Of a stretch of DNA of 64,000 nt, positions 1 through 64,000 are shown piece after piece; positions within the stretch are counted from its first letter, which is position 1; each line of letters begins with the position of its first letter. The notes beneath the pieces were generated by a model. That model saw nothing but the letters and a program-made list of their open reading frames with translations. It made no database searches and had not been told where the DNA came from. Origin of the DNA: Nocardioides sp. (GTDB lineage: Bacteria > Actinomycetota > Actinomycetes > Propionibacteriales > Nocardioidaceae); assembly GCF_041393715.1 (NCBI RefSeq), contig NZ_JAWKJQ010000006.1, positions 76,680-140,679 on the forward strand. The letters run 5' to 3'. Made by a program: the position numbers and the translations under genes.

Positions 1-1899
1 CACGGGCGGGATGTCGGACGGGCTGCGGGTCGGCGAGCCGGTCCAGGCCGGCCGGACCGGGCGGCGCCGCAGGGGCTCGAAGACCCGAGCGACCTCCTCC
101 TTGTCCAGCGTCTCCTTGTCGATCAGCTCGAGCACCAGCGAGTCGAGGACGTCGCGGTTCTCCTCGAGGATGTCGGAGGCCTCCTGGTGGGCGTCGGCCA
201 GCAGCTTCTTGGTCTCCGCGTCGACGACGGCGGCGACCTCCTCGGAGTAGTTGCGGCTGTGGCCGAGGTCGCGGCCGAGGAACGGCTCGGAGTTGGAGTC
301 GCCGAGCTTGATGGCGCCGAGCCGCTCGGTCATGCCGAACTGGGTCACCATCGCCCGGGCCAGCGCGGTGGCCTTCTCGATGTCGTTGCCGGCACCGGTC
401 GTCGGGTCGTGGAAGACCAGCTCCTCCGCGGCGCGGCCACCGAGCATGTAGGCGAGCTGGTCGAGCATCTCGCCGCGGGTGCGGGCGTACTTGTCCTCAT
501 CGGGCAGCACCATCGTGTAGCCCAGCGCGCGCCCGCGCGGCAGGATCGTCACCTTGTGCACCGGGTCGTTGCCGGGCAGCGCCGCCGCGACCAGGGCGTG
601 GCCGCCCTCGTGGTAGGCGGTGATGAGCTTCTCCTTCTCGCTCATCAGGCGGGTACGCCGCTGCGGACCGGCGATCACCCGGTCGATCGCCTCGTCGAGC
701 GACTCCTCGGTGATCAGCCGGGCGTTGCTGCGGGCGGTGAGCAGCGCGGCCTCGTTGAGGACGTTGGCGAGGTCGGCACCGGTGAAGCCCGGGGTGCGGC
801 GGGCGACGCTCATCAGGTCGATGTCGGGCGACATCGGCTTGCCGCGCGCGTGGACCTGCAGGATCTTGAAGCGGCCGTTGAGGTCGGGGGCGTCGACCTG
901 GATCTGGCGGTCGAAGCGACCGGGCCGGAGCAGCGCGGGGTCGAGGACGTCGGGACGGTTGGTGGCGGCGATCAGGATCACGCCGCCGCGGACGTCGAAG
1001 CCGTCCATCTCGACCAGCAGCTGGTTGAGGGTCTGCTCCCGCTCGTCGTGACCGCCACCCATGCCGGCGCCGCGGTGCCGGCCCACGGCGTCGATCTCGT
1101 CGATGAAGACGATGGCCGGGGCGTTCTCCTTGGCCTGCTCGAACAGGTCGCGGACCCGGCTGGCGCCGACACCCACGAACATCTCGACGAAGTCCGAGCC
1201 GGAGATGGAGTAGAACGGGACGCCGGCCTCTCCCGCGACCGCGCGCGCCAGCAGCGTCTTGCCGGTGCCCGGCTGGCCGTAGAGCAGCACGCCCTTGGGG
1301 ATCTTGGCGCCGACCGCCTGGAACTTGCCGGGCTCCTGGAGGAACTCCTTGATCTCGCCGAGCTCCTCGATGGCCTCCTCGCAGCCCGCCACGTCGGCGA
1401 ACGTCGACTTCGGCATGTCCTTGGAGATCAGCTTGGCCTTGGACTTGCCGAACTGCATCACGCCGCGGCCGGTGCCGCCCTGCACCTGGTTCATCAGCCA
1501 GAGGAACACCAGCACGATGATCACGAACGGAAGCAGGCTGAACAGCAGCGAGGTGATCAGGCTGGGCTGCGGGTTCTCGGAGTTGGCCGACTCGATCTTG
1601 CCGGCCTGCACCTGCTCGGCGACCGAGGCCAGGATCGACTCCTGCTGCCCGTCGATCCAGTGCGTGGAGACCTTGAGTCCGCCGCTGCGCTGCACCGAGT
1701 CGTCCAGGGTCGCCTTGATCTCCTGGTCACCGTCGATGAAGCTGATCTCCTTGACCTGCCCGCTGTCGATGTAGCTCTGCATCCGGGAGGTGTCGATCTC
1801 GTCGTAGCCGCCGTTGGGCGCGATGAACTGCAACGCCACCAGGACACCGGCGACGGCCAGGATGATCCACAGCCAGGGACCCTTGAACAAACGCTTCAC
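1..1899 (-). CDS. ftsH: ATP-dependent zinc metalloprotease FtsH (3' end runs off the window)
   Basis: Reverse strand from GTG 1899 reads [13 protein letters not shown]; two TM segments, Walker [10 protein letters not shown], zinc motif HEGGH; follows hpt as in core actinobacterial synteny. Confidence 0.96.
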
Positions 1900-2062
1900 A
1901 GGTTTCTTTCACACGGTCGGGGGTGGGCTGCACACACGGTCGGACGACCCTGCCGTGCCTGCCTTCCAGGAGAGACTGACGACGGTACACGGACCGCCGC
2001 AATCGCGGGGCAGGTTCCATTGTCTCAGGCCGGTGCCGCCCGGCCGTCGCCGAGGCCGTCCC

Positions 2063-2614
2063 TCAGGAGTAGACGTGCGGAGCGAGGGTCCCGATGTCGC
2101 GCAGGTTGCGGTAGCGCTCGCGGTAGTCGAGGCCGTAGCCGACCACGAACTCGTTGGGGATGTCCCAGCCGACGTACTTGACCGGAACCGACATCCGGGC
2201 CGCCTCGGGCTTGCGGAGCAGGGTGGCGATCTCCACGCTCGCGGGGTTGCGTGAGCTCAGGTTGGAGACCAGCCAGCTCAACGTCAGGCCGGTGTCGATG
2301 ATCTCGTCGACGACGAGGACGTGCCGGTTGGTGATGTCGGTGTCGAGGTCCTTGAGGATGCGCACGACGCCGCTCGACTTGGTGCCGGAGCCGTAGGACG
2401 ACACCGCCATCCAGTCCATCTCGACGTGCCGGTCGAGGGCGCGCGCGAGGTCGGCCATCACCATCACCGCCCCACGCAGGACGCCGACCATCAGCAGGTC
2501 GCCGTCGGCGTAGTCGCGACTGATCTGCTGCGCCATCTCGGCCAGCTTGGCCTGGATCTGCTCCTCGGTGTAGAGCACGTTGACCAGGTCGTTCTCCACG
2601 TGGGACGCATCCAT
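2063..2614 (-). CDS. hpt: Hypoxanthine phosphoribosyltransferase
   Basis: MDASHVENDL start; VLVVDEIIDTGLTL PRPP-binding motif; FVVGYGLDY; TAGGCT -10 box 7 nt before ATG (leaderless). Confidence 0.96.
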   Translation of the reverse strand: MDASHVENDLVNVLYTEEQIQAKLAEMAQQISRDYADGDLLMVGVLRGAVMVMADLARALDRHVEMDWMAVSSYGSGTKSSGVVRILKDLDTDITNRHVLVVDEIIDTGLTLSWLVSNLSSRNPASVEIATLLRKPEAARMSVPVKYVGWDIPNEFVVGYGLDYRERYRNLRDIGTLAPHVYS

Positions 2615-2660
2615 GGGCGGCAGCCTACGGGCCGAGGCTCCTGCTCGGCGACGGCATCCG

Positions 2661-2726
2661 CGATAGTCCGCTACGTTCGGCACCGGTTGCGGCGCCCCAG
2701 GTGGTGCCGAACGTAGCGGACTATCG
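2661..2726. repeat. REP-like inverted-repeat doublet, copy 1
   Basis: CGATAGTCCGCTACGTTCGGCACC (2661-2684), 18-nt spacer, perfect reverse complement (2703-2726); second copy at 28724-28789. Confidence 0.85.
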
Positions 2727-3695
2727 GAGCCTCGGGCCGGAGAAGAGGAGCCGACCCTCGTCGCGGCGGGCTCGGACGTGGCCCGGGAGGTCGATCCAGC
2801 GCTGGCCGTGCCAGTCGGTGACCAGCGCGTCGACGGCCAGCACGTGCTCGCGGAAGAGCTCGGCCGGGGGCGCGCCCGCCTCCAGCGCCGCGAGTCGGAG
2901 GATGCGCCGGCGCAGCGCGGGAGGCAGCGTGGCCAGGTCGGCGACCGGGAGCGGCCGCTCGAGGCCGGCGTACGTCGACGCGGCCAGGTCGTCGAGCAGC
3001 TCGGCGTCCTCGCGGAGCCCGTCGGCGGTGCGCGCCAGCGCCGCGGCCACACCGGGGCCGAGCTCGGCCTCGAGCACCGGCAGCACCCGGGTGCGCACCC
3101 GCGACCGGAGGAACCGCGGGTCGACGTTGTGAGGGTCCTCCCAGACGTCGATCCCCTCGGCCAGGCAGGCGGCCACCGTGTCGTCGCGGGCCACGTCGAG
3201 CAGCGGCCGCCGGTAGCCGTCGAAGGAGCGCCGCATCCCGGCGAGCGCGCGCCCACCGGACCCCCGGGCCAGCCCCAGCAGCACGGTCTCCGCCTGGTCG
3301 TCGCGGGTGTGCCCGAGCAGCACCGCCGCGGCGCCGAACCGCTCGGCGACCTCGCCGAGCACGGCGTACCTCGCCTCCCGGGCGGCCGCCTCCGGACCGA
3401 GTCCCTCGGCGGTCACCTGCACCCGCGCGCCGACCGTCTCGGCGACGCCGAGAGCGGCCATCTGGGCGACCACCCGCTCGGCGTGCGCCGCGGAGCCCTC
3501 CTGCAGCCCGTGGTCGACGGTGGCGCCCACCACCCGCCAGCCCGCGCGCTCGCCCTCGGCGACGGTGGCGGCCAGCAGCGCCAGCGAGTCGGCGCCGCCG
3601 GAGCAGGCCACCAGCACCACGTCGCCCGGCTCCAGGTCGGCCAGCGCACGGCGTACGCCGGCCCGGCAGGCGGCCACCGCGGGGTGCAGACCCAT
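2721..3695 (-). CDS. tilS: tRNA(Ile)-lysidine synthetase
   Basis: ACSGGADS PP-loop, VDHGLQ, GHTRDDQAETV; next to hpt. Confidence 0.95.
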   Translation of the reverse strand: MGLHPAVAACRAGVRRALADLEPGDVVLVACSGGADSLALLAATVAEGERAGWRVVGATVDHGLQEGSAAHAERVVAQMAALGVAETVGARVQVTAEGLGPEAAAREARYAVLGEVAERFGAAAVLLGHTRDDQAETVLLGLARGSGGRALAGMRRSFDGYRRPLLDVARDDTVAACLAEGIDVWEDPHNVDPRFLRSRVRTRVLPVLEAELGPGVAAALARTADGLREDAELLDDLAASTYAGLERPLPVADLATLPPALRRRILRLAALEAGAPPAELFREHVLAVDALVTDWHGQRWIDLPGHVRARRDEGRLLFSGPRLR

Positions 3696-3707
3696 CGTCG
3701 GGGCGGC

Positions 3708-4733
3708 TCAGCCCAGGACCCGCGCCATCCAGGCGTCGGGGTCGTGGATCTCGGCCTTGGAGGGCAGGTGGTCGGGCGTGGCCCAGATCGCGTTGAACTC
3801 GGCCATCCCGGCCTTGTCGACCACCGTGCGCACGAAGGCCGCGCCGTCGCGGTACTGCGCCATCTTGGCCTCCATGCCGAGCAGCCGCCGCAGCAGCCGG
3901 TCGATCGACCCGGCACCCTTGCGGCGGCGGTTGAAGGACGCGCGGATCGACGTGACCGACGGGATGACGGAGGGGCCGACGCCGTCCATCACCACATCGG
4001 CATGCCCCTCGAGGAGGGACATCACCCCGGTGACCCGGTCGAGGATCTCCCGCTGCTCGGGCGTGCTCATCGCCTCGGCGATGCTGCCGCCGCCCCCGCG
4101 CACCGCTTCGGCGATGCGGCCGATGACGTCCTCGGCCATCTTCGAGGGCTCGATGGTGTCGGTCAGCCGGCCGATCTCCGCGGCGAGGTGGTCACGCATC
4201 CACGGCACCGCGGTGAACTGCACCCGGTGGGTCTCCTCGTGCAGGCACACCCAGAGCCGGAAGTCCGTGGGGTCGGCGCCGAGCTCGCGCTCGACGTGGA
4301 CGATGTTGGGCGCCACCAGCAGCAGCCGGCCGGCCGGGTCGAAGAACGGGTCGAACTGGCCCAGCACCTTGCCGGCCAGGAACCCCAGCACCAGGCCCAC
4401 CTCGGCTCCGGTGACCCGCGACCCGATCGCCAGCGCCATCCCGGTCGGCGGGCCGCGCCGCTCGGTCAGCTTGGCGGCCACCGGGTCGAGCAGGGTGGCG
4501 AACGACTCGGCGTTGGCGCGCACCCAGGCGGCCCGGTCGACGACGAGCACCGGTGCGGTGTGCTCGGCGGCGGTCAGGCCGGTGAAGTCGCGCACCAGCC
4601 CGGTGGAGCGCTCCGCGCCCGCCCGGAGCTCGGCGACGCACGCGTCCGCCTCGGCGGCGGTCACGGGCGGGCCCTCACCCGCGAGCCGGGTGCCGGTGGC
4701 GACCGCGACCTCCCAGTCGACCATGGACGTCAT
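3708..4733 (-). CDS. Zinc-dependent metalloprotease-like protein (DUF2342/Zincin_2)
   Basis: CLHEETHRVQF HExxH motif, LLEGHAD; conserved position between dacB and tilS. Confidence 0.85.
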   Translation of the reverse strand: MTSMVDWEVAVATGTRLAGEGPPVTAAEADACVAELRAGAERSTGLVRDFTGLTAAEHTAPVLVVDRAAWVRANAESFATLLDPVAAKLTERRGPPTGMALAIGSRVTGAEVGLVLGFLAGKVLGQFDPFFDPAGRLLLVAPNIVHVERELGADPTDFRLWVCLHEETHRVQFTAVPWMRDHLAAEIGRLTDTIEPSKMAEDVIGRIAEAVRGGGGSIAEAMSTPEQREILDRVTGVMSLLEGHADVVMDGVGPSVIPSVTSIRASFNRRRKGAGSIDRLLRRLLGMEAKMAQYRDGAAFVRTVVDKAGMAEFNAIWATPDHLPSKAEIHDPDAWMARVLG

Positions 4734-4792
4734 GGGCCGACCCTATGCGGTGGCACCTGGGGTGGGCCCGACACGGGCGCTGCGCGCGCTCC

Positions 4793-6307
4793 TCACCCGC
4801 CGGAGCCTCGCGCGTGGGCGCAGTGGCACTGCGCCAGGTCGGCGGCCAGCGCGTCGAGCCCGGCACGCACGGCCAGCGTGTCCGGGAGGGCGAAACGGTC
4901 GGCGGCCACCACGAACGCCAGGGTGTCGCCGTCGGCGTCGGTGGCCACCCCGGCCAGGCTGGACACCCCGCTCAGGGTGCCGGTCTTGGCGCGCACCAGC
5001 CCGCGACCCGGCAGGGCTCCGCCCGCGAACCGCACGGTGAGCGAGCCGGTGGCGCCGGCGACCGGCAGACCGGTGAGGATCGCCCGCAGCTCGGGGTGGC
5101 CCGGGTCGGCCGCGACGCGCAGCACCTCCAGCAGCGTGGCAGGGTCGAGCCGGTCGGCGCGCGACAGGCCGCTGCCGTCGTGGATGCGGGCACCCTTGAG
5201 CGGCACGCCGAGGCTCCCCAGCTCGGCGCGTACGCCGGCCGTGCCGGCCTCGAAGGAGCCGGTGCCGGACGTCGCGATCCCGACGTGGCGCAGCAGCACC
5301 TCGGCACCTTCGTTGTCGCTGGTCTCGAGCACGCGCTCCACGATCTGTCCCAACGGAGCGCTCGCCACCGTGGCGAGCTCCGCCTCGGACGCCGGCGCCC
5401 GTCCCGCACGCACGGGGCCGGCCACGGTGATGCCGCGCCGCTCCAGCGCCCGCCGGAACACCCCGGCCGCGGCCGCCGCCGGGTCGTCGACCCGGCCGAA
5501 ACCGGTGGCCGGGCGGCCGCCGTCGACCCAGAGCGCGGAGATCGGCGCCACGACGCCGTCGGGCACGTAGTCGGCCTCCCAGGTCGGGGCCGCGGCCGGG
5601 CCGGAGAACAGGCTGGCGTCATAGCGCAGCCGCACGGTGGCGCCCCTGCCCAGCGCCTCGGCGGTCTGCCGGGCGAGGGTCTGCAGGTCCGGCCGGTCGG
5701 GATAGATCGCCGGGCCGGAGTCCGGGCGGCTCGCCAGCGTCGGGTCGCCGCCGCCCACGAGCACGATCTGCTTGCCCGCCCCCTGCAGCACCCGCGTCTC
5801 GAAGACGTGGTCGGGACCGAGCGCCTCGAGGGCGGCCGTCGAGGTGAGCAGCTTGAGGGTCGAGGCGGGGATGATCGGCGCCGTCCCCGAGGAGAAGACC
5901 GTGCGCCCGTCGGACAGCTCGGCCACCCGGGCGACGACGTGCGGACCGAAGGCGGGATCGCTCAGGCCGGGCCGCAGCGCCTGCCGGACGGCTTCCCGGT
6001 CGGCTCGGCCGAGGTCGGGCCGTTCGAGTGGCTCCGCGACGGCAGCGGGCGGCGCCGGGGTCGGTGGGTGCACGCCCACGATCGCCGGCGTGGGCTCCGG
6101 GGTCGGCGTGGGAGTCGGCGAGGAGGACTCACCCGGGCCGGGGGCGACGAGCTCCGGGAGGCTGGGGGCCTGGGGGTCGAGCCGGTCCCACGCCGCGAAC
6201 CCGCCGGCCACCACGACCAGCAGGCCGAGCAGCACCGCGAGTCGCCGGCGCCAGGGAGAGCGCCGGGAGTCGCCGTTGTCGGGCCGGTCCGGGCCGCGTC
6301 GGGCCAC
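4793..6307 (-). CDS. dacB: D-alanyl-D-alanine carboxypeptidase/endopeptidase (peptidase S13, PBP4)
   Basis: PASTLKLLT (SxxK), [16 protein letters not shown]; N-terminal TM segment; start estimated at GTG 6307. Confidence 0.92.
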
Positions 6308-6456
6308 GCCATCCCCTCCCCTCGTGCACGTTGACCGCCATTGTGCGGGAGACTGCTCCCATCGGCCCATGGTGGTCGGTCCGCGGCGCCCGCGCGGACG
6401 ACCCCCGTGGCGACACAGAGCGAGCACGAGCCGGCAAGACCTGGGAGGCAGAGGCG

Positions 6457-6963
6457 ATGGAGTTCGACGTACTGGTGGAGATCCCGAAGGGGAGCCGCAA
6501 CAAGTACGAGGTCGACCACGACAGTGGCCGGATCCGGCTGGACCGGACGCTGTTCACCTCGACGCAGTACCCCGCGGACTACGGCTACATCGAGGACACC
6601 CTGGGCCTGGACGGCGACCCGTTGGACGCCCTGGTGCTGCTGATCGGCGAGCCGACGTTCCCGGGCTGCCTGATCCGCTGCCGCGCGATCGGGATGTACC
6701 GGATGACCGACGAGGCGGGCGGTGACGACAAGGTGCTCTGCGTGCCGGTCACCGACCCCCGGCTCGAGCACATGCGCGACATCAACCACCTCCCGAAGTT
6801 CGACCGCCTCGAGATCGAGCACTTCTTCACCGTCTACAAGGACCTCGAGCCCGGGAAGTCGGTCGAGGGCGCGGAGTGGACCGGCCGCACCGAGGCCGAG
6901 GCCGAGGTGCGCGCGTCGTTCGCGCGCTACACCGAGTCGCACGCGGAGCCCGAGGAGGGCTGA
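6457..6963 (+). CDS. ppa: Soluble inorganic pyrophosphatase (family I)
   Basis: [27 protein letters not shown]. Confidence 0.96.
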
Positions 6964-6966
6964 CCC

Positions 6967-8275
6967 TCAGGGGCGGGCGTAGAAGTTCGGCGTGATCCAG
7001 TAGTACATCGACTCCTCGCTCACCGGTCGTCCGGTGCGGGGAGCGTGGATGATCTTGCCGTCACCGACGTAGAGCGCCACGTGGTAGATCGAGCTCGGGC
7101 TGCTCGAGCTGCCCCAGAACACCAGGTCTCCCGGCTGGAGCGACGACGCGGAGATCGGTGTGGACTGCTGGTACTGCGCCACCGAGTAGTGCGGCAGCGA
7201 CTTCCCGCCGGCGCGCCAGGCTCCCATGGTCAGCCCCGAGCAGTCCCAGGCGTCCGGTCCGGCCGCCCCCCAGCGATAGGGCTCGCCGAGCTGCGCGCGG
7301 GCGAAGGCGATCGCGGCGGACGCGCCGCCGGACGGGGCCGGCGGGGCGGGTGCGGGCTGCGGGTCGGGGGTCGGGGCCGGCTGCGGGTCCGGGCTGGGGT
7401 CGGGGCTCGGGGACGGGTCCGGCTGGGGGTCGGCGGCGGGCTGGTCGGTGCCGGCGGCGCCCCCCGTGGTGTCGGGCTGGTCGGCCGCCTCCTGCGCGGC
7501 CGCGGCGGCCGCGGCCTCGGCGGCGGCCTCCTCCAGGGCCTTCTGCCGCTGCTCGGCCAGGGCCACGCTGATGCCCTGCAGGCGCGCCAGCTCGGCGACC
7601 AGCTCGGCCTTGCGGGCGGCCACCTGCTGGGCGTTGGCGGCCGCGGCGGCCTCGGCCCGGCGGGCCTCGTCGCGCGCGGTGCGCGCGGCCTCCTCGGCCT
7701 GGCTCGCCTGCTGCCGCGCCTGCTCGGCCTGGGTGGTGGCCACGTCGGCCAGCGTGGAGGCGGCACGGTAGGCGTCGAACTTCGCCGCGATCGCGTCCTG
7801 CGCGTTCTCCATGGTGTAGGTCTCGTCGACGACCTCGGAGAAGCCCTGCGCGTCGACCATCGCGGAGAGCGCGTTGAGCTCGGGCGACTGCTGGTAGCTG
7901 GCGGTCAGCGCGTCGGCGTACGCCGCCCGCTGGGTCTCCAGGTCGGACTGCGCCTCCTCGGCTCGACGCTCGGCCAGCGCGACCTGCTTGCGGGCCTGCC
8001 GAAGGTGGTAGCGCGCCCCGTTGTAGGCCTCGGCGGCCTGCCCCGCCGCGATCGACTGCCGCCGGAGCTCGTCGTTGGCGAGCACCAGGTCGGCCTGGAC
8101 CGTAGCCACGTCGCGAGCCTTGCCGTCGGCGGCCGCCTTGGCGTCGGCGACCTCCCGGACGACTGGGCGTGTCGCCGTCGGCGAAGGCGACGCCGGTCAG
8201 CGTCGAGCCCGCGACGCCGGCGGCCAGGAGCAGCGCGGTCAGCGAGAGCGCGCGGCGGCGGATCGGTCCGGGCAC
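6967..8275 (-). pseudogene. Secreted NlpC/P60 (C40) peptidoglycan hydrolase with coiled-coil region; apparent +1 frameshift near 8156
   Basis: Signal peptide in ORF 7061..8275; coiled coil and catalytic domain (DCSG, YHVALY, IHAP) in ORF 6967..8109; removing one base gives PSRREVADAKAAADGKARDVATVQ. Could be a sequencing error. Confidence 0.8.
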
Positions 8276-8320
8276 GAAGCCCCCTTCGTCGGCGTGGAGT
8301 CGTGGTGAGGTCGTGGGGGC

Positions 8321-8350
8321 GCCTCGGGCGACTTCCCCATCGCCCGAGGC
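8321..8350 (-). promoter_or_regulatory. Leader hairpin upstream of NlpC/P60 gene (11-bp stem, loop TGGGGAAG)
   Basis: GCCTCGGGCGA-TGGGGAAG-TCGCCCGAGGC on the minus strand. Confidence 0.5.
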
Positions 8351-8546
8351 ACTTCCGGCACGCTAGTGCGCTCCAGTCACAAAAGAAACACTTTTCACAG
8401 AAAACGTCAGGAATCACGGCGTGTCGGCTTGACGAACTACACCGTTGTCATTCGTCCGACCGCCTCGGCGCAGGGTCCGAGGCGCGCCGACGCGACCAGG
8501 TCGCCCGGGTGGACGCGCGGCAGCCGGCGGGGTCGGCGGCCGAGGC

Positions 8547-9587
8547 TCAGGTGGTCTCGAGGACCGGCGGCGCCTCGGCGGGCCGCGCGCCGGCCCGCCG
8601 GTCGAAGTTCTGACCGCTGACCACGCCGCCGATGTAGAAGGAGACCAGGGCGATCACGATGCCGGCCACATCGTCGGCGACGTAGTGCCAGCCGAAGTAG
8701 AGCGTGGCCACCACGGTCACCGCGAAGTTGGCCCACAGCAGGCGCGAGATCAGCTTCGACCGCAGCGTGGCGTGGGCCATCATCGCGACCAGCATGGTGA
8801 TCGCACAGTGCAGGCTCGCGAAGCCGGCGACCGACTGCACCGCGCCCTCGAGGACGTTGGCGTTGATCACCTCGTTGCGGCCATAGATCAGCGCCTCCAT
8901 CAGCTGCGAGGAGGCCGTCGGGGTGAGGTCGCCGTAGAGCCAGGAGTACTCGAAGCCGGGACCGAGGGTCGGGAGCGCGTAGTACGACGCGGTGCCCAGC
9001 GACCACGCCAGGCACTGCGAGGTGGCGAACCAGTAGCCGTAGCCGATGGTCCGCGACCAGACCAGCCAGGCGGTCAGCGCCAACGGCACCAGCGGCAGGA
9101 ACCAGAGATAGATCGTGGACAGGAAGTGGGCGCTGAGGTCGGTGCCGAGCACCTTGTGCAGGACCACCGCCGGCGGATGCCCGAGGAAGAGCGCCCGGTC
9201 GATGATGAAGAGCTCACGGTCATAGATGCGGTCGCCGAAGAGGGCAGGCAGGAACGACTTGAGGTTCCGGTAGCTGACGTAGGTGAGGTAGAACGTCGCG
9301 ACGCCGGTGATCACCAGCACGGTCCGCTCGCGCGTCCAGTGCTGGCGGATCCGCGCGCGCATCATCTCGGGCATCAGCCGCGGCCGGAACCGCGACGCCC
9401 ACAGCGTGCGCGGGATCAGGTCGGCGGCGAACGCCCCGGCGATCAGCATCGGCAGTCGGACCCAGGCCGGGCCGAGGAACCCGTCGGGGTCGGCCAGACC
9501 GCGGCCCAGATGGGTGGCGGCCAGCAGCGCGAGGGCGCCCATGGACAGCGCAACGCTCCAGAGCAGGATCTGGGCGCGGCGATACAC
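8547..9587 (-). CDS. PAP2-superfamily multi-TM protein (Aur1/IPC-synthase-like)
   Basis: Multiple TM helices; GFASLH and GWHYVADD motifs; TAGACT 6 nt before GTG. Confidence 0.8.
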   Translation of the reverse strand: MYRRAQILLWSVALSMGALALLAATHLGRGLADPDGFLGPAWVRLPMLIAGAFAADLIPRTLWASRFRPRLMPEMMRARIRQHWTRERTVLVITGVATFYLTYVSYRNLKSFLPALFGDRIYDRELFIIDRALFLGHPPAVVLHKVLGTDLSAHFLSTIYLWFLPLVPLALTAWLVWSRTIGYGYWFATSQCLAWSLGTASYYALPTLGPGFEYSWLYGDLTPTASSQLMEALIYGRNEVINANVLEGAVQSVAGFASLHCAITMLVAMMAHATLRSKLISRLLWANFAVTVVATLYFGWHYVADDVAGIVIALVSFYIGGVVSGQNFDRRAGARPAEAPPVLETT

Positions 9588-9616
9588 CCCGACAGTCTAG
9601 GGATGGCCGGGGACGG

Positions 9617-10648
9617 TCAGGACGGGGCCAGGGTGGCCAGCCGGGTGGCGTCGACCGCGAGGCGTACGACGTCGCCCGGGCCCAGGTGGCTGCCGAGTGG
9701 CGCCACCGCCTCGATGCGGCCCACGCCGGTCACGTCGACGAGCAGGCGCAGCTGCTCGGCGGCCGACCGGGCGGCCACCACGACCCCGGACAGCGGACCC
9801 TCGCCACCGGCGCGCAGCGCCGACCGGCGGACGGCCACGTCGCCCCCGGTGGCCAACCCCGCGGCCGCGAGCACCGACCCGGCCGCGTCGCCGGTCAGCA
9901 CGCTGGCGTAGCCGAGGAACAGGGCCGTCTCGGCGTCGACCGGCGCCCGCCAGACCTCGGCCACCGACCCGTGCTGGACGACGCGGCCGGCACGCATCAC
10001 GGCCATCGTGTCGGCGACCGCGAACGCCTCTTCCTGCTCGTGGGTGACCAGCACCGTCGTGGTCCCGGCGTCGCTGAGGATGCCGCGCAGGTCCTCGGCC
10101 AGCCGGGCGCGCAGCGTCGCATCGAGCGCCGACAGCGGCTCGTCGAGGAGCAGCGCCTTTGGGTCGGCGGCCAGCGCCCGGGCCAGCGCGACCCGCTGTC
10201 GCTCACCGCCCGAGAGGGTCGCCGGGAGCCGGTCGTCGTAGGACGAGAGGCCGACGAGGTCGAGCAGCTCGGCGACCCGCCGGCGTACCTCGTCGGCGGG
10301 AGCGCGACGCACCTTCAGCGGGTAGCCGACGTTCTGGGCGACCGTGAGATGGGCGAACAGCTGGCCGTCCTGGAACATCAGGGCACAGCCGCGCCGGTGC
10401 GTCGGGACGCCCGCGAGGTCGCGTCCGTCGAGGAGCACCCGGCCCTCGGTGAGCGGCTCGAGGCCGGCGATGCCGCGCAGCAGCGTCGACTTCCCCGACC
10501 CCGAGGGACCCAGCACGGCGAGGACACCCCCCGCCGGGACGGTCAGCGACACGTCGCGGACCACCGGCACGCCGTCGTAGTCGAGCCCGACGTCCTCCAG
10601 CCGGAGCTCTCCCGCGTGCTCGACGGTCGTCGCGGGCGTCATGGTCAC
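9617..10648 (-). CDS. thiQ: Thiamine ABC transporter ATP-binding subunit
   Basis: GPSGSGKS, LSGGERQRVALARAL, LLDEP; GTGA overlap with permease stop. Confidence 0.88.
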   Translation of the reverse strand: MTMTPATTVEHAGELRLEDVGLDYDGVPVVRDVSLTVPAGGVLAVLGPSGSGKSTLLRGIAGLEPLTEGRVLLDGRDLAGVPTHRRGCALMFQDGQLFAHLTVAQNVGYPLKVRRAPADEVRRRVAELLDLVGLSSYDDRLPATLSGGERQRVALARALAADPKALLLDEPLSALDATLRARLAEDLRGILSDAGTTTVLVTHEQEEAFAVADTMAVMRAGRVVQHGSVAEVWRAPVDAETALFLGYASVLTGDAAGSVLAAAGLATGGDVAVRRSALRAGGEGPLSGVVVAARSAAEQLRLLVDVTGVGRIEAVAPLGSHLGPGDVVRLAVDATRLATLAPS

Positions 10649-12306
10649 CAGGCTCCCAGGCTGCGCACCCGCAGCCGCTCCACCGCGAGCATCACGACAG
10701 CGGTGGTGGCGGCGAGCACCACCGAGGCCGCGAGCGCCATCTCGGCATTGAGGTCGCCCGGGCGGCCCAGCAGCCGGTAGATCACGACCGGCAGCGTCGG
10801 GTGGTCCTCGCGCACCAGGAACGAGGTCGCACCGAACTCCCCGAGGGACACCGCGAAGGCGAACCCCGCGGCTGCGAGCAGGGGCCGCCACACCACCGGG
10901 AGGTCGACGGTCAGGGCCACCCGCCACGGCGGTGCGCCCAGCGACGCCGCCGCCTGTCGCTGCCGGTCGTCGATGCCACCCAGCGCCGGGGCCAGCGTGC
11001 GCACCACCAGCGGCAGGGCCACCAGCGCCTGCGCGATGGGCACCAGCAACGGGCTGTCGCGGAGGTCGAGCGGCGGCCGGTCGAGGGTGATCAGGAAGCC
11101 GAAGCCGACCATCACCGCGGAGACGCCGAGGGGCAGCATGAACAGCCCGTCGAGCAGGGCGCGGGTCCGGCGCTCTGCTCGGCTGCGGGAGCGACGGGTG
11201 ACCACGGCGGCGACCAGCAGACCGAGCAGCAGCGACATCCAGGTGGCGTCGACGGCCGTCCGCAGTGACGTGACCAACGCGTCCTGGACGGTGGCCGGCA
11301 GCACCGCCGTCGGGCGGGTCAGCGCGCGGTAGGCCGCGAGGCTCCACTCCCCCTCGACCCGCACCGACCCGACCACCAGCCCCGCCAGCGGTACGACGAC
11401 CAGCGCCAGCGGGACCAGCGACACCAGCACCGCGGGGAGGTCGCGGCGGCCCAGCTGCGGGGCGTGGCCGACCCGGTGCTCACGAGCGGGGTCGGCGGTG
11501 CGCCGCAGCCGCTGGGTGACCAGCAGCAGCGCCACCACGACCACCAGCTGCAACAGCGCCAGCGCGGCCGCCGCCTGCAGGTCGAGCAGGTTGGTCGTCA
11601 GGAGGTAGATCTCGGTCTCCACCGTGGAGTAGCGCAGCCCGCCGAGGGTGAGCACCACGCCGAACGCCGTGGCGCAGAACAGGAACACCACGCTGGCCGC
11701 CGACACCACGGCCGGGCGCAGCGCGGGCAGGGTCACCGTCCAGAGGACCTGGCGCGGGCTGGCGCCGAGCGCGGCGGCGGCCTCCGCGGGACGGGGGTCG
11801 AGCGACTCCCAGGTCGACCCGACGGCGCGCACCACGACGGCCACGTTGAAGAACACCAGTGCGGCCACGATCGCCGCCGCACTGCCGTCGAGGCCGAGCC
11901 CGCCCAGCGGGCCTCCGGTGGCCAGCAGCCGCCGGAACGCCACGCCGACCACCACGGTCGGCAGCACGAACGGCACCAGCAGGGCGGCCCGCAGCGCCCC
12001 CCGGCCGGGGAAGCGGCGGCGATAGAGCAGATGCGCCACCGGAAGCCCGAGCAGCACGGACAGCAGGGTGCCCAGGCCGGCCGACCACAGGGTGAACCAC
12101 AGCACCCGGTGCACCCGCGGCCGCCCGAACACCTCCACGACGCCGGCCAGGTCGAGGCTCCCGTCGGGCCACAGCCCACGCGCCAGCATGCCCGACACGG
12201 GCAGCACGAAGAACACTCCGAGCACCACCAGCGGCAGGGCCGCCAGCCCGAGCAGCGTGAGCAGGCGGGCGCCCTCGGCCCGGCTGCGCACGGTGAGTCC
12301 GCTCAC
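10645..12306 (-). CDS. thiP: Thiamine ABC transporter permease (two TM modules)
   Basis: Two EAA-like loops (EAAAALGAS, QAAASLGAP); GTGA overlap with thiB stop. Confidence 0.88.
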   Translation of the reverse strand: MSGLTVRSRAEGARLLTLLGLAALPLVVLGVFFVLPVSGMLARGLWPDGSLDLAGVVEVFGRPRVHRVLWFTLWSAGLGTLLSVLLGLPVAHLLYRRRFPGRGALRAALLVPFVLPTVVVGVAFRRLLATGGPLGGLGLDGSAAAIVAALVFFNVAVVVRAVGSTWESLDPRPAEAAAALGASPRQVLWTVTLPALRPAVVSAASVVFLFCATAFGVVLTLGGLRYSTVETEIYLLTTNLLDLQAAAALALLQLVVVVALLLVTQRLRRTADPAREHRVGHAPQLGRRDLPAVLVSLVPLALVVVPLAGLVVGSVRVEGEWSLAAYRALTRPTAVLPATVQDALVTSLRTAVDATWMSLLLGLLVAAVVTRRSRSRAERRTRALLDGLFMLPLGVSAVMVGFGFLITLDRPPLDLRDSPLLVPIAQALVALPLVVRTLAPALGGIDDRQRQAAASLGAPPWRVALTVDLPVVWRPLLAAAGFAFAVSLGEFGATSFLVREDHPTLPVVIYRLLGRPGDLNAEMALAASVVLAATTAVVMLAVERLRVRSLGAW

Positions 12307-13376
12307 CGGGTGGTGACGTCCTGCCAGGTCGTCAGCCACTCGTCGCGGTGGGCGTCGACCTCCGCAGGGTCCAGCGAGTACGGCGACGTCGGCCGCTTCG
12401 CGAACCTGGCCCAGTCGGCGGGCAGCTCGACGCCGTCGCGCACGGGGAAGACGTACATGCTCTCCGGAAGGGCGGCCTGCACCTCCGGGCTGAGCAGGAA
12501 GTCCAGGAACGCCCGCGCACCCGCCGGGTTGGCGGCGCCCGCCAGCACACCGGCGTACTCCACCTGCTGGAAGCAGGTGTCGAGCAGGGCCTTGGTCGTG
12601 CTCCGGCCGTTCTTGACGGTGAACGCCGGGGACGAGTCGTAGGACAGCACGATCGGCCGCGTGCCGTCGCCACCGCCCTGGGTGAAGTCGACGAAGTAGG
12701 CGTCGCTCCAGCCGCTGGTGATCCGGGTGCCGTTGGCCATCAGGGCGGACCAGTAGTCCGGCCAGGAGTCGCCTTCGGCCGCGATGGTGGTGAGCAGGAA
12801 GGCCATGCCCGGGGAGCTGGTCGGGGCGCCCGGGGTCACGAACAGGTCGCGGTAGGCCGGCTCGGTCAGGTCGGCGAGCGTGGCGGGCGGGGTGACGTGG
12901 TGGCTGCGGAACCAGGTGGTGTCGATGTTGACGCAGACGCTGCCGCTGTCGATCGGCAGCAGCCGGTCGCCGCCCTCGGGCAGGGCGTAGGCCTCGGCGC
13001 CCGGAGGAAGCGCCACGTCGGCGGGGTCGAAGACATCGGCGTCGAGGGCCCTCGAGGCGAAGGTGTTGTCGACGCCGAAGGCCACGTCGCCCGTCGGGCT
13101 GCCCTGGGTCAGCACCAGCTTGTTGGTGAGCGTGCCCGCGTCGCCGTTGGCGCGCACCTCGTGGGTGTAGCCGGTGGCGGCCTCGAACGCGCGGATCAGC
13201 TTCTTGGGCAGCGCGAACGACTCGTGGGTGACCAGCACGACGGGACCGCCCGCCGCCTCGCCGCTGGTGGCCGGAGCGCTCGGACCGTCGCTCTCGGCGG
13301 TCAGACTGCAGCTCGCGAGGGCGAGCGCGGCGACCGCGAGGAGCAGGCCCGTGCGGCGCGGACGTGGGTGACTCAT
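12303..13376 (-). CDS. thiB: Thiamine ABC transporter substrate-binding lipoprotein
   Basis: Lipobox LASC; THESF, GVDNTF, TSSPGMAFLL; lies downstream of a TPP riboswitch. Confidence 0.92.
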   Translation of the reverse strand: MSHPRPRRTGLLLAVAALALASCSLTAESDGPSAPATSGEAAGGPVVLVTHESFALPKKLIRAFEAATGYTHEVRANGDAGTLTNKLVLTQGSPTGDVAFGVDNTFASRALDADVFDPADVALPPGAEAYALPEGGDRLLPIDSGSVCVNIDTTWFRSHHVTPPATLADLTEPAYRDLFVTPGAPTSSPGMAFLLTTIAAEGDSWPDYWSALMANGTRITSGWSDAYFVDFTQGGGDGTRPIVLSYDSSPAFTVKNGRSTTKALLDTCFQQVEYAGVLAGAANPAGARAFLDFLLSPEVQAALPESMYVFPVRDGVELPADWARFAKRPTSPYSLDPAEVDAHRDEWLTTWQDVTTR

Positions 13377-13381
13377 GTCGA

Positions 13382-13466
13382 CTCCCTTCGCCGGTGCTAA
13401 CCGGATCAGGTTCGGAGGGTCTGCGGCGGTTCCGCACTCTCAGCCCGCGAGGGGCTCCCCTGTCTT
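13382..13466 (-). ncRNA. TPP riboswitch
   Basis: Minus strand GGGGAGC...GCTGAGAG...GACCCTCCGAACCTGATCCGGTTAGCACCGGCGAAGGGA directly upstream of thiB; TAGCAT -10 at 13476-13481. Confidence 0.95.
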
Positions 13467-13488
13467 GTGCCGGCCATGCTACCGGCCG

Positions 13489-13572
13489 CGTCACGGCGCA
13501 TCCCCGGCGCGCTCGCCTGCCGGTCACCGGCTGGTCACCGAATCGACCTCGCAGCGTGACTGCGCGGTCACC
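13489..13572 (+). promoter_or_regulatory. Candidate PHO box (PhoP-type 11-bp direct repeats)
   Basis: GGTCACC at 13522, 13533 and 13566, and CGTCACG at 13489; all in 11-bp phase, upstream of a secreted phosphoesterase. Confidence 0.5.
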
Positions 13573-13636
13573 CGGCGCCAGCAGACTGGCGAGCGCCCAG
13601 CCGACCCCGGCTCCGCCTCGAACCCCCGGAGGCCAT

Positions 13637-14650
13637 GTGTCCGTCCGCGCCACCACCCTCGCCGCCGCGTCCCTGCTCACCGCCGCCGTCCTGCTCCCGG
13701 GCTCGGCGTCGGCCGACGGCCCCGAGCGTCACGACTCGTCGTTCACCTTCGCCACCATCGGCGACATCCCCTACGGCGACGCCCAGATCGCCCACTTCCC
13801 GGCGGTCGTCGACCAGATCAACGCCGACCCCGACGTCCGCCTGGCCCTCCACCTCGGCGACATCAAGTCCGGCTCCAGCCTGTGCACCGACGACTACTTC
13901 GCGATGGTCCGCGGTCAGTTCGACCGGTTCGCGGACCCGCTGGTCTACACCCCCGGCGACAACGAGTGGACCGACTGCCACCGGCCCAACAACGGCGGCT
14001 ACGACCCGTTGGAGCGGCTCGCCGCGATCCGCCACGTGTTCTTCGACCACCCGGGCCGGACCCTCGGCCGCCCCATGAAGGTCGACGCCCAGACCCGTCG
14101 GGGCCTGCCGGAGAACGTCGTGTTCGAGCGCGCCGACGTGGTCTTCGCCGATGTCCACGTCGTCGGGAGCAACAACAGCCTGGACCCCTGGACCGGCAAC
14201 ACCGAGCCCACTCCGCAGCAGCTCGTGGAGGAGCGGCGTCGGACCGCCGGCGACCTGGCCCTGATCCGCCAGGCGTTCCGCGAGGCCCGGCAGGAGCACG
14301 CCGCGGGCGTGGTGCTGGCCATGCAGGCCGACATGTTCGACCCGACGGTGCCCGACCCGGTCTTCGAGGAGTGGTCGGCCTTCCAGCCGATCGCGCGCAC
14401 GATCGCCGCCGAGTCGGCGCGCTTCGGCGGGCCGGTGCTGCTGCTGAACGGCGACAGCCACGCCTACCACGTCGACCAGCCGCTCGCCGCCGGCTCGTTC
14501 TGGAGCGACTTCTACGACGTCCGCACCCCCGCGCCCAACCTGACCCGGGTCACCATCGACGGGTCGACCGGGGTGAACGACTGGCTCAAGGTGACCGTCG
14601 ACAAGGACACCCCGACGGTCTTCTCCTGGGAGGTCGTGCCCTTCTCCTGA
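13637..14650 (+). CDS. Secreted calcineurin-like metallophosphoesterase
   Basis: Signal peptide; GDIPY, HLGDIK, TPGDNEWTDC, GDSH metal-binding motifs. Confidence 0.82.
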   Translation: MSVRATTLAAASLLTAAVLLPGSASADGPERHDSSFTFATIGDIPYGDAQIAHFPAVVDQINADPDVRLALHLGDIKSGSSLCTDDYFAMVRGQFDRFADPLVYTPGDNEWTDCHRPNNGGYDPLERLAAIRHVFFDHPGRTLGRPMKVDAQTRRGLPENVVFERADVVFADVHVVGSNNSLDPWTGNTEPTPQQLVEERRRTAGDLALIRQAFREARQEHAAGVVLAMQADMFDPTVPDPVFEEWSAFQPIARTIAAESARFGGPVLLLNGDSHAYHVDQPLAAGSFWSDFYDVRTPAPNLTRVTIDGSTGVNDWLKVTVDKDTPTVFSWEVVPFS

Positions 14651-14679
14651 GGCACTCCCCCACGCGGCCGTCCGCCTCC

Positions 14680-15551
14680 TCACCGGTGGAGGCGGACGGC
14701 CGTCGCCACTCCCTGGAGCTTGTCGGGGTTGCGCATCAGGTAGAACGCGACCACCTGTCCGTCGACGACGTCGATGCTCGCGACCAGCGCGAGCTCACCA
14801 CCCACCTCGACGCGCACGCCGGGGCCGCCGTTGACCTCGAGCGGGGTGGCGGTGAACGGCCCCTGCATCGCCAGCCCGGCAAGGAACCGGGACACCTTGT
14901 CGCGGCCGACCACCGGGCGCAGCGCCGCCGACACCCGGCCGCCGCCGTCACTGGTCAGGACCACGTCGGGCGCCAGCACGTCGAGCAGCGCCTGGAGGTC
15001 ACCGGTGACGGTGGCGCGGAGGAAGCGGTCGACCACCGCCCGCCCCTCCGCCGGGTCGACCCGCCGGCGCGGCCGCCGGGCGGCCACGTGCTCCCGGGCC
15101 CGGTGCGCGATCTGCCGCACGGCCGCGGGCGTCTTGTCGAGCGCGGCCGCGATCTCGTCGTACTCCACGGCGAAGACCTCCCGGAGCACGAACACCGCGC
15201 GCTCGGTGGGGGTCAGGCTCTCGAGGACCAGCAGCATCGCGGTGGACACGCTGTCGGCGAGCTCGAGGTCGTCGGCGACGTCGTGCGTGGTCACCAGCGG
15301 CTCCGGCAGCCACGGGCCGACGTAGGACTCGCGGCGCCGCGCCACCGTGCGGAGCCGGTTGAGCGCCTGCCGGGTCACGACCCGGACCAGGTAGGCACGG
15401 GGTCGCGCACGTCGGCCTGGTCCACCTCGGCCCAGCGCAGCCAGGCCTCCTGCACCACGTCCTCGGCGTCGGCCGCGGTGCCGAGCAGCTCGTAGGCGAC
15501 GGTGAACAGCAGGCCACGGTGCTCGACGAAGGGGTCCACCGTGGCGCTCAC
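14680..15551 (-). pseudogene. ECF sigma factor, SigJ/ECF41 type with SnoaL-like C-terminus; apparent -1 frameshift at 15399-15402
   Basis: DAEDVVQEAWLRW in one frame; RAYLVRVVTRQALN, WLPEP, LAPDVVL..DGGG and NPDKL in another; adding one base to a 4-nt G/C run joins them. Confidence 0.82.
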
Positions 15552-16156
15552 CCGGCCGAGGGTACGGCGGCCGGTGCCGGTGGGCGCGCGGCGGCCAGCG
15601 GCAGCTCGCACACGTCGGAGAACCCCTGGCTGGTCAGCCCGGCGGTGGCGTTGACCCGGGAGCGCATGTTCTCCAGAGCCACCATCTGGGTCAGCTCGAC
15701 GACGGCCGGCACCCCCAGCTGCTCGATCAGGCCGGCCACCATCTCGTCGGTGACGGTCGGTGGGGTCGCCGTCATCGCCTCGGCGTAGCCCATCACGTCG
15801 CGCTCGAGGTCGGTGAACGCGTCCGAGTCGCGCCAGCGCGGCACCTCCCGCACCGTGGCCTCGTCGAGACCGTCGTGATGGGCGAGGTAGTAGCCGAAGT
15901 CCAGGCACCACGAGCAGCCGATCGAGGCCGCGCTGGCCATCACGGCATAGGCCTTGAGGTGCGCGTCGAGCTCGTCGAAGCGGGCCACGGCGCGCTCGAG
16001 GCGGAGCAGCGCCCGGACCAGCGGCCGGTGGTGCCACCACACGCGCACGGTGTCGGGCACCTGCCCGTAGGTGCGGCGGGCCAGCGCGGCCACCAGCCGG
16101 CCCCCGGGACCGTCGAGGGTGGCGGCCGGGATGCGGAAGGTGCTCGGTGTGGTCAT
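15548..16156 (-). CDS. Carboxymuconolactone decarboxylase/AhpD-family protein
   Basis: ASIGCSWCLDFG CxxC motif; translationally coupled to the ECF41 sigma gene. Confidence 0.85.
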   Translation of the reverse strand: MTTPSTFRIPAATLDGPGGRLVAALARRTYGQVPDTVRVWWHHRPLVRALLRLERAVARFDELDAHLKAYAVMASAASIGCSWCLDFGYYLAHHDGLDEATVREVPRWRDSDAFTDLERDVMGYAEAMTATPPTVTDEMVAGLIEQLGVPAVVELTQMVALENMRSRVNATAGLTSQGFSDVCELPLAAARPPAPAAVPSAG

Positions 16157-16206
16157 GGGTTCCTCCTGGGTCGGCGATGCGGTGGTGGTGCGAACGTCGC
16201 CCACCA

Positions 16207-16233
16207 GACACCGCTCGCCGCCCGCGTGTGACA
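16207..16233 (-). promoter_or_regulatory. ECF41-type promoter
   Basis: TGTCACA-N16-TGTC on the minus strand upstream of the CMD gene; matches the known ECF41 TGTCACA-n16-CGTC pattern at all but one base. Confidence 0.75.
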
Positions 16234-16276
16234 GCCCGTGGAGATGCGGGGTTGCGCCGATCCCTAGGGTGGGCCC

Positions 16277-17176
16277 GTGCCCAGCGCCCTCCACCAGCTC
16301 TATGTCACCGCGATCCCCCGGCTGTTCGAGTCGGGCGAGCTGGTGGACGTGGAGACCGAGCGCGCCGGCATCCTCGACCTGCAGCGACGCCGGCCGCAGG
16401 GGCTGCCGACCTGGGCGGTCCCGCGCTTCGCGCGGCGCTTCTCCGTGGAGGAACAGGACGCCGGCGGCTTCCCGTCGTACGTCATCACGCCGCGGGGCCG
16501 GCGGGTGCGCCGGACGGTGGTGCTGCTGCACGGCGGCGCCTACGTCGCGCCGATCGACGCCCTGCACGTGCGCTACGGCCTGCGGCTGGCTCGTCGGCTG
16601 GGCGCCCGGCTGGTGCTGCCCGACTACCCGCTGGCCCCCGAGCACACCTGGCGCGACTCCCACGACCAGCTCGTCGACCTGGTCGCCCACTGGTCCGCCG
16701 AGCCCGGGGGCGCGATCCTCGTCGGCGACTCGGCCGGGGGCGGCCTGGCGCTGGCCGTCGCGCAGTCGGTGCGCGACCGCGGCGGGCCGCAGCCGTCGCG
16801 GATGGTGCTGCTCTCGCCCTGGGCCGACCTGACGATGAGCGCGCCGGACACCGAGGACTACGACCGCCGCGACCCGTGGCTCTTCCTCAGCAAGGCGCAC
16901 GCCTACGGCCGGTTCTGGGCCGGGGCCGACGAGCTGGACCGCTACGAGGTGAGCCCGGCGCTGGGCGACCTGTCCGGGCTGCCGCCGACGCTGCTGCAGT
17001 TCGGCGGCCGCGAGCTGCTGACGCCCACCTGCCGGATGCTTGCGCGCCGCGCCCCCGAGGCCGGGTGGCGACTCACCGCGCTGGAGGAGCCCGGCGCCCT
17101 GCACGTCTATGCGCTGATGCCCGGGCTGTCCGAGGGCCGCCGCGCGCTGCGCCGGGCCGTGGAGTTCTGCCGGTGA
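16277..17176 (+). CDS. Alpha/beta hydrolase (HSL-family esterase)
   Basis: LLHGGAYV oxyanion motif, GDSAGG nucleophile elbow. Confidence 0.88.
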   Translation: MPSALHQLYVTAIPRLFESGELVDVETERAGILDLQRRRPQGLPTWAVPRFARRFSVEEQDAGGFPSYVITPRGRRVRRTVVLLHGGAYVAPIDALHVRYGLRLARRLGARLVLPDYPLAPEHTWRDSHDQLVDLVAHWSAEPGGAILVGDSAGGGLALAVAQSVRDRGGPQPSRMVLLSPWADLTMSAPDTEDYDRRDPWLFLSKAHAYGRFWAGADELDRYEVSPALGDLSGLPPTLLQFGGRELLTPTCRMLARRAPEAGWRLTALEEPGALHVYALMPGLSEGRRALRRAVEFCR

Positions 17177-17610
17177 CCGTCGCGGTCGCGACGTCGACGT
17201 TCGCCGAGCTCGACCCGCGGACGGCCTATGAGCTCTGGCGGCTGCGGCAGCAGGTCTTCGTGGTGGAGCAGGCCTGCCCCTACCCCGACCTGGACGGCCG
17301 CGACACCGAGCCGGAGACCCGGCACCTGCTGCTCCACGACGACGGTGCGCTGGTCGGGTGCCTGCGGCTGCTCGACGACGGCGACGCGCTGCGCATCGGC
17401 CGGGTGGTGGTGGCCCCGGAGGCCCGCGGCCGCGGGCTCGCGGCGCTGCTGATGGAGGAGGCGCTGCGAGCGGTCGGCGAGCGCCGGGTGCGTCTCGACG
17501 CGCAGACCGGCCTCGCCGAGTGGTACGCCGGCTTCGGCTTCGCCGCCACCGGCCCCGCCTTCGACGAGGACGGCATCATGCACCTGCCGATGGAGCGACC
17601 CGGCGGGTGA
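17173..17610 (+). CDS. GNAT N-acetyltransferase (ElaA-like)
   Basis: LRQQVFVVEQACPYPDLDGRD, RIGRVVV, RGRGLA; GTGA overlap. Confidence 0.88.
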   Translation: MTVAVATSTFAELDPRTAYELWRLRQQVFVVEQACPYPDLDGRDTEPETRHLLLHDDGALVGCLRLLDDGDALRIGRVVVAPEARGRGLAALLMEEALRAVGERRVRLDAQTGLAEWYAGFGFAATGPAFDEDGIMHLPMERPGG

Positions 17611-17624
17611 CCCGCACGACACGA

Positions 17625-17656
17625 CGAGGCCCCCGCCGGTTCCGGCAGGGGCCTCG
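17625..17656. terminator. Hairpin between convergent genes
   Basis: CGAGGCCCCCGCCGG-TT-CCGGCAGGGGCCTCG. Confidence 0.6.
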
Positions 17657-17671
17657 TGCGGGGCTGGTCGG

Positions 17672-18226
17672 TCAGCCGAAGTGCAGCCACCCGGTGTTGA
17701 CGCCGCAGCTGAGCTTGGTGTTGACGCAGGCGTAGTCGTTGCCGTTGTAGTTGACCCCCCGCGAGCCGATCACCATCTTGGTGCTGCTGAGCTTCCAGGT
17801 CACCGTCTCCTGGACGTAGAAGTAGCCGGAGCCGACGTTCCAGGTGACGCCCTGGGGCCGGACGGTCTTGGCGTAGCCGAGGTAGGCGCTGCGGTTGACG
17901 GTGCTGATCTTGGCCCAGCTGCTGCCGGTCCAGCGGTAGAGGCGGTACTGCACCGCAACCTCCTGCGCGGCCGTTGCGCTGGACGAGCGGCCGACCGTCG
18001 GGCCGTAGACCACGAGCTGGCGCTGGTAGCAGGTGCCGACCGGGGCACAGGTGTTCACCGTCTTGCCCTGCACCTGGTAAGGCGTGATCGAGCCGGGCGT
18101 GCCGGAGGCGCCGTACAGCTGGACGGCCTGGGCGGCGGAGCCGAGGTTGGTGGCCAGGAAGGCGGCGACGACGGCGACGAGCAGGGCGAGCGAGCGACCG
18201 AGCGTGTGACGGATCTTGGTGTTCAT
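17672..18226 (-). CDS. Hypothetical secreted protein (paralog-like to 39097..39714)
   Basis: Signal peptide ending AAQA; basic, beta-rich mature region with two Cys pairs; AGGAG RBS. Confidence 0.75.
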   Translation of the reverse strand: MNTKIRHTLGRSLALLVAVVAAFLATNLGSAAQAVQLYGASGTPGSITPYQVQGKTVNTCAPVGTCYQRQLVVYGPTVGRSSSATAAQEVAVQYRLYRWTGSSWAKISTVNRSAYLGYAKTVRPQGVTWNVGSGYFYVQETVTWKLSSTKMVIGSRGVNYNGNDYACVNTKLSCGVNTGWLHFG

Positions 18227-18268
18227 CAGGTTCTCCTTGGTTGGGGCCCCGGCGGGGCTGGTGGGATG

Positions 18269-18301
18269 AATCTGTCGCCCGGCGCTTAGCAACGGCTTAG
18301 C
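18269..18301 (-). promoter_or_regulatory. SARP-type operator/promoter 1
   Basis: GCTAAGC-N4-GCTAAGC-N9-CAGATT on the minus strand. Confidence 0.75.
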
Positions 18302-18349
18302 GCCGGGAACGTGCTGTGGACGTGGGCCGAGGAACGGGTCGACCAGGGG

Positions 18350-20671
18350 TCAGCCGACGACCCGCACCCGGACCCGCACCACGTCGCGGATGCCGTCGCC
18401 CACCGGGTTGTGGACGGCGTGCAGGGACCAGGTGGCGACCTGGCCGACCGTGGCCTTGGCGCCGGCCTTGACGGTCAGCCGGACGGTGCGTGAGGCGCCG
18501 GGAGCGACGTCGAGGAGGGAGTAGGTCCCGGCGGCGACCTGGGGGGTGATGGCGGTGCCTCCGGCGGTCCAGCGCCGGGTCAGCCCGGAGGTGCTCGACC
18601 TCGCCTCCGCGAGCGACCAGCGGTCGACGGCGTCCCCGTCGTTGGTGATCCGCACGGTGAAGGTCCGCTTCGCGCCGCGCTTCAGCGAGACCTGGACGGT
18701 CTGTCCGGACCCGGTGGTGTTGTAGACGTCGTCACCCAGATAGCTCCCGCTGCCGACCCGGACCTCCGCGTCCGGCCGGTAGGTCGGCGTGGGCGTCGGC
18801 GTGGGCGTCGGGGTCGGCGTCGGCGTGGGCGTCGGGGTCGGCGCGGGTCCGGGGTCCGCCGACTCGAGGGCGTCGCCCAGCGTCGTGCGGGCCCGGTCGA
18901 GGTCGGCCTGGCCGAAGGTGGTGGAGAAGGCGACGGCGTCGAGGTTGCCGCCGAGCAGGCTCAGCGCCGTGGAGCGGGCCAGCGCCGCGGTGTCGGCGTG
19001 GGCGGCGGCGAGCCGGAGGTACTCGTAGTCCTCCCGGCCGTCGCGCAGGCGCTTGAGCCGGATCGACTCGATCGGGATGTCGGTGCTGCCGCCGATGCAG
19101 CCCGGCCCGGTGCCGGGAGGGCAGGCGCGGCCGGGGTAGAACAGCGTGCCGTCGCCGTTCATGCCGGACTCGTAGAGGCAGTTGCTGCCGCCGGCGCCGC
19201 AGTCGTTCCAGGCCTGGCCGAGGCGGTAGTCGACGCCCCAGTAGAGCTCGCCGGTGGCGCCGAGGAGGAAGGCGGTCCACGGCATCGCCCGGGCCTGGGA
19301 GGCGGGCTGGTCGATGCCGTAGCCCGCCCACCCGTCGTAGAAGGGGTCGTTCCAGCCCGGGTCGCCCGGGTTGTTGCAGGCGGCCGCCTCGCAGGAGTTG
19401 TAGATCCAGACCTTGTTGGCCTGGCCGTCGCCGGTCGCGGCCGCCCAGCCGTCGTACGACGGCCGCTGGTTGCCCTGGAAGGCGCCGTTGCGGCCATCGA
19501 GCATCCGGGCCAGGACCACCATGTCGTCGACCCAGGAGTCGGCGCCGTTGGCCTTGGCGTAGGGCAGCGGGGTGGTGACCAGCTCTCGCATCCCCCGGGA
19601 CTGGGCGACGGCGTGGTGGTCCGCGCAGGCGGCCCAGTTGGCGGCGCTCTGGTTGGGCTCGTCGCAGGTGTAGTAGGAGAGGCGGTCGGCGAAGCCGTCG
19701 GCCGTGGCCTCGCTCTTCCACGCGTCGAGACAGGCGGCCTGGCAGTAGTGCCAGAGGACGAGGTTGGTGGCCTTGGCACCGGGCAGCCGGATCGGGCTCC
19801 CGACGGACGCGGGAGCGGGCGTGCCGTTGAGGATCGGCAGCACCTGCTGGCGCCAGCTGGTCCGCATCGCCCCGGACAGCGCGGCGCCCCGGTCGATCTG
19901 CCAGGGGGTGGCCAGGGTGACCCGGTTCTCCAGCGCGACCCGCTCGTAGACGGCGGAGAGCCTGTTGGCCTCGTCCACGTCGCCGTGGCAGGTCCCGGAG
20001 CCGGTGTGGACCTGGCACTGCTTGGTGGGCTCGGTCAGGAAGACGCTCTCCAGCGAGGAGGTCGACGGCAGCACCACGTTGCGCACCCTGACCGTCAGGG
20101 GGACGGTGCCGATCGTGGTGGCGCCGTCCTTGATCGTCAGGCTGCCGGTGTAGGTGTCCGGCGCCTGGTCGCGGGCGGCGAGGACGTCGACCCACAGGAC
20201 GGCGCGGCCCTGGGCGGGCACGGCCGCGCCGAACGCGGCCCGCTTCTCGCCGTAGATCGGGTCGACCTGGGGGACCAGCGCGTCGGGCCACCGCCCGACC
20301 GTGGACTCACCGTCGCTGAGGTGGTCGGCGGAGACCGCGTAGTACTGCTCCCGATATACCGTGAGCGCGCTCGCCGGGAGCGTCCCGCCGCGGGCGCCGG
20401 TCAGGTCGGAGGTCTCGACCTCGAGGCGACCGATCCCGGCGCCGTCGGCGCGGACGGCGACCTGGAAGGACTCGAACTCGTTGCGGGCGACGGTCACGTC
20501 GGCGGCCGACGGGCCGCCCGGCGTCGCGTCGTCGGCCTTGAGGGTGACCAACGGGCCGAGCACGGTGAGGCTCGACGCGGCGGCCTGCGCGGCGGTCGCC
20601 GAGACGACGGCGACCAGGGTCGCGGTGACCGAGGTGGCGAGGGCGAGAGCGGCGGCGCGGCCGAGGTGCAT
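18350..20671 (-). CDS. Secreted DUF4091/GH123-like putative glycoside hydrolase with Pro-Thr linker and C-terminal beta-rich module
   Basis: Signal peptide; ARNEFESFQV, YYTCDEP, GELYW, GDGTLFYPG, SIRLKRLRDGREDYEY; (PT)n linker. Confidence 0.72.
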   Translation of the reverse strand: MHLGRAAALALATSVTATLVAVVSATAAQAAASSLTVLGPLVTLKADDATPGGPSAADVTVARNEFESFQVAVRADGAGIGRLEVETSDLTGARGGTLPASALTVYREQYYAVSADHLSDGESTVGRWPDALVPQVDPIYGEKRAAFGAAVPAQGRAVLWVDVLAARDQAPDTYTGSLTIKDGATTIGTVPLTVRVRNVVLPSTSSLESVFLTEPTKQCQVHTGSGTCHGDVDEANRLSAVYERVALENRVTLATPWQIDRGAALSGAMRTSWRQQVLPILNGTPAPASVGSPIRLPGAKATNLVLWHYCQAACLDAWKSEATADGFADRLSYYTCDEPNQSAANWAACADHHAVAQSRGMRELVTTPLPYAKANGADSWVDDMVVLARMLDGRNGAFQGNQRPSYDGWAAATGDGQANKVWIYNSCEAAACNNPGDPGWNDPFYDGWAGYGIDQPASQARAMPWTAFLLGATGELYWGVDYRLGQAWNDCGAGGSNCLYESGMNGDGTLFYPGRACPPGTGPGCIGGSTDIPIESIRLKRLRDGREDYEYLRLAAAHADTAALARSTALSLLGGNLDAVAFSTTFGQADLDRARTTLGDALESADPGPAPTPTPTPTPTPTPTPTPTPTYRPDAEVRVGSGSYLGDDVYNTTGSGQTVQVSLKRGAKRTFTVRITNDGDAVDRWSLAEARSSTSGLTRRWTAGGTAITPQVAAGTYSLLDVAPGASRTVRLTVKAGAKATVGQVATWSLHAVHNPVGDGIRDVVRVRVRVVG

Positions 20672-20715
20672 CGAGGACTCCTTCGTCGGGCCCCCTGTGG
20701 TGGGCCGGTGGAAGG

Positions 20716-20748
20716 AGGTTCGCGCCCGCCGCTTAGCGACGGCTTAGC
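20716..20748 (-). promoter_or_regulatory. SARP-type operator/promoter 2
   Basis: GCTAAGC-N4-GCTAAGC-N9-GAACCT on the minus strand. Confidence 0.75.
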
Positions 20749-20763
20749 GCTCGGGGGACGGGC

Positions 20764-22254
20764 TCAGCGGCCCACCCACCGCGAGGTGCCGGTGGTCCGC
20801 ACCACCATCAGGACGTCGGGAGCACCGGAGACGTTGGCGATGTTGCGACTGCTCCCGGCAAGACCGCGACGGTCGACGCAGGCGACCTCGCCGCTGGGCG
20901 GCCGGCCGCTGCTCGTGCACGCCTTGACGACGCGGTAGGGCTTGGACCCGGACTTGCGGAGGATCTTCACGTTCCACCAGCGCTTGCCGCCCAGGACGCT
21001 GGCGTCGAAGCGCATCCGGATCAGCGCGGGCCGCGCCGGGGTGGCCTTCAGGGAGCTCGCGTGCACCGTGAACGGGAAGCCCAGGTCGGCGCCGCTGGAG
21101 GTGGACCCGAGCTTGCGGACGACCACCCGGGCGCCGTTGGTGTCGATGGTCGGGACCCGCAGCTCGGCACTCTGCGGGAAGTCCGGTGTCGTCGACGGCA
21201 CGCACGCGGGATCGTCGGGCTGGACGCAGGCCCCGGTGCCGTACGTCGACCCGCCGGCCACCTGCGCGGCCTGCACCGGCCCGGTCGGCAGCAGCAGCGT
21301 GCCCGAGGCCACCGAGGCAGTGCCCGGGGTCGGCTGGGAGTAGCTCGCGGTGACGAGGGAGAGGCCGGTCCCGCCGCTCTTGCGGATCAGGCCCTGGTTG
21401 ACCAGCCTGCTCAGCGTCGCGATGCCGGTGTCGGCCTCGATCTTGCCCTCGAGGTAGCCGCCGTCGCCTTCGAAGCGCAGCGTGCCGGTGCCCGGGGCCG
21501 CCGTCCGATGCGGGCGGAGCGCCAGCCGGGTGCCGTGGTCGGCCGCGAGGTAGGCGCCCGCGCCGACCCGCACCAGCCCGCGGGCCACGACGACCGTCTG
21601 GTCCCCGATGTTGACGCCGCCGCCGCGGACGTCGACCACCCCACGGTCGTCGACCTCGAGGTGGAAGGTGTCGCCGGCCACCGGCGTCGGGACGGGCGAG
21701 GTGCAGGTCTCCTCGCCGGGATAGCTCACCCCCGGGGTGCTGTCGTAGGCACAGTCGCGGGTGAGCAGCGTCGCGGCGGAGCTGACGTCGTGCTCCAGGA
21801 CCAGCGTGCCCTTCACATGGAGCTTGGAGACGCCACCGAGCGTGCCGCCGACCACCTCCAGCCGGCCGTTGCTGCGCACGAGCGAGTCGGCGTCGGACGA
21901 CTGGTCGCCGTAGAGGAAGAGCTTGCCGCCCGGGTCGACGTGCACGGTGGCACCGCCGGCGATGTCGAGGGTGGTGACATGGCCCTCCTGGCCGGCGGCG
22001 ATCCGGGGCAGGCCGCCGCTGGGGATGCACACGTCCGGGTCGCCGCCGTGGAGCGGCGCACCGTCGCTCCAGTTGGCGTCGGTCTCCCAGTCGTCGGTGG
22101 TGCCCGGACCGACGCCGAGCCCCTGCCAGGTGTTGACCGTCGGCGCCAGCTGGCACAGGCCGGGCAGCGCGGACGTCGGGGCCGCCTCGGCTCCGGACAG
22201 CAGCGATCCGCCCAGCAGCAGCGTGACGACGGCAGCGGTGAGCACACGCCTCAT
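20764..22254 (-). CDS. Hypothetical secreted protein
   Basis: Signal peptide MRRVLTAAVV...AEA; W..DANWS..P...D.V.I-like N-terminus, beta-rich body, several Cys; TAGACT -10 at 22305-22310; start may be 22272. Confidence 0.72.
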   Translation of the reverse strand: MRRVLTAAVVTLLLGGSLLSGAEAAPTSALPGLCQLAPTVNTWQGLGVGPGTTDDWETDANWSDGAPLHGGDPDVCIPSGGLPRIAAGQEGHVTTLDIAGGATVHVDPGGKLFLYGDQSSDADSLVRSNGRLEVVGGTLGGVSKLHVKGTLVLEHDVSSAATLLTRDCAYDSTPGVSYPGEETCTSPVPTPVAGDTFHLEVDDRGVVDVRGGGVNIGDQTVVVARGLVRVGAGAYLAADHGTRLALRPHRTAAPGTGTLRFEGDGGYLEGKIEADTGIATLSRLVNQGLIRKSGGTGLSLVTASYSQPTPGTASVASGTLLLPTGPVQAAQVAGGSTYGTGACVQPDDPACVPSTTPDFPQSAELRVPTIDTNGARVVVRKLGSTSSGADLGFPFTVHASSLKATPARPALIRMRFDASVLGGKRWWNVKILRKSGSKPYRVVKACTSSGRPPSGEVACVDRRGLAGSSRNIANVSGAPDVLMVVRTTGTSRWVGR

Positions 22255-22332
22255 CGGCAGGACCCTTCCCATGCGCGGCCCCCCACGGGCCAAACCAGGG
22301 CGCGAGTCTAAGCCAGCCGCTAGCGTTCGGCC

Positions 22333-25266
22333 ATGGAGATCCGGCTACTCGGACCGCTCGAGGTGGCGGTCGGCGACCGGATCGTCCCGCTGGGCTCCCC
22401 CCGGCAGCGCGCCGTCTTCGCGATGCTGGCCCTGGCCGCGCCCGAGGTCGTCTCGACCGACCGGTTCGTGGACGGCCTGTGGGGGGAGGACCCGCCGGCC
22501 AACCCGACGGCCGCCCTCCAGGTGTTCGTCCACGGCCTCCGCAAGGCGCTCAAGGCCGAGGCGCTGGACGGGTTGGTGACCCGCGAGCACACGGGCTACC
22601 GCCTGTCGGTCCCGGCCGACTCGACGGACATCGGCCGGGCCTCGGCGCTCCACGACGCCGCCCGCCGGGCCCGCGACGCCGGCGACCTGGGCTCAGCCGC
22701 GGCCGCCCTCTCGGAGGCACGGTCCCTCTGGCGCGGACCGGCGCTCGCCGACGTCCGGGCCACCCCGTTCGCCGAGCCCGAGGCGGTCCGCCTCGACGAG
22801 CTGCGCCTGCTGGTGGAGGAGGACTACGTCGACGCCCAGCTGGCGCTGGGCCAGCACACCTCGCTGGTCGACCCGCTCAGCAGCGCGGTCAACGAGCACC
22901 CGATGCGTGAGCGGTTCTGGGGCCAGCTGATGACCGCGCTCTATCGCTCCGACCGCCAGGCCGACGCGCTGGCGACCTATGCCCGGGCCCGCGAGCGACT
23001 CGCCGACGAGCTCGGCATCGACCCCGGCCAGGCGCTCCAGCAGCTCGAGCTGGCGATCCTTCGCCAGGACCCCTCGATCGCCCCGCCCACGCCGGAGGCA
23101 CCCGCGGTGGTCACGCCGCGCTCCCCCAGCCGGATCCCCCGGCCGGCGACGCCGACGTTCGGCCGCGACGAGCTCGTGGCCGACGTACGCCGGCTGCTGC
23201 GGCGCGACGAGGTGCGTGTCGTGAGCCTCACCGGGCCCGGCGGGTCGGGCAAGTCCCGGCTGGCGGCGCTCGCCGCGCTGGCCGCCGAGGACGACTTCGC
23301 GGGCGGGGTCGTCCACCTCGCGCTGACCGAGCGCACCGAGGCCGACCAGGTCCTGGCCGAGCTGGCGCTCGCGCTGACCGGCGGCGACGACCTGTCCGGG
23401 CTCGACGGACTCGACCTCGATGCGCTGGTGGTGCTCGACAACCTGGAGTCGGTGGCGGCCGCGCACGACCTGGTCACCGAGCTGGTCGACCGCGCCACCG
23501 GACCGACGGTGCTGGTCACCAGCCGGTTGCCGCTGCGGATCCGCGCCGAGCACGACGTGTCGGTGCCGCCGCTCGAGGTCCCCGCACCCGGCGCCACCGA
23601 GGCCGAGGTGCTGGCGGCGCCGGCCGTGGCGATGTTCCTCGACCGGGCGCACGCGGTCGCCCCCGACACACCCCTCGACGACCGGCTCGACGACGTCGCC
23701 GACCTGTGTCGCTTCCTCGACGGGTTCCCGCTGGCCCTCGAGCTGGCGGCCGCCCAGGTGCGACTGCTCACCCCCGCCGACATCCGGGCAGCACTGGAGC
23801 GCGACCTCGGCGCCCTGCAGGCCCGCGGGGTCGACGTACCCGAACGGCAGCGGACGCTGGCCGCGACCATCGAGTGGAGCTATGACCGGCTCGACCCGCC
23901 GGCCAGACGGGTGGTCGACCGGCTGGCGCTCTTCGAGCGCAGCTTCACCCTGGAGGCGATCGAAGCCGTCTGCGACGACGTCCCCGACGTCCTGGGTGCG
24001 CTCGCCCAGGTGGTGGAGGCCCGCCTGGTGCGGCCCGCCGAGTCGCGGGTGGAGGTGCGGTTCGTCGCCCTCGGCACGGTGCGCGCCTTCGCACGGGCCC
24101 GGCTGCAGGAGCACGACGACACCGCCGACTGGGCCGCCCTGTCCGAGCACCTGCGAGACCGGGTGACCGCCTGGAGCGAGGAGATCGACGGACCGAGCGG
24201 CACCGCCGTGCTCGGCCGCTACGACGACACCGCGGCCGACCTCGACGCCGCCCTCGACCGCGCCCGCGACGAGGGCGAGCTCGACCTCGCCGTCGCGCTG
24301 GCCGAGCTCCTCACCGACTTCTGGATCGCCTCCGGCCGCCTCAGCGACGGGCTGCGGCGGGTCACCGGGCTGCTCGAGGCGACGGAGCTCACCGACACCG
24401 CGCGCGCCACGCTCCACCTGGTGGCCGGCAAGCTGGCCTACCACCTCACCGACTGGGGTCGCACCGCCGAGGAGTGCCGGGCGGCCATCGCACTGACCGA
24501 GGACCCCCGGCTGCTCGCCGACGCCCGCTGTCATCTGGGGGCGGCCCTGGTGGTGACCGGCGACCCGGAGCAGGGGACCGCCCTCGCGCAGGAGGCGCTG
24601 AGCGCCGCCGAGGCCCTGGGGGACTACCGGATCACCGTGGTCGCCCTGTCGATGCTGGCCATCGGATGTGCCGTGCGCGGCGACCTGGCCGGGGAGCGTG
24701 GCTACTACGAACGGCGACTCGCCGTGGTCGGCGACCGCGGCGACGCCGCGCGCCTGGCCGACACCCTCAACACCCTCGCCGAGATCGCCCTCGACGACGG
24801 CGACGCCGCCACGGCCCGGGCCTATGCCTCGGAGTCGGTGGGCATCGCCGGCACCGCGCTGCCGCTGGAGCGTCGGGACGCGACGATCAGCCTGGCGCGG
24901 GCGGCGGCCGTCGAGTCCGATCCCGTCGAGCTCGCCGAGCATCTGCGGGTGGCGACCGAGCTGTCGGACCGCACCGGCCAGGCGCTGGCGGTCGCGCAGT
25001 GCCTGCGGGTCGGCGGCTGCCTGGCGGTCCTCAGCGACGAGCAGCCGCTCGCCGTCCGCGCGTTCGCCGCGGCGCAGCGCCTGTCGCCCTCGCCGTCCGG
25101 CACCGACGAACCCCTCGAGACCGACCTCGCGGCCCGCCTCGCGCAGGCACGGGCGGCCGTCGGGGAACATGCCGCCCGGGAGTGGACGCTGGGCGCCACC
25201 CTCCCGCTCCGGTCGACCCGAGACGGCATCGACGCCCTCGTGGCCCGGACACTAAGCGGCCACTAA
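22333..25266 (+). CDS. AfsR/SARP-family regulator 1 (winged HTH + BTAD + NB-ARC-type ATPase + TPR)
   Basis: IRLLGPLEV, HPMRERFWGQLMTALYRSDRQADAL, GPGGSGKS, LVVLDNLE, LDGFPLALELAAA; TAGCGT -10 6 nt before ATG. Confidence 0.92.
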   Translation: MEIRLLGPLEVAVGDRIVPLGSPRQRAVFAMLALAAPEVVSTDRFVDGLWGEDPPANPTAALQVFVHGLRKALKAEALDGLVTREHTGYRLSVPADSTDIGRASALHDAARRARDAGDLGSAAAALSEARSLWRGPALADVRATPFAEPEAVRLDELRLLVEEDYVDAQLALGQHTSLVDPLSSAVNEHPMRERFWGQLMTALYRSDRQADALATYARARERLADELGIDPGQALQQLELAILRQDPSIAPPTPEAPAVVTPRSPSRIPRPATPTFGRDELVADVRRLLRRDEVRVVSLTGPGGSGKSRLAALAALAAEDDFAGGVVHLALTERTEADQVLAELALALTGGDDLSGLDGLDLDALVVLDNLESVAAAHDLVTELVDRATGPTVLVTSRLPLRIRAEHDVSVPPLEVPAPGATEAEVLAAPAVAMFLDRAHAVAPDTPLDDRLDDVADLCRFLDGFPLALELAAAQVRLLTPADIRAALERDLGALQARGVDVPERQRTLAATIEWSYDRLDPPARRVVDRLALFERSFTLEAIEAVCDDVPDVLGALAQVVEARLVRPAESRVEVRFVALGTVRAFARARLQEHDDTADWAALSEHLRDRVTAWSEEIDGPSGTAVLGRYDDTAADLDAALDRARDEGELDLAVALAELLTDFWIASGRLSDGLRRVTGLLEATELTDTARATLHLVAGKLAYHLTDWGRTAEECRAAIALTEDPRLLADARCHLGAALVVTGDPEQGTALAQEALSAAEALGDYRITVVALSMLAIGCAVRGDLAGERGYYERRLAVVGDRGDAARLADTLNTLAEIALDDGDAATARAYASESVGIAGTALPLERRDATISLARAAAVESDPVELAEHLRVATELSDRTGQALAVAQCLRVGGCLAVLSDEQPLAVRAFAAAQRLSPSPSGTDEPLETDLAARLAQARAAVGEHAAREWTLGATLPLRSTRDGIDALVARTLSGH

Positions 25267-25283
25267 GCCTGGTCACCCAGGCT
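25251..25283 (+). promoter_or_regulatory. SARP-type operator/promoter 3, overlapping the regulator stop codon
   Basis: ACTAAGC-N4-ACTAAGC-N9-CAGGCT; TAA stop 25264-25266 lies inside repeat 2. Confidence 0.75.
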
Positions 25284-25324
25284 CTCCTCACCGGGCCCGC
25301 CGGGCCCCACCCCGAGGAGAGCTC

Positions 25325-26791
25325 ATGAGCACGCCCGCCCCCCTTCGCCTGTCCGCGGCCGCGGCCGGACTCGTCTGCGCCGCCCTGCTCGGCACCGCCG
25401 GCGCGTCGCACGCCGACGGCGCCGGCCCGGCGCCGCAGCGCACCCAGGGAGCCGCACAGGCGGGTGCGAAGGCCGCTGCCGCCGAGTCGCCGACCGGTCG
25501 GGCTGCGGCGTTCGACCAGGTGACCCGCCTGGCCCGGCGACACGGCACCGTGACGGTGACGATCATCCTCGCCGAGGCTCCGACCCGGGCGCCCGACGCC
25601 GGGGTGCGCTCCCGGCTCACCGACCAGGCGTCCGCCGGACGGGCGGCCGCACTCCGGGCGCTGGACGGACCCACCGGCACCAGCAGCGTCCCCGGCGCCC
25701 CGGCGATGACGGCCACGGTCGACGCCGCCGACCTGGCCGCTCTGCGCCGCGAGCCGGCCGTGCTGTCCATCGCCCGCAACATCGACTTCCGGGCCGCCGG
25801 CACCACGACCTTCGGCATCCAGGACGGCGTGCAGCTGCCCCGGTGGTGGCACCTGAAGAAGATGGGCCTCGACTGGACCTACGCCCACGGCTACAACGGC
25901 GCCGGCCAGCGGATCGTGGTGGTCGACAGCGGCGTCGACTACACCCACCCCTGGCTGCAGGGCCACGTCGTCGACGGCGCCTGCTTCTCCTCCGACGGCT
26001 GCGGGAACGGACTGTTCTACGCCTACGGCATCCAGGCCGGGAAGAACTGCACCTACGCCGTCAGCTGCGCCCACGGCACCCACGTCGCCCAGACCGCGGC
26101 CGGCAAGTACGGCGCCGCGCGCTCGGCCGGCATCGTCGCGATCAACGCCAGCCACCGCAGCGCCAGCGGCCGGCCCACCTACGGCACCGCCGACCTGATC
26201 AACGCCCTGTGGTACTCCTACTACTACGTCAGCCCGGCCCCGGCCGCCGTCAACCTGAGCATCGGCGGCAGCACGACCTACGCCACCACCTGCGACAGCA
26301 CGAACCAGCCGCTCGCCGACTGGATCACCGCGCTGCGCAGCCGCGGGACGGCCACGGTGATCGCCGCCGGCAACAGCAACTCCTCGACCGGGGTGAGCTA
26401 CCCCGCCTGCATGAGCCGCGCGGTCGTGGTCGGCAACGCGACGCTCACCAGCGCCACCGGGAGGCCCGCGGTGCTCGGCGGCCGGGCCGGGGCCTCCAAC
26501 AGCAACCGGCTGGTCGACCTGTGGGCGCCCGGCACCGACATCTGCTCGGCCGTCCCGACGAGCCTCGACGTCGACGGGACGCGTGACGGGGCCGACTGCA
26601 GCTGGTACGGCACCTCGATGGCCGCTCCCCAGGTCAGCGGCGCGTTCGCGGTGCTGAAGGCGGCACGGCCGTCGTACTCGGTGAACCAGAGCCTCTCGGC
26701 CTTCGTCCGCAACGGCCTGGCGATCACCGACTCCCGCAACGGCGTCACCCGATCGATGGTCAACGTCGCCAACGCGGTGTACTACGGCTGA
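25325..26791 (+). CDS. Secreted subtilisin-like serine protease (S8)
   Basis: Signal and pro-region; catalytic triad VVDSG, HGTHVA, GTSMAAP; oxyanion AAGN. Confidence 0.92.
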   Translation: MSTPAPLRLSAAAAGLVCAALLGTAGASHADGAGPAPQRTQGAAQAGAKAAAAESPTGRAAAFDQVTRLARRHGTVTVTIILAEAPTRAPDAGVRSRLTDQASAGRAAALRALDGPTGTSSVPGAPAMTATVDAADLAALRREPAVLSIARNIDFRAAGTTTFGIQDGVQLPRWWHLKKMGLDWTYAHGYNGAGQRIVVVDSGVDYTHPWLQGHVVDGACFSSDGCGNGLFYAYGIQAGKNCTYAVSCAHGTHVAQTAAGKYGAARSAGIVAINASHRSASGRPTYGTADLINALWYSYYYVSPAPAAVNLSIGGSTTYATTCDSTNQPLADWITALRSRGTATVIAAGNSNSSTGVSYPACMSRAVVVGNATLTSATGRPAVLGGRAGASNSNRLVDLWAPGTDICSAVPTSLDVDGTRDGADCSWYGTSMAAPQVSGAFAVLKAARPSYSVNQSLSAFVRNGLAITDSRNGVTRSMVNVANAVYYG

Positions 26792-26858
26792 CCGGAGTTC
26801 GCGCCCGGCGCGGTGCGGGATCACCGTTGCCGCCCCGGGCGCGGATAGGGTCCACCCC

Positions 26859-27809
26859 GTGGTGGGTGGCTACGTCGTCGCGACCGGTGGCATCGCGCTG
26901 GACCTGAAGGCCAGGGCCAACGCCGCGCTGGTGCGCGGCAGCAGCAACCGCGGCCGGCTGACCCGATGCCCGGGTGGGGTGGCCCGCAACATCGCCGAGA
27001 ACCTCGCCCGGCTGGGCACCCCGGTGCACCTGGTGGGTGCCGTCGGCGACGACCCCCTCGGGGCGGAGCTGGTCGAGCAGACCCGGGCAGCGGGGGTGAC
27101 CGTGGTCCCGGTCGGCCAGCGGGAGCTGACCGGCACCTACACCGCGATGCTCGACGAGAACGGCGAGCTGGTCGCCGGGGTCGCCGACCTGTCCGCGACC
27201 GAGGGACTGGCTCCCGACGACCTGGCCGTGATGCTGCCGTTGGTGGCCGGCGCCGCGCTCCTGGTCGCCGATGCCAACCTGCCGGTGTCGTTCCTGCACA
27301 ACCTGGTGGTTCGAGCGCGCGACGCCCGGGTCCCGGTGGTGCTGGACCCGGTGAGCGTGCCCAAGGCCGACCGGGTCTCGGCGGTGCTCGACCCGCGGCA
27401 CCCGGTGCTGCTGGTGAGCCCCAACCGCGACGAGCTCGGCGCGCTGACCGGGCACTCCACCGGGTCACGCTCGGAGCTGGTCGGCGCGGCGCGACGGCTG
27501 TGCGCGATGGGCGCCGAGAACGTCTGGGTGCGGCTCGGCGCCGACGGGTCGCTGCTGGTGCCGCGGGCCGACGAGCCGGTGCCCCTCGGCGCCCACAAGG
27601 TGACGGTCGTCGACGTCACCGGTGGCGGCGACGCGATGCTGGCGGGGCTGATCCACCGATGGCTGCTCGGCGACCCGCTGGCCGAGGCCGCGGCCTACGG
27701 ACAGGCGGTCGCGGCGCTGACCGTCGCGCGCGAGGAGACGGTGCGGCCCGACCTCGGGCCCGACCTGGTCGAGGCCCAGCTGGCCAGGCCCGTCGGGCGG
27801 TGGCGATGA
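26859..27809 (+). CDS. psuK: PfkB-family kinase, probably pseudouridine kinase
   Basis: GGVARNIAENLARLG, SPNRDEL, DVTGGGD; coupled to psuG; TAGGGT -10 7 nt before GTG. Confidence 0.8.
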   Translation: MVGGYVVATGGIALDLKARANAALVRGSSNRGRLTRCPGGVARNIAENLARLGTPVHLVGAVGDDPLGAELVEQTRAAGVTVVPVGQRELTGTYTAMLDENGELVAGVADLSATEGLAPDDLAVMLPLVAGAALLVADANLPVSFLHNLVVRARDARVPVVLDPVSVPKADRVSAVLDPRHPVLLVSPNRDELGALTGHSTGSRSELVGAARRLCAMGAENVWVRLGADGSLLVPRADEPVPLGAHKVTVVDVTGGGDAMLAGLIHRWLLGDPLAEAAAYGQAVAALTVAREETVRPDLGPDLVEAQLARPVGRWR

Positions 27810-28729
27810 GTGCCGCCGGCCTGCCCGTCGACGTCACCGCCGAGGTGGCCGACGCCTTGGCCGACGGCCGCCCGGTGGTGGCGCTGGAGAGCACGATCAT
27901 CAGCCACGGGATGCCCTACCCCCAGAACGTCGCGATGGCGGTCGAGGTCGAAGGCATCGTCCGCGACGCCGGCGCGGTGCCCGCGACCATCGCGGTGCTC
28001 GACGGGCGTCCCCTGGTCGGGCTGGACCGCGACCAGCTGGAGGTGCTCGCCTCCGACGGCTCGGTGGCCAAGGCCAGCGTGCGCGACCTGCCCGTGTTGG
28101 CGGCGCAACGACGACACGGCGCCACCACGGTCGCCGCGACGATGCGGCTGGCGGCGCTGGCCGGCATCCGGGTCTTCGTGACCGGCGGCCTGGGCGGCGT
28201 GCACCGCGGGGCGCAGCAGAGCTTCGACATCTCCGCCGACCTCACCGAGCTGGCCCGCACCCCCGTCGCCGTGGTGTGCGCGGGGGTGAAGTCGATCCTC
28301 GACATCGGGCTCACCCTCGAGGCGCTGGAGACCCTCGGCGTGCCGGTGCTGGGGGTCGGCACCGAGGAGTTCCCGTCGTTCTACTCCCGCACCAGCGGCT
28401 TCCGCGCTCCCACCCGCGTCGACGGCGCCGACGAGATCGCCCGGGTGATGCGCGCCCAGTGGGCCCTCGGGCTGCCCGGCGGCCTGGTGGTCGCCAACCC
28501 GATCCCGCCCGCCGACGAGATCCCCGCGGAGGAGATCGGCGGCGTGATCGAGGAGGCGTTGGCCGACCTCGACCGGCTGGGGATCGGCGGCCAGGCCGCG
28601 ACGCCGTACCTCCTGGGACGCATCGTCGAGCTCACCGGTGGGGGCAGCCTGACCGCCAACATCGCGCTGGTGAGGAACAACGCCCGGCTCGGCGCCGCCG
28701 TGGCCGCGGCCTACGCCGAGCGGCGATAG
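27806..28729 (+). CDS. psuG: Pseudouridine-5'-phosphate glycosidase
   Basis: VALESTIISHGMPYPQN, GATTVAATM, TGGLGGVHRG, DISADL, GVKSILD. Confidence 0.95.
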   Translation: MSAAGLPVDVTAEVADALADGRPVVALESTIISHGMPYPQNVAMAVEVEGIVRDAGAVPATIAVLDGRPLVGLDRDQLEVLASDGSVAKASVRDLPVLAAQRRHGATTVAATMRLAALAGIRVFVTGGLGGVHRGAQQSFDISADLTELARTPVAVVCAGVKSILDIGLTLEALETLGVPVLGVGTEEFPSFYSRTSGFRAPTRVDGADEIARVMRAQWALGLPGGLVVANPIPPADEIPAEEIGGVIEEALADLDRLGIGGQAATPYLLGRIVELTGGGSLTANIALVRNNARLGAAVAAAYAERR

Positions 28730-28789
28730 TCCGCTACGTTCGGCACCACTTCCGGGCCTCCGACTGGTGCCGAACGTGGCGGACTATCG
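28724..28789. repeat. REP-like inverted-repeat doublet, copy 2
   Basis: Same 24-bp arms as 2661-2726 (one mismatch) with a different 18-nt spacer. Confidence 0.85.
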
Positions 28790-28790
28790 G

Positions 28791-29606
28791 TCACCGCAGC
28801 GACGCGAACACGTCGTCGAGCAGCGGGCCGGACGGGGTGCGGCCCACCTCGCGGAACCACTCGCGACCGGCGACCAGCGTGAAGACCGGCCGCGGCAGCC
28901 CGAGCAGCAGGGAGAGCGTGCGCGAGCCGGTGCCGGGGCCACCGGCCTGGCTGGCGTGCGCGGTGAGGGCGGCCCGCTTCGCGGCCAGGTGCGGGCGTAC
29001 GTCGACCCGGTGGGTGAGCGCGGCATGCGGGGAGTAGAGCCGGCTCCCCTCGGGCAGCTGGGGCATCGGCAGCACCCGGCCGGCCACCCGCAGCGCCGAC
29101 ACCAGGGGGCCGAACAGCCGCCGGTCCAGGGTCGCCTCCAACAGCACCGGCGTGCCTGCCCCAGCGGCGGCGAGCGCGGCGACCCGATGCACCTGCACGT
29201 GGTCGGCGTGGCCGTAGCCGCCGTGGACGTCGTACGACGTGAGCACGTCGGCCGCCTCCTCCACCAGCAGGTCGGCCAGCCGGCCGGCCACCTCGGCCGG
29301 GTCGGTGCGCGCGAAGCAGGCGCCGCCCACCCGGGCGTCGAACCCGGAGTCGGGATAGCCCAGCACCTCCACCCGGGCCACCCCCAGCGCCGCCGCAGCC
29401 TCGCTCAGCTCGGCTCGGCGTCGCTCACCGAGCGACCCCTCGTCGGCAGCCAGTCCGGCCTCGCCGGCCGTCGCGACGACCAGCACCACCCGATGGCCCT
29501 CGGCCGCCGCCCTCGCGAGCGTGCCGCCGGTGAGCAGCGCCTCGTCGTCGGGGTGGGCGTGGAAGGAGACCAGGGTGAAGCGCCGGTGCCCTGCGGCCGG
29601 CGTCAC
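28791..29606 (-). CDS. PIG-L/MshB-family N-acetylglucosaminyl deacetylase
   Basis: FHAHPDDE zinc motif, GGYGHADH. Confidence 0.9.
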   Translation of the reverse strand: MTPAAGHRRFTLVSFHAHPDDEALLTGGTLARAAAEGHRVVLVVATAGEAGLAADEGSLGERRRAELSEAAAALGVARVEVLGYPDSGFDARVGGACFARTDPAEVAGRLADLLVEEAADVLTSYDVHGGYGHADHVQVHRVAALAAAGAGTPVLLEATLDRRLFGPLVSALRVAGRVLPMPQLPEGSRLYSPHAALTHRVDVRPHLAAKRAALTAHASQAGGPGTGSRTLSLLLGLPRPVFTLVAGREWFREVGRTPSGPLLDDVFASLR

Positions 29607-29613
29607 GAGGGGG

Positions 29614-30762
29614 TCACCTCAGCGTGGTCCCGCCGAGCACCATGCTCCAGGCGCCGGCCGGGGCACGGGCCGCCGCGACCGCGCGCTCGTAGAGCTGCTC
29701 GCTGAGGTCGCAGGCGCGGGCCCAGTCGTGGGTCGGCGGCACCGCGGTGTTGTGCTCGGCCATTGCCCGGCGCAGCCGGTCGTCGGTGAGCAGGCTGGTC
29801 AGCGCGGTCGCCAGGCCGGCGTCGTCGGGGGCGAGCAACCCCTCCACACCCTGGGCCACGAAGTCGCCGACCCCGCCCCAGCTGCTGGCCACGACCGGGA
29901 CGCCGGCGGCCCGCGCCTCCAACGCCGCGATGCCAAACGACTCCAGCTCGGCCGGTGCGACGAAGACGTCCGCGGAGCGGAGCAGGCTGCGGATCGCCGG
30001 CCGGTCCATCCGGCCCGGCAGCGTCACCCACGCGTCGTCGCCGTGTCGGGCCAGGACCCGGCGCATCGCGCGCTCCCGTGGCCCGGCACCGACCACGACC
30101 GCCTCCAGCGCCCGCTCGGCCGGGACCTGCGCGCGCACGCGGTGCAGGATCTCGGCCAGCTCGACGGCCCGCTTGACCCGGGTCAGCCGCATCACCGCCA
30201 CGATCCGCAGCGGCCCGTCGGCGGCGGACTCCCGCCCAGGAGCGCTCGGCGGGCGCCAGGCATCGACGTCGATCGCGTTGCCGAGCACCGCCACCGGGAT
30301 CTCGGGACCGAGCATCTCGCGCAGCGGCTCGGCCGCGGCGTCGCTCACCGCCGACCAGACCAGCGGCCAGGCGCGCAGCCGCAGCAGCTCGCGGGCCAGC
30401 CCCGGGAGCGGGCCGAGGCGCGTCCACATCGAGTGGATCGTCACCAGCGTCGGGACGCCCGCCGACACCAGCCGGCGCGCCGCCAGGGTGGCGAACGGCG
30501 ACCAGACCGAGACGTGCAGGTGGACGGCGTCGTAGCGCCCCTCCTTGACGAGCTCCACGAGCCCCCGTTGCGCCCCGAGGGGGCCACCCTCCAGCCGACG
30601 GACGTACGCCGGCTCGGCGGCGCCCTCGGCGGGCGGCGTGATCGTGGCGACCTCCGCCTCGATGCCCCGGGCCCGCTGCTCGCGCAACAGGTCGGAGACG
30701 TGGACCTCGATGCCACCGAGGCGCGGGAGGTAGGCGTCGGTGACGTGGAGCACCCGCCTCAT
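29614..30762 (-). CDS. Glycosyltransferase family 4
   Basis: YLPRLGGIEVHV N-terminus, ESFGIAALEA (EX7E); ATGA overlap with upstream gene. Confidence 0.9.
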   Translation of the reverse strand: MRRVLHVTDAYLPRLGGIEVHVSDLLREQRARGIEAEVATITPPAEGAAEPAYVRRLEGGPLGAQRGLVELVKEGRYDAVHLHVSVWSPFATLAARRLVSAGVPTLVTIHSMWTRLGPLPGLARELLRLRAWPLVWSAVSDAAAEPLREMLGPEIPVAVLGNAIDVDAWRPPSAPGRESAADGPLRIVAVMRLTRVKRAVELAEILHRVRAQVPAERALEAVVVGAGPRERAMRRVLARHGDDAWVTLPGRMDRPAIRSLLRSADVFVAPAELESFGIAALEARAAGVPVVASSWGGVGDFVAQGVEGLLAPDDAGLATALTSLLTDDRLRRAMAEHNTAVPPTHDWARACDLSEQLYERAVAAARAPAGAWSMVLGGTTLR

Positions 30763-31832
30763 GCGGCCTCCTGCAGCTCGGCCTCGAGGTCCTCGACCGG
30801 CTCGCCGGCCCGACGACGCGCCCACAGCCAGGCCGCGACCCCGGCGCCGCCCACCGGGATCTCCAGACCGAAGGTGATCGCGCGGTAGAGCAGCACCCCG
30901 GCGACCACGCCGGCCGGGTCGCCGCCGAGCACCAGCAGCACGCCGGTGAGCCCGAGCTCGACGATGCCGGCGCCACCGGGCGTGAGGCCGGCCAGGGTGA
31001 GCATCCGCTCCACGGCCAGCCCGACGAGCACCACCACGGGAGAGACCCCGGCGCCGGTGAGCCAGAGGCAGGCGCCCAGCAGCAGGCCCAGCGAGGCGGC
31101 GTACAGGCCCACGCCGAGCGACAGCCGCAACCACGACGCGCGCACCACCCGGCTGCAACCCTGCTGCAGCTCGACCAGCGCGGTCTCCAGATCGGTGTCG
31201 CGACCGAGGCGCGCCAGCGCGACGTCGAGCAGCCGACCGAGCCGACCGGCCGCCACCGGGCTGGCCAGCACCGCCACGGCCACGCCCAGCACCAGCGCCA
31301 CGACGGCGGCCAGGGTGAGCACCGCGTGGAACCACTGCCCGGTCACCACGCTCGACGTGAGGGCCAGCAGCGGGAGCGCCACCACGACCAGCACCAGCTT
31401 GGCGAGGACGTCCCAGACGTTCGTCACCACCGTGTAGGTCGCGAACTGCTGCCGGGTGAACCCCCACGTCCGGACCATCCGGTAGTTCAGCGCCACACCC
31501 GCGGCTCCGCCCAGGGGGAGCACGTTGGCGACGGCGCTGCCGGTGAGGCTGAGGGTGAGCGCCCGCCGGTGGGTCAGCCGGGGAAGCGCAGCGGTCAACG
31601 TCAGCGTGTGCAGCAGCAGTCCGCCGATCCACAGCACCAGGAGCGCGGCGAGCGCCCGTGCGGGGAGCGACGAGACGACGGCCTGGACGGCTCTGAGCGA
31701 GACACCGGACACCGAGGGCAGCGCGAAGGCGAGCAACGCGACCGCGAGCAGGATCCCACCGACGTAGCGCCATCGGACCCGGACCCCCGGGCGCCTGCTC
31801 CCCCGCGCCGTCACCGGCTGTGCGACCGACAT
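30759..31832 (-). CDS. Lysylphosphatidylglycerol-synthase-TM/flippase-like membrane protein (UPF0104-like)
   Basis: Multi-TM; NVLPLGGAAG, TPGGAGIVE, LLYRAITF; CATGAT 6 nt before ATG. Confidence 0.82.
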   Translation of the reverse strand: MSVAQPVTARGSRRPGVRVRWRYVGGILLAVALLAFALPSVSGVSLRAVQAVVSSLPARALAALLVLWIGGLLLHTLTLTAALPRLTHRRALTLSLTGSAVANVLPLGGAAGVALNYRMVRTWGFTRQQFATYTVVTNVWDVLAKLVLVVVALPLLALTSSVVTGQWFHAVLTLAAVVALVLGVAVAVLASPVAAGRLGRLLDVALARLGRDTDLETALVELQQGCSRVVRASWLRLSLGVGLYAASLGLLLGACLWLTGAGVSPVVVLVGLAVERMLTLAGLTPGGAGIVELGLTGVLLVLGGDPAGVVAGVLLYRAITFGLEIPVGGAGVAAWLWARRRAGEPVEDLEAELQEAA

Positions 31833-31943
31833 ACTCCGATCATGCCGCACCCGGCCTGTGGCGAGCCTGAGAGGACCCGAAACGTCGCGTCCCGGCCACC
31901 CGGCGGTCGGTTCGGACCCGGTCCGGTCGGTAGCCTGGCCGCC

Positions 31944-33092
31944 GTGACACGACCGCCACTCCGCTCCTGGCCGCCCACCGACCGACGACTCCGCGAGGGG
32001 TCTCCCCAGGGCGACGACGGTGCCGCCGACGTCGAGACCGACCTGCGCTGGGTGTGGCGCCTGTGGGCGGTCGTCGTGGTCTTCGCGCTGGTGGCGATCT
32101 GGCGGTCCATGGTGATGGGGATCCCGTTCCGCGACCCTCGAGGCGAGTGGCTGAGCCATCGGGTCGCCTTCACCAGCGGCATCGTGCTGGTGCTGGTGGT
32201 CGTCGACGGCGGCTGGCGGTCGTGGCAGTCGGGCCGCTCGCTGCGGGGCACCTTCGGGGCGATCCGGCGCCGTTGGACGGTCCGCCGGGTGGCGCTGCTG
32301 CTGGCCGGACTGGCGGCCTACCACACGATCTACTTCAGCTACCACAACCTGAAGAGCTGGCTGGTCTTCCGACCCACCCACGACGACCTCCTGGCCCGAT
32401 GGGACACCTGGCTCTTCCTCGGCCACGACCCAGCGGCACTGCTCCACGGGCTGCTCGGAGAGGGGTGGGCGACCTGGGCGCTCATCGCCGTCTACGAGTC
32501 GTTCCCGTCGTTCGTGTCGTTCGCGTTCCCGGCCGCGCTGGTGCTGGCCGACCGGATGCGACACGGCTACGTCTACATCGCGTCCGCGGCGTGGGTGTGG
32601 ATCTTCGGCACGCTCAGCTACTACGCGATCCCGTCGTTCGGCCCGTTCCACGAGACCCCCGCGACCTTCGCCGCGCTCCCCCACTCGATCGTCACCGACA
32701 CCCAGGCGAAGTACGTCGCCCAGCGTGCCTACCTGCTCGCCCACCCGGAGGCCTCCGACGCCGCCGCCCAGATCGCGGCGTTCGCCAGCCTCCACGTGGG
32801 GGTGTCCACGGTCATCTGGCTGATGCTCCGCTACTACGGGTTCCGCCGGATCGGCGTGGTGTGGGCGATCTACCTCGGGCTCACGATGGTCGCCACCGTC
32901 TATCTCGGCTGGCACTACGTCCTCGACGACATCGTCGGCTTCGCGATGGCAGCCGCCGCGGTGTGGCTGGGCATCCGCACCATCTACCCCCGCGGGTACG
33001 TCGACCGGTCCGGGGCCCCGGCCCGGTCCGAGCTCGTGGCGGAGGGCAGTCCCCCGGGCGGCGGACCGCTCAGTCCGCCATCGGCACCCTGA
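31944..33092 (+). CDS. PAP2-superfamily multi-TM protein (Aur1/IPC-synthase-like), paralog of 8547..9587
   Basis: SYHNLKSWL, AFASLH, GWHYVLDD; TAGCCT 7 nt before GTG. Confidence 0.82.
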   Translation: MTRPPLRSWPPTDRRLREGSPQGDDGAADVETDLRWVWRLWAVVVVFALVAIWRSMVMGIPFRDPRGEWLSHRVAFTSGIVLVLVVVDGGWRSWQSGRSLRGTFGAIRRRWTVRRVALLLAGLAAYHTIYFSYHNLKSWLVFRPTHDDLLARWDTWLFLGHDPAALLHGLLGEGWATWALIAVYESFPSFVSFAFPAALVLADRMRHGYVYIASAAWVWIFGTLSYYAIPSFGPFHETPATFAALPHSIVTDTQAKYVAQRAYLLAHPEASDAAAQIAAFASLHVGVSTVIWLMLRYYGFRRIGVVWAIYLGLTMVATVYLGWHYVLDDIVGFAMAAAAVWLGIRTIYPRGYVDRSGAPARSELVAEGSPPGGGPLSPPSAP

Positions 33093-34449
33093 CGTCCACG
33101 CCACCCTCGGGCGTCACCCGGTCGCGCATCTTCGCCACCACGGGCAGCCCGACGAACCCGCCGGCGACCAGCGCCTCGCCCTGCACGAAACGCGACGCCT
33201 GGTCGAGCAGCTGCCGGGGCACGAAACCGAACGCCCGGGCCAGCTCGTCGAGGTCGGCCGGGCTGTTCATCCGCATCAGGGTGAGGTTGTCGCACTGGCT
33301 CAGCACGCCGGAGTGGATCTTCGACGGGCGCTGGGTCGACAGCAACAGCCACAGGCCGTACTTGCGGCCCTCGGCCGCGATCTGGATCAGCAGGTCGCGC
33401 ACCGCCACCCCGAGCGGGGTGTCGGGCTCGGGCGGGCAGAAGTTGTGCGCCTCGTCGAAGACGAGCAGCACCGGGCGACGCTGGCCACGCTTCTCCCACA
33501 GGTCCTCGAGCACGGCCAGCGCGATCGCGAGCTGCTCCTCGTGCCGGTCGTACTGACCGAGGTCCAGGACGGTCGCCGCGGGCCGCTCCTCGATCAGATC
33601 GGTGGCACAGGCACCACCCAGCGACCAGGTGCCGGTCCAGTCGAGAACACCGAGGTTCTCGACGCGCTGCGCCAAGGTCTCCACGCCCGGTTCGCCCGAG
33701 GACCTGAGCTGGTCGATGAAGTCGTCGGCGTGGTCGTAGAAGCTGCCCACGAGCCGCACGAAGGTGTTGTACTCCGCCCGGTCGAGGATCGGGTCCATCC
33801 GCAGCACCGCGGCCTGGTGCTTGACGCTGAGCTTGCGGAACTGCACGCGCAGCGGATGGTCGGGGTCGTCGGGACGCAGCACCACGACGTCGCGCTCCGC
33901 CAGGGTCGCCGCCTCGGCCGGGTCCGCACCGGGCCGGGTCTCCCCGAGGCCGACGTAGTCGCTGTTGGGGTCGAACACCACGATCGGGAGCCGGGTGGCG
34001 CTGAGCAGCCGCTTGAGGGCCACGCCGAGCGCATAGGTCTTGCCGGAGCCACTCTGCCCGCACCAGAACGTGTGCCGGTTCATCTTGCCGGCCACCAGAC
34101 CGACCGAGGCGTCGGGGATCCCGACCACGCGGCCCAGATGCAGCTGTGGGTCCGGTCCGGCGAGCAGCTCGGCGACGCGTTCGGCGGGCGCGGGGGCGAC
34201 CGTCACCTCGCGCCTCGCGCGCCCGGCCGGCGCGCCGCCGGCGGTCGCCTGCCGCGCGGTCACCAGGCGTGACCCGTCGGCCGCCGCCGGGCCGACGTGC
34301 TCGACGTAGCCGATCAGCGAGCCCTCCTCGGACGCGATCTCGACGAGCTCACCGGCCGCCGGTGTCTCACCGGTGATCCGGAGCAGCAGCTGGCGCCCGT
34401 CGGGGGGCGACCCGCGCCCGGCGGGGGGGGGTGGGGTGGGGGTGCTCAC
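33070..34449 (-). CDS. HerA/DUF87-like P-loop ATPase
   Basis: Walker A GQSGSGKT, Walker B LVFDEAHNF, EGRKYG and STQRPS motifs. Confidence 0.85.
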   Translation of the reverse strand: MSTPTPPPPAGRGSPPDGRQLLLRITGETPAAGELVEIASEEGSLIGYVEHVGPAAADGSRLVTARQATAGGAPAGRARREVTVAPAPAERVAELLAGPDPQLHLGRVVGIPDASVGLVAGKMNRHTFWCGQSGSGKTYALGVALKRLLSATRLPIVVFDPNSDYVGLGETRPGADPAEAATLAERDVVVLRPDDPDHPLRVQFRKLSVKHQAAVLRMDPILDRAEYNTFVRLVGSFYDHADDFIDQLRSSGEPGVETLAQRVENLGVLDWTGTWSLGGACATDLIEERPAATVLDLGQYDRHEEQLAIALAVLEDLWEKRGQRRPVLLVFDEAHNFCPPEPDTPLGVAVRDLLIQIAAEGRKYGLWLLLSTQRPSKIHSGVLSQCDNLTLMRMNSPADLDELARAFGFVPRQLLDQASRFVQGEALVAGGFVGLPVVAKMRDRVTPEGGVDVRVPMAD

Positions 34450-34570
34450 CCGCCGATGATGACACCGGAGGCGGGGACCAGAAAGGGAGGGCATCCGGGA
34501 GCCGCCGCCACAACGTCGCCGACCCTCGGGGCGAGCCGCCACCGCCGCGGCCACCTGATCGGCCATCCTG

Positions 34571-35233
34571 GTGCCTGTGAGCGACCGCGAGAGCCGACCC
34601 GAGGACGACACCGAGAGCCGGAGCGCCGGCTGGCGGGAGCTGGTAGCGGTGCTGCTGCTGTCGGTCACCGCCATCGCCACCGCCTGGACCGGCTTCCAGG
34701 CCAGCAAGTGGGGCGGCGCGATGTCGATCTCCTTCTCCGAGGCGTCGTCCAGCCGGATCGCGGCCAGCCGCTTCGAGTCGACCGCGCGCTCCAAGCAGTC
34801 GGTGCAGGTGTCCCTGTTCACCACCTGGCTGCAGGCCTACCAGGCCGACGACAAGGAGCTGACCGACTTCCTCCAGCAGCGGTTCCCGGAGCCGCTGAAG
34901 AGCGCGTTCGACGCCTGGCTGGCCACCGAGCCGGTGCAGAACCCCGACGCGCCGGCGACCCCCTTCGAGATGGAGGAGTACGTCCTCCCCGAGCTGGCCT
35001 CCGCCCAGGAGGCCGATGCCCGCGCCGACGCGAAGTTCGCGGAGGCGCTGCGCAACAACCAGCGCGGCGACAACTACACGGTCCTCACCATCGGGTTCGC
35101 GACCGTGCTGTTCTTCGCGGCGCTCTCCGGACGGATGCGCCGGCTGGGCGCCCAGTGGGCGCTGCTCGGGCTGGGCGTCGTCGGTTTCGTGGTGCTGACC
35201 AGCACGCTGCTCACCTTCCCCAAGCTGGTCTAG
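34571..35233 (+). CDS. Hypothetical membrane protein (about 3 TM helices)
   Basis: Hydrophobic segments at the N- and C-termini; protein-like composition. Confidence 0.72.
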   Translation: MPVSDRESRPEDDTESRSAGWRELVAVLLLSVTAIATAWTGFQASKWGGAMSISFSEASSSRIAASRFESTARSKQSVQVSLFTTWLQAYQADDKELTDFLQQRFPEPLKSAFDAWLATEPVQNPDAPATPFEMEEYVLPELASAQEADARADAKFAEALRNNQRGDNYTVLTIGFATVLFFAALSGRMRRLGAQWALLGLGVVGFVVLTSTLLTFPKLV

Positions 35234-35327
35234 CCGCACGGGCGGGCGCCCCACCGACACCCCCGGGGGTATGGCGGAGCCGGTGCCGCCGGGCGAGGGT
35301 GGGAGGACCTACTCGGAGGAGGACCCG

Positions 35328-36875
35328 ATGGCGACCCCCGAACCCGGCCCGGCCGGAGCCGCCGACCACGGTGCACGAGGAGCCTTCTCCTCCCGGACCG
35401 TCTTCATCCTCGCCGCCATCGGGTCGGCCGTCGGGCTCGGCAACATCTGGCGCTTCCCCTACGTCGCCTACGAGAACGGCGGCGGCGCCTTCGTGCTGCC
35501 CTACCTGGTCGCGCTCCTCGTCGCCGGCCTCCCGTTCCTGCTGCTGGACTATGCGCTCGGGCACCGCTACCGCGGCTCGGCGCCGTTGTCCTTCGCCCGC
35601 GCGGGCCGACGCAGCGAGCCGATCGGGTGGTGGCAGGTGGGCATCTGCTTCGTGATCGCGGTCTACTACGCCGCGGTCATCGCCTGGGCGCTGCGCTACA
35701 CGTTCTTCTCCGTCGACCAGGCGTGGGGCGCGGACCCCGAGTCGTTCTTCTTCGGCTCGTTCCTGCAGGTCGGCGACCCCGGCGTGAGCATCGACCTGGT
35801 GCCCGGTGTCGCGGTGCCGCTGCTGCTGGTCTGGGTCACGGTGCTGGCGGTGATGGCACTCGGCGTCGAGAAGGGCATCGGCGCGACCGCGGTCGTCTTC
35901 ATCCCGTTGCTGATCATCGCGTTCCTGGTGCTAGTGGTCCGCTCGCTCTTCCTCACCGGGGCGGGTGCCGGCCTCGACGCGCTGTTCAGCCCCCAGTGGG
36001 GCGCGTTGACCGACACCGGCGTGTGGGCGGCAGCCTTCGGGCAGATCTTCTTCTCGCTGTCCGTGGGCTTCGGGATCATGATCACCTACGCGTCGTACGT
36101 CGGCCGGCGCACCGACATGACCGGGTCGGGCCTGGTCGTCGGGCTCTCCAACTGCAGCTTCGAGCTGCTGGCCGGCATCGGCGTCTTCGCTGCCCTGGGG
36201 TTCATGGCGCAGGCCAACGGAGTGGGCGTCGACCAGGTGGCCTCCGACGGCATCGGGCTGGCCTTCATCGCCTTCCCCGCGATCATCAACGAGGCGCCCG
36301 GCGGCGCGGTGATCGGACTGCTGTTCTTCGGCAGCCTGGTCTTCGCCGGGCTCACCTCGCTGGTCAGCGTGATCGAGGTCGTCATCTCCGCGGTCCGCGA
36401 CAAGTTCGAGACCGGCCGGCTGACCGCGACCCTGGCGGTCGGCGTGCCGACGGCGGTGCTGAGCCTGCTGATGTTCAGCACCACCAGCGGCATCTACGTC
36501 CTCGACATCGTCGACCACTTCATCAACCGCTTCGGCATCCTGCTGGTGGCCGTGGTGAGCATGCTGGTGCTCGCCTGGGCGCTGCGGGCGCTCCCGGGTC
36601 TCGCCGGGCACCTCAACCGCACCGGCTCGGTGCCGCTCGGCGCCTGGTGGCGGGTGATGCTGGCGTTCGTGACGCCGCTGGTGCTGAGCTTCATCCTCGT
36701 CCAGGAGCTGTGGGACGCGGTCACCGAGCCCTACGAGGGCTATCCGGCCTGGATGCTCGGGGTCTTCGGCTGGGGCGTGTGCGTGGCCGTCGTGGTGGCG
36801 GCGTTCGTCATCGCGATGGTGCGATGGCGCGACGGGACACCGTTGACTCCGGTCCAGGAAGGCGGCGAGTTCTGA
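35328..36875 (+). CDS. Sodium-dependent NSS-family amino acid transporter (MetP-like)
   Basis: GSAVGLGNIWRFPY, QIFFSLSVGFG; strong GGAGGAGG RBS. Confidence 0.93.
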   Translation: MATPEPGPAGAADHGARGAFSSRTVFILAAIGSAVGLGNIWRFPYVAYENGGGAFVLPYLVALLVAGLPFLLLDYALGHRYRGSAPLSFARAGRRSEPIGWWQVGICFVIAVYYAAVIAWALRYTFFSVDQAWGADPESFFFGSFLQVGDPGVSIDLVPGVAVPLLLVWVTVLAVMALGVEKGIGATAVVFIPLLIIAFLVLVVRSLFLTGAGAGLDALFSPQWGALTDTGVWAAAFGQIFFSLSVGFGIMITYASYVGRRTDMTGSGLVVGLSNCSFELLAGIGVFAALGFMAQANGVGVDQVASDGIGLAFIAFPAIINEAPGGAVIGLLFFGSLVFAGLTSLVSVIEVVISAVRDKFETGRLTATLAVGVPTAVLSLLMFSTTSGIYVLDIVDHFINRFGILLVAVVSMLVLAWALRALPGLAGHLNRTGSVPLGAWWRVMLAFVTPLVLSFILVQELWDAVTEPYEGYPAWMLGVFGWGVCVAVVVAAFVIAMVRWRDGTPLTPVQEGGEF

Positions 36876-37003
36876 TGAGCAGCGCTGCGATCGTGATGAT
36901 GCTGCTGGCCATGCTGGTGCTCTGGGGTGGCCTCGTCGCCGCCATCGTCAACCTCCGTCGCGGCGAGACGCCCGACCTCGAGGACGTGCACCGCGACCTG
37001 TGA
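36875..37003 (+). CDS. Small subunit of methionine/alanine NSS importer (MetS-like)
   Basis: 42-aa single-TM peptide with LWGGL motif; TGATG overlap with the transporter. Confidence 0.8.
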   Translation: MSSAAIVMMLLAMLVLWGGLVAAIVNLRRGETPDLEDVHRDL

Positions 37004-37008
37004 GCGGC

Positions 37009-37929
37009 TCACTCCTTGCCGCACGCCTCCCTGACGTAGGCGATCGCCTGCGCCGCACCGGGGCCCGACATCCGCAGCAGCACGGTGGCCGGCCGGCCAT
37101 CCACGGTCACGCTGGTCTTGAACGCGGTGCTGCCGCCGCCCTCCATGAAGACGTGGTCGTCGCAGCGGGCCGGCTGCATCTCGAGGTCGAGGTGGCTCGG
37201 CGGGTCGGTGCTGCGCACGGTGAGGTCGGGTCGCCAGGCCTCGCCGCCGGCCGTGGAGATCATCGGGGTGCCGGAGATGGTCTCGATCCGCAGCTGCGAG
37301 TCGCCACGCCCCGAGGGACGGATCAGCAGCCGCAGCACGCCGACCGGCTGACCGTCGCGATCCTCCACCCGGACGTGGTCCGCCCACGACAGCCGCGCGA
37401 CGCCGGCGACGGCGAGCTCCTGGCAGCGGGCCTCGAGGAAGCGCCCGGGGACGTCGGTCTCGTCGCTGACCCGCAGGGTGTCGTGGTGGCCGTCGTACCA
37501 GAGCTCGAGCGTGCCGTGGGTCGCCTCGCTGCCGCACCGCGGCCGGGCGGGCAGCGCGATCGGGAAGCCGCGTTCGTGCCGGCTCGGGATCTCCCGCAGC
37601 CGGGTGGCCGGCAGCGGCCTGGAGAACCGGCCGTCGGTGTAGACGATCCGGGTCGGCCGGAGGTCGTGCAGGGTGTCGTTGCGGACCCAGACCTGCATCT
37701 GGCCCAGCGCCACGTCGAGGGACGACTGGCGCATGTCGGCGAAGAGCCGGCCGGTGGCCGGCGGCGTCGGCGGCGCCGGCAGCGGGCTGAGGGTGCGGAT
37801 GCCGGTGCTCGAGGGCGAGGGCCGCGGCTCCTCGGGGGTCGCGCCGCACGCGGCCAGTGCCGCCGGCGCGAGTCCCACCACCGCGAACGCCGTCAGCACG
37901 CGGTGTCCCCGTCTGCCGGACCTGCGCAT
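37009..37929 (-). CDS. Hypothetical lipoprotein
   Basis: Lipobox LAAC after a hydrophobic signal; GGAGG RBS. Confidence 0.72.
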   Translation of the reverse strand: MRRSGRRGHRVLTAFAVVGLAPAALAACGATPEEPRPSPSSTGIRTLSPLPAPPTPPATGRLFADMRQSSLDVALGQMQVWVRNDTLHDLRPTRIVYTDGRFSRPLPATRLREIPSRHERGFPIALPARPRCGSEATHGTLELWYDGHHDTLRVSDETDVPGRFLEARCQELAVAGVARLSWADHVRVEDRDGQPVGVLRLLIRPSGRGDSQLRIETISGTPMISTAGGEAWRPDLTVRSTDPPSHLDLEMQPARCDDHVFMEGGGSTAFKTSVTVDGRPATVLLRMSGPGAAQAIAYVREACGKE

Positions 37930-38074
37930 CGCACCTCCTCCGGTCGGGTCCGATGATCGCACGCGGACCGCGGCGGAGGGACCCGCGAGGACCGGTCCCG
38001 GGCCGCTCGGGGGAAGCGGCTCCGGGACCGGCGACCGGGACGGCTCGAGGAGCGTGCTCCGGTCGGCACCCGCG

Positions 38075-38893
38075 TCAGCAGTTCACCGCCAGCTCGACGT
38101 TGCAGGCGTCGTTGCCGGGGCCGCCGTAGGCCCGGTCGAAGCCCTGGTTGCCGCGCAGCCGGTCGGCGCCTGCGTGGCCGAACAGCCGGTCGTCGCCCGC
38201 GCCACCGAAGGCACGGTCGTCGCCCGCCCCGCCGTAGACGTAGTCATCCCCGGTGCCACCGTCGAGCCGGTCGGCCGCGCCGTCGCCGAAGAGCTGGTCG
38301 TCGTCTCCGTCGCCGTAGACCTCGTCCCGGCCGCCGTCGCCGTGCAGGTAGTCCTCGCCGGTCGAGCCGCGCAGCCGGTCGTCTCCCGGGCCGCCGTTGA
38401 CCAGGTCGTTGCCGTCGCTGCCGTCGAGCACGTCGCGGTCCGCGCCGCCCCACAGCTTGTCGTCTCCGTCGTTGCCCTGGAGCCGGTCGTTGCCCTTGTC
38501 GCCGAAGAGCTCGTCGTCGCCCCGGTTGCCCTGCACGACGTCGTCGCCCTCGTCGCCGTGGACCGTGTCGTTGCCCGCGTTGCCCTGCAGCCGGTCATCG
38601 CCCTTGCCGCCGAGGATGGTGTCGTCACAGGCACCGCCGGTCACCACGTCGTCGCCGTTGCCGGCGTAGATGATGTCGTGACCGCCGCCGCCGTCGATGG
38701 TGTCGTTGCCCCCGCGCCCGTAGATGATGTCGTTGTACGGCGTCCCGACGAGGTTGTTGTTGGCGCTGTTGCCGAAGATCACCTGCCCGGGCGTGGTGCA
38801 GTCGGGCGGCAGGGCGCTCGCCGTCGCCGGCCCGAACGAGACGCTGGCGAAGCCGGCCCCCAGCAGGGCCGCGAGTGTGATCGGGAACTTCAT
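38075..38893 (-). CDS. Secreted protein with RTX/hemolysin-type Ca-binding repeats
   Basis: Sec signal peptide followed by many GGxGxDxLx nonapeptides. Confidence 0.88.
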   Translation of the reverse strand: MKFPITLAALLGAGFASVSFGPATASALPPDCTTPGQVIFGNSANNNLVGTPYNDIIYGRGGNDTIDGGGGHDIIYAGNGDDVVTGGACDDTILGGKGDDRLQGNAGNDTVHGDEGDDVVQGNRGDDELFGDKGNDRLQGNDGDDKLWGGADRDVLDGSDGNDLVNGGPGDDRLRGSTGEDYLHGDGGRDEVYGDGDDDQLFGDGAADRLDGGTGDDYVYGGAGDDRAFGGAGDDRLFGHAGADRLRGNQGFDRAYGGPGNDACNVELAVNC

Positions 38894-39015
38894 GATGGTG
38901 CTCCTTACGGTTGGTCGCCGGCGGTTGCCGGCGCGGAGCAGTCAGGACACCGGCGGCACCTCAGCGTGGGATCAGAAAGCCGGAGCGGAGCCCCGACGGA
39001 CCGGCCACGAGCGGC

Positions 39016-39048
39016 GCTAAGCCGGCGCTAAGAGGTGGGCTCGATGGT
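39016..39048 (+). promoter_or_regulatory. SARP-type operator/promoter 4
   Basis: GCTAAGC-N4-GCTAAGA-N9-GATGGT. Confidence 0.72.
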
Positions 39049-39096
39049 TGCCGCAAGGCACCCGGAGAGGACCGGGTCCGACCCAAGGAGAAGCCC

Positions 39097-39714
39097 ATGA
39101 ACACCACCGCCGGCACCGCAGCCGCCGTCCTCGCAACCACCCGGACCCACCGGGCCGCCGCCGCCCGGATCATCGCCGTGTTCGCGGCCGTGGTGTCGTC
39201 GCTGCTGATGACGCTGTTCGCCGCGACCCCGGCCGAGGCAGCCACCACCGTCGGCGCCGCCGGGCGGATCGGCAGCATCACCCTCAACGGGCCGATGATC
39301 AACGGCTACGACGTCGGCCAGCGGCTGGCGAACGGCACCTACTTCTACTCCAAGAACTGGAACGTCGGCGGCTTCACCGTCACCCGGAGCCCCTCGTCGT
39401 ACCGGCAGCGGGTCACGGGGAAGTCGACGATCCAGAAGTGGAACGGAGCCCGGTGGGTCGACATCCAGTCACGCACCTGGTCGGGCACCGTGGCCGGCAC
39501 CGGCACCCTCCGCTTCCCCGGGTGGACCTACTCGCCGACCAACGTCCCCAACAACCGCGCGTCGTACCGCGTGAACTTCCTGATCACCTGGACCAACACC
39601 GCCAACGGCCAGTTGGTCGCCCTCACCGGCGTGCTGCCCAACAAGTACTCCGACAACCGCTGCGCGACCACGTTCTTCACCTGCCGGACCTACACCGACG
39701 GCATCAACTTCTGA
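39097..39714 (+). CDS. Hypothetical secreted protein (paralog-like to 17672..18226)
   Basis: Signal peptide ending AEA; KWNGARW segment, C-terminal Cys pair; AAGGAG RBS. Confidence 0.78.
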   Translation: MNTTAGTAAAVLATTRTHRAAAARIIAVFAAVVSSLLMTLFAATPAEAATTVGAAGRIGSITLNGPMINGYDVGQRLANGTYFYSKNWNVGGFTVTRSPSSYRQRVTGKSTIQKWNGARWVDIQSRTWSGTVAGTGTLRFPGWTYSPTNVPNNRASYRVNFLITWTNTANGQLVALTGVLPNKYSDNRCATTFFTCRTYTDGINF

Positions 39715-39789
39715 GGCCCGACCCGTCGCCCTCGGCCCGCCCTCCCGGGGTGGTTCGAGGGCGCTGGTCGTGTGCCGACATCCCGCGGT

Positions 39790-40851
39790 TCAGGCGCACA
39801 GCTCACGCAGGATGTCGGCCACCCGCGAGGGGTCCAGCCGGCAGGTGGCGCGGCCCACCGGCAGCTCGCAGCGGACCACGCCGGGGTCGCCGGTGGGCAT
39901 GGGTGCCTGCCAGACCCAGATCCCGTCCTCGTCGGCCAGCCGCCGCGCGTTGGCCCTGAACCTCTCCTCGGAGACGCGGAACAGCAGGTGCATCATCGGC
40001 GTCTGCGGTGGGTCGGGCAGCACCCGGACGACCTGGCTGCCCGCGAGCTGCGCCGCGATGGCGCGGGCCTGCTCGAGCCGTGCCGGCATCTCGGACAGGC
40101 GCTCCGACAGCAGGCCCAGCGCGGACGCGGCCGCCGGCCACATCGCGAACAGCGAGCCGCCGAGACGCCCTCGCCACTCGCGGACCTGGTCGACGATCTG
40201 CGGCGGGCCCACCACGCAGCAGCCCGGCAGGGCGCCGATGCCCTTGTAGAACGAGACGTAGGCGGTGTCGAACAGCGAGGCGATCTCGGCGGGCGAGCGC
40301 TGGTAGCCCGCCGACGCCTCCCAGAGGCGGGCTCCGTCGAGGTGCACCGCCGCGCCCCGCTCGCGCACCGCGTCGACCTGGCCCACGAGGTCGTCCCAGT
40401 CGGGCAGCTGGCCGCCGAGATCTCGCTGGGGAAGCTCCCAGAGCACCGCCGCGACGGGCTCGGGCACCTCGAGGTCGGTGCGGGTGAGCAGACGGTGGGG
40501 CTCTCCCACGGGCCGCCCGGTCAGGCCGTGGACGCGGGAGTAGGCCTCGCCCTCGTGCACGGCGAGGTGGCACAGCGGGTGCCAGAGCACGGTGCGCGTC
40601 CCGCGGTCATCGGCGTGCACCCGCAGGGTGGCCGCCTGGGCCATCGTCCCGCTGGGCAGGAAGACCGCCGCGGGATGACCGAGCAGCTCGCTCACGGTCG
40701 ACTCCAGCTCGGCGACCACACCGCCCTCGCCGTAGACATCTGGAACCACGTCGCCCCCCACGGAGGCGAGAACCTCCTCGGGGGTGACCAGACCGTCGCC
40801 GATGACGAACGTGTGGCACCTGCTCCGCCGGGCCAGGTCCTCCGCATCCAC
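39790..40851 (-). CDS. Low-specificity threonine aldolase-family PLP enzyme
   Basis: AVFLPSGTMAQ, VHLDGARLW, YVSFYKG (PLP lysine); TAGACT 7 nt before GTG. Confidence 0.87.
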   Translation of the reverse strand: MDAEDLARRSRCHTFVIGDGLVTPEEVLASVGGDVVPDVYGEGGVVAELESTVSELLGHPAAVFLPSGTMAQAATLRVHADDRGTRTVLWHPLCHLAVHEGEAYSRVHGLTGRPVGEPHRLLTRTDLEVPEPVAAVLWELPQRDLGGQLPDWDDLVGQVDAVRERGAAVHLDGARLWEASAGYQRSPAEIASLFDTAYVSFYKGIGALPGCCVVGPPQIVDQVREWRGRLGGSLFAMWPAAASALGLLSERLSEMPARLEQARAIAAQLAGSQVVRVLPDPPQTPMMHLLFRVSEERFRANARRLADEDGIWVWQAPMPTGDPGVVRCELPVGRATCRLDPSRVADILRELCA

Positions 40852-40908
40852 CCGGCGAAGTCTAGGGAGCGTTCGCCGCGGACCCCGGCCCGACAACTCG
40901 GAGCACGG

Positions 40909-40938
40909 TGGAGCCGCCTGTCGTGGAGCCGCCTGTCG
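40909..40938. repeat. Tandem 15-bp duplication of the tRNA-Thr 3' end (att-like)
   Basis: TGGAGCCGCCTGTCG at 40909-40923 and 40924-40938. Confidence 0.85.
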
Positions 40939-40999
40939 GAATCGAACCGACGACCTAATCATTACGAGTGATTCGCTCTACCGACTGAGCTAAGGCGGC
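40924..40999 (-). tRNA. tRNA-Thr (CGT)
   Basis: GCCGCCTTAGCTCAGTCGGTAGAGCG...CTCGTAA...GGTTCGATTCC...GGCGGCTCCA; 76 nt with encoded CCA. Confidence 0.97.
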
Positions 41000-41269
41000 C
41001 TGCTGCCCGGCACGGCTCCCGGCGTGACCGCGGGCCGTCGACCGGGCAACCGCAGCAGGATAACGGACCGGGTGGCGGGGTGCGAAAACGCCCGGCGGCG
41101 GCTCTCGGTGACCCCTTGGGCAACCCGGCATGGCCCACGTGGGCTAGACGTCCACGTCGTTCGGAGGAGCAGATTCGCCGGTTCCCTCCCGCGATCCGAT
41201 GGGGCAGACTACGGTCGGCAGCGTCAACAAGTGAGGCAAACACGTTTGGCAACTCGGGAGAAGAACCAC

Positions 41270-41878
41270 ATGATGCCAGTTCTCGGGACCCCCATCCCCC
41301 GACAGGTGTCCTTCGTTGGACCCTTCGGCGTGGGGAAGACCACGGCTGTCTGCACGGTGTCGGACACCAACGTGTCCTCCACCGAGGTGTTGAGCTCCGC
41401 CCTGCGCGCGCGCACCGGCCGCCCCGGCCGGCACCTCAAGACGACCACCACCGTCGGCTTGGAGATCGGCGAGTGGCAGTCACCGGACGGACAGACAGTC
41501 TCCGTGGTCGGTACTCCGGGGCAAGAGCGCTTCGACCTGGTGCGGAAGTCGGCCATGCCGCGCAGCACCGGGGTCGTGCTCTGGCTCTTCGGCCACCATG
41601 ACCTGGCCCTGCTCGACACCGAGCTGTGGCTGGAGTTCATCGCTGCGGAGGTCTCGACCTCCAAGCTCACCGTGGCCGTGACACGGTTGGAGGAGGCGGG
41701 CACCCAGCTCGACGGCTTCCGGGAGGTGGTCGCCGCGTGCGACGACCGGATCCCGGTGATCGCCGCCGACCCGCGTGACCGCAACTCCGTTGTCGAGGTG
41801 CTGCACACCGCCTTGCGGATTCCCCACAGCAGCCCCGCCACGGAGAAGCCCGCCACCGAGAAGGAGGCCGTCGGATGA
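41270..41878 (+). CDS. Small GTPase, MglA/CvnD-like
   Basis: G1 GPFGVGKT, switch I TTTVGLEIG, G3 GTPGQERF; G4 position reads TRLE. Confidence 0.85.
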   Translation: MMPVLGTPIPRQVSFVGPFGVGKTTAVCTVSDTNVSSTEVLSSALRARTGRPGRHLKTTTTVGLEIGEWQSPDGQTVSVVGTPGQERFDLVRKSAMPRSTGVVLWLFGHHDLALLDTELWLEFIAAEVSTSKLTVAVTRLEEAGTQLDGFREVVAACDDRIPVIAADPRDRNSVVEVLHTALRIPHSSPATEKPATEKEAVG

Positions 41879-42462
41879 AGACCCAGACCCGCACCGCTGC
41901 CGCGCTGGCCGAAAGGCTTGAGGAGGCAGACGTGGCAGACACCGTCGAGGAGCACCACGCCGAGATCGTGGTGCTGCCCCCGCGCAACCCGCAGGGTGAC
42001 GACCAGCCGAGACCCCCGCTCGGGGTCGAGATGGACGACGACATCGCCGCCCACTGGGGTCTGTGGTCCGAACAGATCGGGCGCGCGCTGCTGCCCACCC
42101 TGCAGACGCTCGCGGAGTCCCTGCCGGCGTTCAGCTCGGCGATGATCTGCACCGCCGACGGCTTCAACCTGTGCACCATCGGCGTCGACGAGACGCAGGT
42201 CAGCCGCCTCTCGGCGATGACCAGCTCGCTGCACTCGATCGCCGACGCCGTGTCCAGCTCGGTCCACGACGAGGAGGGCGGCCCGCTGGACATGGTCACC
42301 CTCACCAACGGCTCGTCCAAGACGGTGGTGCTCGCCGTGCGTCACCTCATCGTCGGCCAGCTGCTGCTGTGGGTGACCGTGGGCGAGGACTCCCTCGGCG
42401 CCCTGCTGATGCGCGCCAAGGTCGCCGCCGACTCGATCCGCACCAAGCTCGGCGACGACTGA
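41875..42462 (+). CDS. Roadblock/LC7 (MglB-like) protein with N-terminal extension
   Basis: AMICTADGFNL, RLSAMTSSL, LGALL; ATGA overlap with the GTPase. Confidence 0.82.
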   Translation: MKTQTRTAAALAERLEEADVADTVEEHHAEIVVLPPRNPQGDDQPRPPLGVEMDDDIAAHWGLWSEQIGRALLPTLQTLAESLPAFSSAMICTADGFNLCTIGVDETQVSRLSAMTSSLHSIADAVSSSVHDEEGGPLDMVTLTNGSSKTVVLAVRHLIVGQLLLWVTVGEDSLGALLMRAKVAADSIRTKLGDD

Positions 42463-42535
42463 GCCCACCCCGCCGGCGTACGCCGCCCCCGACAACCACG
42501 AGATTCCCCAACCCTTCCCGAGAGGACACCCCACC

Positions 42536-42925
42536 ATGTTGGACATCGACGTCAATCTGCTCGAGCAGACCGTCAAGGAGGCGAAGGAGACCCTCCGCGA
42601 CGGCCTGGTCGCCACCGACATCTGGGACCGTGAGACCGGCCTCAGCCTCGCCGGCTTCAACCCGCAGCCCGAGGCGGTCGCGCTGTTCAACCAGCTCACC
42701 AACGAGATGGCCTCCACCCTGGCTGGCTCAAACTTCCCGGGCCTGAACCGCTACTTCCTGCTCGACCTCGACGGCGGCAACACCGTGGTGTGCCAGAAGC
42801 ACGGCGACGACCTGATGTCGGGCATGCTGCTCGACGCGGCGAAGGTCAACCTGGGCATCCTGGTGAGCATCGTGATCCCGAAGTACGCCGCCGGCGTGGC
42901 CGCTGCGCGCAACCAGCACCACTGA
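42536..42925 (+). CDS. Small protein, possible second Roadblock/longin-like fold
   Basis: 129 aa; helix-strand pattern and C-terminal NLGIL resemble Roadblock proteins (by eye). Confidence 0.6.
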   Translation: MLDIDVNLLEQTVKEAKETLRDGLVATDIWDRETGLSLAGFNPQPEAVALFNQLTNEMASTLAGSNFPGLNRYFLLDLDGGNTVVCQKHGDDLMSGMLLDAAKVNLGILVSIVIPKYAAGVAAARNQHH

Positions 42926-42956
42926 GCCACCCACCGAGGCTCGTTCCGCCTCGTGA

Positions 42957-42987
42957 CGAGGGCCGGTCCCCCTCGGGGCCGGCCCTC
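42957..42987. terminator. Hairpin between convergent genes
   Basis: CGAGGGCCGGTCCC-CTC-GGGGCCGGCCCTCG. Confidence 0.6.
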
Positions 42988-43010
42988 GGTCGTCGCCTCG
43001 CCTCGCGGCG

Positions 43011-44585
43011 TCAGCAGGTGAGGCCGTCCTCCGGCACCGCACCGGTGACGAGGTAGTCCTCGACGGCCGCGTCGACGCAGTCGTTGCCGCGGCGGTAGCC
43101 GACATGGCCGTCGCCGTCGCGGGTGACCAGCACCCCGGAGTCGAGCTGGCTCGCCAGGGCCTGCGCCCACGCGTAGGGCGTGGCCGGGTCGCGGGTGGTC
43201 CCGATGACCAGGATCGGCGCCGCCCCGGCCGCGTGCAACGGGCCGGTGAGCGGGTCCTCGGCCTGGAACGGGTAGTCACGACAGGCGGCGAGCCCCCAGG
43301 CGAACACCCTGCCGAACGTCGGCGAGGCCTGCTCGAACTCACCGAACAGCCCCTCGATCTGCCTGGGTGAGTAGGACGACGGGTCGTCGAGGCAGTTGAT
43401 GGCGAGGTTGGCCTCGAGGCTGTTGTCGTCGTAGGTGCCGTCGGCCGCCCGCGACGTGTAGAGGTCGGAGAAGGCGAGCAGCTGGCTGCCGTCACCGTCG
43501 AGCGCGGCCTTGAGCGCCGTGGAGAGCGCGAACCACGACGACCGGTTGTAGAGCGGCAGCACGATGCCGTAGAACGCGTTGCCGATCTCGAGCTCCCGCC
43601 CGTCGGCGCCCGGCAGCGGCTGGCGCTCGATGCTGGCCAACAGGTCGGAGATCGTCTGCCGGCCCGCGTCGACGCTGTCGCCCAGGAAGCAGGAGTCGGA
43701 GGAGTCGACACAGTTGGCGAGATAGGCGTCGAGGGCGGTCTGGAAGCCGCGCGCCTGCCCGAGCGACAGCGCCTCGGTGTCCAGGGTCGGGTCGAGCGCC
43801 CCGTCGAGCACCATCCTGCCGACCCGGTCGGGGAACAGGTCGGCGTAGGTCGCGCCGAGCTTGGTGCCGTAGGACGCGCCGAAGTAGACCATCGTGCTCT
43901 CACCGAGCGCGGCCCGGAGCACGTCCATGTCGCGGGCGGCCTCGACGGTCGAGATGTGGGCAGCGACCGCCGGGGAGTGGGTGGCACACCCGGCGCCGAA
44001 CTCGCGCACCGAGCGCATGAAGGCGCGGATCTCCGGCGTGGTGTCGGGATCGGGGTCCTCCGCGACGTAGTCGTCGAGCTGGGCGTCGGTGAGACAGTCG
44101 ACCGGGCTGCTGTCACCGGCGCCCCGGGGGTCGAAGCCGACCAGGTCGAAGCGGTCGACCAGCTCGCGGCCGAAGTAGGAGCCCGCACCCGCGGCGTAGG
44201 ACGTGCCGGGCGCGCCCGGGCCGCCGGGGTTGACCACCAGCGACCCCAGCCGGTCGCGGGGTACGGCGGCCGGGTGCCGCAGCAGCGCGAGCCTGATCGT
44301 CTCGCCGGCGGGGTCGGCGTAGTCGAGCGGCACCTCCAGGGTGGCGCAGTCGTCGCCACTCTCGTCGGGGCACGCCGCCCAGTCGAGACTCTGGGAGTAG
44401 AACCGCTGCAGCGCCGGGGACGGCGCGACGGTGGTCTCGGCGCCCGGCGAGGACGTCAGGCCGGGACGGGCCGCCGGAACCAGCAGGTCGCCCACCACCC
44501 CGCGGACGACCAGGATCGTCCCGACGACGCCGACGCTCACCGCGACCAGGCCGAGCACGACCAGACCGACCACCCAGCGCCGCAT
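43011..44585 (-). CDS. Membrane-anchored alpha/beta hydrolase peptidase (TAP-like/Hip1-like)
   Basis: NPGGPG, GFDPRG, GASYGT, DPATPY, GHVGY; N-terminal TM. Confidence 0.9.
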   Translation of the reverse strand: MRRWVVGLVVLGLVAVSVGVVGTILVVRGVVGDLLVPAARPGLTSSPGAETTVAPSPALQRFYSQSLDWAACPDESGDDCATLEVPLDYADPAGETIRLALLRHPAAVPRDRLGSLVVNPGGPGAPGTSYAAGAGSYFGRELVDRFDLVGFDPRGAGDSSPVDCLTDAQLDDYVAEDPDPDTTPEIRAFMRSVREFGAGCATHSPAVAAHISTVEAARDMDVLRAALGESTMVYFGASYGTKLGATYADLFPDRVGRMVLDGALDPTLDTEALSLGQARGFQTALDAYLANCVDSSDSCFLGDSVDAGRQTISDLLASIERQPLPGADGRELEIGNAFYGIVLPLYNRSSWFALSTALKAALDGDGSQLLAFSDLYTSRAADGTYDDNSLEANLAINCLDDPSSYSPRQIEGLFGEFEQASPTFGRVFAWGLAACRDYPFQAEDPLTGPLHAAGAAPILVIGTTRDPATPYAWAQALASQLDSGVLVTRDGDGHVGYRRGNDCVDAAVEDYLVTGAVPEDGLTC

Positions 44586-45730
44586 CAGGCGGTTCTCCGC
44601 GGCACCCGCAGGGCCAGCATCATCGACTCCAGCGCCAGCATCGGCGGGACGTTGAACTCCAGCATCTGCTCGCGGGCCGCGAAGATCGCGTCGATCCGCC
44701 GCAGCTGGCCCTCGGGGGTCGAGATCCGGGTCAGCTCCGCGATCTCGCCGCGTTGCTCCTCGTTGACCAGCGCCGAGGCCGCCCCGGCGGCGACGGCGAT
44801 GGCGTCGCGGTAGACCGAGGCGAGGTCCATCAGCCCCCGGTCGACGACATCGAGGTGGCGGCGCTTGGCGCGGGTCTTCTGCGCCTTCTGCAGGGCGGCG
44901 AGGGCGGGGGCGTACTCCCGCGGCCTGCGGCCCCGCTCCACCACACCGTAGGTCGTGTCGAGGTCGGTCTTCTCACGGGCGTCGAGGTCGGAGGTGATCG
45001 CCTCGGCCTCCTCCAGCGTCGACTCGTAGAGGTTGGCCGCGGCGGTCATGCAGGCCCCCAGGGAGGTCAGCCGCACCGGCAGCGAGACCACCTCGCGACG
45101 CCGGTTGCGGGTCGCCTCGTCGCGGGCCAGCGCCCGGGCCCGGCCGATGTGACCCTGGCTCGCGCGCGCGGCGTAGGAGGCCATCGCGCCGTCGACACCG
45201 TCGTGCCGGACCAGGTGGGCGGCCACCTCGTCGGCCGTGGGCGTGGTCAGCCCGATCAGCCGGCAGCGCGACCGGATCGTCGGCAGCACGTCCTCGACCG
45301 TCGGGGCACACAACACCCACACGGTGTGGCCGGTCGGCTCCTCGATCGCCTTCAGCAGCGCGTTGAAGGCCTGGTCGGTGAGCCGGTCGGCGTCCTCCAC
45401 GACCAGCACCTGGAAGCCCGCGCCCACCGGCGCCAGGGCCGAGCGGCGCACCAGGTCGCGCACCTCGTCGACGCCGATCGACAGCTTGTCGGTGGCCACC
45501 CGGGTGACGTCGGGATGCGCCCCCGAGAGGGCCGTGCGGCAGGCCTGGCAGGCTCCGCAGCCGTGCTCCGGGCACTGGAGCGCGGCCGCGAAGGCCAGGG
45601 CCGCGTTGGAGCGCCCCGAACCCGGCGGGCCGGTCACCAGCCACGCGTGCGTCATGCCGGTGCCGGATGCGGCGGCCCGGAGCACCTCGGCGGCCGCACG
45701 CTGGCCCACCAGGGTGTCCCACACGCTCAC
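44585..45730 (-). CDS. holB: DNA polymerase III subunit delta'
   Basis: HAWLVTGPPGSGRS, zinc Cys cluster, HPDV, NALLKAIEEP, TIRSRC. Confidence 0.94.
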   Translation of the reverse strand: MSVWDTLVGQRAAAEVLRAAASGTGMTHAWLVTGPPGSGRSNAALAFAAALQCPEHGCGACQACRTALSGAHPDVTRVATDKLSIGVDEVRDLVRRSALAPVGAGFQVLVVEDADRLTDQAFNALLKAIEEPTGHTVWVLCAPTVEDVLPTIRSRCRLIGLTTPTADEVAAHLVRHDGVDGAMASYAARASQGHIGRARALARDEATRNRRREVVSLPVRLTSLGACMTAAANLYESTLEEAEAITSDLDAREKTDLDTTYGVVERGRRPREYAPALAALQKAQKTRAKRRHLDVVDRGLMDLASVYRDAIAVAAGAASALVNEEQRGEIAELTRISTPEGQLRRIDAIFAAREQMLEFNVPPMLALESMMLALRVPRRTA

Positions 45731-46395
45731 GGCTGCGCCCTCCGTTCGCCGGGGCCCGGCGTCGTGCGGCGGGCGTTCGCCAGCAACGGTACGACGCGCT
45801 GCCGCACCGCCGCAGCGATCTCCTCGACCGGGGCCCGCGCGTCGAGGACGAGGTAGCGGCCCGGCGTCTCGGCGGCCAGCTGCAGGAACGCCTCTCGCAC
45901 CCGGTGGTGGAACGCCTCGGACTCCGCCTCGATCCGGTCGCGGTCCTCGAACCGGCCCAGGCCGTGGGCGGGCTCCAGGTCGAGCAGCACGGTCAGCTGC
46001 GGGCGCAGGTCGTGGGTCGCCCAGCGCGCCACCGTCGCGACCTCGGCCGAGGTGAGCGCCCGCCCGGCCCCCTGGTAGGCCAGGGTGGAGTCGACGTAGC
46101 GGTCGGTGATCACCACCTCCCCGCGGGCGAGGGCGGGCAGCACGACCGCGTCGACGTGCTCGGACTTGTCGGCGGCGTAGAGAAGCGCCTCGGTGCGGTC
46201 GGAGAGCTCGCCGGTCGCCGGGTCGAGGACGATCCGGCGCAGCTGGCGCCCCACCTCGGTGTCGCCGGGCTCGAAGGTGAGCAGCACGGCGTAGCCCTGG
46301 CCCTCGAGCCAGTCGCGCAGCAGCCGCGACTGGGTGGACTTGCCGGCCCCCTCGCCGCCCTCGAAGCAGACGAACAGCCCGGAGGAGGCCAGCAT
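45727..46395 (-). CDS. tmk: Thymidylate kinase
   Basis: FEGGEGAGKSTQ, DRYVDSTLAYQG. Confidence 0.95.
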   Translation of the reverse strand: MLASSGLFVCFEGGEGAGKSTQSRLLRDWLEGQGYAVLLTFEPGDTEVGRQLRRIVLDPATGELSDRTEALLYAADKSEHVDAVVLPALARGEVVITDRYVDSTLAYQGAGRALTSAEVATVARWATHDLRPQLTVLLDLEPAHGLGRFEDRDRIEAESEAFHHRVREAFLQLAAETPGRYLVLDARAPVEEIAAAVRQRVVPLLANARRTTPGPGERRAQP

Positions 46396-46657
46396 GCCGG
46401 GGCCGCCGTCGGTCGCGGCGGCCAGCGGTATCTGCTCGCTCAGGGCGGGCTCCTCAGGGACGTGGGTGTGGTCGGACCGCGCGATACGCGCTCGGGACGA
46501 CGGTACGAGGTGCCACCCCCGGACGCCACGTCGGGCTCCGCTCGGCCGGCCCGGCGGGGCAGGTCGTCATCCTGGGGTCATCGAACCGTCATGCAAAAGA
46601 TTGCCCCCCGGCCATCCCCCTCCGGAGAAATCGCAGGTACGTTGAAGGAAGAGACCA

Positions 46658-46675
46658 CGTGATGGGGAAGTCACG
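46658..46675 (+). promoter_or_regulatory. Leader hairpin upstream of lytic transglycosylase (loop TGGGGAAG)
   Basis: CGTGA-TGGGGAAG-TCACG; same loop as at 8321-8350. Confidence 0.4.
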
Positions 46676-46750
46676 AGGGCAGGACATGGGGTCAGGACCA
46701 TCGCCCCGCCGCGAGCGACGGCGGTGGCCGTGGCCCTACGGGGAGTTGCC

Positions 46751-48093
46751 ATGACCGAGCGGGACCCGGTCGGCGCCGACAAGGTCGGCGGCCGGCACAC
46801 CTGGGTCATGCGCGCGGCCACGACGGTGCCGATCGTCGCCATGACCGTGGGCTGGTCCCTGGTGCTCGGGGAGCGTGCCGACGCCCCCATGGCCGAGCTG
46901 ATGGCCCCGGTCTCCGCCCCGGTCGCCGCCACCGTCGCTCCGGCGACCCTCCCCGAGGCCGTGACGGCACCCGTCACCGACACTCCCGGCAGCACCCGCG
47001 CCGCCCCGACCAGCGACCTGTCCCGCACGGCCAGCGCGGCCGACATCCCCGACGCGGCGCTCGCCGCCTACCAGCGCGCCGCGACCGTCATCAACGCCAC
47101 CGACCGCGGCTGCCACCTCCCGTGGGAGCTGCTCGCCGGCATCGGCCGGGTCGAGTCCAACCACGGACGGTTCGGCGGCAGCGAGCTCGACGGCGCCGGC
47201 GTGGCCACGCCCGCCATCATCGGCGTCGCCCTCGACGGCAGCCACGGCACCTCGGTGATCAAGGACACCGACCGCGGTGAGCTCGACGGCGACTCGACCT
47301 ACGACCGGGCCGTGGGCCCGATGCAGTTCATCCCCTCCACCTGGACCTACGTCGGTGTCGATGCCGACGGCGACGGTCGCCGCGACCCGCAGGACATCGA
47401 CGACGCCGCCTGGCCGCGGCCGTCTACCTGTGCGTCGGCGACCAGGACCTCTCCACGGTGGCCGGCCAGCGCTCGGCCGTCCACCGCTACAACCACAGCC
47501 AGTCCTACGTCGACCTGGTGCTGCGCATCGCCCGGGCCTATGCCCACGGCGACTACACCTCGGTCCCCGGCACCAGTCCCGCGTCCATGCCCACCACCAC
47601 CCAGACCCGTCCCACGGAGACGGTCGTTCCCCCGGCCGCCCCCGCCGACCCGCCGAAGCAGCCCCAGGCCGAGCAGGTCACCCCCGACCCTGACGGCGGC
47701 AAGCCGTCGGGCACCCCACCGCCGCTGGTCGACCCGGTTCCGACGACTGACGACCCGGGCGGGGACCCGACGTCGACCGAGCCGGAGCCGGCCGACCCGA
47801 CCCCGAGCGACGACCCGACCCCGAGCGGCGAGCCCGAGCCCTCCGGTGACGCCACTCCCGCGGGCGAGGCCACGCCCGCGGCCGACACGGGCTCCGCAGC
47901 GCCGGCGCCGATCACCCCCGCCTCGGCGGCCGCGCTCTGCGTCGAGGTGGGCTACGTCGACGACCCCGACGTGGCCGACGAGCCCTACGACGCCTGCCTG
48001 GCCCTGCTCCTCGGCGACCCGCCAGAGATCGGTCTCCCCACGAAGGGCGAGCTCCTGGCCCGCCTCGAGGCCGAGGGCATCCCGCTCCCCTGA
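46751..48093 (+). pseudogene. Lytic transglycosylase (SLT/MltB-like) with Pro/Thr-rich tail; apparent -1 frameshift at 47410
   Basis: GIGRVESNHG, DRAVGPMQFIPSTW, DPQDIDDAA, then LAAAVYLC...RYNHSQSYV in another frame; adding one C restores the frame. Confidence 0.82.
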
Positions 48094-48106
48094 CGCCGGA
48101 CCCGGC

Positions 48107-50782
48107 CTAGCCCGAGGTCGCCTTCTTGGTGGCCTTCTTCGCGGTCTTCTTCGTCGTCTTCTTCGCGGTCTTCTTGGCGCCCCGCTTGGCCGCCTTCTTG
48201 GCCGGACCCTTGGCCCGCCGCTCGGCCAGCAGCTCCGCGGCCCGCTCGAGGGTGATCGCCTCGACGGTGTCGTCCTTGCGCAGGGTGGCGTTGTACTCAC
48301 CGTCGGTGACGTAGTCGCCGAAGCGCCCGCTCTTCACGACCACCGGCTGCCCCGAGACCGGGTCGGCCCCCAGCTCCTTGAGCGGCGCCGCCGCCGCGGC
48401 CCGGCCGCGGGTCTTGGGCTGGGCGTAGATCGCCAGCGCCTCGTCGAGGGTGATGGTGAGCAGCTGCTCCTCGGAGGTGAGCGACCGGGAGTCGGTGCCC
48501 TTCTTGAGATAGGGCCCGTAGCGCCCGTTCTGTGCGGTGATCTCGACACCCTCGGCGTCGGTGCCGACCACCCGGGGCAGGGACAGCAGGGTGACGGCCT
48601 GGTCGAGGGTGATCGTGTCGAGGCTCATCGACTTGAACAGCGAGCCGGTGCGCGGCTTGGCCCCCTTGGGCGCGTCCTCGGGCAGCACCTCGGTGACGTA
48701 GGGGCCGTAGCGCCCGTTCTTGGCGACCACCGGCAGCCCGGTGTCGGGGTGGTCGCCCAGGGCGACCTCGGCTCCCGCCGGGTTGGCGAAGAGCTCGCGG
48801 GCCTTCTCGAGCGTCAGCTCGTCGGGCGGCAGGTCGTCGGGCACGTTGGCGCGGGTGGCCCCGGGCGTGCCCTCGTCGTCGGGCCCCTCGAGGTAGGGGC
48901 CGTAGCGGCCCACGCGCAACACGATGCCCGAGTCGGGCCCGCCCACCGGGAAGGTGGCCAGCTCCTTGGCGTCGATGTCCCCGAGCCCGGTGACCAGAGG
49001 GTGCAGCCCACGCACCCGCTCGGAGCCGTAGTAGAACTCGGCGAGCTCGGAGTTGCGGTCCTTGTCGCCGCGCGCGATCTCGTCGAGCACCGTCTCCATC
49101 TGAGCGGTGAACTCGTAGGAGATGAACCGGGTGAAGTGCTCCTCGAGCAGCCGCACCACCGAGAACGCCAACCAGGCCGGCACCAGCGCCGTGCCCTTCT
49201 TGTAGACGTAGCCGCGGTTGATGATCGTGCCGATGATCGAGGCGTACGTCGACGGTCGGCCGATCTCGCGGTCCTCGAGCTCCTTGATCAGGGTGGCCTC
49301 GGTGAACCGGGCTGGCGGCTTCGTCTCATGGCCGGCGGCGCTCACCGACGCCGCCGTCAACGTCTCGCCCTCCGTCAGGGACGGGAGCCGGGTCTGCTCG
49401 TCGTCACGCTTCTTCGACGAGTCGTCCTGGTCCTCGACGTAGGCCTTCAGGAAGCCGTGGAAGGTGATCGTGCGCCCACTGGCGGAGAACACCACGTCCT
49501 CGCCGCTGGCGGCCGCGCCGCCGAGCCGGACCGTCACGGAGTTGCCGACCGCGTCCTTCATCTGCGAGGCGACCGTGCGCATCCAGATCAGCTCGTAGAG
49601 CCGGAACTGGTCACCGGTCAGCCCGGTCTGACCCGGCGTGCGGAACGTCGCGCCGGCCGGCCGGATCGCCTCGTGCGCCTCCTGGGCGTTCTTGACCTTG
49701 CTGGCGTAGGTGCGCGGCGCGTCGGGGAGGTACTCCGCCCCGTAGAGCTCGCGGACCTGCGAGCGCGCGGCGTTGACCGCGGAGCCCGACAGCGTGGTGC
49801 TGTCGGTGCGCATGTAGGTGATGTAGCCGTTCTCGTAGAGCCGCTGCGCCACCGACATCGTCATCGAGGCGCTCATGCCGAGCTTGCGCGAGGCCTCCTG
49901 CTGCATCGTGGTGGTGCGGAACGGAGGGTAGGGCGAGCGGCGGTAGGGCTTGGACTCCACCGAGCGGACGTCGTAGGTCGTGTCGGCGAGGGCGCCGGCC
50001 AGCGCCTCGGCCCGACCGCGGTCGAGGTGGGCGACGCCGTCCTTCGTGAGCAGACCGTCGGGACCGAAGTCCTGGCCGCGGGCCACCCGCGCGCCGTCGA
50101 CGGAGTAGAGCTTGGCGGGGAACATCCGTGGCTGGTGGTCGGCGCCGGCGTCGAAGGTGCCCTCGAGGTCCCAGTAGGACGCGACCCGGAACGCCATCCG
50201 GTCGCGCTCGCGGTCGACCACCAGACGGGTGGCGACCGACTGCACCCGACCGGCCGACAGGCCCGACATCACCTTGCGCCACAGCACCGGGGAGACCTCG
50301 TAGCCGTAGAGGCGGTCGAGGATGCGGCGGGCCTCCTGGGCCTCGACCAGGTCCAGGTCGAGGTCGCGCGGACTGTCGGCGGCGGCCAGGATCGCCGGCT
50401 TGGTGATCTCGTGGAAGACCATCCGCTTGACGGGCACCTTGGGCTTGAGCTCGTCGAGCAGGTGCCAGGCGATCGCCTCGCCCTCGCGGTCCTCGTCGGT
50501 GGCGAGGTAGAGCTCGTCGGCGTCCTTGAGCAGCTTCTTGAGCTTGGCGATGTGGGACTTCTTGTCGCGCGGGACGACGTAGTAGGGCTGGAAGTCGTGC
50601 TCGACGTCGACGGCGAGCCGGCCCCACGGCTTGTCCTTGATCGCGGTGGGCGTGTCGGCCGCCGACTGGGGAAGGTCGCGGATGTGCCCGATCGACGACT
50701 CCACGACATAGTCCTTGCCGAGGTAGCCGCCGATCGTGCGCGCCTTCGCCGGCGACTCGACGATCACCAACTTGTGTGCCAC
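48107..50782 (-). CDS. topA: DNA topoisomerase I
   Basis: KLVIVESPAKA, ATDEDREGE, SAGRVQS, ITYMRTDS; Lys-rich actinobacterial tail. Confidence 0.97.
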   Translation of the reverse strand: MAHKLVIVESPAKARTIGGYLGKDYVVESSIGHIRDLPQSAADTPTAIKDKPWGRLAVDVEHDFQPYYVVPRDKKSHIAKLKKLLKDADELYLATDEDREGEAIAWHLLDELKPKVPVKRMVFHEITKPAILAAADSPRDLDLDLVEAQEARRILDRLYGYEVSPVLWRKVMSGLSAGRVQSVATRLVVDRERDRMAFRVASYWDLEGTFDAGADHQPRMFPAKLYSVDGARVARGQDFGPDGLLTKDGVAHLDRGRAEALAGALADTTYDVRSVESKPYRRSPYPPFRTTTMQQEASRKLGMSASMTMSVAQRLYENGYITYMRTDSTTLSGSAVNAARSQVRELYGAEYLPDAPRTYASKVKNAQEAHEAIRPAGATFRTPGQTGLTGDQFRLYELIWMRTVASQMKDAVGNSVTVRLGGAAASGEDVVFSASGRTITFHGFLKAYVEDQDDSSKKRDDEQTRLPSLTEGETLTAASVSAAGHETKPPARFTEATLIKELEDREIGRPSTYASIIGTIINRGYVYKKGTALVPAWLAFSVVRLLEEHFTRFISYEFTAQMETVLDEIARGDKDRNSELAEFYYGSERVRGLHPLVTGLGDIDAKELATFPVGGPDSGIVLRVGRYGPYLEGPDDEGTPGATRANVPDDLPPDELTLEKARELFANPAGAEVALGDHPDTGLPVVAKNGRYGPYVTEVLPEDAPKGAKPRTGSLFKSMSLDTITLDQAVTLLSLPRVVGTDAEGVEITAQNGRYGPYLKKGTDSRSLTSEEQLLTITLDEALAIYAQPKTRGRAAAAAPLKELGADPVSGQPVVVKSGRFGDYVTDGEYNATLRKDDTVEAITLERAAELLAERRAKGPAKKAAKRGAKKTAKKTTKKTAKKATKKATSG

Positions 50783-51006
50783 GGACGTCCCTTGCTCGTG
50801 CGGTTCACCGGTTCGGTCCGAGGCGGGCTCCGAGACGAGCCCCGGTCGAGATCCGGGTGGGCGACGGGGCCCACGGCGGAACACGGTAGCGCGAACGTCC
50901 GCGGAGTCCAGCGCGGTGGTCGGTCGGCGGTGGTCGCGAAGGCCCCGGCGCCCACCTGGAGAACGGGGTGCGTCCGGGCGGCTGCGACGTGGGTAGGTTC
51001 GGCTCG

Positions 51007-53832
51007 ATGGCACCTGCGTCCTCCGCTCCAGAGACGCGGGCCGAGGTAAGGCTCCTCGGCCCGTTCGAGGTGCGCGTGGGCGGCCGGCCGGTGACCGTGA
51101 GCGCCGCCCAGCAGCGGGTGGTGCTCGCCGCGCTCGCCCTCCGGGTCGGCGAGCCCGTGACGACCGACACGCTGTGCGACGCGCTGTGGCCCGAGCAGGT
51201 CCCCAGCACCGCCCGCACCTCGCTGCACAACACGATCCGGCGACTGCGGCTGTTGCTTGCCGACGCGGGAGCGGGCGAGCCCCTCCGCACCGGACCCGAC
51301 GGCTATCGGCTCGACCTGCCCGACGGCGCCGTCGACGCCGTGGCGTTCACCAACGGCGTGACCCGGGCTCGCAGGCTGGCGGCCGGGGGCGACGAGGCCG
51401 CCGCGCGGTCGGCGTACGACGAGGCGCTGGGGTGGTGGCGCGGTGAGCCGATGCAGGCACTGGTCGGCGCCGGCTGGCTCGCCGGCCCGGCCGAGCAGCT
51501 GACCGAGCTGCGGCTGACCGCGACCGAGGAGTGGTCCGACCTGGAACGCGCCGCCGGTCGTCCCGAGCGCGCCCTCGAGCGGCTGGCTCCCCTGGCCGAG
51601 GCGCAGCCGCTGCGCGAGGGACTGCGGGCCCGGCTGATGCTGGCCATGCAGGCGGCCGGACGGACGGCGGACGCGCTGGCCCACTACGGCGCCGCGCGGC
51701 GACTGCTGGTCGAGGAGCTGGGCGTGGAGCCCGGCCCCGCCCTGCGCGCTGCCCACGCCGAGGTGCTCCGGCTCGATGAGGAGGCCAGCACGGCCGACAC
51801 CGCCGCACCACTGGTGGCCCCCGCCCAGCTGCCCGCGACCGGCACCTCGGTCGTCGGCCGTGACGACGAGCTCGCCCTGCTCGACGGGGCGCTGCCCGAG
51901 CCCACCGAGCGCCCCGTCGTCTGCGTCGTCTCCGGGGCCGCCGGCGTGGGCAAGACCACGTTGGCGGCGCGGTGGGCGCACCGCACGGCGAGCGCGTTCC
52001 CCGACGGCCAGCTGTGGGTCGACCTGCGTGGGTTCGACGCCCAGGGCCGGCCGCTGACACCGGGGCAGGTGCTGGAGCGCTTCCTGACCGCCTTCGGTGT
52101 GGCCGCCGACGACCTGCCGGTCGACCCCGACGCGGCGGCCGACCTCTACCGGAGCCTGATCGCCGACCGGCGGATGCTGGTGGTGCTCGACAACGCCCGC
52201 GACGCGGCGCAGGTGCGCCCGCTGCTGCCGACGGGCCCGGGCAGCCTGGCCCTGGTCACCAGCCGCCACGACCTGAGCTCGCTGGCCGTCACCCAGGGCG
52301 CCCGGCTGGTCTCCCTGGACGTGCTGCCCGACGGCCCCGCCGAACGCCTGCTGGCCGAGCGGCTCGGCGTGGCTCGGCTGCGGGCCGAGCCGGCCGCCGT
52401 ACCCGAGATCCTGGCGCGCTGCGGCGGCCTGCCGTTGGCGCTGGCCCTGGTCGCCGGGCGGGCGGCGGCGCAGCCCCGGCTACCGCTGCTCACCCTGGCC
52501 GAGCAGCTGCGCGACTCCTCCCTGGACGTGCTCGGCCTGGGCGACCCGGCGACCGACCTGCGGGCCGTGCTGTCCTGGTCGCTCGACGCGCTGACGCCCG
52601 ACACCGCGCGGGCCTTCGCGCTGCTCGGCGTGCACCCCGGTCCCGAGGTGGACGCGGCCGCGCTGGCGAGCCTGGCCGAGGTGCCGGTCCGCCAGGCCCG
52701 CACGACACTGGACGAGCTGGTCCGCGCCCACCTCGCCGTGCCGCGTGGCCCGCACCGCGTCGCCATGCACGACCTGGTGCGCGACCACGCCCGCGAGCTG
52801 GCTCGCGGCCTGCTGACCGCGGACGAGCGCGTCGACCTGGTCCGCCGGCTGGCCGACCACTACCTGCGGTCGGCGTATGCCGCGACCCGGACGCTGTTCA
52901 CCACGCCGTTGCCGTTCGCGCTCGACCCACCCGTGCCGGGCGTCGTCACCGAGACCTTCGCCGACCCCGAGCACGGCACGGCCTGGCTGCAGGCCGAGCT
53001 GCCCGCCCTGGCCCGCGTGCTGGAGGCCGCCGCCGAGGTGCCCGGGCTGGCGGACTACCCGTGGCGGATGGCCCGCGCGGTGAGTGGCTACCTGTGGGAC
53101 CGCTGCGCCTGGGCCGACATCGCGCACCTGCACGGGCTCGCCCTGCGGGCCAGCCTCCGCGCGAGCGACCGAGTCGGGGAGGCCGATGCCCGTCACGGCC
53201 TCGGCGACGCGTACGCCGGCCTCGGACGGTTCGACGAGGCCGGCGCCGAGCTGGCGCGGTCGCTCGATCTCTACGCCGCCATCGGCGACGTCATGGGTGA
53301 GAGCGATGTGCGCTGCACCATGGGCCGGATGCTCGAGCTGGCCGGCGACGCCGAGGGCTCGATCCACCACACCGGCCTCGCGCTGGAGCTCTACCGGCAG
53401 ATCGGCGACCGCAGCGGCGAGGCGGTCGCGCTCAACAACATCGGCTGGATGCACTCCACCCTCGGCGACTTCGAGCCCGCGCTGGCCAGCTGCACGGCCG
53501 CGCTCGACCTCTACCGCGCCGACGGCGACCACGCCGGGGTCGCCTACGCCCTGGACAGCATGGGCCGTGCCTACCTCGGGCTCGGCGACCTGGCCCGGGC
53601 CATCGAGTGCTACGCGGAGGCCGCCGACAGCGCTCGGGCGATCGGCCAGCACTTCAACCGGGCCGCCAACCTCACCCACCTGGGCGACGCCCGGCACGCG
53701 AACGGGGAGCCCGAGGCGGCCCGCGTCGCCTGGCGGGATGCGCTCGTCCTCCTCGAGGAGATCGGGCACCCCCGGGCGGAGTCGCTCCGGTCCCGGCTGG
53801 CGCTGCTCGGCGCCGGGACCGCCTCGCGTTAG
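51007..53832 (+). CDS. AfsR/SARP-family regulator 2 (winged HTH + BTAD + NB-ARC + TPR)
   Basis: VRLLGPFEV, QPLREGLRARLMLAM, GAAGVGKT, LVVLDNA, CGGLPLAL, TPR repeats; TAGGTT 7 nt before ATG. Confidence 0.93.
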   Translation: MAPASSAPETRAEVRLLGPFEVRVGGRPVTVSAAQQRVVLAALALRVGEPVTTDTLCDALWPEQVPSTARTSLHNTIRRLRLLLADAGAGEPLRTGPDGYRLDLPDGAVDAVAFTNGVTRARRLAAGGDEAAARSAYDEALGWWRGEPMQALVGAGWLAGPAEQLTELRLTATEEWSDLERAAGRPERALERLAPLAEAQPLREGLRARLMLAMQAAGRTADALAHYGAARRLLVEELGVEPGPALRAAHAEVLRLDEEASTADTAAPLVAPAQLPATGTSVVGRDDELALLDGALPEPTERPVVCVVSGAAGVGKTTLAARWAHRTASAFPDGQLWVDLRGFDAQGRPLTPGQVLERFLTAFGVAADDLPVDPDAAADLYRSLIADRRMLVVLDNARDAAQVRPLLPTGPGSLALVTSRHDLSSLAVTQGARLVSLDVLPDGPAERLLAERLGVARLRAEPAAVPEILARCGGLPLALALVAGRAAAQPRLPLLTLAEQLRDSSLDVLGLGDPATDLRAVLSWSLDALTPDTARAFALLGVHPGPEVDAAALASLAEVPVRQARTTLDELVRAHLAVPRGPHRVAMHDLVRDHARELARGLLTADERVDLVRRLADHYLRSAYAATRTLFTTPLPFALDPPVPGVVTETFADPEHGTAWLQAELPALARVLEAAAEVPGLADYPWRMARAVSGYLWDRCAWADIAHLHGLALRASLRASDRVGEADARHGLGDAYAGLGRFDEAGAELARSLDLYAAIGDVMGESDVRCTMGRMLELAGDAEGSIHHTGLALELYRQIGDRSGEAVALNNIGWMHSTLGDFEPALASCTAALDLYRADGDHAGVAYALDSMGRAYLGLGDLARAIECYAEAADSARAIGQHFNRAANLTHLGDARHANGEPEAARVAWRDALVLLEEIGHPRAESLRSRLALLGAGTASR

Positions 53833-53860
53833 CGCGGCGTTAGCGGCCCGCTGCCAGGTT
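53827..53860 (+). promoter_or_regulatory. SARP-type operator/promoter 5 (variant heptamer), overlapping regulator 2 stop codon
   Basis: GTTAGCG-N4-GTTAGCG-N9-CAGGTT; TAG stop 53830-53832 lies inside repeat 1. Confidence 0.7.
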
Positions 53861-53976
53861 CGTGGCGTACCTGGCCACGAGTGCCCCCCTGGTCGCGCAG
53901 CGACCGCACGGGGTCGCGCTCACGTCGCGGCGACGTCGAGACGCCGCCGCGGCACCGCACCGAAAGGGGCGTCCGA

Positions 53977-55701
53977 ATGCCTCGACCCGTCCGTGGCGCG
54001 CGGCTGCTGCTCAGCGCGCTCGCCTGCCTGCTCGCCCTCTCCCTCACCGCGCCGGCCCTGGCCGACGACGGCTCGACCGACCCCTCGCCGTCCACCACGC
54101 CGACGGTGAGCAATGCGACGATCCTGGCGGCCAAGGCCTACCCGGGCGTGCAGCTCATCGCGACGACGTACACCGCGACCGTGTCGGTGCAGGTGCCGGT
54201 GATCAACCAGGCCGCACTGACCCAGCTCGCGCAGCGGATCGCCACCCAGGCCGTGCTCGGGACCATCGACACCTCCGACGAGGCGATCACCGAGGCGATC
54301 GTCGACGCCGTCGTGAAGTCGCCCAACACCTACTTCCTGCCCGGCCCGCGGACCTACAGCCGCCGCAACAGCCTGACCGGCGTCGGCACCGGCTGGGCGA
54401 TCACGCCCGACGGCTACATGATCACCGCCGCCCACGTCGTCCGGACCGCGCGGCCCGAGCTCCGCCGGGCCTTCGCCGTGAACCGGCTGAACAAGCTGGG
54501 CCAGCAGTTCGTGCGGGGGCTGCAGAACAGCGGCACCCGCTTCACCCCCGACCAGGTCGAGCGACTCCGCAAGGCGATCCTCGGCTGGCTGGCCGCGCAC
54601 CTGTCGGTCACCAACCTCAACGTCAAGGTCGCCGCCGAGCTCGCGGTCGGGTTTGACGGGCTCGGCAAGGACCAGCGACCGATCGAGGCCGAGGTGGTCG
54701 ACATCGGCAAGCCCTACCCGGGCAGCGACATCGCCCTGCTCAAGATCGACGGCCAGGAGCATCTGCCGACGATCGAGGTCGGCAGCAACGACGACGTCTC
54801 GCCCGGTTCGACGGTGCATGTGGTCGGCTTCCCCGCGGCGTCCACCTTCCTGCCGTCGATGTCGCGTGACGCCCAGGTGCAGCCGACCGTCACCGAGGGA
54901 CCCGTCACCGCGGTCAAGAGCACCAGCTCCGGCATGCCGGTCTTCCAGACGCAGGCACCCGCCAGCCCCGGCAACTCCGGCGGCCCGGTGCTGACCGACC
55001 GCGGGTCCGCCGTGGGAGTGCTGGTGGCCAGCGCCGTGGGCAGCGACGGGGTCGCCGCCCAGGGGCAGAACTTCGTGATCCCCGCCAGCGAGGTGCAGGA
55101 CATGCTCGAGCGCAACGGCGTCACGCCCGAGCGCAGCGACACCACCGCGACCTACGACCAGGCCGTCGACGAGTTCTACGCCGACCACTTCGAGGCCGCG
55201 CTGCCGCTGTTCGAGAAGGTCGAGACGCTCTACCCGGCGCACCCGTTCGCGCAGAAGTTCATCACCGACAGCAAGACCGCGATCGACGAGGGTCGCGACA
55301 GGACACCCGCGCCGGCGGAGGAGCCGGGTGTCAGCCCGCTGCTGCTCGGCGGGGTGGGCGCGGCGCTGCTGCTGCTCCTCGCCGGTGGTGGGTTGGCGCT
55401 GTGGATGCGCGGTCGGCAACGGGCGGCTGCCGGGCCGGCGTACCCGGGCGGCGAGGCGGGCGCTGGGCCGGGCGCATGGATGCCGCCCGCGTCGCCGCCG
55501 TACCCCTCGCCGGCGTACGCCGCCCCGGCCGAGCAGCAGCCCGCACCGGTCGAGGTGCCCGCTGCGGCCCCTGCGGAGGCGGCGGTCGAGGCACCGACGG
55601 CGCCGGCCGCGATGCCGACGAGCCCGCCGCCGCAGCCCGTCTGGGACCCGGACCGGGGTTGGTACCTGCCCGAGACCGACCCCTCGCCCGAGTCGCCCTG
55701 A
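53977..55701 (+). CDS. Trypsin-like (S1) serine protease with signal peptide, C-terminal TM anchor and Pro-rich tail
   Basis: ITAAHV, SDIALLK, GNSGGP triad; C-terminal LLLGGVGAALLLLLAGG. Confidence 0.9.
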   Translation: MPRPVRGARLLLSALACLLALSLTAPALADDGSTDPSPSTTPTVSNATILAAKAYPGVQLIATTYTATVSVQVPVINQAALTQLAQRIATQAVLGTIDTSDEAITEAIVDAVVKSPNTYFLPGPRTYSRRNSLTGVGTGWAITPDGYMITAAHVVRTARPELRRAFAVNRLNKLGQQFVRGLQNSGTRFTPDQVERLRKAILGWLAAHLSVTNLNVKVAAELAVGFDGLGKDQRPIEAEVVDIGKPYPGSDIALLKIDGQEHLPTIEVGSNDDVSPGSTVHVVGFPAASTFLPSMSRDAQVQPTVTEGPVTAVKSTSSGMPVFQTQAPASPGNSGGPVLTDRGSAVGVLVASAVGSDGVAAQGQNFVIPASEVQDMLERNGVTPERSDTTATYDQAVDEFYADHFEAALPLFEKVETLYPAHPFAQKFITDSKTAIDEGRDRTPAPAEEPGVSPLLLGGVGAALLLLLAGGGLALWMRGRQRAAAGPAYPGGEAGAGPGAWMPPASPPYPSPAYAAPAEQQPAPVEVPAAAPAEAAVEAPTAPAAMPTSPPPQPVWDPDRGWYLPETDPSPESP

Positions 55702-55927
55702 GTCGCCTCGGGCACTCCGCCGGCCGGCCGTGGCCGGCGAGGACACACGCCAGGTGCTGCGCAGGGACCCGCGCTGGGGACCGGTCCCGCGCTGTCGCCG
55801 GCTGGGTCGGCAGGGAGTGACCCGAGGTGCGCCCGGAGTCCCGAGCTCCGCGGCGAACCGGGCGCGGGACCTCGCAGCGGCCCCCAGCCGCGGCAACGGT
55901 CCCGCGCCCGGTGCCGGCATCGGGGGT

Positions 55928-57460
55928 TCAGGCAGGCTCCAGGAACCCCTCGGCCACCAGGTCCTCGACCGCGGGCAGCGTCGAGGCGAGCAGCGTGGCG
56001 GGGTCGTGGCCCAGGAGCTGGGCGACCGCCGAGAGGATCTGGCCGACGGTGAGGTCGCCGTCGCACGCGCCCACCAGCGCAGCCTCGACGGTGTCGACCC
56101 GGCGGGCGCGGCGGAGCCCCCGCTGCTGCCGCAGCACGATGCTCTCGGGGTCCTCGGCACCCGGCGTACCGCTGGTCTCCTGGACGACGTCGGCGCGTTG
56201 ACGCAGCACCAGGGCCTCCGGGTCGGAGGTCTCCGCGAGCAGGTCGGCGGCGGCTCCCCAGCCGGAGATCGCCGGCGCGATCGGCTGCTCGACGGCGTAC
56301 GGCCAGTCGAGCAGCTCCACCCGGGGCGACCGGTCGACACGACGCAGGTTGATCCACCCGAAGCCCACCCCCTCGACACCCTGGGCGTCCAGCCAGGACA
56401 GCCAGGTGTCGTAGCGCTCGGCATAGTCGGCGGCACCGTGGTGGCCCGAGTCCTTGAGCCACAGCTCGACGTACTCCGCCGGGTCGAGGACCTCGCGCTG
56501 GACCACCAGGGCGTCACAGCTGCCGTCGAGCCACCCGGCGAGCCGCTCGTCCCACGGCTGGTCCGTCGCGATCACCCAGTTGGCCAGCACCTGACACCAA
56601 CCGCCGGGGGCCAGGTGGTCGGGAGCGCGGCGGACCAGGTGCTCCACGACCTGGTCGCCGGGCAGCCCGGAGTCGCGGTAGACGAGCCGCTCCCCGGTGG
56701 CCGGGCTGATCACGAACGGCGGGTTGGTGCTGATCAGGTCGAAGCGCTCGCCGGCCACCGGGTCGAAGAGCGACCCGTCGCGCACCTCGATGCCCGGCAG
56801 GCCGTTGAGGTCCGCGTTGAATCGGGCGATCCGGAGTGCGCGCGGGTTGACGTCGGTCGCGACCACCTCGGTGGCGTGCCGAGCCAGGTGGAGCGCCTGC
56901 ACGCCGCAGCCGGTGCCCAGGTCGAGCGCCCGACCCACGTCGTCGCGGATGGTTTGCTGGGCCAGGCTGGTCGAGGCGGGGCTGATGCCGAGCACGTGGT
57001 CGGCGCCGACGCGGGCGCTGCCCCCGTCGAGGCCCGGGGTCAGGTCGGAGACGACCCACAGGTCGTGGTCGCCCGCGGCGTCGGGGGCGGCGTAGGGCCG
57101 CACGTCGAGGTGCGCGGCCACCTCGCCGACGCTGGTCACGAGCAGTCCCTCGACGGCGAGCGCGTCGACGAGGCCCGGCAGCGCCCGGTCGGCGGCCGCC
57201 CTGGTGACCGGCACCTGCAGGAGGAAGAGCCTGGTCAGCGTCTCCAGCGGTGAGCCGCCTGCGGTCCGACGCAGGCCGGGGGTCGTCTCGTTGCGGGCCA
57301 GCGCCTCGTGGGCCCGCCGGCCGAGCAGCCCCGCCACCTCGTCGTAGGTGTACGTCGCCCTGGCCAGCGCCTCACCCAGCCGCGTCGCCAGCTCCCCGGT
57401 CGCCTCCCGGGGCGCCTCCCCCGGCGCCTCCCCCGGCGCCTCCTCATCCCCTCCGCTCAC
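55928..57460 (-). CDS. Class I SAM-dependent methyltransferase
   Basis: ALDLGTGCGVQA, TDVNPRAL, STNPPF; conserved position next to topA/hppA. Confidence 0.88.
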   Translation of the reverse strand: MSGGDEEAPGEAPGEAPREATGELATRLGEALARATYTYDEVAGLLGRRAHEALARNETTPGLRRTAGGSPLETLTRLFLLQVPVTRAAADRALPGLVDALAVEGLLVTSVGEVAAHLDVRPYAAPDAAGDHDLWVVSDLTPGLDGGSARVGADHVLGISPASTSLAQQTIRDDVGRALDLGTGCGVQALHLARHATEVVATDVNPRALRIARFNADLNGLPGIEVRDGSLFDPVAGERFDLISTNPPFVISPATGERLVYRDSGLPGDQVVEHLVRRAPDHLAPGGWCQVLANWVIATDQPWDERLAGWLDGSCDALVVQREVLDPAEYVELWLKDSGHHGAADYAERYDTWLSWLDAQGVEGVGFGWINLRRVDRSPRVELLDWPYAVEQPIAPAISGWGAAADLLAETSDPEALVLRQRADVVQETSGTPGAEDPESIVLRQQRGLRRARRVDTVEAALVGACDGDLTVGQILSAVAQLLGHDPATLLASTLPAVEDLVAEGFLEPA

Positions 57461-57507
57461 CCGCCGACCCTAGACCGCCTCCCCGCCCCGAGCCGGCGCT
57501 CCCGTCC

Positions 57508-57796
57508 CGCGAGATGCCGGAAATGGCCCCGCGAGATGCCCGAAATGATCTCGCGAGATGCCGGAAATGGTGGCACGAAATGCCGAAGATGGCGGCGCCA
57601 CGTCAGGCGTACGTCGATCCAACGGCCACCCTTGCCTCCGCTGGAGCCCTTCCGGCACGTGGGACGGCCAACTCGGGCACGTGGCGCGACCGTTTCCCCC
57701 ATCTCGCGGGACCATTTCCCCATCTCGCGGGACCGTTTCGCGCACGTCGCGGGACCATTTCGCGCACGTCGCGGGACCATTTCCCGCATGTCGCGG
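57508..57796. repeat. Intergenic inverted array of about 22-bp repeats (4 units, spacer, 5 inverted units)
   Basis: CGCGAGATGCCGGAAATGG-like units at 57508, 57530, 57552, 57574; GACCATTTC...TCGCGG units from 57688 to 57796. Confidence 0.85.
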
Positions 57797-57946
57797 ACTG
57801 GGGTGCCGTGTCGGGGATGGCGACGGCCCGCCCCGGGAGATCCGGGGCGGGCCGTCGAGGTGGTGCTGTCAGCGTGACCGTTCTGGTCGGCGGCCGCCGG
57901 TCGGTCCGGCCGGCGGGTGCCGGTCAGTCGAGTCGGCGGGTGCCGG

Positions 57947-60262
<2,316 letters not shown>

Positions 60263-60409
60263 GTGTGTCCTCCTGAGTAAAGCAAAGCGCGTGAACGGTG
60301 CGGAGTCTACGCAGGAGGGGCGTTCTGGGCGCACGCGGGTGTGAGCAGCGCCACGCCACTCACCCCTGCGGGTGTGGGTGGTCGGCGGGCGACCCCGTGC
60401 GGGCGCCGG

Positions 60410-60748
60410 TCAGGTGGCGGCGAGTGCCGACTCGGCCGAGCCGTGGATGGCGAACACCTTCGCCAGGCCGGTGATCTTGAAGATCTTGAGAAGCCGGTCC
60501 TGGTTGCACACCAGCTCGAGGGTGCCGTCGTGGGCGCGGACCTTCTTGAGCCCGCCGACCAGGACGCCCAGCCCGGTCGAGTCGAGGAACTCCACGCTCT
60601 CCATGTCGATGACGATCCGGTAGCGGCCGTCGGCGACCAGCTCGGTGATCTTGTCGCGGAGCTTGGGCGCGGTGTAGACGTCGATCTCGCCGCCGACGGA
60701 GACGACGGTCTTGCCGTCGGCCTCTCGCGTCGTCAGGGTCAGGTCCAC
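60410..60748 (-). CDS. bldG: STAS-domain anti-sigma-factor antagonist (BldG-like)
   Basis: [28 protein letters not shown]; lies between hppA and the DUF1998 helicase. Confidence 0.88.
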
Positions 60749-60928
60749 GATCTGCTCCTCCAGCAGCACGGTCGGGTGCGCGCGCGTGCGGACGCCGAGC
60801 GCGACCGCCTCAGGCATTATCAAACCACGCAATCCGGCTGCGTGCAGGGCAGGCCCGACAACCCGGTCCAAACCACCCGGGGGCGCCGGCGGCCTCTCGG
60901 TGTCACCGCGGTTTGCCAGACTCCGTGC

Positions 60929-63259
60929 GTGACCCGACCGACCCCCGACCCCCAGGCGCTGGTGGAGGGGCTGGCGCATCGTCCGGGTCGCGAGGACCGG
61001 CTGACGCACCTGCGGGTGCTGCCGGCCCGCGAGGCCACCTTCGAGGACTGGCCCGACTGGGTGCCGGGCCCGGTGCGGACGGCGTACGCCGGGCGAGGGG
61101 TGGCCCGGCCGTGGCGTCACCAGGTGGTCGCGGCCGAGGCGGCGCGCACCGGACAGCACGTGGTGGTGGCCACGGGAACGGCGTCCGGCAAGTCGCTGGC
61201 CTACCAGCTGCCGGGCCTCACCGAGATCCTCGAACGTCGAGGGCCGCGCGGACAACGGGGCGCCACGGTGCTCTACGTCGCGCCGACCAAGGCGCTCGCA
61301 CACGACCAGCTCGACGGCGTGCGCGCGCTGGGGCTCGACGTGCGGGCGGTCACTCACGACGGCGACTCCTCACGCGAGCAGCGCGACTGGACGCGGGCGT
61401 TCGGTGAGTACGTCCTCACCAACCCCGACATGCTGCACCGCTCGCTGCTGCCGGGCCACCAACGATGGAGCTCCTTCCTGGGGTCGCTGCGCTACGTCGT
61501 GATCGACGAGTGCCACCACTACCGCGGGGTGTTCGGCGCGCACGTGTCGCACGTGCTGCGCCGGCTGCGCCGGGTGTGCGCGTCGTACGGCGCGTCCCCG
61601 ACGTTCGTGCTCGCGTCGGCCACCGTCGCCGACCCGGAGGTCGCGGCCTCGCGCCTCACCGGCCTCGACGTGCTGGCGCTGACCACCGACCACTCGCCGC
61701 GGGGCCGGCTGGCGGTGGCCCTCTGGGAGCCACCGTTCGTGTCGCATGCCGGCGAGAACGGTGCACCGGTGCGCCGCGCCGCCTCGTCGGAGACCGCCGA
61801 CCTGCTCACCGACCTGATGGTCGACGGGGTCCGCACGCTGGCGTTCATCAGGTCGCGGCGCGGGGTCGAGCAGGTGGCGATGGTCGCCGCCGAGCTGCTC
61901 GGCGAGGTCGACCCGAGCCTGCCTCCTCGGGTGGCCGCCTATCGGGGTGGCTACCTCCCCGAGGAACGCCGTGCCCTGGAACGGCGGCTGCGCGAGGGTG
62001 ACCTGCTCGGGCTCGCGGCGACCAACGCCCTCGAGCTCGGCATCGACATCAGCGGTCTGGACGCGGTCGTGATCGCAGGCTTCCCCGGCACCCGTGCAGC
62101 GCTGTGGCAACAGCTCGGCCGTGCGGGGCGCGACCGGCAGGACGCGCTCGGCATCCTGGTCGCCCGCGACGACCCGCTCGACACCTTCCTGGTCACCCAT
62201 CCCGAGTCGCTGTTCGGACAGCCTGTGGAAGCCACCGTCTTCGACCCGGGCAACGAGCACGTCCTCGGGCCCCACCTGTGCGCCGCGGCGCAGGAGATCC
62301 CGCTCACCGAGGCCGACCTGCCGCTCTTCGGGCCGACCGCGCGCGCGGCCGTGGATGCGCTGACCCTGGCCGGGCTGCTGCGGCGGCGGCCCCGCGGATG
62401 GTTCTGGACCGACCGCCGGCGCGCCGCCGACCTCGCCGACCTGCGCTCGACCGGGGGCTCCGCCATCCAGCGGGTCGACGAGGCGACCGGCCGCGTCGTC
62501 GGCACCGTCGACCCCGGCGGCGCGCATGCCACCGCCCATCCCGGCGCGGTCTATCTCCACCTCGGCGAGACGTGGTTGGTCACCGCGCTCGACCTCGACG
62601 ACCACGTGGCCCTGATGCACCCCGCGCCGGACCTCGACTGCACGACCACCGCTCGAGAGATCACCGAGATCTCGATCCGCGAGGAGCGTCGGGCGCAGAC
62701 CTGGGGAGAGTGCCGGCTCTCCTGGGGGTTGGTCGAGGTCACCCACCAGACCGTGTCCTACCTCCGCCGGCGCCAACCCGGCGGCGAGGTGCTGGGCGAG
62801 GAGCCCCTGGACCTCCCCGCACGCTCGCTCGTCACTGCCGCCGTCTGGTGGACGGTCCCGGGGGACGCGCTCGACGATGCCGGACTCGCGACCGCCGACC
62901 TCCCCGGTGCGGCCCATGCGGCCGAGCACTGCTCGATCGGGCTGCTGCCGCTGTTCGCCACCTGCGACCGCTGGGACATCGGTGGGGTGTCGACCGCGCT
63001 CCACCCCGACACCGGCCGACTCACCGTCTTCGTCCATGACGGTCACCCCGGCGGCGCCGGCTTCGCCGAACGAGGGTACGCCGCCGCGCGCGAGTGGCTC
63101 ACCGCCACCAGGGAGACCATCGCGTCGTGCGCCTGCGCGGACGGCTGCCCGTCGTGTGTCCAGTCGCCCAAGTGCGGCAACCAGAACCACCCCCTCGACA
63201 AGGAGGCCGCGGGACTGCTCCTCGACGTGCTCCTGGAGCACGCGCCCCCCGCGGGGTGA
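60929..63259 (+). CDS. DEAD/DEAH-box helicase with DUF1998 domain (Hrq1/SftH-like)
   Basis: [29 protein letters not shown]-terminal CxCxxGCPSC. Confidence 0.93.
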
Positions 63260-63294
63260 GGCGGCGCGGGCGGTCGGTGGGTTAGCCTGCCCGC

Positions 63295-63582
63295 ATGGTG
63301 TTCCTGGGCCTGCTGCTGATCGTGCTCGGCGCGGTCGCGATCCTGTCGGCGGTCTTCGTGAGCGACGGCAGCGCCGAACTGCTCGGCATGGACCTCTCCG
63401 CACTGACGATCTTCCTGATCGGTGTCGCCGCCGGTGCCGCGCTGATCTGGGGCTTCGCGATCCTGAAGTACGGCACCAAGCGCGAGCTGCGCCAGCGCAA
63501 GGAGCGCAAGCAGCTCAACGAGCTGTCGGAGAAGCTCGACAAGGTGGAGGCCGACCGCCGCGCCGACGGCGACGAGAGCTGA
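63295..63582 (+). CDS. Hypothetical small membrane protein with C-terminal coiled coil
   Basis: Two TM segments followed by a charged helix. Confidence 0.7.
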   Translation: MVFLGLLLIVLGAVAILSAVFVSDGSAELLGMDLSALTIFLIGVAAGAALIWGFAILKYGTKRELRQRKERKQLNELSEKLDKVEADRRADGDES

Positions 63583-63597
63583 GGTCGCGCCGCCGAG

Positions 63598-63936
63598 TCA
63601 CGCCGGGCCGGCCCGCGAGGTGGCCCTGAGCCCCAGCGGATGACCCGGCCAGGCCCGACTCTCGAGCTCGACGGTCACGAGCACGTCGGCGCCCAGGACC
63701 GAGCACCCGACCAGGCGGGCACGGTTGGCCGAGGCGATCCGCGCCGCCGCACCACACGGGTCGGAGGCCGCGGCGCCGGCGAGCGCCGCCAGGTCGGCGG
63801 CTGACTGGGCGCGACGGTGGTCGACGACGAGCGCCGTCACCGACGTGAGTGCCAGCCCGACGAAGAGCAGCACACCGGCCATCGTCACCGCGAACAGGCT
63901 CGCCGACCCCCGCGCCCCGTGGTGGGTGCCGCTCAC
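63598..63936 (-). CDS. Rv3654c-family TadE-like pilin protein
   Basis: RGSAS prepilin-like motif, hydrophobic helix, AQSAADLAALAGA, SRAGP end. Confidence 0.88.
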   Translation of the reverse strand: MSGTHHGARGSASLFAVTMAGVLLFVGLALTSVTALVVDHRRAQSAADLAALAGAAASDPCGAAARIASANRARLVGCSVLGADVLVTVELESRAWPGHPLGLRATSRAGPA

Positions 63937-64000
63937 CCGCCCGGCTCCGCGGCCGCGACCGCCTCGGCCTCCAGGCGGGCACCCGGCAGGAAGGCCAGCA
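63933..64000 (-). CDS. Probable TadE-family protein, 3' end only
   Basis: Reads ..LPGARLEAEAVAAAEPGG* with GTGA overlap; only 68 nt visible. Confidence 0.55.
   Translation of the reverse strand, partial: LAFLPGARLEAEAVAAAEPGG

Follow-up and report, generated by a model that had tools for sequence, protein, structure and literature searches.

The small SARPs situated in biosynthetic clusters recognise heptamers of the TCGAGXX type. A precedent for a SARP that acts on cell-envelope functions instead of an antibiotic cluster is EmbR of Mycobacterium tuberculosis, a SARP-type wHTH and BTAD regulator of the embCAB arabinosyltransferase genes. Small SARPs such as ActII-ORF4, DnrI and RedD use two or three heptameric direct repeats with 4-nt spacers that overlap the -35 region (PMC10972967). 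In published SARP promoters the direct repeats have an 11-bp period, and a distance of 8 bp separates the 3′ repeat from the -10 box (PMC10936776). The afs box of Streptomyces coelicolor spans -40 to -19 with its centre at -29.5, the -10 box of afsS is CACTGT (PMC10936776), and the afs repeat reads CGTT(T/C)ATCG (PMC10972967). In a survey of AfsR-like regulators of Actinomycetota, 58% of 3,200 were located outside predicted clusters, with targets unknown (bioRxiv 10.64898/2026.09.02.748808).

We analysed a stretch of 64,000 nucleotides from Nocardioides sp. (the window), for which a sequence-only reading had proposed a SARP regulon of extracellular enzymes. Five sites share the layout heptamer-N4-heptamer-N9-[C/G]ANNNT, and this common geometry can be read directly from the window sequence in all five cases, as had been claimed. 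The proposed coordinates hold for sites 1-4; site 5 had been placed at 53827-53860, a slip of one base, and runs from 53828 to 53860. Sites 1-4 carry heptamers of the RYTAAGC type (type 1) and site 5 carries GTTAGCG (type 2). In our reading the five sites are probably SARP-type activator-dependent promoters of two regulators encoded in the window, with exported proteins as output.

18269-18301, minus strand: site 1, GCTAAGC cgtt GCTAAGC N9 CAGATT; promoter 18262..18301 with heptamers at 18301-295 and 18290-84, -10 CAGATT at 18274-69, predicted start A at 18262
20716-20748, minus strand: site 2, GCTAAGC cgtc GCTAAGC N9 GAACCT; promoter 20709..20748 with heptamers at 20748-42 and 20737-31, -10 GAACCT at 20721-16, predicted start A at 20709
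25251-25283, plus strand: site 3, ACTAAGC ggcc ACTAAGC N9 CAGGCT; promoter 25251..25290 with heptamers at 25251-57 and 25262-68, -10 CAGGCT at 25278-83, predicted start A at 25290
39016-39048, plus strand: site 4, GCTAAGC cggc GCTAAGA N9 GATGGT; promoter 39016..39055 with heptamers GCTAAGC and GCTAAGA, -10 GATGGT at 39043-48, predicted start A at 39055
53828-53860, plus strand: site 5, GTTAGCG cggc GTTAGCG N9 CAGGTT; promoter 53828..53867 with heptamers at 53828-34 and 53839-45, -10 CAGGTT at 53855-60, predicted start G at 53867

Site 4 is located in a divergent intergenic region, 14 kb away from regulator 1. The predicted start of site 5 is the first base of a conserved GTACCTGGC. The number of sites is far above what shuffled window sequences yield. 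CTAAGC-N5-CTAAG matched four times against 0.02 expected, and RYTAR-N6-RYTAR recovered all five sites against 0.14 expected. A scan of the window with RYTARSS-N4-RYTARSS-N9-SANNNT, as proposed by the sequence-only reading, gave four matches against 0.00 expected; site 4 is missed solely due to the last A of its second heptamer. A chance origin of the five sites is excluded. As to the supposed scarcity at this GC content, the word CTAAG is no rarer than its dinucleotide content leads one to expect, with ten copies found in the window against 10.7 expected. Eight of these ten fall in the four type-1 boxes; one of the other two lies within a tRNA-Thr gene and one at 22308, where it is not conserved in orthologues.

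The geometry closely follows that of described SARP promoters, which agrees with the layout assumed in the sequence-only reading. If transcription starts 7 nt past the hexamer, as predicted, the boxes of 22 bp in the window span -39/-40 to -18/-19. Heptamer 2 is separated from the hexamer by 9 nt as drawn, or by 8 nt if the heptamer register is moved by one, and with the predicted starts all five sites conform to the SARP-promoter rule on 3′ repeat spacing and -35 overlap. As in AfsR/afsS, a 22-bp box made up of a pair of 11-bp direct repeats (about -40 to -19) lies over a poor -35 region and precedes a weak CANNNT-type -10 box (PMC10936776). The core promoters appear weak here as well, with [C/G]ANNNT instead of TANNNT and CTAAGC occupying the -35 position, and a consensus scan of 17600-26900 found no sigma-70-type -35/-10 promoter. 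In the matrix of type-1 sites, a conserved A (2.2 bits) with a C before it occupies the predicted start (column 40). At locus L004 the ATG of the orthologous GH123-like gene lies exactly at this position, which would give a leaderless mRNA, and the start codon also coincides with column 40 at three metagenomic boxes. The heptamer repeats with a 4-nt spacer resemble those of the small SARPs, including a third repeat in some relatives (L003 and several metagenomic sites), but the heptamer core is TAAG or TAGC. The 11-bp period of heptamer plus spacer is found in the five window sites and in 17 type-1 and four type-2 sites elsewhere. By comparison, the SARP reading of the five sites is well supported.

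Two large regulator genes and a promoter lie next to these sites:

22333..25266, plus strand: regulator 1, a large SARP with wHTH, BTAD and a putative P-loop NTPase and TPR-like region
22320..22335, plus strand: regulator 1's own promoter, -10 TAGCGT, 6 nt before the ATG
50968..53832, plus strand: regulator 2, an AfsR-like large SARP with wHTH, BTAD, NB-ARC and TPR

By their domain and structure matches, both proteins can be assigned to the SARP family with an N-terminal wHTH and BTAD module, in agreement with the SARP/AfsR-type assignment from the sequence alone. Regulator 1 exceeds the Pfam cut-offs for BTAD (4.5e-45, 154 bits) and Trans_reg_C (1.5e-08, 35 bits). Its nearest structures by sequence are EmbR 2FEZ (4e-51) and AfsR 8K60 (7e-44). 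It carries a Walker A motif, GPGGSGKS, at residue 301, and its matches to AAA_16, NB-ARC, TPR_MalT and TPR_12 are all under the Pfam cut-offs. In regulator 2, BTAD (1.6e-32, 113 bits) is over the cut-off and Trans_reg_C (24.6 bits) is just below its cut-off of 26.2. NB-ARC (3.5e-10, 40 bits; cut-off 23.5) and TPR_12 (1.8e-17, 63.7 bits; cut-off 30.1) are clear; the protein also has a Walker A motif, GAAGVGKT, and at residue 600 an AMHD that resembles the MHD motif. These matches identify regulator 2 as a large AfsR-type SARP with a central NB-ARC/STAND NTPase and C-terminal TPRs; assignment of the NTPase/TPR region is firm for regulator 2 and weaker for regulator 1. Both regulators align with the EmbR and AfsR structures across about 260 residues, and for the SARP domain of each, EmbR ranks first among the structures matched by sequence (2FEZ, E 4e-51 for regulator 1 and 2e-35 for regulator 2). 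EmbR differs in carrying an FHA domain instead of NTPase and TPR, and neither its targets nor its binding sites are related to those described here. Orthology to AfsR was ruled out, since regulator 1 (197 bits, aligned residues 4-859) and regulator 2 (450 bits) both score below the cut-off of 1430 of the NCBIfam equivalog model NF053617; both are AfsR-like, not AfsR.

The recognition helix is ALQVFVHGLRK, invariant among eight regulator 1 orthologues, and TSLHN[TS][IV]RRLR, invariant among five regulator 2 orthologues; it is thus constant within each group and different between the two. In regulator 1, V and G replace the base-contacting T88 and R92 of AfsR. The boxes also differ, being RYTAAGC and GTTAGCG instead of the afs repeat, although the repeat unit of regulator 2 begins with YGTT, as does the afs repeat (PMC10972967). 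The domain order of AfsR is retained and, as with afsS, the gene directly 3′ of each regulator gene is a candidate target. The TAA stop of regulator 1 (25264-25266) is located inside heptamer 2 of site 3, and the TAG stop of regulator 2 (53830-53832) inside heptamer 1 of site 5. The mRNA of regulator 1 is probably leaderless, because its -10 TAGCGT lies only 6 nt before the ATG; a TANNNT hexamer with the same spacing is kept in orthologous loci. This promoter (22320..22335) lacks a box, and thus gives no sign of autoregulation.

The five sites face the following genes:

17672..18226, minus strand: site 1 target, secreted 184-aa beta-sandwich protein, function unassigned
18350..20671, minus strand: site 2 target, secreted GH123-like beta-N-acetylhexosaminidase/galactosaminidase of 773 aa with signal peptide
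25325..26791, plus strand: site 3 target, secreted S8 subtilase of 488 aa with signal peptide (Peptidase_S8 2.9e-25)
39097..39714, plus strand: site 4 target, secreted 205-aa protein with signal peptide
53977..55701, plus strand: site 5 target, trypsin-like (S1, HtrA/MarP-like) serine protease (Trypsin_2 2.6e-21; NCBIfam HtrA/MarP-type matches)

These are the downstream genes named in the sequence-only reading, and signal-peptide-like N-termini were found in all five (by a heuristic check for the four type-1 genes). The 184-aa protein has no Pfam or NCBIfam match. Just 26 homologues were found, all unnamed, and it represents a small family of hypothetical proteins; its AF2 model (pLDDT 80) has no significant fold match in the PDB. 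The 205-aa protein is its distant paralogue (BLASTP 29% identity, E 4e-6). The GH123-like protein contains a Pro/Thr linker and a C-terminal domain and matches the beta-N-acetylgalactosaminidase PDB 8K2F (E 9.6e-24), with only a weak Pfam GH123 match. Besides its signal peptide, the site 5 protease has a membrane segment at the C-terminus and a Pro-rich tail. Unlike AfsR, whose target is the small regulator AfsS, the regulators here, in a member of the Nocardioidaceae, would have exported hydrolases and secreted proteins of unassigned function as targets. Elsewhere the window encodes housekeeping functions, among them topA, tmk and an H+-PPase gene. It contains no PKS, NRPS or biosynthetic cluster, which distinguishes it from the setting of small SARPs and fits the proposal that this is not a biosynthetic-cluster regulon.

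Comparison with other species links each box type to one regulator. RYTAAGC boxes adjoin all seven regulator 1 orthologues examined, and in five genome loci with regulator 1 orthologues (60-82% identity) boxes are kept at the orthologous promoters without exception. The orthologous box of site 3 overlaps or follows the regulator stop codon in L002 and L004, and in L005 a variant box is placed likewise. Orthologous boxes of site 2 are present in L002, L004 and L156, and a box precedes each of the four fetched homologues of the 184-aa target. GTTAGCG boxes adjoin four of four regulator 2 orthologues examined (54-68% identity). Box, spacing, -10 and GTACCTGGC are conserved 3′ of these regulators in L029, L031, L032 and L033, and the trypsin-like protease gene always follows, even in altered neighbourhoods. 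Scanning the window with a type-1 matrix trained on foreign sites only, with the window sites left out, gave 47.9 bits for site 1, 45.4 for site 2, 30.4 for site 3 and 28.5 for site 4; nothing else in the window exceeded 8 bits. The score of site 4, together with a box before a relative of its gene in L155, supports the earlier inclusion of this remote site in the type-1 set. The same matrix found no match in 467 kb of control DNA around distant SARPs, and RYTAAGC boxes are absent from the regulator 2 loci.

The information in the matrix falls mainly on TAAG, on the hexamer's A and T and on the start-site A. This bears on the possibility that the five sites are chance likenesses, or copies of a duplicated segment, without a regulatory role. 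Sites 1-3 are indeed clustered, and the leaders share CTCCTCA and a GC hairpin. However, shuffles predict about zero sites, the information is focused on the positions above, and boxes are kept while the spacers diverge, the regulator is 60-82% identical and the genes downstream are non-homologous. Neutral evolution would erase boxes at the spacer divergence observed, and we consider this explanation effectively refuted and extremely improbable.

Another explanation is that a different winged-helix activator binds the boxes, either another SARP or a response regulator of the OmpR/PhoB family, which likewise read direct repeats with an 11-bp period, and that the neighbouring SARPs are bystanders. 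In L155, a genome without an adjacent regulator, two boxes occur with no SARP gene within 10 kb; a neighbouring regulator is thus not required, and the binder could in principle be another SARP. In metagenomes, the exact GCTAAGC box is also found beside unrelated genes, namely before RiPP-like peptides, non-secreted proteins and another SARP gene with a recognition helix unlike that of regulator 1. The GCTAAGC heptamer is therefore not exclusive to the regulon described here and does not by itself point to regulator 1. Moreover, AfsR and PhoP are reported to share overlapping sites (PMC10972967). On the other hand, box type co-varies with the type of adjacent regulator and its recognition helix at 11 of 11 orthologous regulator loci. 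Stop codons of each regulator lie inside a box or a few bases away in several species, and RYTAAGC boxes are missing both from the 467 kb around distant SARPs and from the regulator 2 loci. The heptamers RYTAAGC and GTTAGCG are presumably unlike the Streptomyces PHO box. Taken together, a different binder seems unlikely, and the pairing of regulator 1 with RCTAAGC and regulator 2 with GTTAGCG, proposed from the window alone, is strengthened by the way in which box type tracks regulator type across species. The proposed secretome regulon is supported: all 21 type-1 boxed genes in the window and at other loci, from at least seven protein families, have signal-peptide-like N-termini. The metagenomic boxes before non-secreted proteins are a caveat to this label.

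The type-1 leaders show an additional feature, exemplified by two stem-loops:

25280..25323, plus strand: site 3 stem-loop, outer stem GGCTCTCCTC/GAGGAGAGCT, inner hairpin GGGCCCgccGGGCCC
20678..20717, minus strand: site 2 stem-loop, outer stem CTCCTTC/GAAGGAG with a GC hairpin inside

In both, the -10/discriminator region pairs with the Shine-Dalgarno (SD) region (site 3: MFE -29.5 kcal/mol, z -4.2; site 2: MFE -22.6 kcal/mol, z -3.0). Such an outer stem is predicted for 22 of 24 leaders. Fold z-scores were -3 to -5 in nine of the 12 leaders tested and weak for site 1 (-1.8), site 4 (-1.3) and L155 (-2.7). Cognate arms pair with -14.6 kcal/mol compared to -10.8 kcal/mol for non-cognate arms, and none of 20,000 permutations gave a better shuffle. 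The arms also co-vary (p = 1.2e-4) across 12 non-orthologous sites when the comparison is limited to the 12 nt before the predicted start. This complementarity between the -10/discriminator and the downstream SD region in most type-1 promoters is new here. The pairing of a CUCCU-type anti-SD with the ribosome-binding site over a short hairpin recalls SD-sequestering 5′-UTR hairpins, such as the ROSE and fourU thermometers, and isoform-specific translation from alternative start sites. Here, in contrast, it is -10/discriminator DNA, ahead of the predicted start, that supplies the anti-SD arm, and no Rfam family matches. With Rfam 15 at the gathering threshold, only a tRNA and a TPP riboswitch were found in the window, both elsewhere, and at E<=1 nothing relevant appeared at the leaders in 17600-26900. 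A role of the hairpins as canonical intrinsic terminators was ruled out due to the missing U-tract: the start codon follows instead of T runs, and 17600-26900 holds no terminator-like site.

Transcription might also start further upstream, within or before the box. Every transcript would then carry the SD-sequestering hairpin as a riboregulator or thermosensor, and the heptamers would have another role. The 5′ arm covers the discriminator plus part or the whole of the hexamer and co-varies with the SD region, and the outer stem is kept at L001 13755, which has no co-directional gene upstream. Arguing against this, A2 and T6 of the hexamer never vary and keep their 9-nt distance to heptamer 2 at sites that lack the stem as well, namely site 4, the leaderless L004 site and the type-2 sites. 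Start codons exactly at column 40 in L004 and the three metagenomic sites fit a leaderless start, the information profile holds no other conserved -10 upstream, and an Rfam match is lacking. We therefore regard an upstream start as improbable and retain the start 7 nt past the hexamer. Since the 5′ arm is upstream of this predicted start, the anti-SD arm would be present only in read-through RNA. Most boxes lie close behind a co-directional gene, overlapping its stop codon or beginning 6-70 nt beyond it, and the divergent site 4 has no anti-SD outer stem, which fits the suggestion that the hairpin silences read-through transcripts only. Against this read-through model, two sites (L001 13755 and probably L038) retain the outer stem with no co-directional gene directly upstream, and the site 1 family has only a weak outer stem, though a co-directional gene lies upstream.

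In the promoter reading that we favour, regulator 1 would most likely bind as a dimer, its subunits side by side on the two RYTAAGC-containing 11-bp repeats of sites 1-4. Positioned at about -40 to -19, it would make up for the absent -35 contact and bring the housekeeping RNA polymerase to the weak [C/G]ANNNT -10, so that type-1 transcripts would begin at the conserved A 7 nt past the hexamer. Regulator 2 would act likewise at one promoter, through the YGTTAGCG repeats of site 5, and drive the trypsin-like protease directly 3′ of its own gene, mirroring afsR-afsS. Given the STAND-type P-loop NTPase and the TPR-type C-terminal region, which are firm in regulator 2 and less certain in regulator 1, the activity of both proteins is probably switched by a signal, e.g. 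a nucleotide, a ligand or phosphorylation. With lower confidence, read-through RNA from the gene directly upstream would form a hairpin over the ribosome-binding site, hiding it and perhaps also ending transcription, and RNA begun at the SARP promoter would be free of the 5′ arm and translatable.

Regulators 1 and 2 fit the 'ectopic' class of AfsR-like regulators (bioRxiv 10.64898/2026.09.02.748808). In contrast to that survey, comparative evidence here points to candidate targets and to the sequences of their boxes. The output of the putative regulon would comprise an S8 protease, an S1 protease, a GH123-like hexosaminidase and small beta-sandwich proteins, and not secondary metabolism.

Two regulators of the window were characterized by calling genes from GC3 and searching their products against Pfam and NCBIfam:

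22333-25266, + strand: regulator 1, a large SARP with Trans_reg_C and BTAD domains, probable P-loop NTPase and TPR
50968-53832, + strand: regulator 2, a large SARP with Trans_reg_C and BTAD domains, P-loop NTPase and TPR

The NTPase and TPR domains are firm in regulator 2 and appear as sub-threshold matches in regulator 1, where a Walker A motif is present. By sequence, the SARP domains of both proteins, at about residues 1-270 in regulator 1 and 1-300 in regulator 2, match EmbR (2FEZ) and AfsR (8K60), and neither protein reaches the AfsR equivalog cut-off of 1430 bits (197 bits for regulator 1, 450 bits for regulator 2). For AfsR itself, alleles with constitutive activity have been described at the NOD ‘HD’ motif. 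The product of 60341-63259(+) is similar in size and is not a third SARP. It is a 972-aa DEAD-box helicase with a C-terminal MrfA Zn-binding domain, as in MrfA/Hrq1-like repair helicases.

The five candidate promoters (sites 1-5) stand before genes for exported proteins:

184-aa secreted protein, promoter-proximal, with a beta-sandwich model
205-aa secreted protein, promoter-proximal, a distant relative of the 184-aa protein
GH123-like enzyme of 773 aa, promoter-proximal, matching beta-N-acetylgalactosaminidase (PDB 8K2F, E 1e-23)
S8 subtilase, promoter-proximal
Trypsin_2 protease, promoter-proximal, with a signal peptide and a C-terminal membrane segment

Read directly, all five sites consist of two heptamers with a 4-nt gap and, exactly 9 nt further on, a hexamer [C/G]ANNNT, as the sequence-only reading had described them. 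Site 5 itself was correctly recognized, with its start misplaced by one base (53828-53860, not 53827). In dinucleotide-preserving shuffles of the window, CTAAGC-N5-CTAAG was expected 0.02 times and is found four times. The degenerate pattern proposed earlier, including the -10, is likewise found four times (0.00 expected), and RYTAR-N6-RYTAR recovers all five sites (0.14 expected). Chance is no explanation for these sites. The word CTAAG, whose T-A-A core had been thought scarce at this GC content, is not under-represented (10 found, 10.7 expected). Eight of the ten copies fall within the four RYTAAGC boxes (type 1, sites 1-4), and the others lie in a tRNA-Thr gene and at 22308. The latter copy, by the start of regulator 1, was dismissed as a sixth site or autoregulatory box, as it is not conserved. 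A conserved TANNNT -10 (TAGCGT in the window, 22320-22335(+)) precedes the ATG of regulator 1 by 6-7 nt and recurs in all five orthologous loci (L001-L005), and judged from this spacing the regulator 1 mRNA appears to be leaderless. No SARP box was found at this promoter or its five counterparts, so that there is no sign of autoregulation.

Conservation of the boxes was assessed in orthologous loci. A single scan of species-representative genomes yielded five regulator-1 orthologues (60-82% identity). They come without exception from Nocardioidaceae, among them the cultured Nocardioides rubriscoriae DSM 23986 (L003), or from related MAGs, and so assign the window to the Nocardioidaceae. Each of these loci carries RYTAAGN-N4-RYTAAGN-N9-[C/G]ANNNT at orthologous promoters, namely at or just past the regulator stop codon, before the GH123-like gene and before small secreted proteins. 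Applied to the window, a weight matrix built only from 17 foreign sites gave four positions above 8 bits, and these are the four type-1 sites (47.9, 45.4, 30.4 and 28.5 bits). Information peaks at TAAG of both heptamers, at hexamer positions 2 (A) and 6 (T), and at an A, preceded by C, in matrix column 40. Around more distant SARPs, type-1 boxes were absent from 23 loci (467 kb). In one regulator-1 locus (L004), a tandem duplication of box, leader and 5′ part of the S8 protease gene (12943 and 14292(+)) lies downstream of the regulator, and the first copy heads a truncated ORF of 234 aa.

A protein database yielded four orthologues of regulator 2 (54-68% identity). In all four loci a trypsin-like protease gene comes next, even where the wider neighbourhood differs, and YGTTAGCG-N4-GTTAGCG-N9-[C/G]AGNNT occurs at or just past the regulator stop codon. 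Every promoter of this kind has GTACCTGGC from its predicted +1 (53867-53875(+) in the window; L029, L031, L032 and L033), and the leaders of 30-110 nt are variable outside it. GCTAAGC is nearly palindromic, and site 5 was therefore considered as a reversed type-1 site. Its orientation, spacing, -10 and GTACCTGGC are conserved together with the regulator-2 orthologues, which makes GTTAGCG a distinct box type (type 2). In the window, the stop codons of both regulators lie inside a heptamer (TAA, 25264-25266; TAG, 53830-53832).

Within each orthologue group the predicted recognition helix is invariant, and the two groups have different helices (ALQVF[VIM]HGLRK for regulator 1, TSLHN[TS][IV]RRLR for regulator 2). 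Both differ from the AfsR helix VRTYASRLRK, in which T88 and R92 contact bases. This match of two box types with two helix types is the best available argument for each regulator reading the box next to it. Of all neighbours of the regulator-1 orthologues, the one that recurs most steadily (L001-L004, L156 and L158) is a 502-aa secreted protein, encoded in the window divergently from regulator 1 (20764-22272(-)). It gave no match in Pfam, NCBIfam or PDB sequences and has no conserved box; it may act together with regulator 1 or feed into it.

The earlier proposal that the regulon reaches as far as site 4 gains support from homologues of the 184-aa protein. Only 26 of these were detected, all unnamed, and the box stands at the same upstream distance in 4/4 fetched loci. 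One of them, L155, has no SARP within 10 kb and carries another box in front of a gene whose product is related to the 205-aa protein, which argues for a dispersed regulon.

The arrangement of the sites was compared with published SARP promoters. According to PMC10936776, the direct repeats of SARP sites follow each other at 11 or 22 bp, and 8 bp separate the 3′ repeat from the -10. The afs box occupies -40 to -19, where it overlaps a poor -35, and the -10 of afsS reads CACTGT. The same work describes two SARP protomers that bind side by side and contact RNA polymerase, in what is called ‘sigma adaptation’. If the conserved A seven bases past the hexamer is taken as +1, the boxes lie at -39/-40 to -18/-19 and the -10 hexamers are CANNNT or GANNNT, which is the same geometry. 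The starts predicted for the five sites are 18262(-), 20709(-), 25290(+), 39055(+) and 53867(+). The earlier assignment of SARP-type spacing, with 11-bp repeats just above the -10, thus agrees with the afs box layout. The predicted start site is supported by leaderless cases. In the GH123-like orthologue of L004 the start codon falls exactly at column 40 and the whole leader is deleted, indicating a leaderless mRNA. Behind three metagenomic boxes, of which two include a third repeat, long high-GC3 ORFs likewise begin with their start codon at this column. A consensus scan of 17600-26900 found no sigma-70 consensus promoter. The closest model is afsR-afsS, where the target also lies directly 3′ of the regulator. 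Binding to the boxes is a prediction, and the mechanism would be a SARP-dependent promoter of an already known kind.

The sequence-only reading had also proposed a regulon for extracellular enzymes instead of a biosynthetic gene cluster. Among the type-1 boxed genes of the window and related loci, 21/21 encode a basic N-terminus, a hydrophobic core and an AxA-like motif by a crude heuristic, and they span at least seven protein families. The 184-aa protein is modelled confidently as a beta-sandwich (pLDDT 80), and a fold search with this model found no significant PDB match. The remaining window genes are housekeeping genes (topA, tmk, an H+-PPase, transporters, a TPP riboswitch) and include no PKS or NRPS, so the second half of the proposal holds. 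A solute-binding protein gene (12303-13376), probably of a thiamine-related ABC transporter, is preceded by the TPP riboswitch (65 bits; 13366-13471(-)). Divergent from site 4, 38075-38893(-) encodes RTX calcium-binding nonapeptide repeats (HemolysinCabind, 2.4e-54).

The first half carries one caveat, as the GCTAAGC heptamer is not exclusive to secreted proteins. A metagenome scan for the exact box with -10 returned 120 loci, mostly unrelated low-GC repeats or chance matches, and was for this reason rejected as a census of the regulon; only about ten high-GC sites are informative. Exact GCTAAGC boxes also precede RiPP-like peptides, non-secreted proteins and one SARP gene, whose recognition helix is unlike that of regulator 1. 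Four such loci (L100, box at strand index 2507; L077; L106; L143) have exact boxes with anti-Shine-Dalgarno (anti-SD) stems, and their genes include a 51-aa peptide with an ...ATVSGG motif that looks like a RiPP precursor, Cys-rich peptides of 35-61 aa and the SARP gene just mentioned. The heptamer is thus also found in cluster-like settings. With this metagenome caveat, ‘secretome regulon’ is a fair description for the host lineage, as judged from the genes behind the boxes. A low-GC repeat family, tagattaaGCTAAGCtttaGCTAAGCtttagagcgCACTATAATATAACCTAACTTTACTTT, occurs on >20 metagenome contigs, mostly of sample Ga0209052 (L040, L041, L044, L049, L060, L073, L076, L079, L093, L098, L104, L109, L110, L124, L125 and others). 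It bears no relation to the actinobacterial sites and resembles a strong promoter (TATAAT) that one organism or phage carries in repeated copies.

Past the hexamer, most type-1 sites read CTCCTC-A, a GC hairpin, GAGGAG and the start codon. Folding from hexamer to start codon gave a two-tier hairpin in 22 of 24 sites. In the outer stem the 3′ part of the -10 and the discriminator are paired with the SD region, and the inner GC hairpin begins 3-4 nt past the predicted start site. The hairpin is present in L001-L005, L155-L158, several metagenomic loci and the window:

25280-25323, + strand: hairpin
20678-20717, - strand: hairpin
18227-18274, - strand: weaker hairpin

Fold z-scores were -3 to -5 in 9/12 leaders tested. 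The stem arms vary by site yet co-vary (GCTCTCCTC/GAGGAGAGC, CTCCTTC/GAAGGAG, GTCTTCTC/GAGAAGAC, GTGTCCCT/AGGGACAC, GAATCTC/GAGATTC). Cognate arm duplexes average -14.6 kcal/mol versus -10.8 kcal/mol for non-cognate ones, and none of 20,000 permutations was as good. When the test was confined to the 12 nt that precede the predicted start, at 12 non-orthologous sites, co-variation had p = 1.2e-4. No Rfam family matches the hairpin leaders, and a consensus terminator scan at the sites found none.

With its 5′ arm ahead of the predicted +1, the hairpin would form only on RNA that enters from upstream, and most boxes overlap the stop codon of a co-directional gene or lie 6-70 nt past it. The -10/discriminator DNA of type-1 promoters would then double as an anti-SD arm. 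On RNA entering from the regulator mRNA or a preceding secreted-protein gene, the SD would be masked and translation silenced, and such read-through RNA might perhaps also be terminated, without a U-tract. SARP-initiated RNA would begin just past the anti-SD, carry a short 5′ hairpin and be translatable. We regard this coupling, by which only SARP-started RNA could be translated, as a tentative reading of the stems, less likely than not. Alternatively, the true start may lie further upstream, so that every transcript has the hairpin. This is less likely, given that the hexamer A and T are invariant and stay at one fixed distance from the box, that leaderless cases exist and that no other -10 is conserved. 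Returning to promoter-RBS coupling, the presence of the stem fits a co-directional upstream gene only in part. Site 4, in a divergent intergenic region, agrees in having no outer stem. At 13755 of L001 the stem is kept in a divergent region, with a compensatory U-A to C-G change relative to the L005 orthologue; this site, L038 and the weak outer stem of the site-1 family break a strict link, which was abandoned.

If true, the coupling would act as a compact insulator and make the synthesis of exported proteins depend strictly on the SARP, with promoter sequence co-evolving with the downstream RBS. If functional, the embedded anti-SD would be a simple, portable insulation of tightly packed genes against read-through, and it is the part that could turn out to be more unusual.

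SARPs have been studied almost wholly as switches of antibiotic gene clusters, and EmbR is a precedent for a SARP with non-antibiotic targets. Neither SARPs in Nocardioides nor SARP-controlled extracellular proteases turned up in literature searches. New here are two box sequences and the two recognition helices with which they pair, as well as the host family and the exported-protein targets. Most AfsR-like regulators are ‘ectopic’, that is, outside clusters, and their targets are unknown (2026 preprint, bioRxiv 10.64898/2026.09.02.748808). The locus offers two regulators of this type with named candidate targets, two new boxes and matching helices, a pair well suited to tests of what determines DNA specificity in SARPs. 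The box matrices are directly usable for regulon prediction in related genomes. The locus also bears on the role of NLR-like SARPs outside secondary metabolism, which in Nocardioidaceae, as far as gene content and boxes indicate, appears to be the control of exported proteases, a hexosaminidase and beta-sandwich proteins.

Follow-up and report, generated by a model that had tools for sequence, protein, structure and literature searches.

Overlap of a large SARP regulator's stop codon with the predicted SARP box of an adjacent secreted protease gene in Nocardioides sp.

The SARP1 gene and the adjacent subtilase gene

The window, that is, the whole stretch of 64,000 nucleotides that was analysed (NZ_JAWKJQ010000006.1:76680-140679, positions counted from its first letter), contains a gene for a large SARP regulator, called SARP1 here, which is followed in the same direction by a gene for a secreted protease. 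The following features lie along these two genes:

22321..22326, plus strand: predicted -10 hexamer TAGCGT of SARP1's own promoter, 6 nt before the ATG
22333..25266, plus strand: SARP1, a 977-aa regulator of the large SARP type, with an OmpR-type DNA-binding domain and BTAD, a putative P-loop NOD and a putative TPR-like C-terminus
25251..25257, plus strand: repeat 1, ACTAAGC, within the coding sequence (codons aCA CTA AGC, Thr-Leu-Ser); 8-bp core 25250-25257, which corresponds to -40..-33 relative to the predicted transcription start
25262..25268, plus strand: repeat 2, ACTAAGC, containing the TAA stop (25264-25266); its 8-bp core, 25261-25268, is at -29..-22
25278..25283, plus strand: predicted -10 hexamer CAGGCT, 9 nt past repeat 2
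25289..25290, plus strand: predicted transcription start CA (A = 25290), placed by the conserved CA
25293..25307, plus strand: 5'-leader hairpin GGGCCC-gcc-GGGCCC, found in most sites and in predicted folds
25314-25319, plus strand: ribosome-binding site GAGGAG, 3' of the leader hairpin and before the S8 ATG
25325..26791, plus strand: secreted S8 subtilase of 488 aa (Pfam Peptidase_S8, signal peptide, Asp/His/Ser triad motifs)

The SARP1 open reading frame has a GC3 of 0.95. Its product matches the entire BTAD model (Pfam, 154 bits, 4.5e-45, residues 98-243) and Trans_reg_C, the OmpR-type winged-helix DNA-binding domain (35 bits for a cut-off of 26.2, 1.5e-8, residues 22-91). Matches to AAA_16 (24.3 bits, cut-off 32.6) and TPR_MalT (23 bits, cut-off 45) remain under the Pfam cut-offs; a Walker A motif, GPGGSGKS, is present, and TPR_12, TPR_MalT and HTH_77 matches are precomputed for the SARP1 orthologs. 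Full-length AfsR (PDB 8k60/8jke) aligns with residues 5-836, NOD included, and the SARP domain itself matches EmbR (E 5e-50; 2fez, the best PDB match) and AfsR (E 8e-43). An assignment as AfsR ortholog was rejected on the NCBIfam equivalog NF053617 (197 bits, with a cut-off of 1430); judged from these alignments, SARP1 is a paralog with AfsR-type architecture, not AfsR. A TAnnnT hexamer lies 6-7 nt 5' of the regulator ATG in all nine orthologous loci examined, and such a short distance at SARP1 implies, if the predicted start is right, a leaderless mRNA. The subtilase is recognised by Peptidase_S8 (Pfam, 89.6 bits, 2.9e-25); the motifs DSGVD, HGTHVA and GTSMAAP are present, its N-terminus has a signal-like segment, and subtilisins were matched in the PDB.

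The SARP1 coding sequence ends CGG ACA CTA AGC GGC CAC TAA, followed by gcc, and CACTAAGC occurs at 25250-25257 and again at 25261-25268, a period of 11 bp. The initial annotation had described this arrangement correctly: ACTAAGC is present twice, the second copy includes the TAA stop, and the ATG of the S8 gene (25325) follows after a gap of 58 nt. Both elements are unusual in the window: only 4 of its 12,616 codons are CTA (0.32 per 1000), one of them being the Leu codon of repeat 1, and the SARP1 stop is the sole TAA among 25 genes. Exact 8-mers recurring at an offset of 11 are, per se, not rare (9 window positions, for 4.5 +/- 3 in Markov simulations). The paired motif [CT]TAAG[CA]-N5-[CT]TAAG[CA], on the other hand, is far beyond chance, with four pairs in the window and none in 100 simulations. 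Between 25000 and 25500, neither a sigma-70 -35/-10 consensus nor an intrinsic terminator was found.

Geometry of the box family and its predicted targets

The box was analysed in 26 distinct sites from 13 loci, which are partly orthologous and so do not represent independent events. A weight matrix trained on 21 sites, all from other genomes, picked exactly four sites in the window (32-48 bits, the next best scoring -0.8). All four are oriented towards a gene whose start codon lies 56-63 nt further on, behind a good ribosome-binding site. Apart from the box at the SARP1 stop codon, the window sites and the genes around them are:

20731..20748, minus strand: second SARP1-type box, GCTAAGC-cgtc-GCTAAGC (48.1 bits), with -10 GAACCT at 20721-20716, before the 773-aa gene (ATG 20671)
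18350..20671, minus strand: predicted target, a secreted 773-aa glycosidase-like protein (PDB 8k2f, E 9.6e-24; weak GH123 Pfam matches)
18284..18301, minus strand: third SARP1-type box, GCTAAGC-cgtt-GCTAAGC (47.6 bits), with -10 CAGATT at 18274-18269, before the 184-aa gene (ATG 18226)
17672..18226, minus strand: predicted target, a 184-aa secreted beta-sandwich protein of a clade-restricted family
39016..39033, plus strand: fourth SARP1-type box, GCTAAGC-cggc-GCTAAGA (33.5 bits), with -10 GATGGT at 39043-39048
39097..39714, plus strand: predicted target of the fourth box, a 205-aa paralog of the 184-aa protein
20764..22254, minus strand: 496-aa secreted protein, a divergent neighbour of SARP1 without a box of its own, with conserved synteny

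The structure matched by the 773-aa protein, 8k2f, is that of an oligosaccharide-releasing beta-N-acetylgalactosaminidase.

Two heptamers in 11-bp phase are present at each of the 26 sites, the four of the window included, and in all 26 an sAnnnT -10 hexamer begins 9 nt 3' of GCTAAGC. Position +10 is always C or G, +11 always A and +15 always T; the bases from +2 to +9 vary freely, and the predicted start CA is kept as C at +21 in 25 sites and A at +22 in 24. G occupies +1 in 22 of the 26 sites, so that the heptamer may equally be read CTAAGCG, which makes the distance from box to -10 8 nt. As published for SARPs, the direct repeats have a period of 11 bp, and 8 bp separate the 3' one from the -10; in the afs box, which reaches from -40 to -19, contacts are made to the first 8 bp of both repeats (PMC10936776; PMC10972967). 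With the fixed spacing seen here, the 8-bp cores come to lie at -40..-33 and -29..-22, in agreement with the published AfsR/afs-box geometry. That the same arrangement holds at 26 sites in 13 loci agrees with the earlier proposal that the repeats form the operator of the protease promoter, in this case a predicted SARP box. In addition, the boxes cluster round the SARP1 orthologs in every locus.

The reading that we consider probable is that the ACTAAGC pair is the SARP box of an activator-dependent promoter of the S8 protease gene, its overlap with the stop codon being a by-product of compaction. A dimer of SARP domains would bind both adjacent 8-bp cores on one face of the helix, the most likely binder being SARP1, which is encoded directly upstream. 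The dimer would replace the absent -35 element and bring RNA polymerase to the weak -10 CAGGCT, with a start predicted at 25290; AfsR at afsS provides a structurally shown precedent for this step. SARP1 would also drive at least three further promoters in the window, those of the beta-HexNAc-ase-like glycosidase and of the two small secreted beta-sandwich proteins, and the four together would make up a small regulon for secreted proteins. SARP1 activity is presumably gated by its putative P-loop NOD and TPR parts.

Conservation and loss of the overlap

Intact repeats at the 3' end of the regulator gene are found in eight loci (the window, L002, L004, L005, L038, L052, L053 and L055), each with a co-directional gene about 55-63 nt away, and are decayed or absent in five loci without such a gene (L054, L061, L062, L001 and L003). 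The Leu codon of repeat 1 is CTA or TTA in all six loci that use this repeat and CTG or CTC in all four that do not; similarly, the regulator stop is TAA where the repeats are used but TGA where no downstream target is left. Rare codons and a TAA stop that are exchanged for common ones upon loss of the target support selection at the DNA level within the coding sequence. Six loci have the stop codon in repeat 2, whereas L055 and L005 have it in repeat 1. The stop-in-repeat state of the SARP1 clade may go back to a single ancestral event followed by one register shift.

The initial annotation had also suggested that homologous regulators be compared for stop codons lying inside repeats. This was borne out in the close orthologs, and likewise in a second, independent and paralogous regulator-protease pair of the window, which has another heptamer:

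50968..53832, plus strand: SARP2, a large SARP (BTAD, NB-ARC, TPR) with 34% identity to SARP1 over the N-terminal 436 residues
53827..53844, plus strand: SARP2-type box, CGTTAGC-gcgg-CGTTAGC, with the TAG stop (53830-53832) in repeat 1 and a predicted -10, CAGGTT, at 53855-53860
53977..55701, plus strand: membrane-anchored trypsin-like protease (S1, HtrA-like), the constant 3' neighbour of SARP2 orthologs

The NB-ARC domain of SARP2 passes the Pfam threshold (40 bits). Its box is kept in L056-L059 and L063. The window, L058 and L059 have the stop in repeat 1, L057 has it in repeat 2, and in L056 and L063 it lies 14-19 nt upstream. This cassette was found in at least four genomic contexts. The neighbours that are conserved next to SARP1 are the divergent 496-aa, 773-aa and 184-aa genes, and what varies is the gene 3' of its orthologs (an S8 protease, a small secreted protein, or none). 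The description of the first cassette as a portable unit is therefore not supported, and portability fits the SARP2 cassette better.

An adaptive design, in which the operator was placed in the regulator's last codons because it couples the two genes, appears improbable to us. It could take the form of a lock against loss, or of a roadblock in which bound SARP or RNA polymerase gives rise to non-stop regulator transcripts and hence to negative autoregulation. About ten lineages of the SARP1 clade do retain the overlap, which also recurs in the SARP2 family; moreover, in L004 a 300-nt module that runs from the 3' end of the SARP gene through the promoter to nt 30 of the target gene has been duplicated in one piece. 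However, the proposal that any loss of the operator must change the 3' end of the regulator is not supported in view of L054 and L061, where the box has decayed by point changes (CTA to CTC or CTG, AGC to ACC or GGC, TAA to TGA) and the regulator has kept its length, with a single residue altered in the non-conserved tail. Two losses, each at the cost of one residue, indicate that the overlap is not a lock. The free exchange of the downstream gene argues in the same direction, and so does the position of the stop, which differs among orthologs between either repeat and the sequence upstream.

Compaction would account for the overlap. The heptamer includes TAA, and two copies 11 bp apart shut two of the three reading frames; an open reading frame that abuts the box will end in it because the last 5-10 residues are unconstrained and stops are otherwise scarce at 75% G+C. 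Large SARPs with stop-free heptamers have their box shortly 3' of the stop (+19 in L014, +70 in L024). We conclude from these comparisons that the overlap is probably a side effect of a heptamer that contains a stop and of a short tail that drifts, with no lock between regulator and target. The feature is real and conserved, yet seems to be formed by an ordinary SARP promoter pressed against a gene and to require no new mechanism. The selection that it places on coding-sequence DNA, visible in the rare CTA/TTA and the TAA stop, is nevertheless real, and the survival of the overlap in some ten lineages could reflect some further benefit.

A further reading, which we regard as doubtful, is that the promoter module also insulates translation, so that only SARP-initiated mRNAs would be translatable. 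At the promoters of the S8 protease and 773-aa genes, which are those directly behind a co-directional open reading frame, the bases between -10 and start (CTCCTC and CCTTC, reaching into the -10) can pair over 6-9 bp with the ribosome-binding site of the gene itself. Being 5' of the predicted start, they would be present solely in read-through transcripts from the upstream gene. If true, insulation would keep a secreted protease from leaky expression even though its operator sits in the upstream gene, and the L004 duplicate, with the regulator's 3' end, the box, the leader and the beginning of the signal peptide, would be an expression cassette that is complete in itself and can be copied.

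Other regulators and related systems

It is quite unlikely that the repeats are bound by another regulator, such as a response regulator of the OmpR/PhoB family, and that the adjacent SARP gene is a coincidence. OmpR-family proteins have the same winged-helix fold and likewise bind direct repeats of some 11 bp, and AfsR and PhoP reportedly share the afsS promoter region. On the other side, the SARP1 and SARP2 families differ in the heptamer found at the 3' end of the regulator gene, the boxes move with the SARP gene among genomic contexts, no regulator besides the SARP is conserved in these loci, and the box-to--10 distance is that of AfsR. Least probable of all is expression of the protease mainly by read-through of a two-gene operon, with the repeats as an RNA or translational element or as chance: some read-through is likely across a terminator-free gap of only 58 nt, but the same box, -10 and CA module at 39016 precedes a gene without a co-directional upstream neighbour, the invariant A and T of the -10 at a fixed distance have no RNA-level rationale, the read-through RNA is predicted to sequester the ribosome-binding site in five of nine sites, and the repeats decay once the downstream gene is lost.

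The closest known system is AfsR at afsS in Streptomyces coelicolor. SARP1 resembles it in (i) its domains, an OmpR-type DNA-binding domain and BTAD followed by putative NOD and TPR parts in the same order, and (ii) its box, made of two direct repeats spaced by 11 bp with equally placed cores, a weak -10 and no usable -35. Unlike the AfsR system, the SARP1 heptamer GCTAAGC is an odd palindrome containing TAA, the predicted targets are secreted hydrolases and small secreted proteins rather than afsS, the host is a Nocardioidaceae bacterium and the box overlaps the regulator's own stop.

Cluster-situated SARPs (ActII-ORF4, DnrI, RedD and the large PolY and RslR3) use heptamer direct repeats with 4-nt spacers over the -35 region, and the regulator adjoins its targets (PMC10972967). 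The SARP1 system is similar in its heptamers, its 4-nt spacers and the position of the regulator gene next to its predicted targets; however, these regulators have TCGAGC-type heptamers and belong to antibiotic biosynthetic clusters, whereas domain annotation and synteny of the loci compared revealed no biosynthetic genes adjoining SARP1. As their heptamers lack a stop triplet, they cannot give rise to a stop-codon overlap by this route.

EmbR of Mycobacterium tuberculosis, which belongs to the SARP family and regulates cell-envelope genes, is, as noted above, the best PDB sequence match to the SARP domain of SARP1 and a precedent for SARP-family action outside secondary metabolism. It has an FHA domain where SARP1 has its putative NOD and TPR parts, and to our knowledge it shows no comparable box or stop-codon overlap. 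More generally, promoters and regulator sites inside the 3' end of an upstream gene are a common bacterial phenomenon in which, as at SARP1, the same bases are both coding and regulatory; at SARP1 the double function shows in a rare CTA/TTA codon and a rare TAA stop, both of which revert to common codons when the target is lost.

The 3' end of the SARP1 gene

The ORF 22333..25266 (+ strand), which lies in a window of ~74% G+C, has a GC3 of 0.95, and its G+C distribution over codon positions is that of a real gene. Its product, SARP1, is a probable SARP-STAND regulator of 977 aa with Trans_reg_C and BTAD domains and weaker AAA_16 and TPR_MalT matches, and full-length AfsR structures align with its residues 5-836. 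Its relatives assign the window to the Nocardioidaceae, and run searches detected it in DNA metagenomes only, from activated sludge and wastewater. The last codons of the gene are CGG ACA CTA AGC GGC CAC TAA: CACTAAGC occurs twice (25250-25257 and 25261-25268) with a period of 11 bp, the stop codon (25264-25266) falls within the second copy, and the start codon of an S8 subtilase gene follows 58 nt past the stop, at 25325. The initial annotation had described the repeat codons, the TAA inside repeat 2 and the 58-nt gap, and was right in each element. Between the SARP1 and S8 genes, neither a -35/-10 consensus promoter (consensus scan) nor an intrinsic terminator was found, and the leaders matched no known RNA family in Rfam.

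Exact 8-mers repeated at an offset of 11 are not rare in the window (9 positions vs 4.5 +/- 3 in simulated sequence). Pairs of [CT]TAAG[CA] at 11-bp spacing, however, occur four times in the window and never in 100 simulated windows, and seven of the eight CTAAGC hexamers of the window fall within these four pairs. The pairs other than that of SARP1 are as follows.

SARP1-type boxes elsewhere in the window
20748-20731, - strand: paired [CT]TAAG[CA], oriented to the gene
18301-18284, - strand: paired [CT]TAAG[CA], oriented to the gene
39016-39033, + strand: paired [CT]TAAG[CA], oriented to the gene

All three face their gene from 57-63 nt 5' of a start codon that has a strong ribosome-binding site. 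The four window boxes score 32-48 bits with a weight matrix whose training set was 21 sites, all of them from other genomes; the next best score is -0.8 (128 kb, both strands).

The anatomy of the site was derived from 26 distinct sites in 13 loci. Besides the window, these were five loci from genomes, one from a metagenome and six on contigs retrieved by protein identity.

Conserved positions, numbered relative to the final base of repeat 2
+1: G (22/26 sites)
+2 to +9: variable
+10: C or G (26/26 sites)
+11: A (26/26 sites)
+15: T (26/26 sites)
+21: C (25/26 sites)
+22: A (24/26 sites)

Judged from these alignments, positions +10 to +15 are a predicted -10 hexamer, sAnnnT, with the two critical positions kept and a constant spacing to the box, and a pyrimidine-purine transcription start is predicted 7 nt past it. 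With +22 taken as this start, the two 8-bp cores occupy -40..-33 and -29..-22. In SARP promoters, which have a suboptimal -10 and a poor -35, direct repeats are spaced by 11 or 22 bp, with 8 bp between the 3' repeat and the -10 (PMC10936776); according to the AfsR cryo-EM paper, the afs box extends from -40 to -19, with contacts to bp 1-8 of each 11-bp repeat (PMC10936776). The predicted geometry of the sites is an exact match to these rules.

SARP1 itself appears to have a leaderless promoter: a TAnnnT hexamer lies 6-7 nt 5' of the ATG in all nine orthologs examined. In the window (22307-22332) the hexamer is TAGCGT, at a distance of 6 nt. About 7-9 nt 5' of this -10 stands a lone half-site, TCTAAGC; TAAGC is found at the matching place in two orthologous loci (L052, L053) and is absent from six other orthologs. 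This half-site may provide weak autoregulation.

Orthologs, downstream genes and codon choice

Close SARP1 orthologs (>=69% identity) typically end in L-S-x-x-stop, encoded as CTA AGC nnn nnC TAA. Recurrence of the stop codon inside repeats of 11-bp period, proposed earlier as a check on homologs, is thus found among them. The orthologous loci, designated by L numbers, differ in what follows the regulator.

State of the repeats in SARP1 orthologs
Intact repeats, stop in repeat 2: window, L002, L052, L053, L038, L004; co-directional gene 54-59 nt on
Box displaced downstream by one period, with the stop in repeat 1: L055, L005; old repeat 1 now CTGGAC / CTGAGC
Repeats decayed or absent: L054, L061, L062, L001, L003; no adjacent co-directional target

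In the last group, the 3' end reads gtGCTCACCggcccCTGACT in L054 and acGCTGGGCgccCGCTGAGA in L061, and L062 carries a deletion that reaches into the protease gene. Only the 3' end of L005 was used; its ORF meets an early stop when read from the start codon, suggesting a frameshift or faulty assembly. L038 was the only informative locus from a metagenome scan queried with the C-terminal alignment, which otherwise returned mostly a more distant clade (<=64% identity) without the repeats. In L052, from the cultured Nocardioides marmoribigeumensis, the box is intact but the S8 protease behind it is split by the gene call into two ORFs of 242 and 235 aa (13006-14463), and is probably frameshifted or a pseudogene.

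The comparison of codons across loci amounts to a natural experiment. Where repeat 1 is in use, the Leu codon is CTA (four loci) or TTA (two loci) and the stop is TAA; where it is unused, the homologous Leu codon is CTG or CTC (four loci), and L054, L061 and L001 have TGA. These codons are scarce in the 25 window genes: CTA accounts for 4 of 12,616 codons, two of the four being in SARP1, TTA occurs once, and TAA serves as stop once, in SARP1, vs 21 TGA. The tail of the SARP1 orthologs also differs in length and sequence. The codon and stop pattern therefore points to the box, rather than codon preference or protein function, as what determines the last codons, and the repeats would serve the downstream gene, acting as DNA. 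This is a clean natural case of regulatory constraint on coding DNA: an activator box holds a rare codon and a rare stop, both of which relax after loss of the target. Gene annotation and analyses that rest on codon use should allow for SARP boxes within the final codons of regulators.

Putative binders and the predicted regulon

We infer that SARP1 binds the GCTAAGC boxes because their geometry is SARP-specific, beyond that of a mere direct repeat. In every orthologous locus the boxes are grouped around the SARP1 gene, in a conserved layout, [~180 aa]<-[~790 aa]<-[~500 aa]<- / ->SARP1, in which they precede the 790-aa and 180-aa genes. The second large SARP of the window, SARP2 (50968..53832), is 34% identical to SARP1 over the N-terminal 436 residues, and its 3' end carries another heptamer pair, CGTTAGC-N4-CGTTAGC, ahead of a trypsin-like protease gene. 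Heptamer pair and gene pair are both kept in another five loci, in several different genomic contexts and at identities as low as 49%. Since two regulator families each have their own box beside their own gene, the adjacent SARP is the parsimonious candidate binder.

In the SARP2 cassette (window 50968-55701), the gene ends in TCG CGT TAG, so that CGTTAGC-gcgg-CGTTAGC spans the TAG stop; the downstream gene encodes a trypsin/HtrA-like protease with a membrane anchor. Just 3' of the box lies an inverted repeat, GCCAGGT...ACCTGGC (~53853-53875), which is kept in orthologs as '...TACCTGGC'. A C-terminal 'R*' signature seemed widespread among SARP2 relatives; it is unreliable at 45% identity, because a relative at that distance, Plantactinospora L060, has neither repeats nor protease.

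A secreted protease, a protein resembling glycosidases and a family of small secreted proteins make up the predicted regulon. The S8 subtilase has an intact triad and a signal peptide. The 773-aa secreted protein (18350-20671, - strand) has no Pfam match above cut-off, but is related to the oligosaccharide-releasing beta-N-acetylgalactosaminidases 8k2f (E 1e-23) and 8k2h. The small secreted proteins of 184 aa (17672-18226, - strand) and 205 aa (39097-39714, + strand) are paralogs, each behind a SARP1-type box, from a family with only 26 database members, all unnamed; the AF2 model (pLDDT 80) is a beta-sandwich with no meaningful PDB match (TM <= 0.37). No box precedes the gene of the divergent 496-aa secreted protein, for which NCBIfam and PDB searches gave no family matches.

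At the S8 and 773-aa genes, whose boxes come right after a co-directional ORF, the segment between the -10 and the predicted start would pair with the ribosome-binding site. The predicted unpaired probability of this site is 0.00-0.07 in read-through RNA and 0.3-0.8 in RNA from the predicted start. The pairing effect appeared in five of nine folded sites, and was absent at the 184-aa gene, the 205-aa gene, L052 and L055. Start-dependent exposure of the ribosome-binding site as an extra regulatory layer is improbable, because the pyrimidine-rich discriminator alone may account for the pairing.

Our literature search, whose coverage was incomplete, returned nothing on protease control by SARPs and no SARP box over a stop codon, which is absence of evidence only. 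The regulatory principle is already known, and nothing here is new in principle: SARP1 would work in the manner of AfsR at afsS, whose architecture it appears to share. However, SARP1 scores 197 bits as an AfsR equivalog, against a cut-off of 1430, and its heptamers, host family and targets (secreted hydrolases, not antibiotic genes) are new. SARPs outside Streptomyces and antibiotic clusters are a poorly studied group (PMC10972967). SARP1 and its paralog SARP2, two uncharacterised large SARPs of this kind, here gain candidate recognition heptamers, GCTAAGC and CGTTAGC, respectively, and the 40-nt matrix offers a means of locating the regulon in genomes of the Nocardioidaceae.

Overlap of box and stop codon

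GCTAAGC contains TAA and CGTTAGC contains TAG, so two heptamers 11 bp apart place stops in two of three frames, in DNA where other stops are scarce. The register of the stop drifts: among SARP1 orthologs it lies in repeat 2 in six loci and in repeat 1 in L055 and L005, and among SARP2 orthologs, the window, L058 and L059 have it in repeat 1, L057 has it in repeat 2, and L056 and L063 have it 14-19 nt upstream. In distant large SARPs with stop-free heptamers, the boxes stand just past the stop (L014, L024). In addition, the box was lost twice from SARP1 orthologs with one residue changed in the tail. The drifting stop, the stop-free boxes beyond the stop and the box losses therefore favor a by-product: the overlap would follow from a promoter packed tightly against a gene whose product has a C-terminal tail free of constraint. 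The initial annotation had held the operator to be inseparable from the regulator's 3' end; the two losses, at the cost of a single tail residue, argue against such a lock. Its notion of a portable unit, put forward for cassette 1, is not supported there: the gene after the regulator varies (S8 protease, small secreted protein or none). Portability fits the SARP2 cassette (cassette 2) better, where the pair moves together.

In L004, a 300-nt direct duplication (6747-7046 and 8096-8395; 95% identity, spacing 1349 nt) runs from the last ~210 nt of the regulator through box and leader into the first 30 nt of the target. From the predicted promoters, a small secreted protein of 234 aa would be expressed behind one copy and the S8 protease behind the other; the second copy, ahead of the protease, holds a dead regulator-gene fragment. 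At sequence level, this duplication shows how such modules could spread.

Other repeats were seen near large SARP genes. In L014 (7240-7280), GTCAACG occurs twice in 11-bp phase at +19 from the stop; the gene that follows encodes a Tat-secreted protein of 492 aa and appears to be leaderless. In L024 (~3020-3060), CGCTCACAC occurs three times in 11-bp phase at +70 from the stop, before another SARP gene. In L010 (Nonomuraea zeae, ~7145-7215), ~5 tandem copies of the 13-nt unit CCTACTGCGCTGA start in the last codons of the large SARP ORF and take in its TGA stop; with a period of 13 rather than 11, this array was ruled out as a classical SARP box.

The window also contains the following features.

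13366-13471, - strand: TPP riboswitch (Rfam RF00059, 65 bits)
40927-40999, - strand: tRNA gene (Rfam RF00005, 73 bits)
26859..27809: PfkB-family kinase ORF
26966..28729: ORF overlapping the former, with an Indigoidine_A-like domain (pseudouridine-5'-phosphate glycosidase type) in its C-terminal half

The last two probably form a kinase/glycosidase gene pair (26859-28729), the second start being mis-set in the mechanical ORF list.

Follow-up and report, generated by a model that had tools for sequence, protein, structure and literature searches.

The question raised by this locus is what kind of system is encoded by three co-oriented genes at positions 41270-42925 (plus strand) of the 64-kb window, as we call the whole stretch of DNA that was analysed, which belongs to a Nocardioides-like soil actinobacterium. 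The genes specify a small GTPase, a Roadblock protein (Roadblock 1) and a third protein, in the following layout.

40924-40999, minus strand: tRNA-Thr(CGT), called by ARAGORN, 270 nt upstream of the GTPase gene
41210-41260, plus strand: conserved 5′ region with a −10-like TACGGT (41210-41215) and a GGGAG ribosome-binding site (41256-41260)
41270-41878, plus strand: small GTPase gene (202 aa)
41875-42462, plus strand: Roadblock 1 gene, encoding an MglB-like Roadblock/LC7 protein (195 aa)
42536-42925, plus strand: third-protein gene, encoding a cryptic Roadblock-fold protein (129 aa)
42957-42988, no strand assigned: G+C-rich hairpin with a 14-bp stem, between the convergent ends of the operon and a hydrolase gene

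The first-pass annotation had described a three-gene unit beside a tRNA-Thr and took it for a possible stand-alone switch with two different Roadblock partners rather than for a conservon. The unit and its neighbouring tRNA are there, and the stand-alone switch is still the best reading: we think it likely that the three genes make up one operon for a self-contained, kinase-less switch built on a GTPase of the MglA family and closest to MglA Group 3. The ATG of Roadblock 1 lies on the stop codon of the GTPase gene (ATGA overlap), and the third-protein gene follows Roadblock 1 after a gap of 73 nt with a GAGAGGA ribosome-binding site. The trio cannot be put down to chance since it recurs in the same order in 17 further actinobacterial loci, which represent 15 distinct places. 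All three genes have dN/dS values in the range of purifying selection (0.10-0.46, with dN inflated by over-extended ORF starts), and on these comparisons the trio is inherited together and under purifying selection. What had escaped the first-pass annotation is that kinase-less systems composed of one GTPase and two Roadblocks have already been catalogued, under the name “MglA Group 3”.

The first protein has the Ras fold of a GTPase, and its P-loop, its switch-I threonine and the catalytic glutamine of a GTPGQ motif are all in place. With 202 residues it is a single-domain protein within the 240-residue limit of the MglA family, and its predicted Ras fold (AlphaFold pLDDT 86) is matched by Rab, Ras and Rap structures in Foldseek with a probability of 1.0. 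The motifs read GPFGVGKTT in G1, KTTTTVG in G2 (K57-T-T-T-T61-V-G), GTPGQERF in G3 (starting with G81-T-P-G-Q85), AVTRLE in G4 and ADPRD in G5. Among 31 relatives the G2 and G3 columns vary hardly or not at all, and T138, R139, D167, P168 and R169 are invariant in the alignment of relatives. With TT instead of RT in G2 the protein has no intrinsic arginine finger, and the arginine finger in G2 and the TVPGQ in G3 by which Group 1 is recognised are replaced by TT and GTPGQ. Groups 2-5 have TT in G2 and GTPGQ in G3, while Groups 2 and 3 additionally show a deviating G4 and D-x-R in G5 (PMC4316618). This is the pattern seen here, with a threonine replacing the intrinsic arginine beside the switch-I threonine, GTPGQ in G3, a G4 (AVTRLE) that is devoid of the NKxD lysine and a G5 (ADPRD) of the D-x-R type; the Comamonas Group 3 GTPase also has ADPRD in G5.

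The scores likewise point to Group 3. The GTPase profile gives 103 bits against the Comamonas Group 3 GTPase compared with 60 bits against Streptomyces CvnD, the corresponding pairwise E-values are 4e-23 and 6e-12, and in a tblastn search on plasmids Comamonas was found at 8e-18 and the Streptomyces conservon matches listed at 3e-9 or weaker. Group 3 comprises a DUF, an MglA homologue and one or two MglB homologues, mainly in beta- and gamma-Proteobacteria, with Frankia EuI1c as the sole actinobacterial entry in the 2014 table (PMC4316618). Within four genes of the GTPase, the distance that applies to Group 3 MglB partners, the window has two Roadblock-fold genes, both directly downstream. By length and context, an operon of Leptothrix composed of the DUF, a 207-aa GTPase, a Roadblock and the third protein fits the row “Group 3, Lcho_2393, DUF>MglA>, 207” of Table S2 in PMC4316618. 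For Lcho_2393 this row of Wuichet & Sogaard-Andersen 2014 gives only “DUF>MglA>”, both downstream Roadblocks having been missed (PMC4316618). Profile scores, shared context and this table row, itself identified by length and context, would thus place the module nearest to Group 3 MglA.

Module and Group 3 have further in common that there is no kinase, that G2 holds TT, G3 GTPGQ, G4 no lysine and G5 D-x-R, and that one GTPase gene is combined with two Roadblock genes. The differences lie in the conserved upstream DUF gene, which is missing from the window and from all Nocardioidaceae loci, in a second Roadblock without sequence similarity to the canonical MglB-2, in the acidic N-terminal extension of Roadblock 1 and in the host, an actinobacterium. 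The module is probably a trimmed variant of Group 3 and neither a broken conservon nor a new kind of system. The DUF has been predicted to possess a receiver-like N-terminus and a winged-helix C-terminus (PMC4316618). Using an iterated profile we detected it in 21 proteobacterial-type loci (19 without L003, a duplicate Leptothrix contig, and L041, which is truncated) and in no actinobacterial locus nor in the 64-kb window; the profile had no match in the PDB and winged-helix Pfam models were touched by only one of the 19 members. The trio itself occurs in Proteobacteria as well, mostly with the DUF as a fourth gene. Across phyla the genes are linked in three gene orders with no other neighbour conserved, and a search for a conserved extra neighbour that could act as the output found none in 22 proteobacterial loci or next to those actinobacterial copies that lack the synteny.

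The second protein is an MglB-type Roadblock, with an invariant D95-G96 pair in its family; such an Asp-Gly pair is typical of the MglB partners of Groups 2-5. The Pfam model Robl_LC7 (PF03259) stays below threshold with Roadblock 1 itself (17 bits, cutoff 23) and matches 18 of 26 members of its family, with a best E-value of 2e-6. The family profile matches the solved Roadblocks 9jue (3e-6), 3kye and 7f8m, and it reaches 40 bits against the Comamonas Group 3 MglB versus 18 bits against CvnB. In the profile alignment to PDB 9jue the Roadblock core begins around residue 70, behind the acidic extension of about 65 residues that had been pointed out before (residues 1-65, net charge −9). The extension ends in a clade-specific motif, EMDxDIAAxWxLWSEQIGRAL, which is present in every actinobacterial middle protein sampled. 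That this acidic tail might be what is left of a Group 3 DUF fused to the Roadblock was considered and rejected because of an hhalign probability of 0.04%.

That the third protein is Roadblock-like had been the least certain call of the first-pass annotation, and structure prediction bears it out. The AlphaFold model (pLDDT 87) has the alpha-beta-beta-alpha-beta-beta-beta-alpha topology of the Roadblock fold, and Foldseek aligns it with Asgard Roadblock3 9jue and with MglB 6izw, 3t12 and 6hjm at TM 0.75-0.84 and a probability of 1.0; superposition on Group 1 MglB gives TM 0.75-0.78. All top matches are Roadblock, MglB or LAMTOR proteins, LAMTOR and Rag C-terminal domains being among the fold matches. 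Judged by its modelled structure, the third protein adds another Roadblock fold to the module, one that has diverged strongly. Sequence searches gave no sign of this. Pfam and NCBIfam returned nothing for the protein or any of 34 relatives (no Roadblock/LC7 at E ≤ 0.1) and PADLOC nothing for the family, a sequence comparison of the family with the PDB yielded only spurious retron PtuA matches (E = 0.025), the hhalign probability with the middle-protein family was a non-significant 0.3%, and no sequence similarity of the protein to the canonical Group 3 MglB-2, MglC or any MglB was detected. As the current Pfam and NCBIfam models miss the protein, most of the family carries the label “hypothetical protein” in those source annotations that were seen.

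This family is nevertheless the best-conserved part of the module: 22 alignment columns do not vary across phyla, and the protein in the window is 52-58% identical to its relatives in Myxococcota. Regardless of the NTPase, its gene was found next to another Roadblock gene in all GTPase-type and all myxobacterial cassettes that were examined, apart from the divergent copies L081 and L083-L085. The family is also found in 35 cassettes of Polyangiaceae and Sandaracinaceae that are built on a ParA/MinD ATPase and not on a GTPase; in Polyangiaceae the cassette consists of five genes, for a TPR protein, a PATAN protein, the ATPase, a Roadblock and the third protein. The myxobacterial PATAN protein had no significant relation to the Group 3 DUF in hhalign. 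Since the third protein is paired with a ParA/MinD ATPase in Polyangiaceae, it may not be a regulator of GTPases as such. A wider and more tentative reading, which we regard as possible rather than likely, is that the 129-aa protein represents an unrecognised and unusually conserved Roadblock-fold family whose members provide the same platform subunit to two unrelated classes of NTPase switch, the MglA-type GTPases of Nocardioidaceae and beta-Proteobacteria and the ParA/MinD-type ATPases of Polyangiaceae, each time paired with a second, lineage-specific Roadblock. If so, the family would correspond in bacteria to the layered Roadblock platforms found in Ragulator, and the Nocardioidaceae trio its minimal form in which the acidic Trp-motif tail replaces the fourth protein.

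In the mechanism that we propose for the kinase-less switch, the two Roadblock proteins would assemble as a heteromeric platform, either a heterodimer like LAMTOR2/3 or stacked dimers like MglB/MglC. A heterodimer would fit the observation that genes of the third-protein family are constantly paired with another Roadblock gene. The platform should bind the GTP form of the GTPase across the switch regions, position Gln85 and speed up hydrolysis, i.e. act as a GAP, and it might also control nucleotide exchange or localisation. In the proteobacterial relatives the fourth protein, the Group 3 DUF, would be the likely input or output. Nocardioidaceae might have lost the DUF gene or never had it, and the acidic tail of Roadblock 1 with its conserved Trp-rich motif could have taken over partner docking or autoregulation. 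The genes around the module do not seem to encode the cellular output.

The two Roadblocks might instead divide their tasks in the manner of MglB and MglC. A Roadblock 1 homodimer would then be the GAP, and the third protein a separate homodimeric adaptor which does not regulate the GTPase but docks on Roadblock 1 or another partner, is freed by the GTPase in its GTP form and connects the switch with its target. MglB is a GAP, and MglC, a homodimeric Roadblock, binds MglB dimers and is displaced by MglA-GTP, the stacked MglC/MglB dimers being broken apart (PMC10329633). An adaptor would also be in keeping with the outstanding conservation of the third-protein family (22 invariant columns, 52-58% identity to Myxococcota) and with its presence in the 35 ParA/MinD cassettes, but the third protein has no detectable sequence relation to MglC or any MglB, and we consider such a division rather unlikely compared with the heteromeric platform.

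A different kind of alternative concerns the GTPase itself. Its G4 position, T138-R139-L140-E141, indeed reads TRLE as had been noticed at first reading, where it was taken to suggest an altered nucleotide preference; lacking both the lysine and the aspartate of NKxD, the protein could be an NTPase with changed base specificity (for ATP, XTP or none). Several close relatives have A, P, G or another residue at the fourth position of G4, and there are weak N-terminal matches to PF03029 ATP_bind_1. However, across 150 representatives of the wider family G4 reads T-[R/H/K]-x-[D/E], which departs from TKxD by conservative changes, and the invariant D167-P-R169 fits the DAR motif, for which a contact with guanine has been proposed in Groups 2/3 and MfpB. 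Moreover, G4 deviations have already been described for Groups 2 and 3, and CvnD9 of Group 2, with a deviating G4, is a proven GTPase (PMC4316618). Going by the G4 of the relatives, TRLE is one state of a relaxed TKxD and does not indicate a changed nucleotide preference, which makes a changed base specificity improbable. Guanine specificity would still not be guaranteed because the G4 aspartate is a glutamate here and is missing in some relatives.

The first-pass annotation had further considered the module as possibly acquired by horizontal transfer, which appears overstated. The tRNA-Thr(CGT) is a conserved landmark adjoining the module and not a part of it: the order tRNA-Thr, module, hydrolase-holB-tmk is kept in the 11 loci that have the tRNA. 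In nine of these 11 Nocardioidaceae loci the tRNA precedes the GTPase gene by about 230-300 nt, in L012 and L014 by about 1.4 kb. If the module were recent cargo of an element integrated at tRNA-Thr, one could invoke the tandemly duplicated 3′ end of the tRNA, a total G+C content slightly below the window mean (0.66-0.70 versus 0.73) and a third-protein tree (rooted on the myxobacterial clade) in which the actinobacterial clade nests inside beta-proteobacterial sequences with 98/94 support. Elements that target tRNA genes insert on the 3′ side of the tRNA, though, and while the module occupies the 5′ side the variable DNA is found on the 3′ side. The conserved order extends over loci whose GTPases are down to about 68% identical, the GC3 of the module (0.90-0.95) is near that of its neighbours, and neither empty tRNA-Thr/hydrolase junctions nor attL/attR sites flanking the module were seen in close relatives. 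In the GTPase tree the actinobacterial sequences form one clade with 100% support on a long branch (length 1.3). As to the nesting in the third-protein tree, an AU test does not reject proteobacterial monophyly (p = 0.14). Recent acquisition is therefore very improbable. With codon usage like that of the host and with purifying selection, the module is by all sequence indications old in Nocardioidaceae, and any transfer, possibly from a beta-proteobacterial-type cassette, would have been ancient.

Conservons (CvnA-D, Mfp; Group 2) come from the same phylum and have a homologous GTPase and Roadblock, no arginine finger and a G5 of the D-x-R type; MfpD is a probable GAP for a GTPase that is likewise without arginine finger (PMC13015309). 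The module differs from them in having no sensor kinase or DUF742, the opposite gene order, TRLE in G4, an extra Roadblock and clearly lower scores. The idea that an ordinary actinobacterial conservon decayed into this module is effectively refuted, since beyond an actinobacterial GTPase and Roadblock with CvnD and CvnB as detectable homologues (60 and 18 bits) there are far better scores against Group 3, a reversed order (GTPase-Roadblock-Roadblock against kinase-Roadblock-DUF742-GTPase), no sensor kinase or DUF742 (homologues of Streptomyces CvnA and CvnC), or remnant of either, in the 64-kb window, a G4 other than NxFD (NLFD in the reference Streptomyces CvnD, NEFD in MfpB), an intact trio under purifying selection at the 17 further actinobacterial loci (15 distinct places) and the same trio in Proteobacteria, mostly with the DUF.

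Group 1 MglA/MglB (with MglC and RomY) of Myxococcus xanthus and Thermus thermophilus resembles the module in that a Ras-like GTPase is regulated by Roadblocks, and that MglC is a second Roadblock paralogue working with MglB. In contrast, Group 1 has the arginine finger, TVPGQ and a canonical NKxD, all of which are missing here, and the module has no link to motility genes. Rag-Ragulator, where the LAMTOR2/3 and LAMTOR4/5 heterodimers provide non-identical Roadblocks as a GTPase platform, is an analogy only; there is no sequence relation and the GTPase here does not carry a fused Roadblock domain. In Snodgrassella, the Group 3 mgl locus consists of mglA, two coupled mglB and one orphan mglB and has gut colonisation phenotypes (PMC11112851). 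It shares the architecture of a GTPase plus two Roadblocks with the module, but it belongs to the canonical Group 3 systems, its MglB paralogues are recognisable as such and its host is a proteobacterium.

This Snodgrassella work is the single in vivo study that we found in the Group 3 literature, in which we found no published biochemistry; the kinase-less Group 3 switches are widespread and little studied. The trio is the smallest complete version seen here, with one GTPase, two different Roadblocks and no fourth gene, and is therefore handy for reconstitution. It could show how Roadblocks switch off a GTPase that has no arginine finger, and whether the asymmetry known from the 2:1 MglB:MglA complex becomes hard-wired when the two Roadblocks differ. 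The module leaves the understanding of conservons and of MglA/MglB unchanged.

Some observations concern the DNA on either side of the genes. A 15-nt duplication of the tRNA-Thr 3′ end is located at 40909-40938, on the far side from the module. Upstream of the GTPase gene the GGGAG ribosome-binding site ends 9 nt ahead of the ATG. When 10 upstream regions are aligned, the CTCGGGAG block and the positions of T-A-n-n-G-T show little or no variation, and the TACGGT region could well be the promoter. The sole sigma-70-like match upstream was disregarded because it runs into the start codon and is at odds with the conserved ribosome-binding site. The hairpin that had been proposed to close the unit is present downstream of the third-protein gene. 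It is part of a 91-nt stretch with an RNA fold of −52.5 kcal/mol (z = −3.3), and as it has no U tract it escapes the consensus terminator scan, which called no U-tract terminator; judging from its position between the convergent gene ends and its stability, it probably functions as a terminator lacking a U tract.

The GTPase, the middle protein (Roadblock 1) and the third protein are encoded by a genuine, conserved operon, and the three-gene unit next to tRNA-Thr described in the first-pass annotation was borne out in all its parts, with the tRNA, the genes and the hairpin located as follows.

Features of the module and its flanks (window positions)
40924-40999, minus strand: tRNA-Thr(CGT), 270 nt before the GTPase gene
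41270-41878, plus strand: GTPase gene, 202 aa
41875-42462, plus strand: middle-protein gene, 195 aa; its ATG overlaps the GTPase stop as ATGA
42536-42925, plus strand: third-protein gene, 129 aa; a 73-nt gap with a GAGAGGA ribosome-binding site precedes its start
42957-42988: G+C-rich hairpin, 14 bp, between the operon and a convergent hydrolase gene

The window has a G+C content of 73%, that of a high-G+C actinobacterial host, and its nearest relatives are MAGs of Nocardioides and Nocardioidaceae. Across the aligned GTPase 5′ regions of ten related loci, the ribosome-binding site is an invariant CTCGGGAG block 9 nt 5′ of the ATG, and TAnnGT, resembling a −10 element, is conserved ~55 nt upstream. 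The hairpin lies in a 91-nt stretch with a folding z of −3.3; it has no U tract and was not called by a consensus terminator scan.

The most interesting part of the system is the cryptic Roadblock family to which the third protein belongs. Neither this protein nor any of 34 relatives matches any model in Pfam, NCBIfam or PADLOC. Its AlphaFold model (pLDDT 87, pTM 0.81) has an alpha-beta-beta-alpha-beta-beta-beta-alpha topology, and the top structural matches are all Roadblock domains (TM-scores 0.75-0.84, probability 1.0), comprising Asgard Roadblock3 (9jue), MglB (6izw, 3t12, 6hjm, 1j3w), LAMTOR subunits and Rag C-terminal domains. The model thus identifies the third protein as a second Roadblock fold, and what had been the least certain call of the first reading was right. 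No other part of the system is as well conserved: the family has 22 invariant columns, and identity between the window protein and its Myxococcota relatives is 52-58%.

In 35 Polyangiaceae and Sandaracinaceae loci the same family ends a conserved five-gene cassette (range L040-L082; e.g. L047:4945-8372 and, in Sorangium cellulosum So ce56, L058:4950-8372), in the order TPR protein, DUF4388/PATAN protein, ParA/MinD-type ATPase (AAA_31/CbiA), 185-aa Roadblock-like protein with a weak LAMTOR5 match, third protein. The PATAN gene occurs in 34 of these loci, DUF4388 being the Pfam model for PATAN domains, and the small GTPase is absent from all 35. A divergent, longer paralogue of the third protein, of 188 aa (L083:328-894, L084:7995-8561), stands alone in two proteobacterial MAGs, both of which hold a full cassette as well, with neither a GTPase nor a second Roadblock gene near the paralogue.

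The middle protein itself reaches only 17 bits against Pfam Robl_LC7 (cutoff 23), while 18 of its 26 relatives match the model. Its family profile finds the Roadblock structure 9jue at 3e-6, followed by 3kye, 7f8m and the CvnB5 structure 3leq, and the D95-G96 pair is invariant in the family; an Asp-Gly pair has been singled out in the MglB partners of Groups 2-5 (PMC4316618). By these sequence comparisons the middle protein is identified as an MglB-type Roadblock. The first ~65 residues are variable and acidic (net charge −9) and end in the motif E-M-D-x-D-I-A-A-x-W-x-L-W-S-E-Q-I-G-R, which is conserved throughout the actinobacterial clade.

The GTPase gives sub-threshold matches only to curated sequence models (Roc, Ras, ATP_bind_1, small_GTP), and the best structural matches of its AlphaFold model, built from 31 relatives (pLDDT 86), are Rab, Ras, Rap and Rho GTPases (probability 1.0). 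The aligned motifs are GPFGVGKTT (G1), KTTTTVG (G2), GTPGQERF (G3), AVTRLE (G4) and ADPRD (G5), with T138, R139, D167, P168 and R169 as invariant columns. MglA proteins of Groups 2-5 have a G2 with Thr replacing the intrinsic Arg and GTPGQ as G3, and those of Groups 2 and 3 a "DAR"-type G5 and no lysine in G4 (PMC4316618), a combination carried by the window GTPase. Motifs and model show a Ras-fold GTPase that is catalytically equipped and lacks an arginine finger.

The GTPase, the MglB-type Roadblock and the second Roadblock fold are inherited together. Roadblock heterodimers are in use in Ragulator. For MglA the GAP is an MglB dimer, which takes up a single MglA-GTP; MglC, another Roadblock protein, also dimerises, and its dimers stack on those of MglB until MglA-GTP displaces them (PMC10329633); MfpD has been proposed as GAP for the finger-less conservon GTPase MfpB (PMC13015309). 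On these precedents we propose that the middle and third proteins would together regulate the GTPase as a heteromer, mainly by acting as a GAP, and the acidic tail of the middle protein would provide docking or autoregulation. The main alternative is a division of labour with the middle protein as GAP and the third protein as adaptor; the Polyangiaceae and Sandaracinaceae loci, where the third-protein family has an ATPase instead of a GTPase for a partner and once more adjoins a second Roadblock, speak for it, and we consider it rather unlikely.

An altered nucleotide preference, which had been suggested from the TRLE sequence at G4, is unlikely. A search of 1.8 billion proteins with the GTPase yielded 528 clusters at E ≤ 1e-10, 37 of them at E ≤ 1e-30. 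Most of the best 150 representatives, when aligned, have [A/G]-[V/I]-T-[R/H/K]-x-[D/E] at G4 (e.g. GVTRMD, GITRTD, GVTHMD), so that TRLE is on this alignment a relaxed, conservative TKxD (Lys to Arg, Asp to Glu) and no novel motif. CvnD9 of Group 2, whose G4 also deviates, is a GTPase by experiment (PMC4316618). A changed preference keeps some small probability because the fourth G4 position is non-acidic in several close relatives.

A degraded conservon (MglA Group 2: kinase, Roadblock, DUF742, GTPase) was rejected, since the 64-kb window encodes no homologue of the conservon kinase or DUF742 and the family profiles score higher against a Comamonas Group 3 operon than against a Streptomyces conservon, with 103 versus 60 bits (CvnD) for the GTPase and 40 versus 18 bits (CvnB) for the middle protein; the earlier distinction of the module from a conservon therefore stands. 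A homologue of the DUF, the fourth gene that is a defining feature of Group 3, is likewise missing from the window. The module is a minimal actinobacterial version, novel as such, of an already catalogued and barely studied GTPase/Roadblock system, filed as a variant rather than a plain member of Group 3 because the window has no DUF and because its placement comes from scores and context.

Relatives of all three proteins co-occur in Burkholderiales, Rhodocyclales, a few Alphaproteobacteria and Nocardioidaceae. In the Leptothrix cholodnii operon a protein of 269 aa without a Pfam match is followed by the GTPase (207 aa), the Roadblock (173 aa) and the third protein (125 aa). This operon corresponds to row Lcho_2393 of Table S2 in PMC4316618, entered there under Group 3 as DUF>MglA> with 207 aa, by protein length and upstream DUF, not by locus tag. 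The closest proteobacterial relatives were thus already classed as Group 3 in 2014, when both Leptothrix Roadblock genes were missed because they are too divergent. The canonical Group 3 operon on the 373-kb Comamonas odontotermitis plasmid NZ_CP083452.1 consists of a hypothetical gene (the DUF), GTPase, Roadblock and a 119-aa "hypothetical protein" (L088:5030-5389), which is probably a second MglB that went unannotated; its sequence does not resemble that of the window third protein.

The gene order of the cassette differs by lineage. In most Burkholderiales the third-protein gene stands first, ahead of the DUF, GTPase and Roadblock genes; in the Leptothrix type it comes last, after the same three in the same order. 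Acidocella and two proteobacterial MAGs have the Burkholderiales order without the DUF, and each of the 17 further actinobacterial loci (15 distinct places) has the Leptothrix order, likewise without the DUF.

Searched with an iterated DUF profile, the actinobacterial loci gave no match, and the conserved N-terminal Roadblock motif belongs to this DUF-less clade. In two DUF-less proteobacterial MAGs (L039:9117-10526, L045:8897-10522) the N terminus of the Roadblock 1 homologue is extended by ~330 residues of acidic repeats that contain Trp (AEAWGARHEAVASEPAWPDVAAEAP...), a parallel to the acidic tail with the Trp motif on the actinobacterial middle protein. These observations hint, without demonstrating it, that the tail may stand in for the DUF in some function; no sequence relation between the two was found. 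No other gene is conserved beside the cassette in Proteobacteria or beside the non-syntenic actinobacterial copies; the output of the switch is therefore not encoded nearby. Two contigs look mis-binned or mislabelled: one with a Leptothrix-type cassette, titled "Candidatus Intricatilinea gracilis" (Chloroflexota; L035) but assigned by lineage to Sphaerotilaceae, and one labelled Microthrixaceae, whose module is identical to that of a Nocardioides contig in the same study (L019/L020).

All 11 Nocardioidaceae loci that include the tRNA have the arrangement tRNA-Thr(CGT), module, alpha/beta-hydrolase-holB-tmk, and GTPase identity drops to ~68% among them. Beyond the 3′ end of the tRNA, on the side away from the module, gene content differs even in the closest relatives; window positions 38000-40900 hold a 390-aa ORF, a 267-aa ORF and an RTX-repeat protein with no counterpart in the matching flank of the closest relatives. 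The 15-nt tRNA 3′ end (TGGAGCCGCCTGTCG, plus strand) is tandemly duplicated on this side (40909-40938), which fits a variable or integration region and thus leaves the module outside the island-like DNA. GC3 is 0.90-0.95 in the module genes and 0.96-0.97 in their neighbours, and dN/dS of the trio is 0.10-0.46. Recent horizontal transfer is unsupported in view of the synteny, the position and the GC3 values. The actinobacterial GTPases form a single clade (100% support) on a long branch. When the third-protein tree is rooted on the myxobacterial clade, sequences from Actinobacteria are nested in beta-proteobacterial ones (98/94 support), with the alternative not rejected by the AU test (p = 0.14). 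Of the suggested acquisition, what is possible is an ancient event with a cassette of beta-proteobacterial type as its source. The first reading as a whole is partly supported: its separation from conservons and the Roadblock fold of the third protein held, the altered nucleotide preference was not supported, and the horizontal acquisition is at most an ancient possibility. In some Nocardioidaceae MAGs the trio is present twice, at the tRNA-Thr/holB site and again at a second place where its neighbours are unrelated (QM714_11545 and QM714_16540; U0R80_14670 and U0R80_19465; proteins P0151/P0155 and P0153/P0163; loci L015 and L018-L021).

Follow-up and report, generated by a model that had tools for sequence, protein, structure and literature searches.

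A conserved direct repeat as a candidate SARP box between an AfsR-like regulator gene and the gene of a membrane-anchored S1 protease in Nocardioidaceae

The stretch of DNA analysed here, hereafter the window, comprises 64,000 nucleotides of a Nocardioides sp. contig and contains, between topA (48107-50773, minus strand) and a methyltransferase gene (55928-57460, minus strand), two consecutive plus-strand genes. The first encodes a large SARP of 941 amino acids, referred to here as regulator 2 (ATG at 51007, TAG stop at 53830-53832), and the second, whose ATG follows this stop after 144 nt, encodes an S1 serine protease of 574 amino acids (53977-55701). The stop codon of regulator 2 sits within a repeat, CGTTAGCG-cgg-CGTTAGCG (53827-53845), the first copy of which (53827-53834) is followed by cgg and the second (53838-53845) by 9 nt and the hexamer CAGGTT (53855-53860). 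All sequence statements of an earlier note on this DNA were confirmed, namely the stop within the repeat, the N9-CAGGTT arrangement, the S1 protease, the flanking topA and methyltransferase genes, and the TAGNNT boxes ahead of two regulator genes of the window.

Regulator 2 was found by Pfam to harbor, in this order, an OmpR-type winged helix-turn-helix (wHTH; a weak Trans_reg_C match at residues 35-93), a BTAD domain (1.6e-32, residues 109-254), an NB-ARC P-loop NTPase (3.4e-10) and TPRs (TPR_12, 3.4e-19). It aligned with the SARP domain of AfsR and with EmbR (2fez), presenting the wHTH-then-BTAD order of the SARP family, and it possesses the NB-ARC domain with Walker A and HD motifs and the C-terminal TPRs that characterize AfsR-like large SARPs. 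Its top match among solved structures was AfsR (8k60; E 2.7e-90, residues 14-812), with the Walker A (GVGKTT) and MHD motifs lining up at an overall identity of ~35%. Judging by these alignments, regulator 2 and AfsR are close structural homologues over the DNA-binding, BTAD and NOD domains, yet since regulator 2 scored 449.9 bits against the NCBIfam AfsR equivalog NF053617, below the cutoff of 1430, we consider it a paralogue and not AfsR itself. Its recognition helix, ARTSLHNTIRRLR, is essentially invariant across the box-bearing regulator 2 group, in which the equivalent of AfsR R92, the residue that reads T3 of the repeat, is also kept.

The protease matched Pfam Trypsin_2 (2.5e-21) and is laid out as a signal peptide (the signal-like sequence MPRPVRGARLLLSALACLLALSLTAPALA), a ~100-aa N-terminal region, the protease domain, a short helical domain and a TM helix, its C-terminus consisting of this hydrophobic helix, RGRQR and a Pro-rich cytoplasmic tail. 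The catalytic triad of peptidase family S1 (H153, D251 and S334, the latter in GNSGGP) was invariant in 41 homologues. The nearest families are HtrA/DegP/MarP, though every curated cutoff was missed (e.g., an NCBIfam Do-family score of 67.6 versus a cutoff of 416). The protein shares with HtrA/DegP and MarP the His-Asp-Ser triad of the protease domain and resembles MarP in being membrane-tethered; unlike them, it gave no Pfam match to a PDZ domain (HtrA/DegP proteases, S1C, have one or two of them after the protease domain), is anchored C-terminally after a cleavable-looking signal peptide, and carries ~70 aa inserted between His and Asp as well as the Pro-rich tail. The ribosome-binding site of the gene, GAAAGGGG, lies at 53962-53969 on the plus strand, and GAAAGG(G/C)G was found 5' of ATGCCTCG in most orthologs.

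The repeat upstream of the protease gene can be described as two 11-bp direct repeats on the plus strand, an upstream one (CGTTAGCG + cgg, 53827-53837) that holds the stop codon of regulator 2, and a downstream one (CGTTAGCG + gcc, 53838-53848) that occupies the -35/spacer region of the putative promoter of the protease gene. The sequence TGc-CAGGTT (53852-53860, plus strand) is predicted to form an extended -10 (TGn) with a suboptimal -10 hexamer, as judged by its conservation: CTG[CG][CG]AGNNT was kept in 9/9 orthologs, with A2 and T6 of the hexamer invariant. SARP operators consist of two or more direct repeats 11 (or 22) bp apart, with the 3' repeat ~8 bp from the -10 (PMC10936776). The CGTTAGCG pair has this spacing, and its 3' repeat lies 8 bp from the predicted -10 if the 8-mer is taken as GTTAGCGG and 9 bp if it is taken as CGTTAGCG, with no good -35 element, as in SARP-box promoters. 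In line with this, neither a canonical sigma-70 -35/-10 pair nor a terminator between the regulator 2 and protease genes was found in the region 50700-56000; as no terminator follows the regulator 2 gene, read-through into the protease gene is possible and could add to its expression. A further conserved motif, ACCTGGCC (53869-53876, plus strand), lies 8-9 nt past the -10, at ~+1 to +9. It was kept as ACCTGGC[CA] in 8/9 orthologs and forms a partial palindrome with GCCAGGT of the -10; this motif just 3' of the -10 may hint at a second regulator. We rejected a GCCAGGT/ACCTGGC hairpin as a selected RNA or DNA structure, for the left arm varies without compensation while the right arm is conserved, and a search of the 110-nt leader against Rfam yielded nothing, even with E=1 as threshold. 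Reading the box in the reverse orientation was likewise rejected, as inspection of the minus strand revealed no -10-like hexamer following it.

We then compared this region among relatives. GTTAG-N6-GTTAG was present in 9/9 loci in which an ortholog of regulator 2 accompanies the protease, with GTTAG invariant in both repeats, and was absent in 17/17 loci in which a relative of the protease has no SARP; as the box-bearing loci all come from one clade, these co-occurrence statistics are not phylogenetically independent. The repeat is thus not missing from orthologous loci, the outcome that would have refuted the earlier note, and it can be regarded as a conserved cis element associated with the regulator. 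When eight of the nine loci were aligned, no intergenic columns other than GTTAG.G and GTTAG were invariant, and whereas the distance from the box to the -10 was fixed in 9/9 loci (and that of the downstream repeat constant in all orthologs), its distance to the ATG ranged from 70 to 159 nt. The trio of regulator 2, box and protease was found in at least three genomic contexts: in one locus (L005) topA adjoins the methyltransferase gene and the pair is placed after both, while another (L023) and Nocardioides exalbidus are arranged as in the window, in agreement with the suggestion that the pair was inserted between these two genes. Relatives that diverge further from the S1 protease adjoin housekeeping genes, without a SARP. 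In a Nocardioidaceae clade, the regulator, the box and the protease are passed on and moved jointly, as one unit. The placement of the stop codon inside the box, previously taken to be part of the design, turned out to be incidental: it occurs in 5/9 orthologs, and in the other 4/9 the stop lies 22-57 nt 5' of the box. In DNA of 73% G+C, an ORF that becomes extended just runs into the TAG of the box as its first stop.

The window encodes a second, different large SARP, regulator 1 (977 aa; 22333-25266, plus strand), in which Pfam indicated a wHTH, a BTAD domain, a P-loop (GPGGSGKS) and a MalT-like TPR. It too shows the wHTH-then-BTAD order of SARPs, and its orthologs in Nocardioides are 50-82% identical to it; its resemblance to regulator 2 (35% identity) extends over the first ~310 residues only. 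Because it has no NB-ARC match in Pfam, only TPR_MalT, and its homologues carry HTH_77, it falls outside the NB-ARC and TPR subgroup of large SARPs, contrary to the view that both regulators are of one BTAD-NB-ARC-TPR type. The idea that the two differ in specificity fared better, as their recognition helices differ, each being invariant within its own group, and their boxes differ as well. Both genes are preceded by a -10-like hexamer, TAGGTT (50994-50999, plus strand) 7 nt before the ATG of regulator 2 and TAGCGT (22321-22326, plus strand) 6 nt before that of regulator 1. Of 8 loci orthologous to that of regulator 2, 6-7 have a TANNNT-type hexamer 7-8 nt 5' of the start codon, and the regulator 1 hexamer was kept 6-7 nt 5' of the start in 4/4 loci. 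In actinobacteria, leaderless mRNAs lack a Shine-Dalgarno sequence, start at the start codon itself and have a TANNNT -10 about 6-8 nt before it. For both regulators, a hexamer at 6-8 nt is kept in the majority of orthologs, which is consistent with the earlier proposal of leaderless transcripts.

The box associated with regulator 1, ACTAAGCG-gcc-ACTAAGCC followed by N8 and CAGGCT (25251-25283, plus strand), lies 5' of an S8 subtilase gene (25325-26791; Peptidase_S8 2.9e-25); it was kept in N. marmoribigeumensis (L080) and absent where the S8 gene is absent. Three more strong boxes of this type, missed previously, were found in the window. One, GCTAAGCC-gtc-GCTAAGCG (20731-20748) with N8 and GAACCT (20716-20748 in all, minus strand), precedes a gene for a secreted GH123-like protein of 773 aa (18350-20671), and another, GCTAAGCC-gtt-GCTAAGCG (18284-18301) with N8 and CAGATT (18269-18301 in all, minus strand), precedes a gene for a secreted protein of 184 aa (17672-18226). 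Both were kept in L080, and the counterpart of the latter in a further locus (L082) is a triple repeat. The third, GCTAAGCC-ggc-GCTAAGAG (39016-39033) with N8 and GATGGT (39016-39048 in all, plus strand), precedes a gene for a protein of 205 aa (39097-39714). The CTAAGC box of regulator 1 is therefore located at four promoters in the window, before secreted-protein genes, which suggests that this regulator is linked to a small regulon of secreted proteins and does not form a one-regulator, one-protease cassette, as had been supposed. Across relatives, the gene that consistently accompanies it is a divergent one of 497 aa and not that of the S8 protease. A candidate autoregulatory box 5' of regulator 1 (TAAGC/CTAGC at 22309) was discarded, being kept in neither L081 nor L082. 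No additional boxes of the regulator 2 type were found in the window beyond chance, allowing up to 3 mismatches.

Taken together, we estimate a probability of roughly three in four that the repeat is a SARP box, i.e., the operator of an activator-dependent promoter, and that regulator 2 activates the protease gene. The computed evidence consists of the domain architecture, the geometry of the box, conservation, co-occurrence and the joint moves of the three parts, and we infer binding, activation, transcription start positions and a signal as follows. Two regulator 2 protomers would bind head-to-tail on the 11-bp repeats in the -35/spacer region, one per CGTTAGCG, and, by analogy with the solved AfsR complex on the afsS promoter, the bound dimer would replace the -35 element and bring the RNA polymerase holoenzyme to the extended but weak -10. 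Transcription would start at ~53867-53869, yielding a leadered mRNA of the secreted, membrane-anchored protease, while regulator 2 itself would probably be made from a leaderless mRNA, its activity presumably gated by a signal through the NB-ARC/TPR part.

This reading draws on the AfsR-afsS system, in which the afs box comprises two 11-bp direct repeats whose first 8 bp are conserved and contacted and whose last 3 bp are free, the operator lies 8-9 bp from a suboptimal -10, CACTGT (CANNNT), and an AfsR dimer replaces the -35 (PMC10936776; PDB 8k60, 8jke, 8hvr). Similar to AfsR-afsS of Streptomyces coelicolor, the locus described here encodes a protein with wHTH, BTAD, NB-ARC-type NOD and TPR domains and has the putative target gene directly downstream on the same strand. 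It also has a 22-bp operator of two 11-bp repeats with 8 conserved bases each, 8-9 bp from a weak CANNNT -10 and apparently in place of the -35, with the R92-equivalent Arg and T3 of the repeat both kept. The two differ in that the putative target here is a secreted, membrane-anchored S1 protease instead of AfsS, a small regulator, the repeat reads CGTTAGCG whereas the afs sequence has TTCAGC as its -35 part, the recognition-helix residues 87, 88, 91 and 95 are H, N, R and L instead of R, T, S and K, and the organism belongs to the Nocardioidaceae and stems from activated sludge.

Could another protein bind this box? The GlnR, AfsQ1, PhoP and MtrA families of response regulators use 11-nt direct repeats, and the boxes of OmpR-family response regulators are of the GTnAC type. 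As GTTAG-N6-GTTAG differs from such boxes by a single base in each half-site, the binder might be other than regulator 2, namely an unlinked OmpR/PhoB-family response regulator (GlnR-, AfsQ1-, PhoP- or MtrA-like) that couples the protease to, e.g., nitrogen or phosphate status, the adjacent SARP regulating something else. The shared periodicity and half-site resemblance speak for this possibility, as does the plausibility of proteases as nutrient-stress targets, and SARP binding to the box is itself a deduction. Yet we consider it unlikely: the G at position 5 was invariant in 18/18 half-sites, the box pattern was confined to the neighbourhood of regulator 1 and regulator 2 orthologs across 86 fetched loci (~1 Mb) plus the window, SARP-less relatives of the protease have no box, and the box moves together with regulator 2 and the protease to different contexts.

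It is similarly improbable that the two genes form an operon transcribed from the leaderless regulator promoter, with the repeat acting on the transcript or on the regulator (an autoregulatory 3' site or roadblock) rather than as a promoter of its own, even though they share a strand, are separated by a 144-nt gap with no intrinsic terminator, and the box overlaps the stop codon in five of the nine loci. Across all orthologs a conserved TGn-NANNNT element keeps constant spacing to the box, as would be expected of a promoter. The same design of box and hexamer is also seen ahead of genes with no regulator gene before them (at 18269-18301, 20716-20748 and 39016-39048), and in the comparable afsR-afsS pair, afsS has a promoter of its own that depends on AfsR. 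Finally, a functionless chance repeat or neutral tandem duplication, for which its shortness (2 x 8 bp) and the stop codon it holds, like a slipped duplication of the gene end, might argue, is effectively refuted by the conservation of the repeat: GTTAG is invariant in nine species-level orthologs while the flanks diverge, and the repeat is wholly intergenic in four of them. A chance origin can be excluded, as TWAGC-N6-TWAGC matched 7 times, at 5 sites of the window, versus 0.00 expected in 100 dinucleotide shuffles (0.09 matches were expected in a Markov-2 simulation allowing one mismatch).

Regulator 2 can also be compared with other members of the SARP family. With the small SARPs ActII-ORF4, DnrI and RedD it shares the DNA-binding and BTAD module, the repeat spacing and the ~8 bp to the -10; the small SARPs are without NOD and TPR domains, reside inside antibiotic gene clusters and recognize TCGAG-type heptamers. 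With M. tuberculosis EmbR it shares the SARP fold (E 1.1e-34 to residues 5-271) and an association with cell-envelope rather than antibiotic genes. EmbR has a C-terminal FHA domain instead of NB-ARC/TPR and targets arabinosyltransferase genes. No link to a biosynthetic gene cluster was found within the window, and the source sequence was found in activated-sludge and wastewater DNA metagenomes only, in no RNA run.

The regulator 2 locus adds one more case to a promoter design that is already known; it is not a new kind of system, and it leaves the mechanistic picture of SARPs unchanged. Still, it gives the regulator 2 family a probable direct target, the membrane-anchored protease, a predicted operator of 22 bp and a culturable carrier, Nocardioides exalbidus, and links a second family, that of regulator 1, to a regulon of secreted proteins with four promoters. 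In addition, it illustrates that SARP operators can be revealed without experiments, by comparing adjacent intergenic regions. Actinomycetota encode AfsR-like regulators by the thousands. According to a 2026 preprint (10.64898/2026.09.02.748808), 58% of these are located outside biosynthetic clusters, and the targets are for the most part unknown. We tentatively raise, as a speculation that we doubt more than we trust, that NLR-like large SARPs outside Streptomyces might serve as dedicated on-switches for secreted or surface hydrolases and lectins and not for antibiotic clusters, with regulator, box and target travelling as a small relocatable module and the box co-evolving with the recognition helix. 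If true, this would provide a function and a target-finding rule for part of the large 'ectopic' AfsR-like class. The target genes named in this on-switch reading are those of the S1 and S8 proteases, the GH123-like enzyme and an FG-GAP/ricin-lectin protein.

The earlier suggestion of a widespread module class was not borne out in a survey of diverse metagenome loci, as 0/48 loci of AfsR-like regulators had an exact 8-mer repeat at 11-nt spacing downstream. Allowing 7 of 8 matches, the count was 11, compared to 4.8 +/- 2.1 in shuffles, a weak excess, and the control periods 9 and 12 scored similarly high. The downstream neighbours of the AfsR-like genes were convergent in 19 of the 32 callable loci, and one locus, from Micromonospora, displayed the same design.

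The second regulator gene (51007-53832, + strand) encodes a 941-aa protein with Pfam matches to Trans_reg_C (weak), BTAD, NB-ARC and TPR, and its closest solved structure is AfsR (8k60, E 2.7e-90, residues 14-812), with which its Walker A (GVGKTT) and MHD motifs align. Since it scored 450 bits against the NCBIfam AfsR equivalog, under the cutoff of 1430, we consider it an AfsR-like paralogue and not AfsR itself. The adjoining gene (53977-55701, +) encodes a 574-aa S1 protease with a Trypsin_2 match, the catalytic residues H153/D251/S334, a signal-peptide-like N-terminus and a C-terminal part made of a hydrophobic helix, then RGRQR, then a Pro-rich tail. Its Trypsin_2 alignment placed 212 residues on 144 model positions; ~70 extra, apparently helical residues lie between the catalytic His and Asp (window 54435-54730, residues ~154-250). 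The pair is flanked by a divergent topA upstream and by methyltransferase, H+-pyrophosphatase and DEAD/MZB helicase genes downstream. The window has 73% G+C, and its homologues assign it to a Nocardioidaceae bacterium, which was detected only in activated-sludge and wastewater metagenomes. What the earlier note had read from the sequence itself was correct throughout when the window was re-examined.

Two copies of CGTTAGCG occupy the junction of these genes on the + strand: the first (53827-53834) holds the TAG stop of the regulator (53830-53832) and is followed by cgg, and the second (53838-53845) is followed by gcccgcTGc and the -10-like hexamer CAGGTT (53855-53860). The pattern TWAGC-N6-TWAGC was found at 5 sites of the window (7 strand matches), against 0.00 expected from 100 dinucleotide shuffles, and a Markov-2 simulation allowing one mismatch yielded 0.09 expected box matches. 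Exact 8-mers repeated at 11 nt were likewise rare, being present at just 5 loci in the window, four of them with a TWAGC-type core. Neither a canonical promoter or terminator in the regulator 2-protease region nor an Rfam element in the protease leader was found, and a search for RNA runs of this organism returned none.

We compared this element with the promoter of afsS, which lies directly downstream of afsR. There, two 11-bp direct repeats, each with its first 8 bp conserved and contacted and its last 3 bp not, make up a 22-bp box (-40 to -19) that overlaps a poor -35 (TTCAGC) in a promoter with a suboptimal -10 (CACTGT); two SARP protomers sit side by side, touching both the RNAP core and region 4 of sigma, and R92 recognises the T in position 3 of the repeat (PMC10936776). 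The same study quotes a general SARP rule that places the 3' repeat at 8 bp from the -10 (PMC10936776). The regulator 2 box agrees with this geometry on every point (8+3 twice, and 8-9 bp to CAGGTT), regulator 2 retains the R92-equivalent Arg, and its repeat has T at position 3. Because geometry, Arg and T3 all match, we infer that the element is a SARP box, through which regulator 2 would bind and activate the protease promoter at a predicted start site.

A protease-profile scan using one genome per species returned 25 relatives. A regulator 2 ortholog (50-67% identity) was located directly upstream of the protease gene in seven comparison loci (L001, L003, L004, L005, L006, L021 and L023); in L002 the copy is truncated, and the N. 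exalbidus locus (L083) was added separately from the scan. The earlier note had held that absence of the repeat from orthologous loci would refute its reading; GTTAG[CT]-N5-GTTAG[CT] was present between regulator and protease in all nine loci with the regulator. Its distance to CTG[CG][CG]AGNNT was constant in 9/9, that to the protease ATG varying from 70 to 159 nt. In an intergenic alignment of eight loci (N. exalbidus left out; the L021 row ends after the second repeat), the only invariant columns were GTTAG.G and GTTAG. The box was absent wherever the protease relative (37-58% identity) is without a SARP (17 of 17 loci), these relatives adjoining housekeeping genes, Sua5, ligA and cobQ among them, and among all 86 fetched loci the pattern was found only beside regulator 1 or regulator 2 orthologs. 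Taken as a whole, the finding is real and makes biological sense.

The TG one base 5' of the hexamer is also conserved in the orthologous protease promoters; a TG in this position constitutes an extended -10, a reading that the conserved bases fit. ACCTGGC[CA] (window 53869-53876), 8-9 nt 3' of the putative -10 (~+1 to +9), is conserved in 8/9 orthologs, with equivalents in L001, L003, L004, L005, L021, L023 and L083. Part of it forms a palindrome with GCCAGGT at the -10, though neither covariation nor compensatory changes were seen, and it may be the site of a second regulator or belong to a conserved transcript 5' end. The regulator's stop codon, whose position inside the box the earlier note had pointed out, overlaps it in 5/9 orthologs and lies 22-57 nt upstream of it in the other four. 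We regard the overlap as incidental, since an ORF that enters a TAG-bearing box in DNA very rich in G+C will find its first stop there in two of three frames.

The order topA, regulator, protease, methyltransferase, pyrophosphatase is common to the window, L023 and N. exalbidus, whereas in L005 topA adjoins the methyltransferase and the regulator-protease pair comes after both, and five other genomes have the pair away from topA. From this varied synteny we conclude that regulator, box and protease relocate as one unit. In the window, the unit looks inserted between topA and methyltransferase genes that are normally neighbours, as had been proposed. L005 also carries a perfect ~32-nt tandem duplication (GAGTTTGCGCCGACTCGCGGTGTTTCCTG twice, ~3960-4030) just 5' of the regulator start.

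Regulator 1 (22333-25266, +) had been thought to repeat the same design, but it resembles regulator 2 over its first ~310 residues only (35% identity), has a MalT-like TPR region, with HTH_77 in its homologues, and its box type recurs at four promoters. These share a GCTAAGC/ACTAAGC double repeat with an 11-nt period, N8 and NANNNT, and precede genes for an S8 subtilase (25251-25283, +; ACTAAGCG-gcc-ACTAAGCC, N8, CAGGCT), a 773-aa GH123-like protein (20716-20748, -), a 184-aa protein (18269-18301, -) and a 205-aa protein (39016-39048, +), all with signal-like N-termini. The three orthologous boxes are conserved in N. marmoribigeumensis, and in N. rubriscoriae the repeat is triple. The box 3' of regulator 1 was seen only in loci with the S8 gene; the constant companion of regulator 1 orthologs is a divergently adjoining 497-521-aa gene (window 20764-22257, -; L080, N. 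marmoribigeumensis, 8426-9919; loci L081, 8396-9889, and L082, 1800-3365) without a Pfam or NCBIfam match. The four promoters are probably the regulon of this SARP, and given the boxes and the partner pattern, regulator 1 appears to control a small local regulon and not to be half of a two-gene cassette. Divergent from the 205-aa gene is one for a 272-aa protein (38075-38893, -) built up nearly throughout from RTX calcium-binding nonapeptide repeats (HemolysinCabind, 2.4e-54).

The recognition helix is ALAAVRTYASRLRK in AfsR, ARTSLHNTIRRLR in the regulator 2 group and ALQVFVHGLRK in the regulator 1 group; in this small sample it is essentially invariant inside each group and different between groups, and the boxes differ too, consistent with the distinct DNA specificities that had been suggested. 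In actinobacterial leaderless mRNAs a -10 hexamer stands just before the start codon. TAGGTT lies 7 nt 5' of the regulator 2 ATG and TAGCGT 6 nt 5' of that of regulator 1, as the earlier note had remarked, and a TANNNT-type hexamer recurs 6-8 nt 5' of the start in 6-7 of 8 regulator 2 orthologs and 4/4 regulator 1 loci, a pattern that fits predicted leaderless mRNAs for both.

Of three AfsR-like genes taken from other genera, one also showed the design: in Micromonospora sp. HM5-17 (L085), TGTGCGGA-aaa-TGTGCGGA, N8, CAGCCT (7873-7908) comes after the regulator gene and is followed by genes for a 1261-aa FG-GAP/ricin-B-lectin protein and a GH43, so that the design is shared but box and target differ. 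Further 5' of this regulator, ACGTTCGG-gc-ACGTTCGG (10-nt period), 9 nt and TAGGCT (~4925-4960) form a possible site for another regulator. The idea of a widespread module class was not established: in the 225 nt downstream of 48 diverse AfsR-like metagenome loci (31-47% identity), exact 8-mer repeats at 11 nt numbered 0/48, the weak excess at 7/8 matches (11 loci vs 4.8 +/- 2.1 in shuffles) was nearly matched by control periods 9 and 12 (10 and 9 loci), and 19 of 32 callable downstream neighbours were convergent. The data do establish that an AfsR-like regulator captured, in one particular lineage, a protease gene that is itself more widespread. No account of protease genes under SARP control, or of these boxes, came up in full-text literature searches, and according to a 2026 preprint most AfsR-like regulators have unknown targets (10.64898/2026.09.02.748808).

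Elsewhere in the window, a TPP riboswitch (13366-13471, -; Rfam RF00059, 65.4 bits) overlaps the listed ATG (13376) of the ORF at 12303-13376 (-), and a tRNA gene lies at 40927-40999 (-; RF00005, 72.9 bits).
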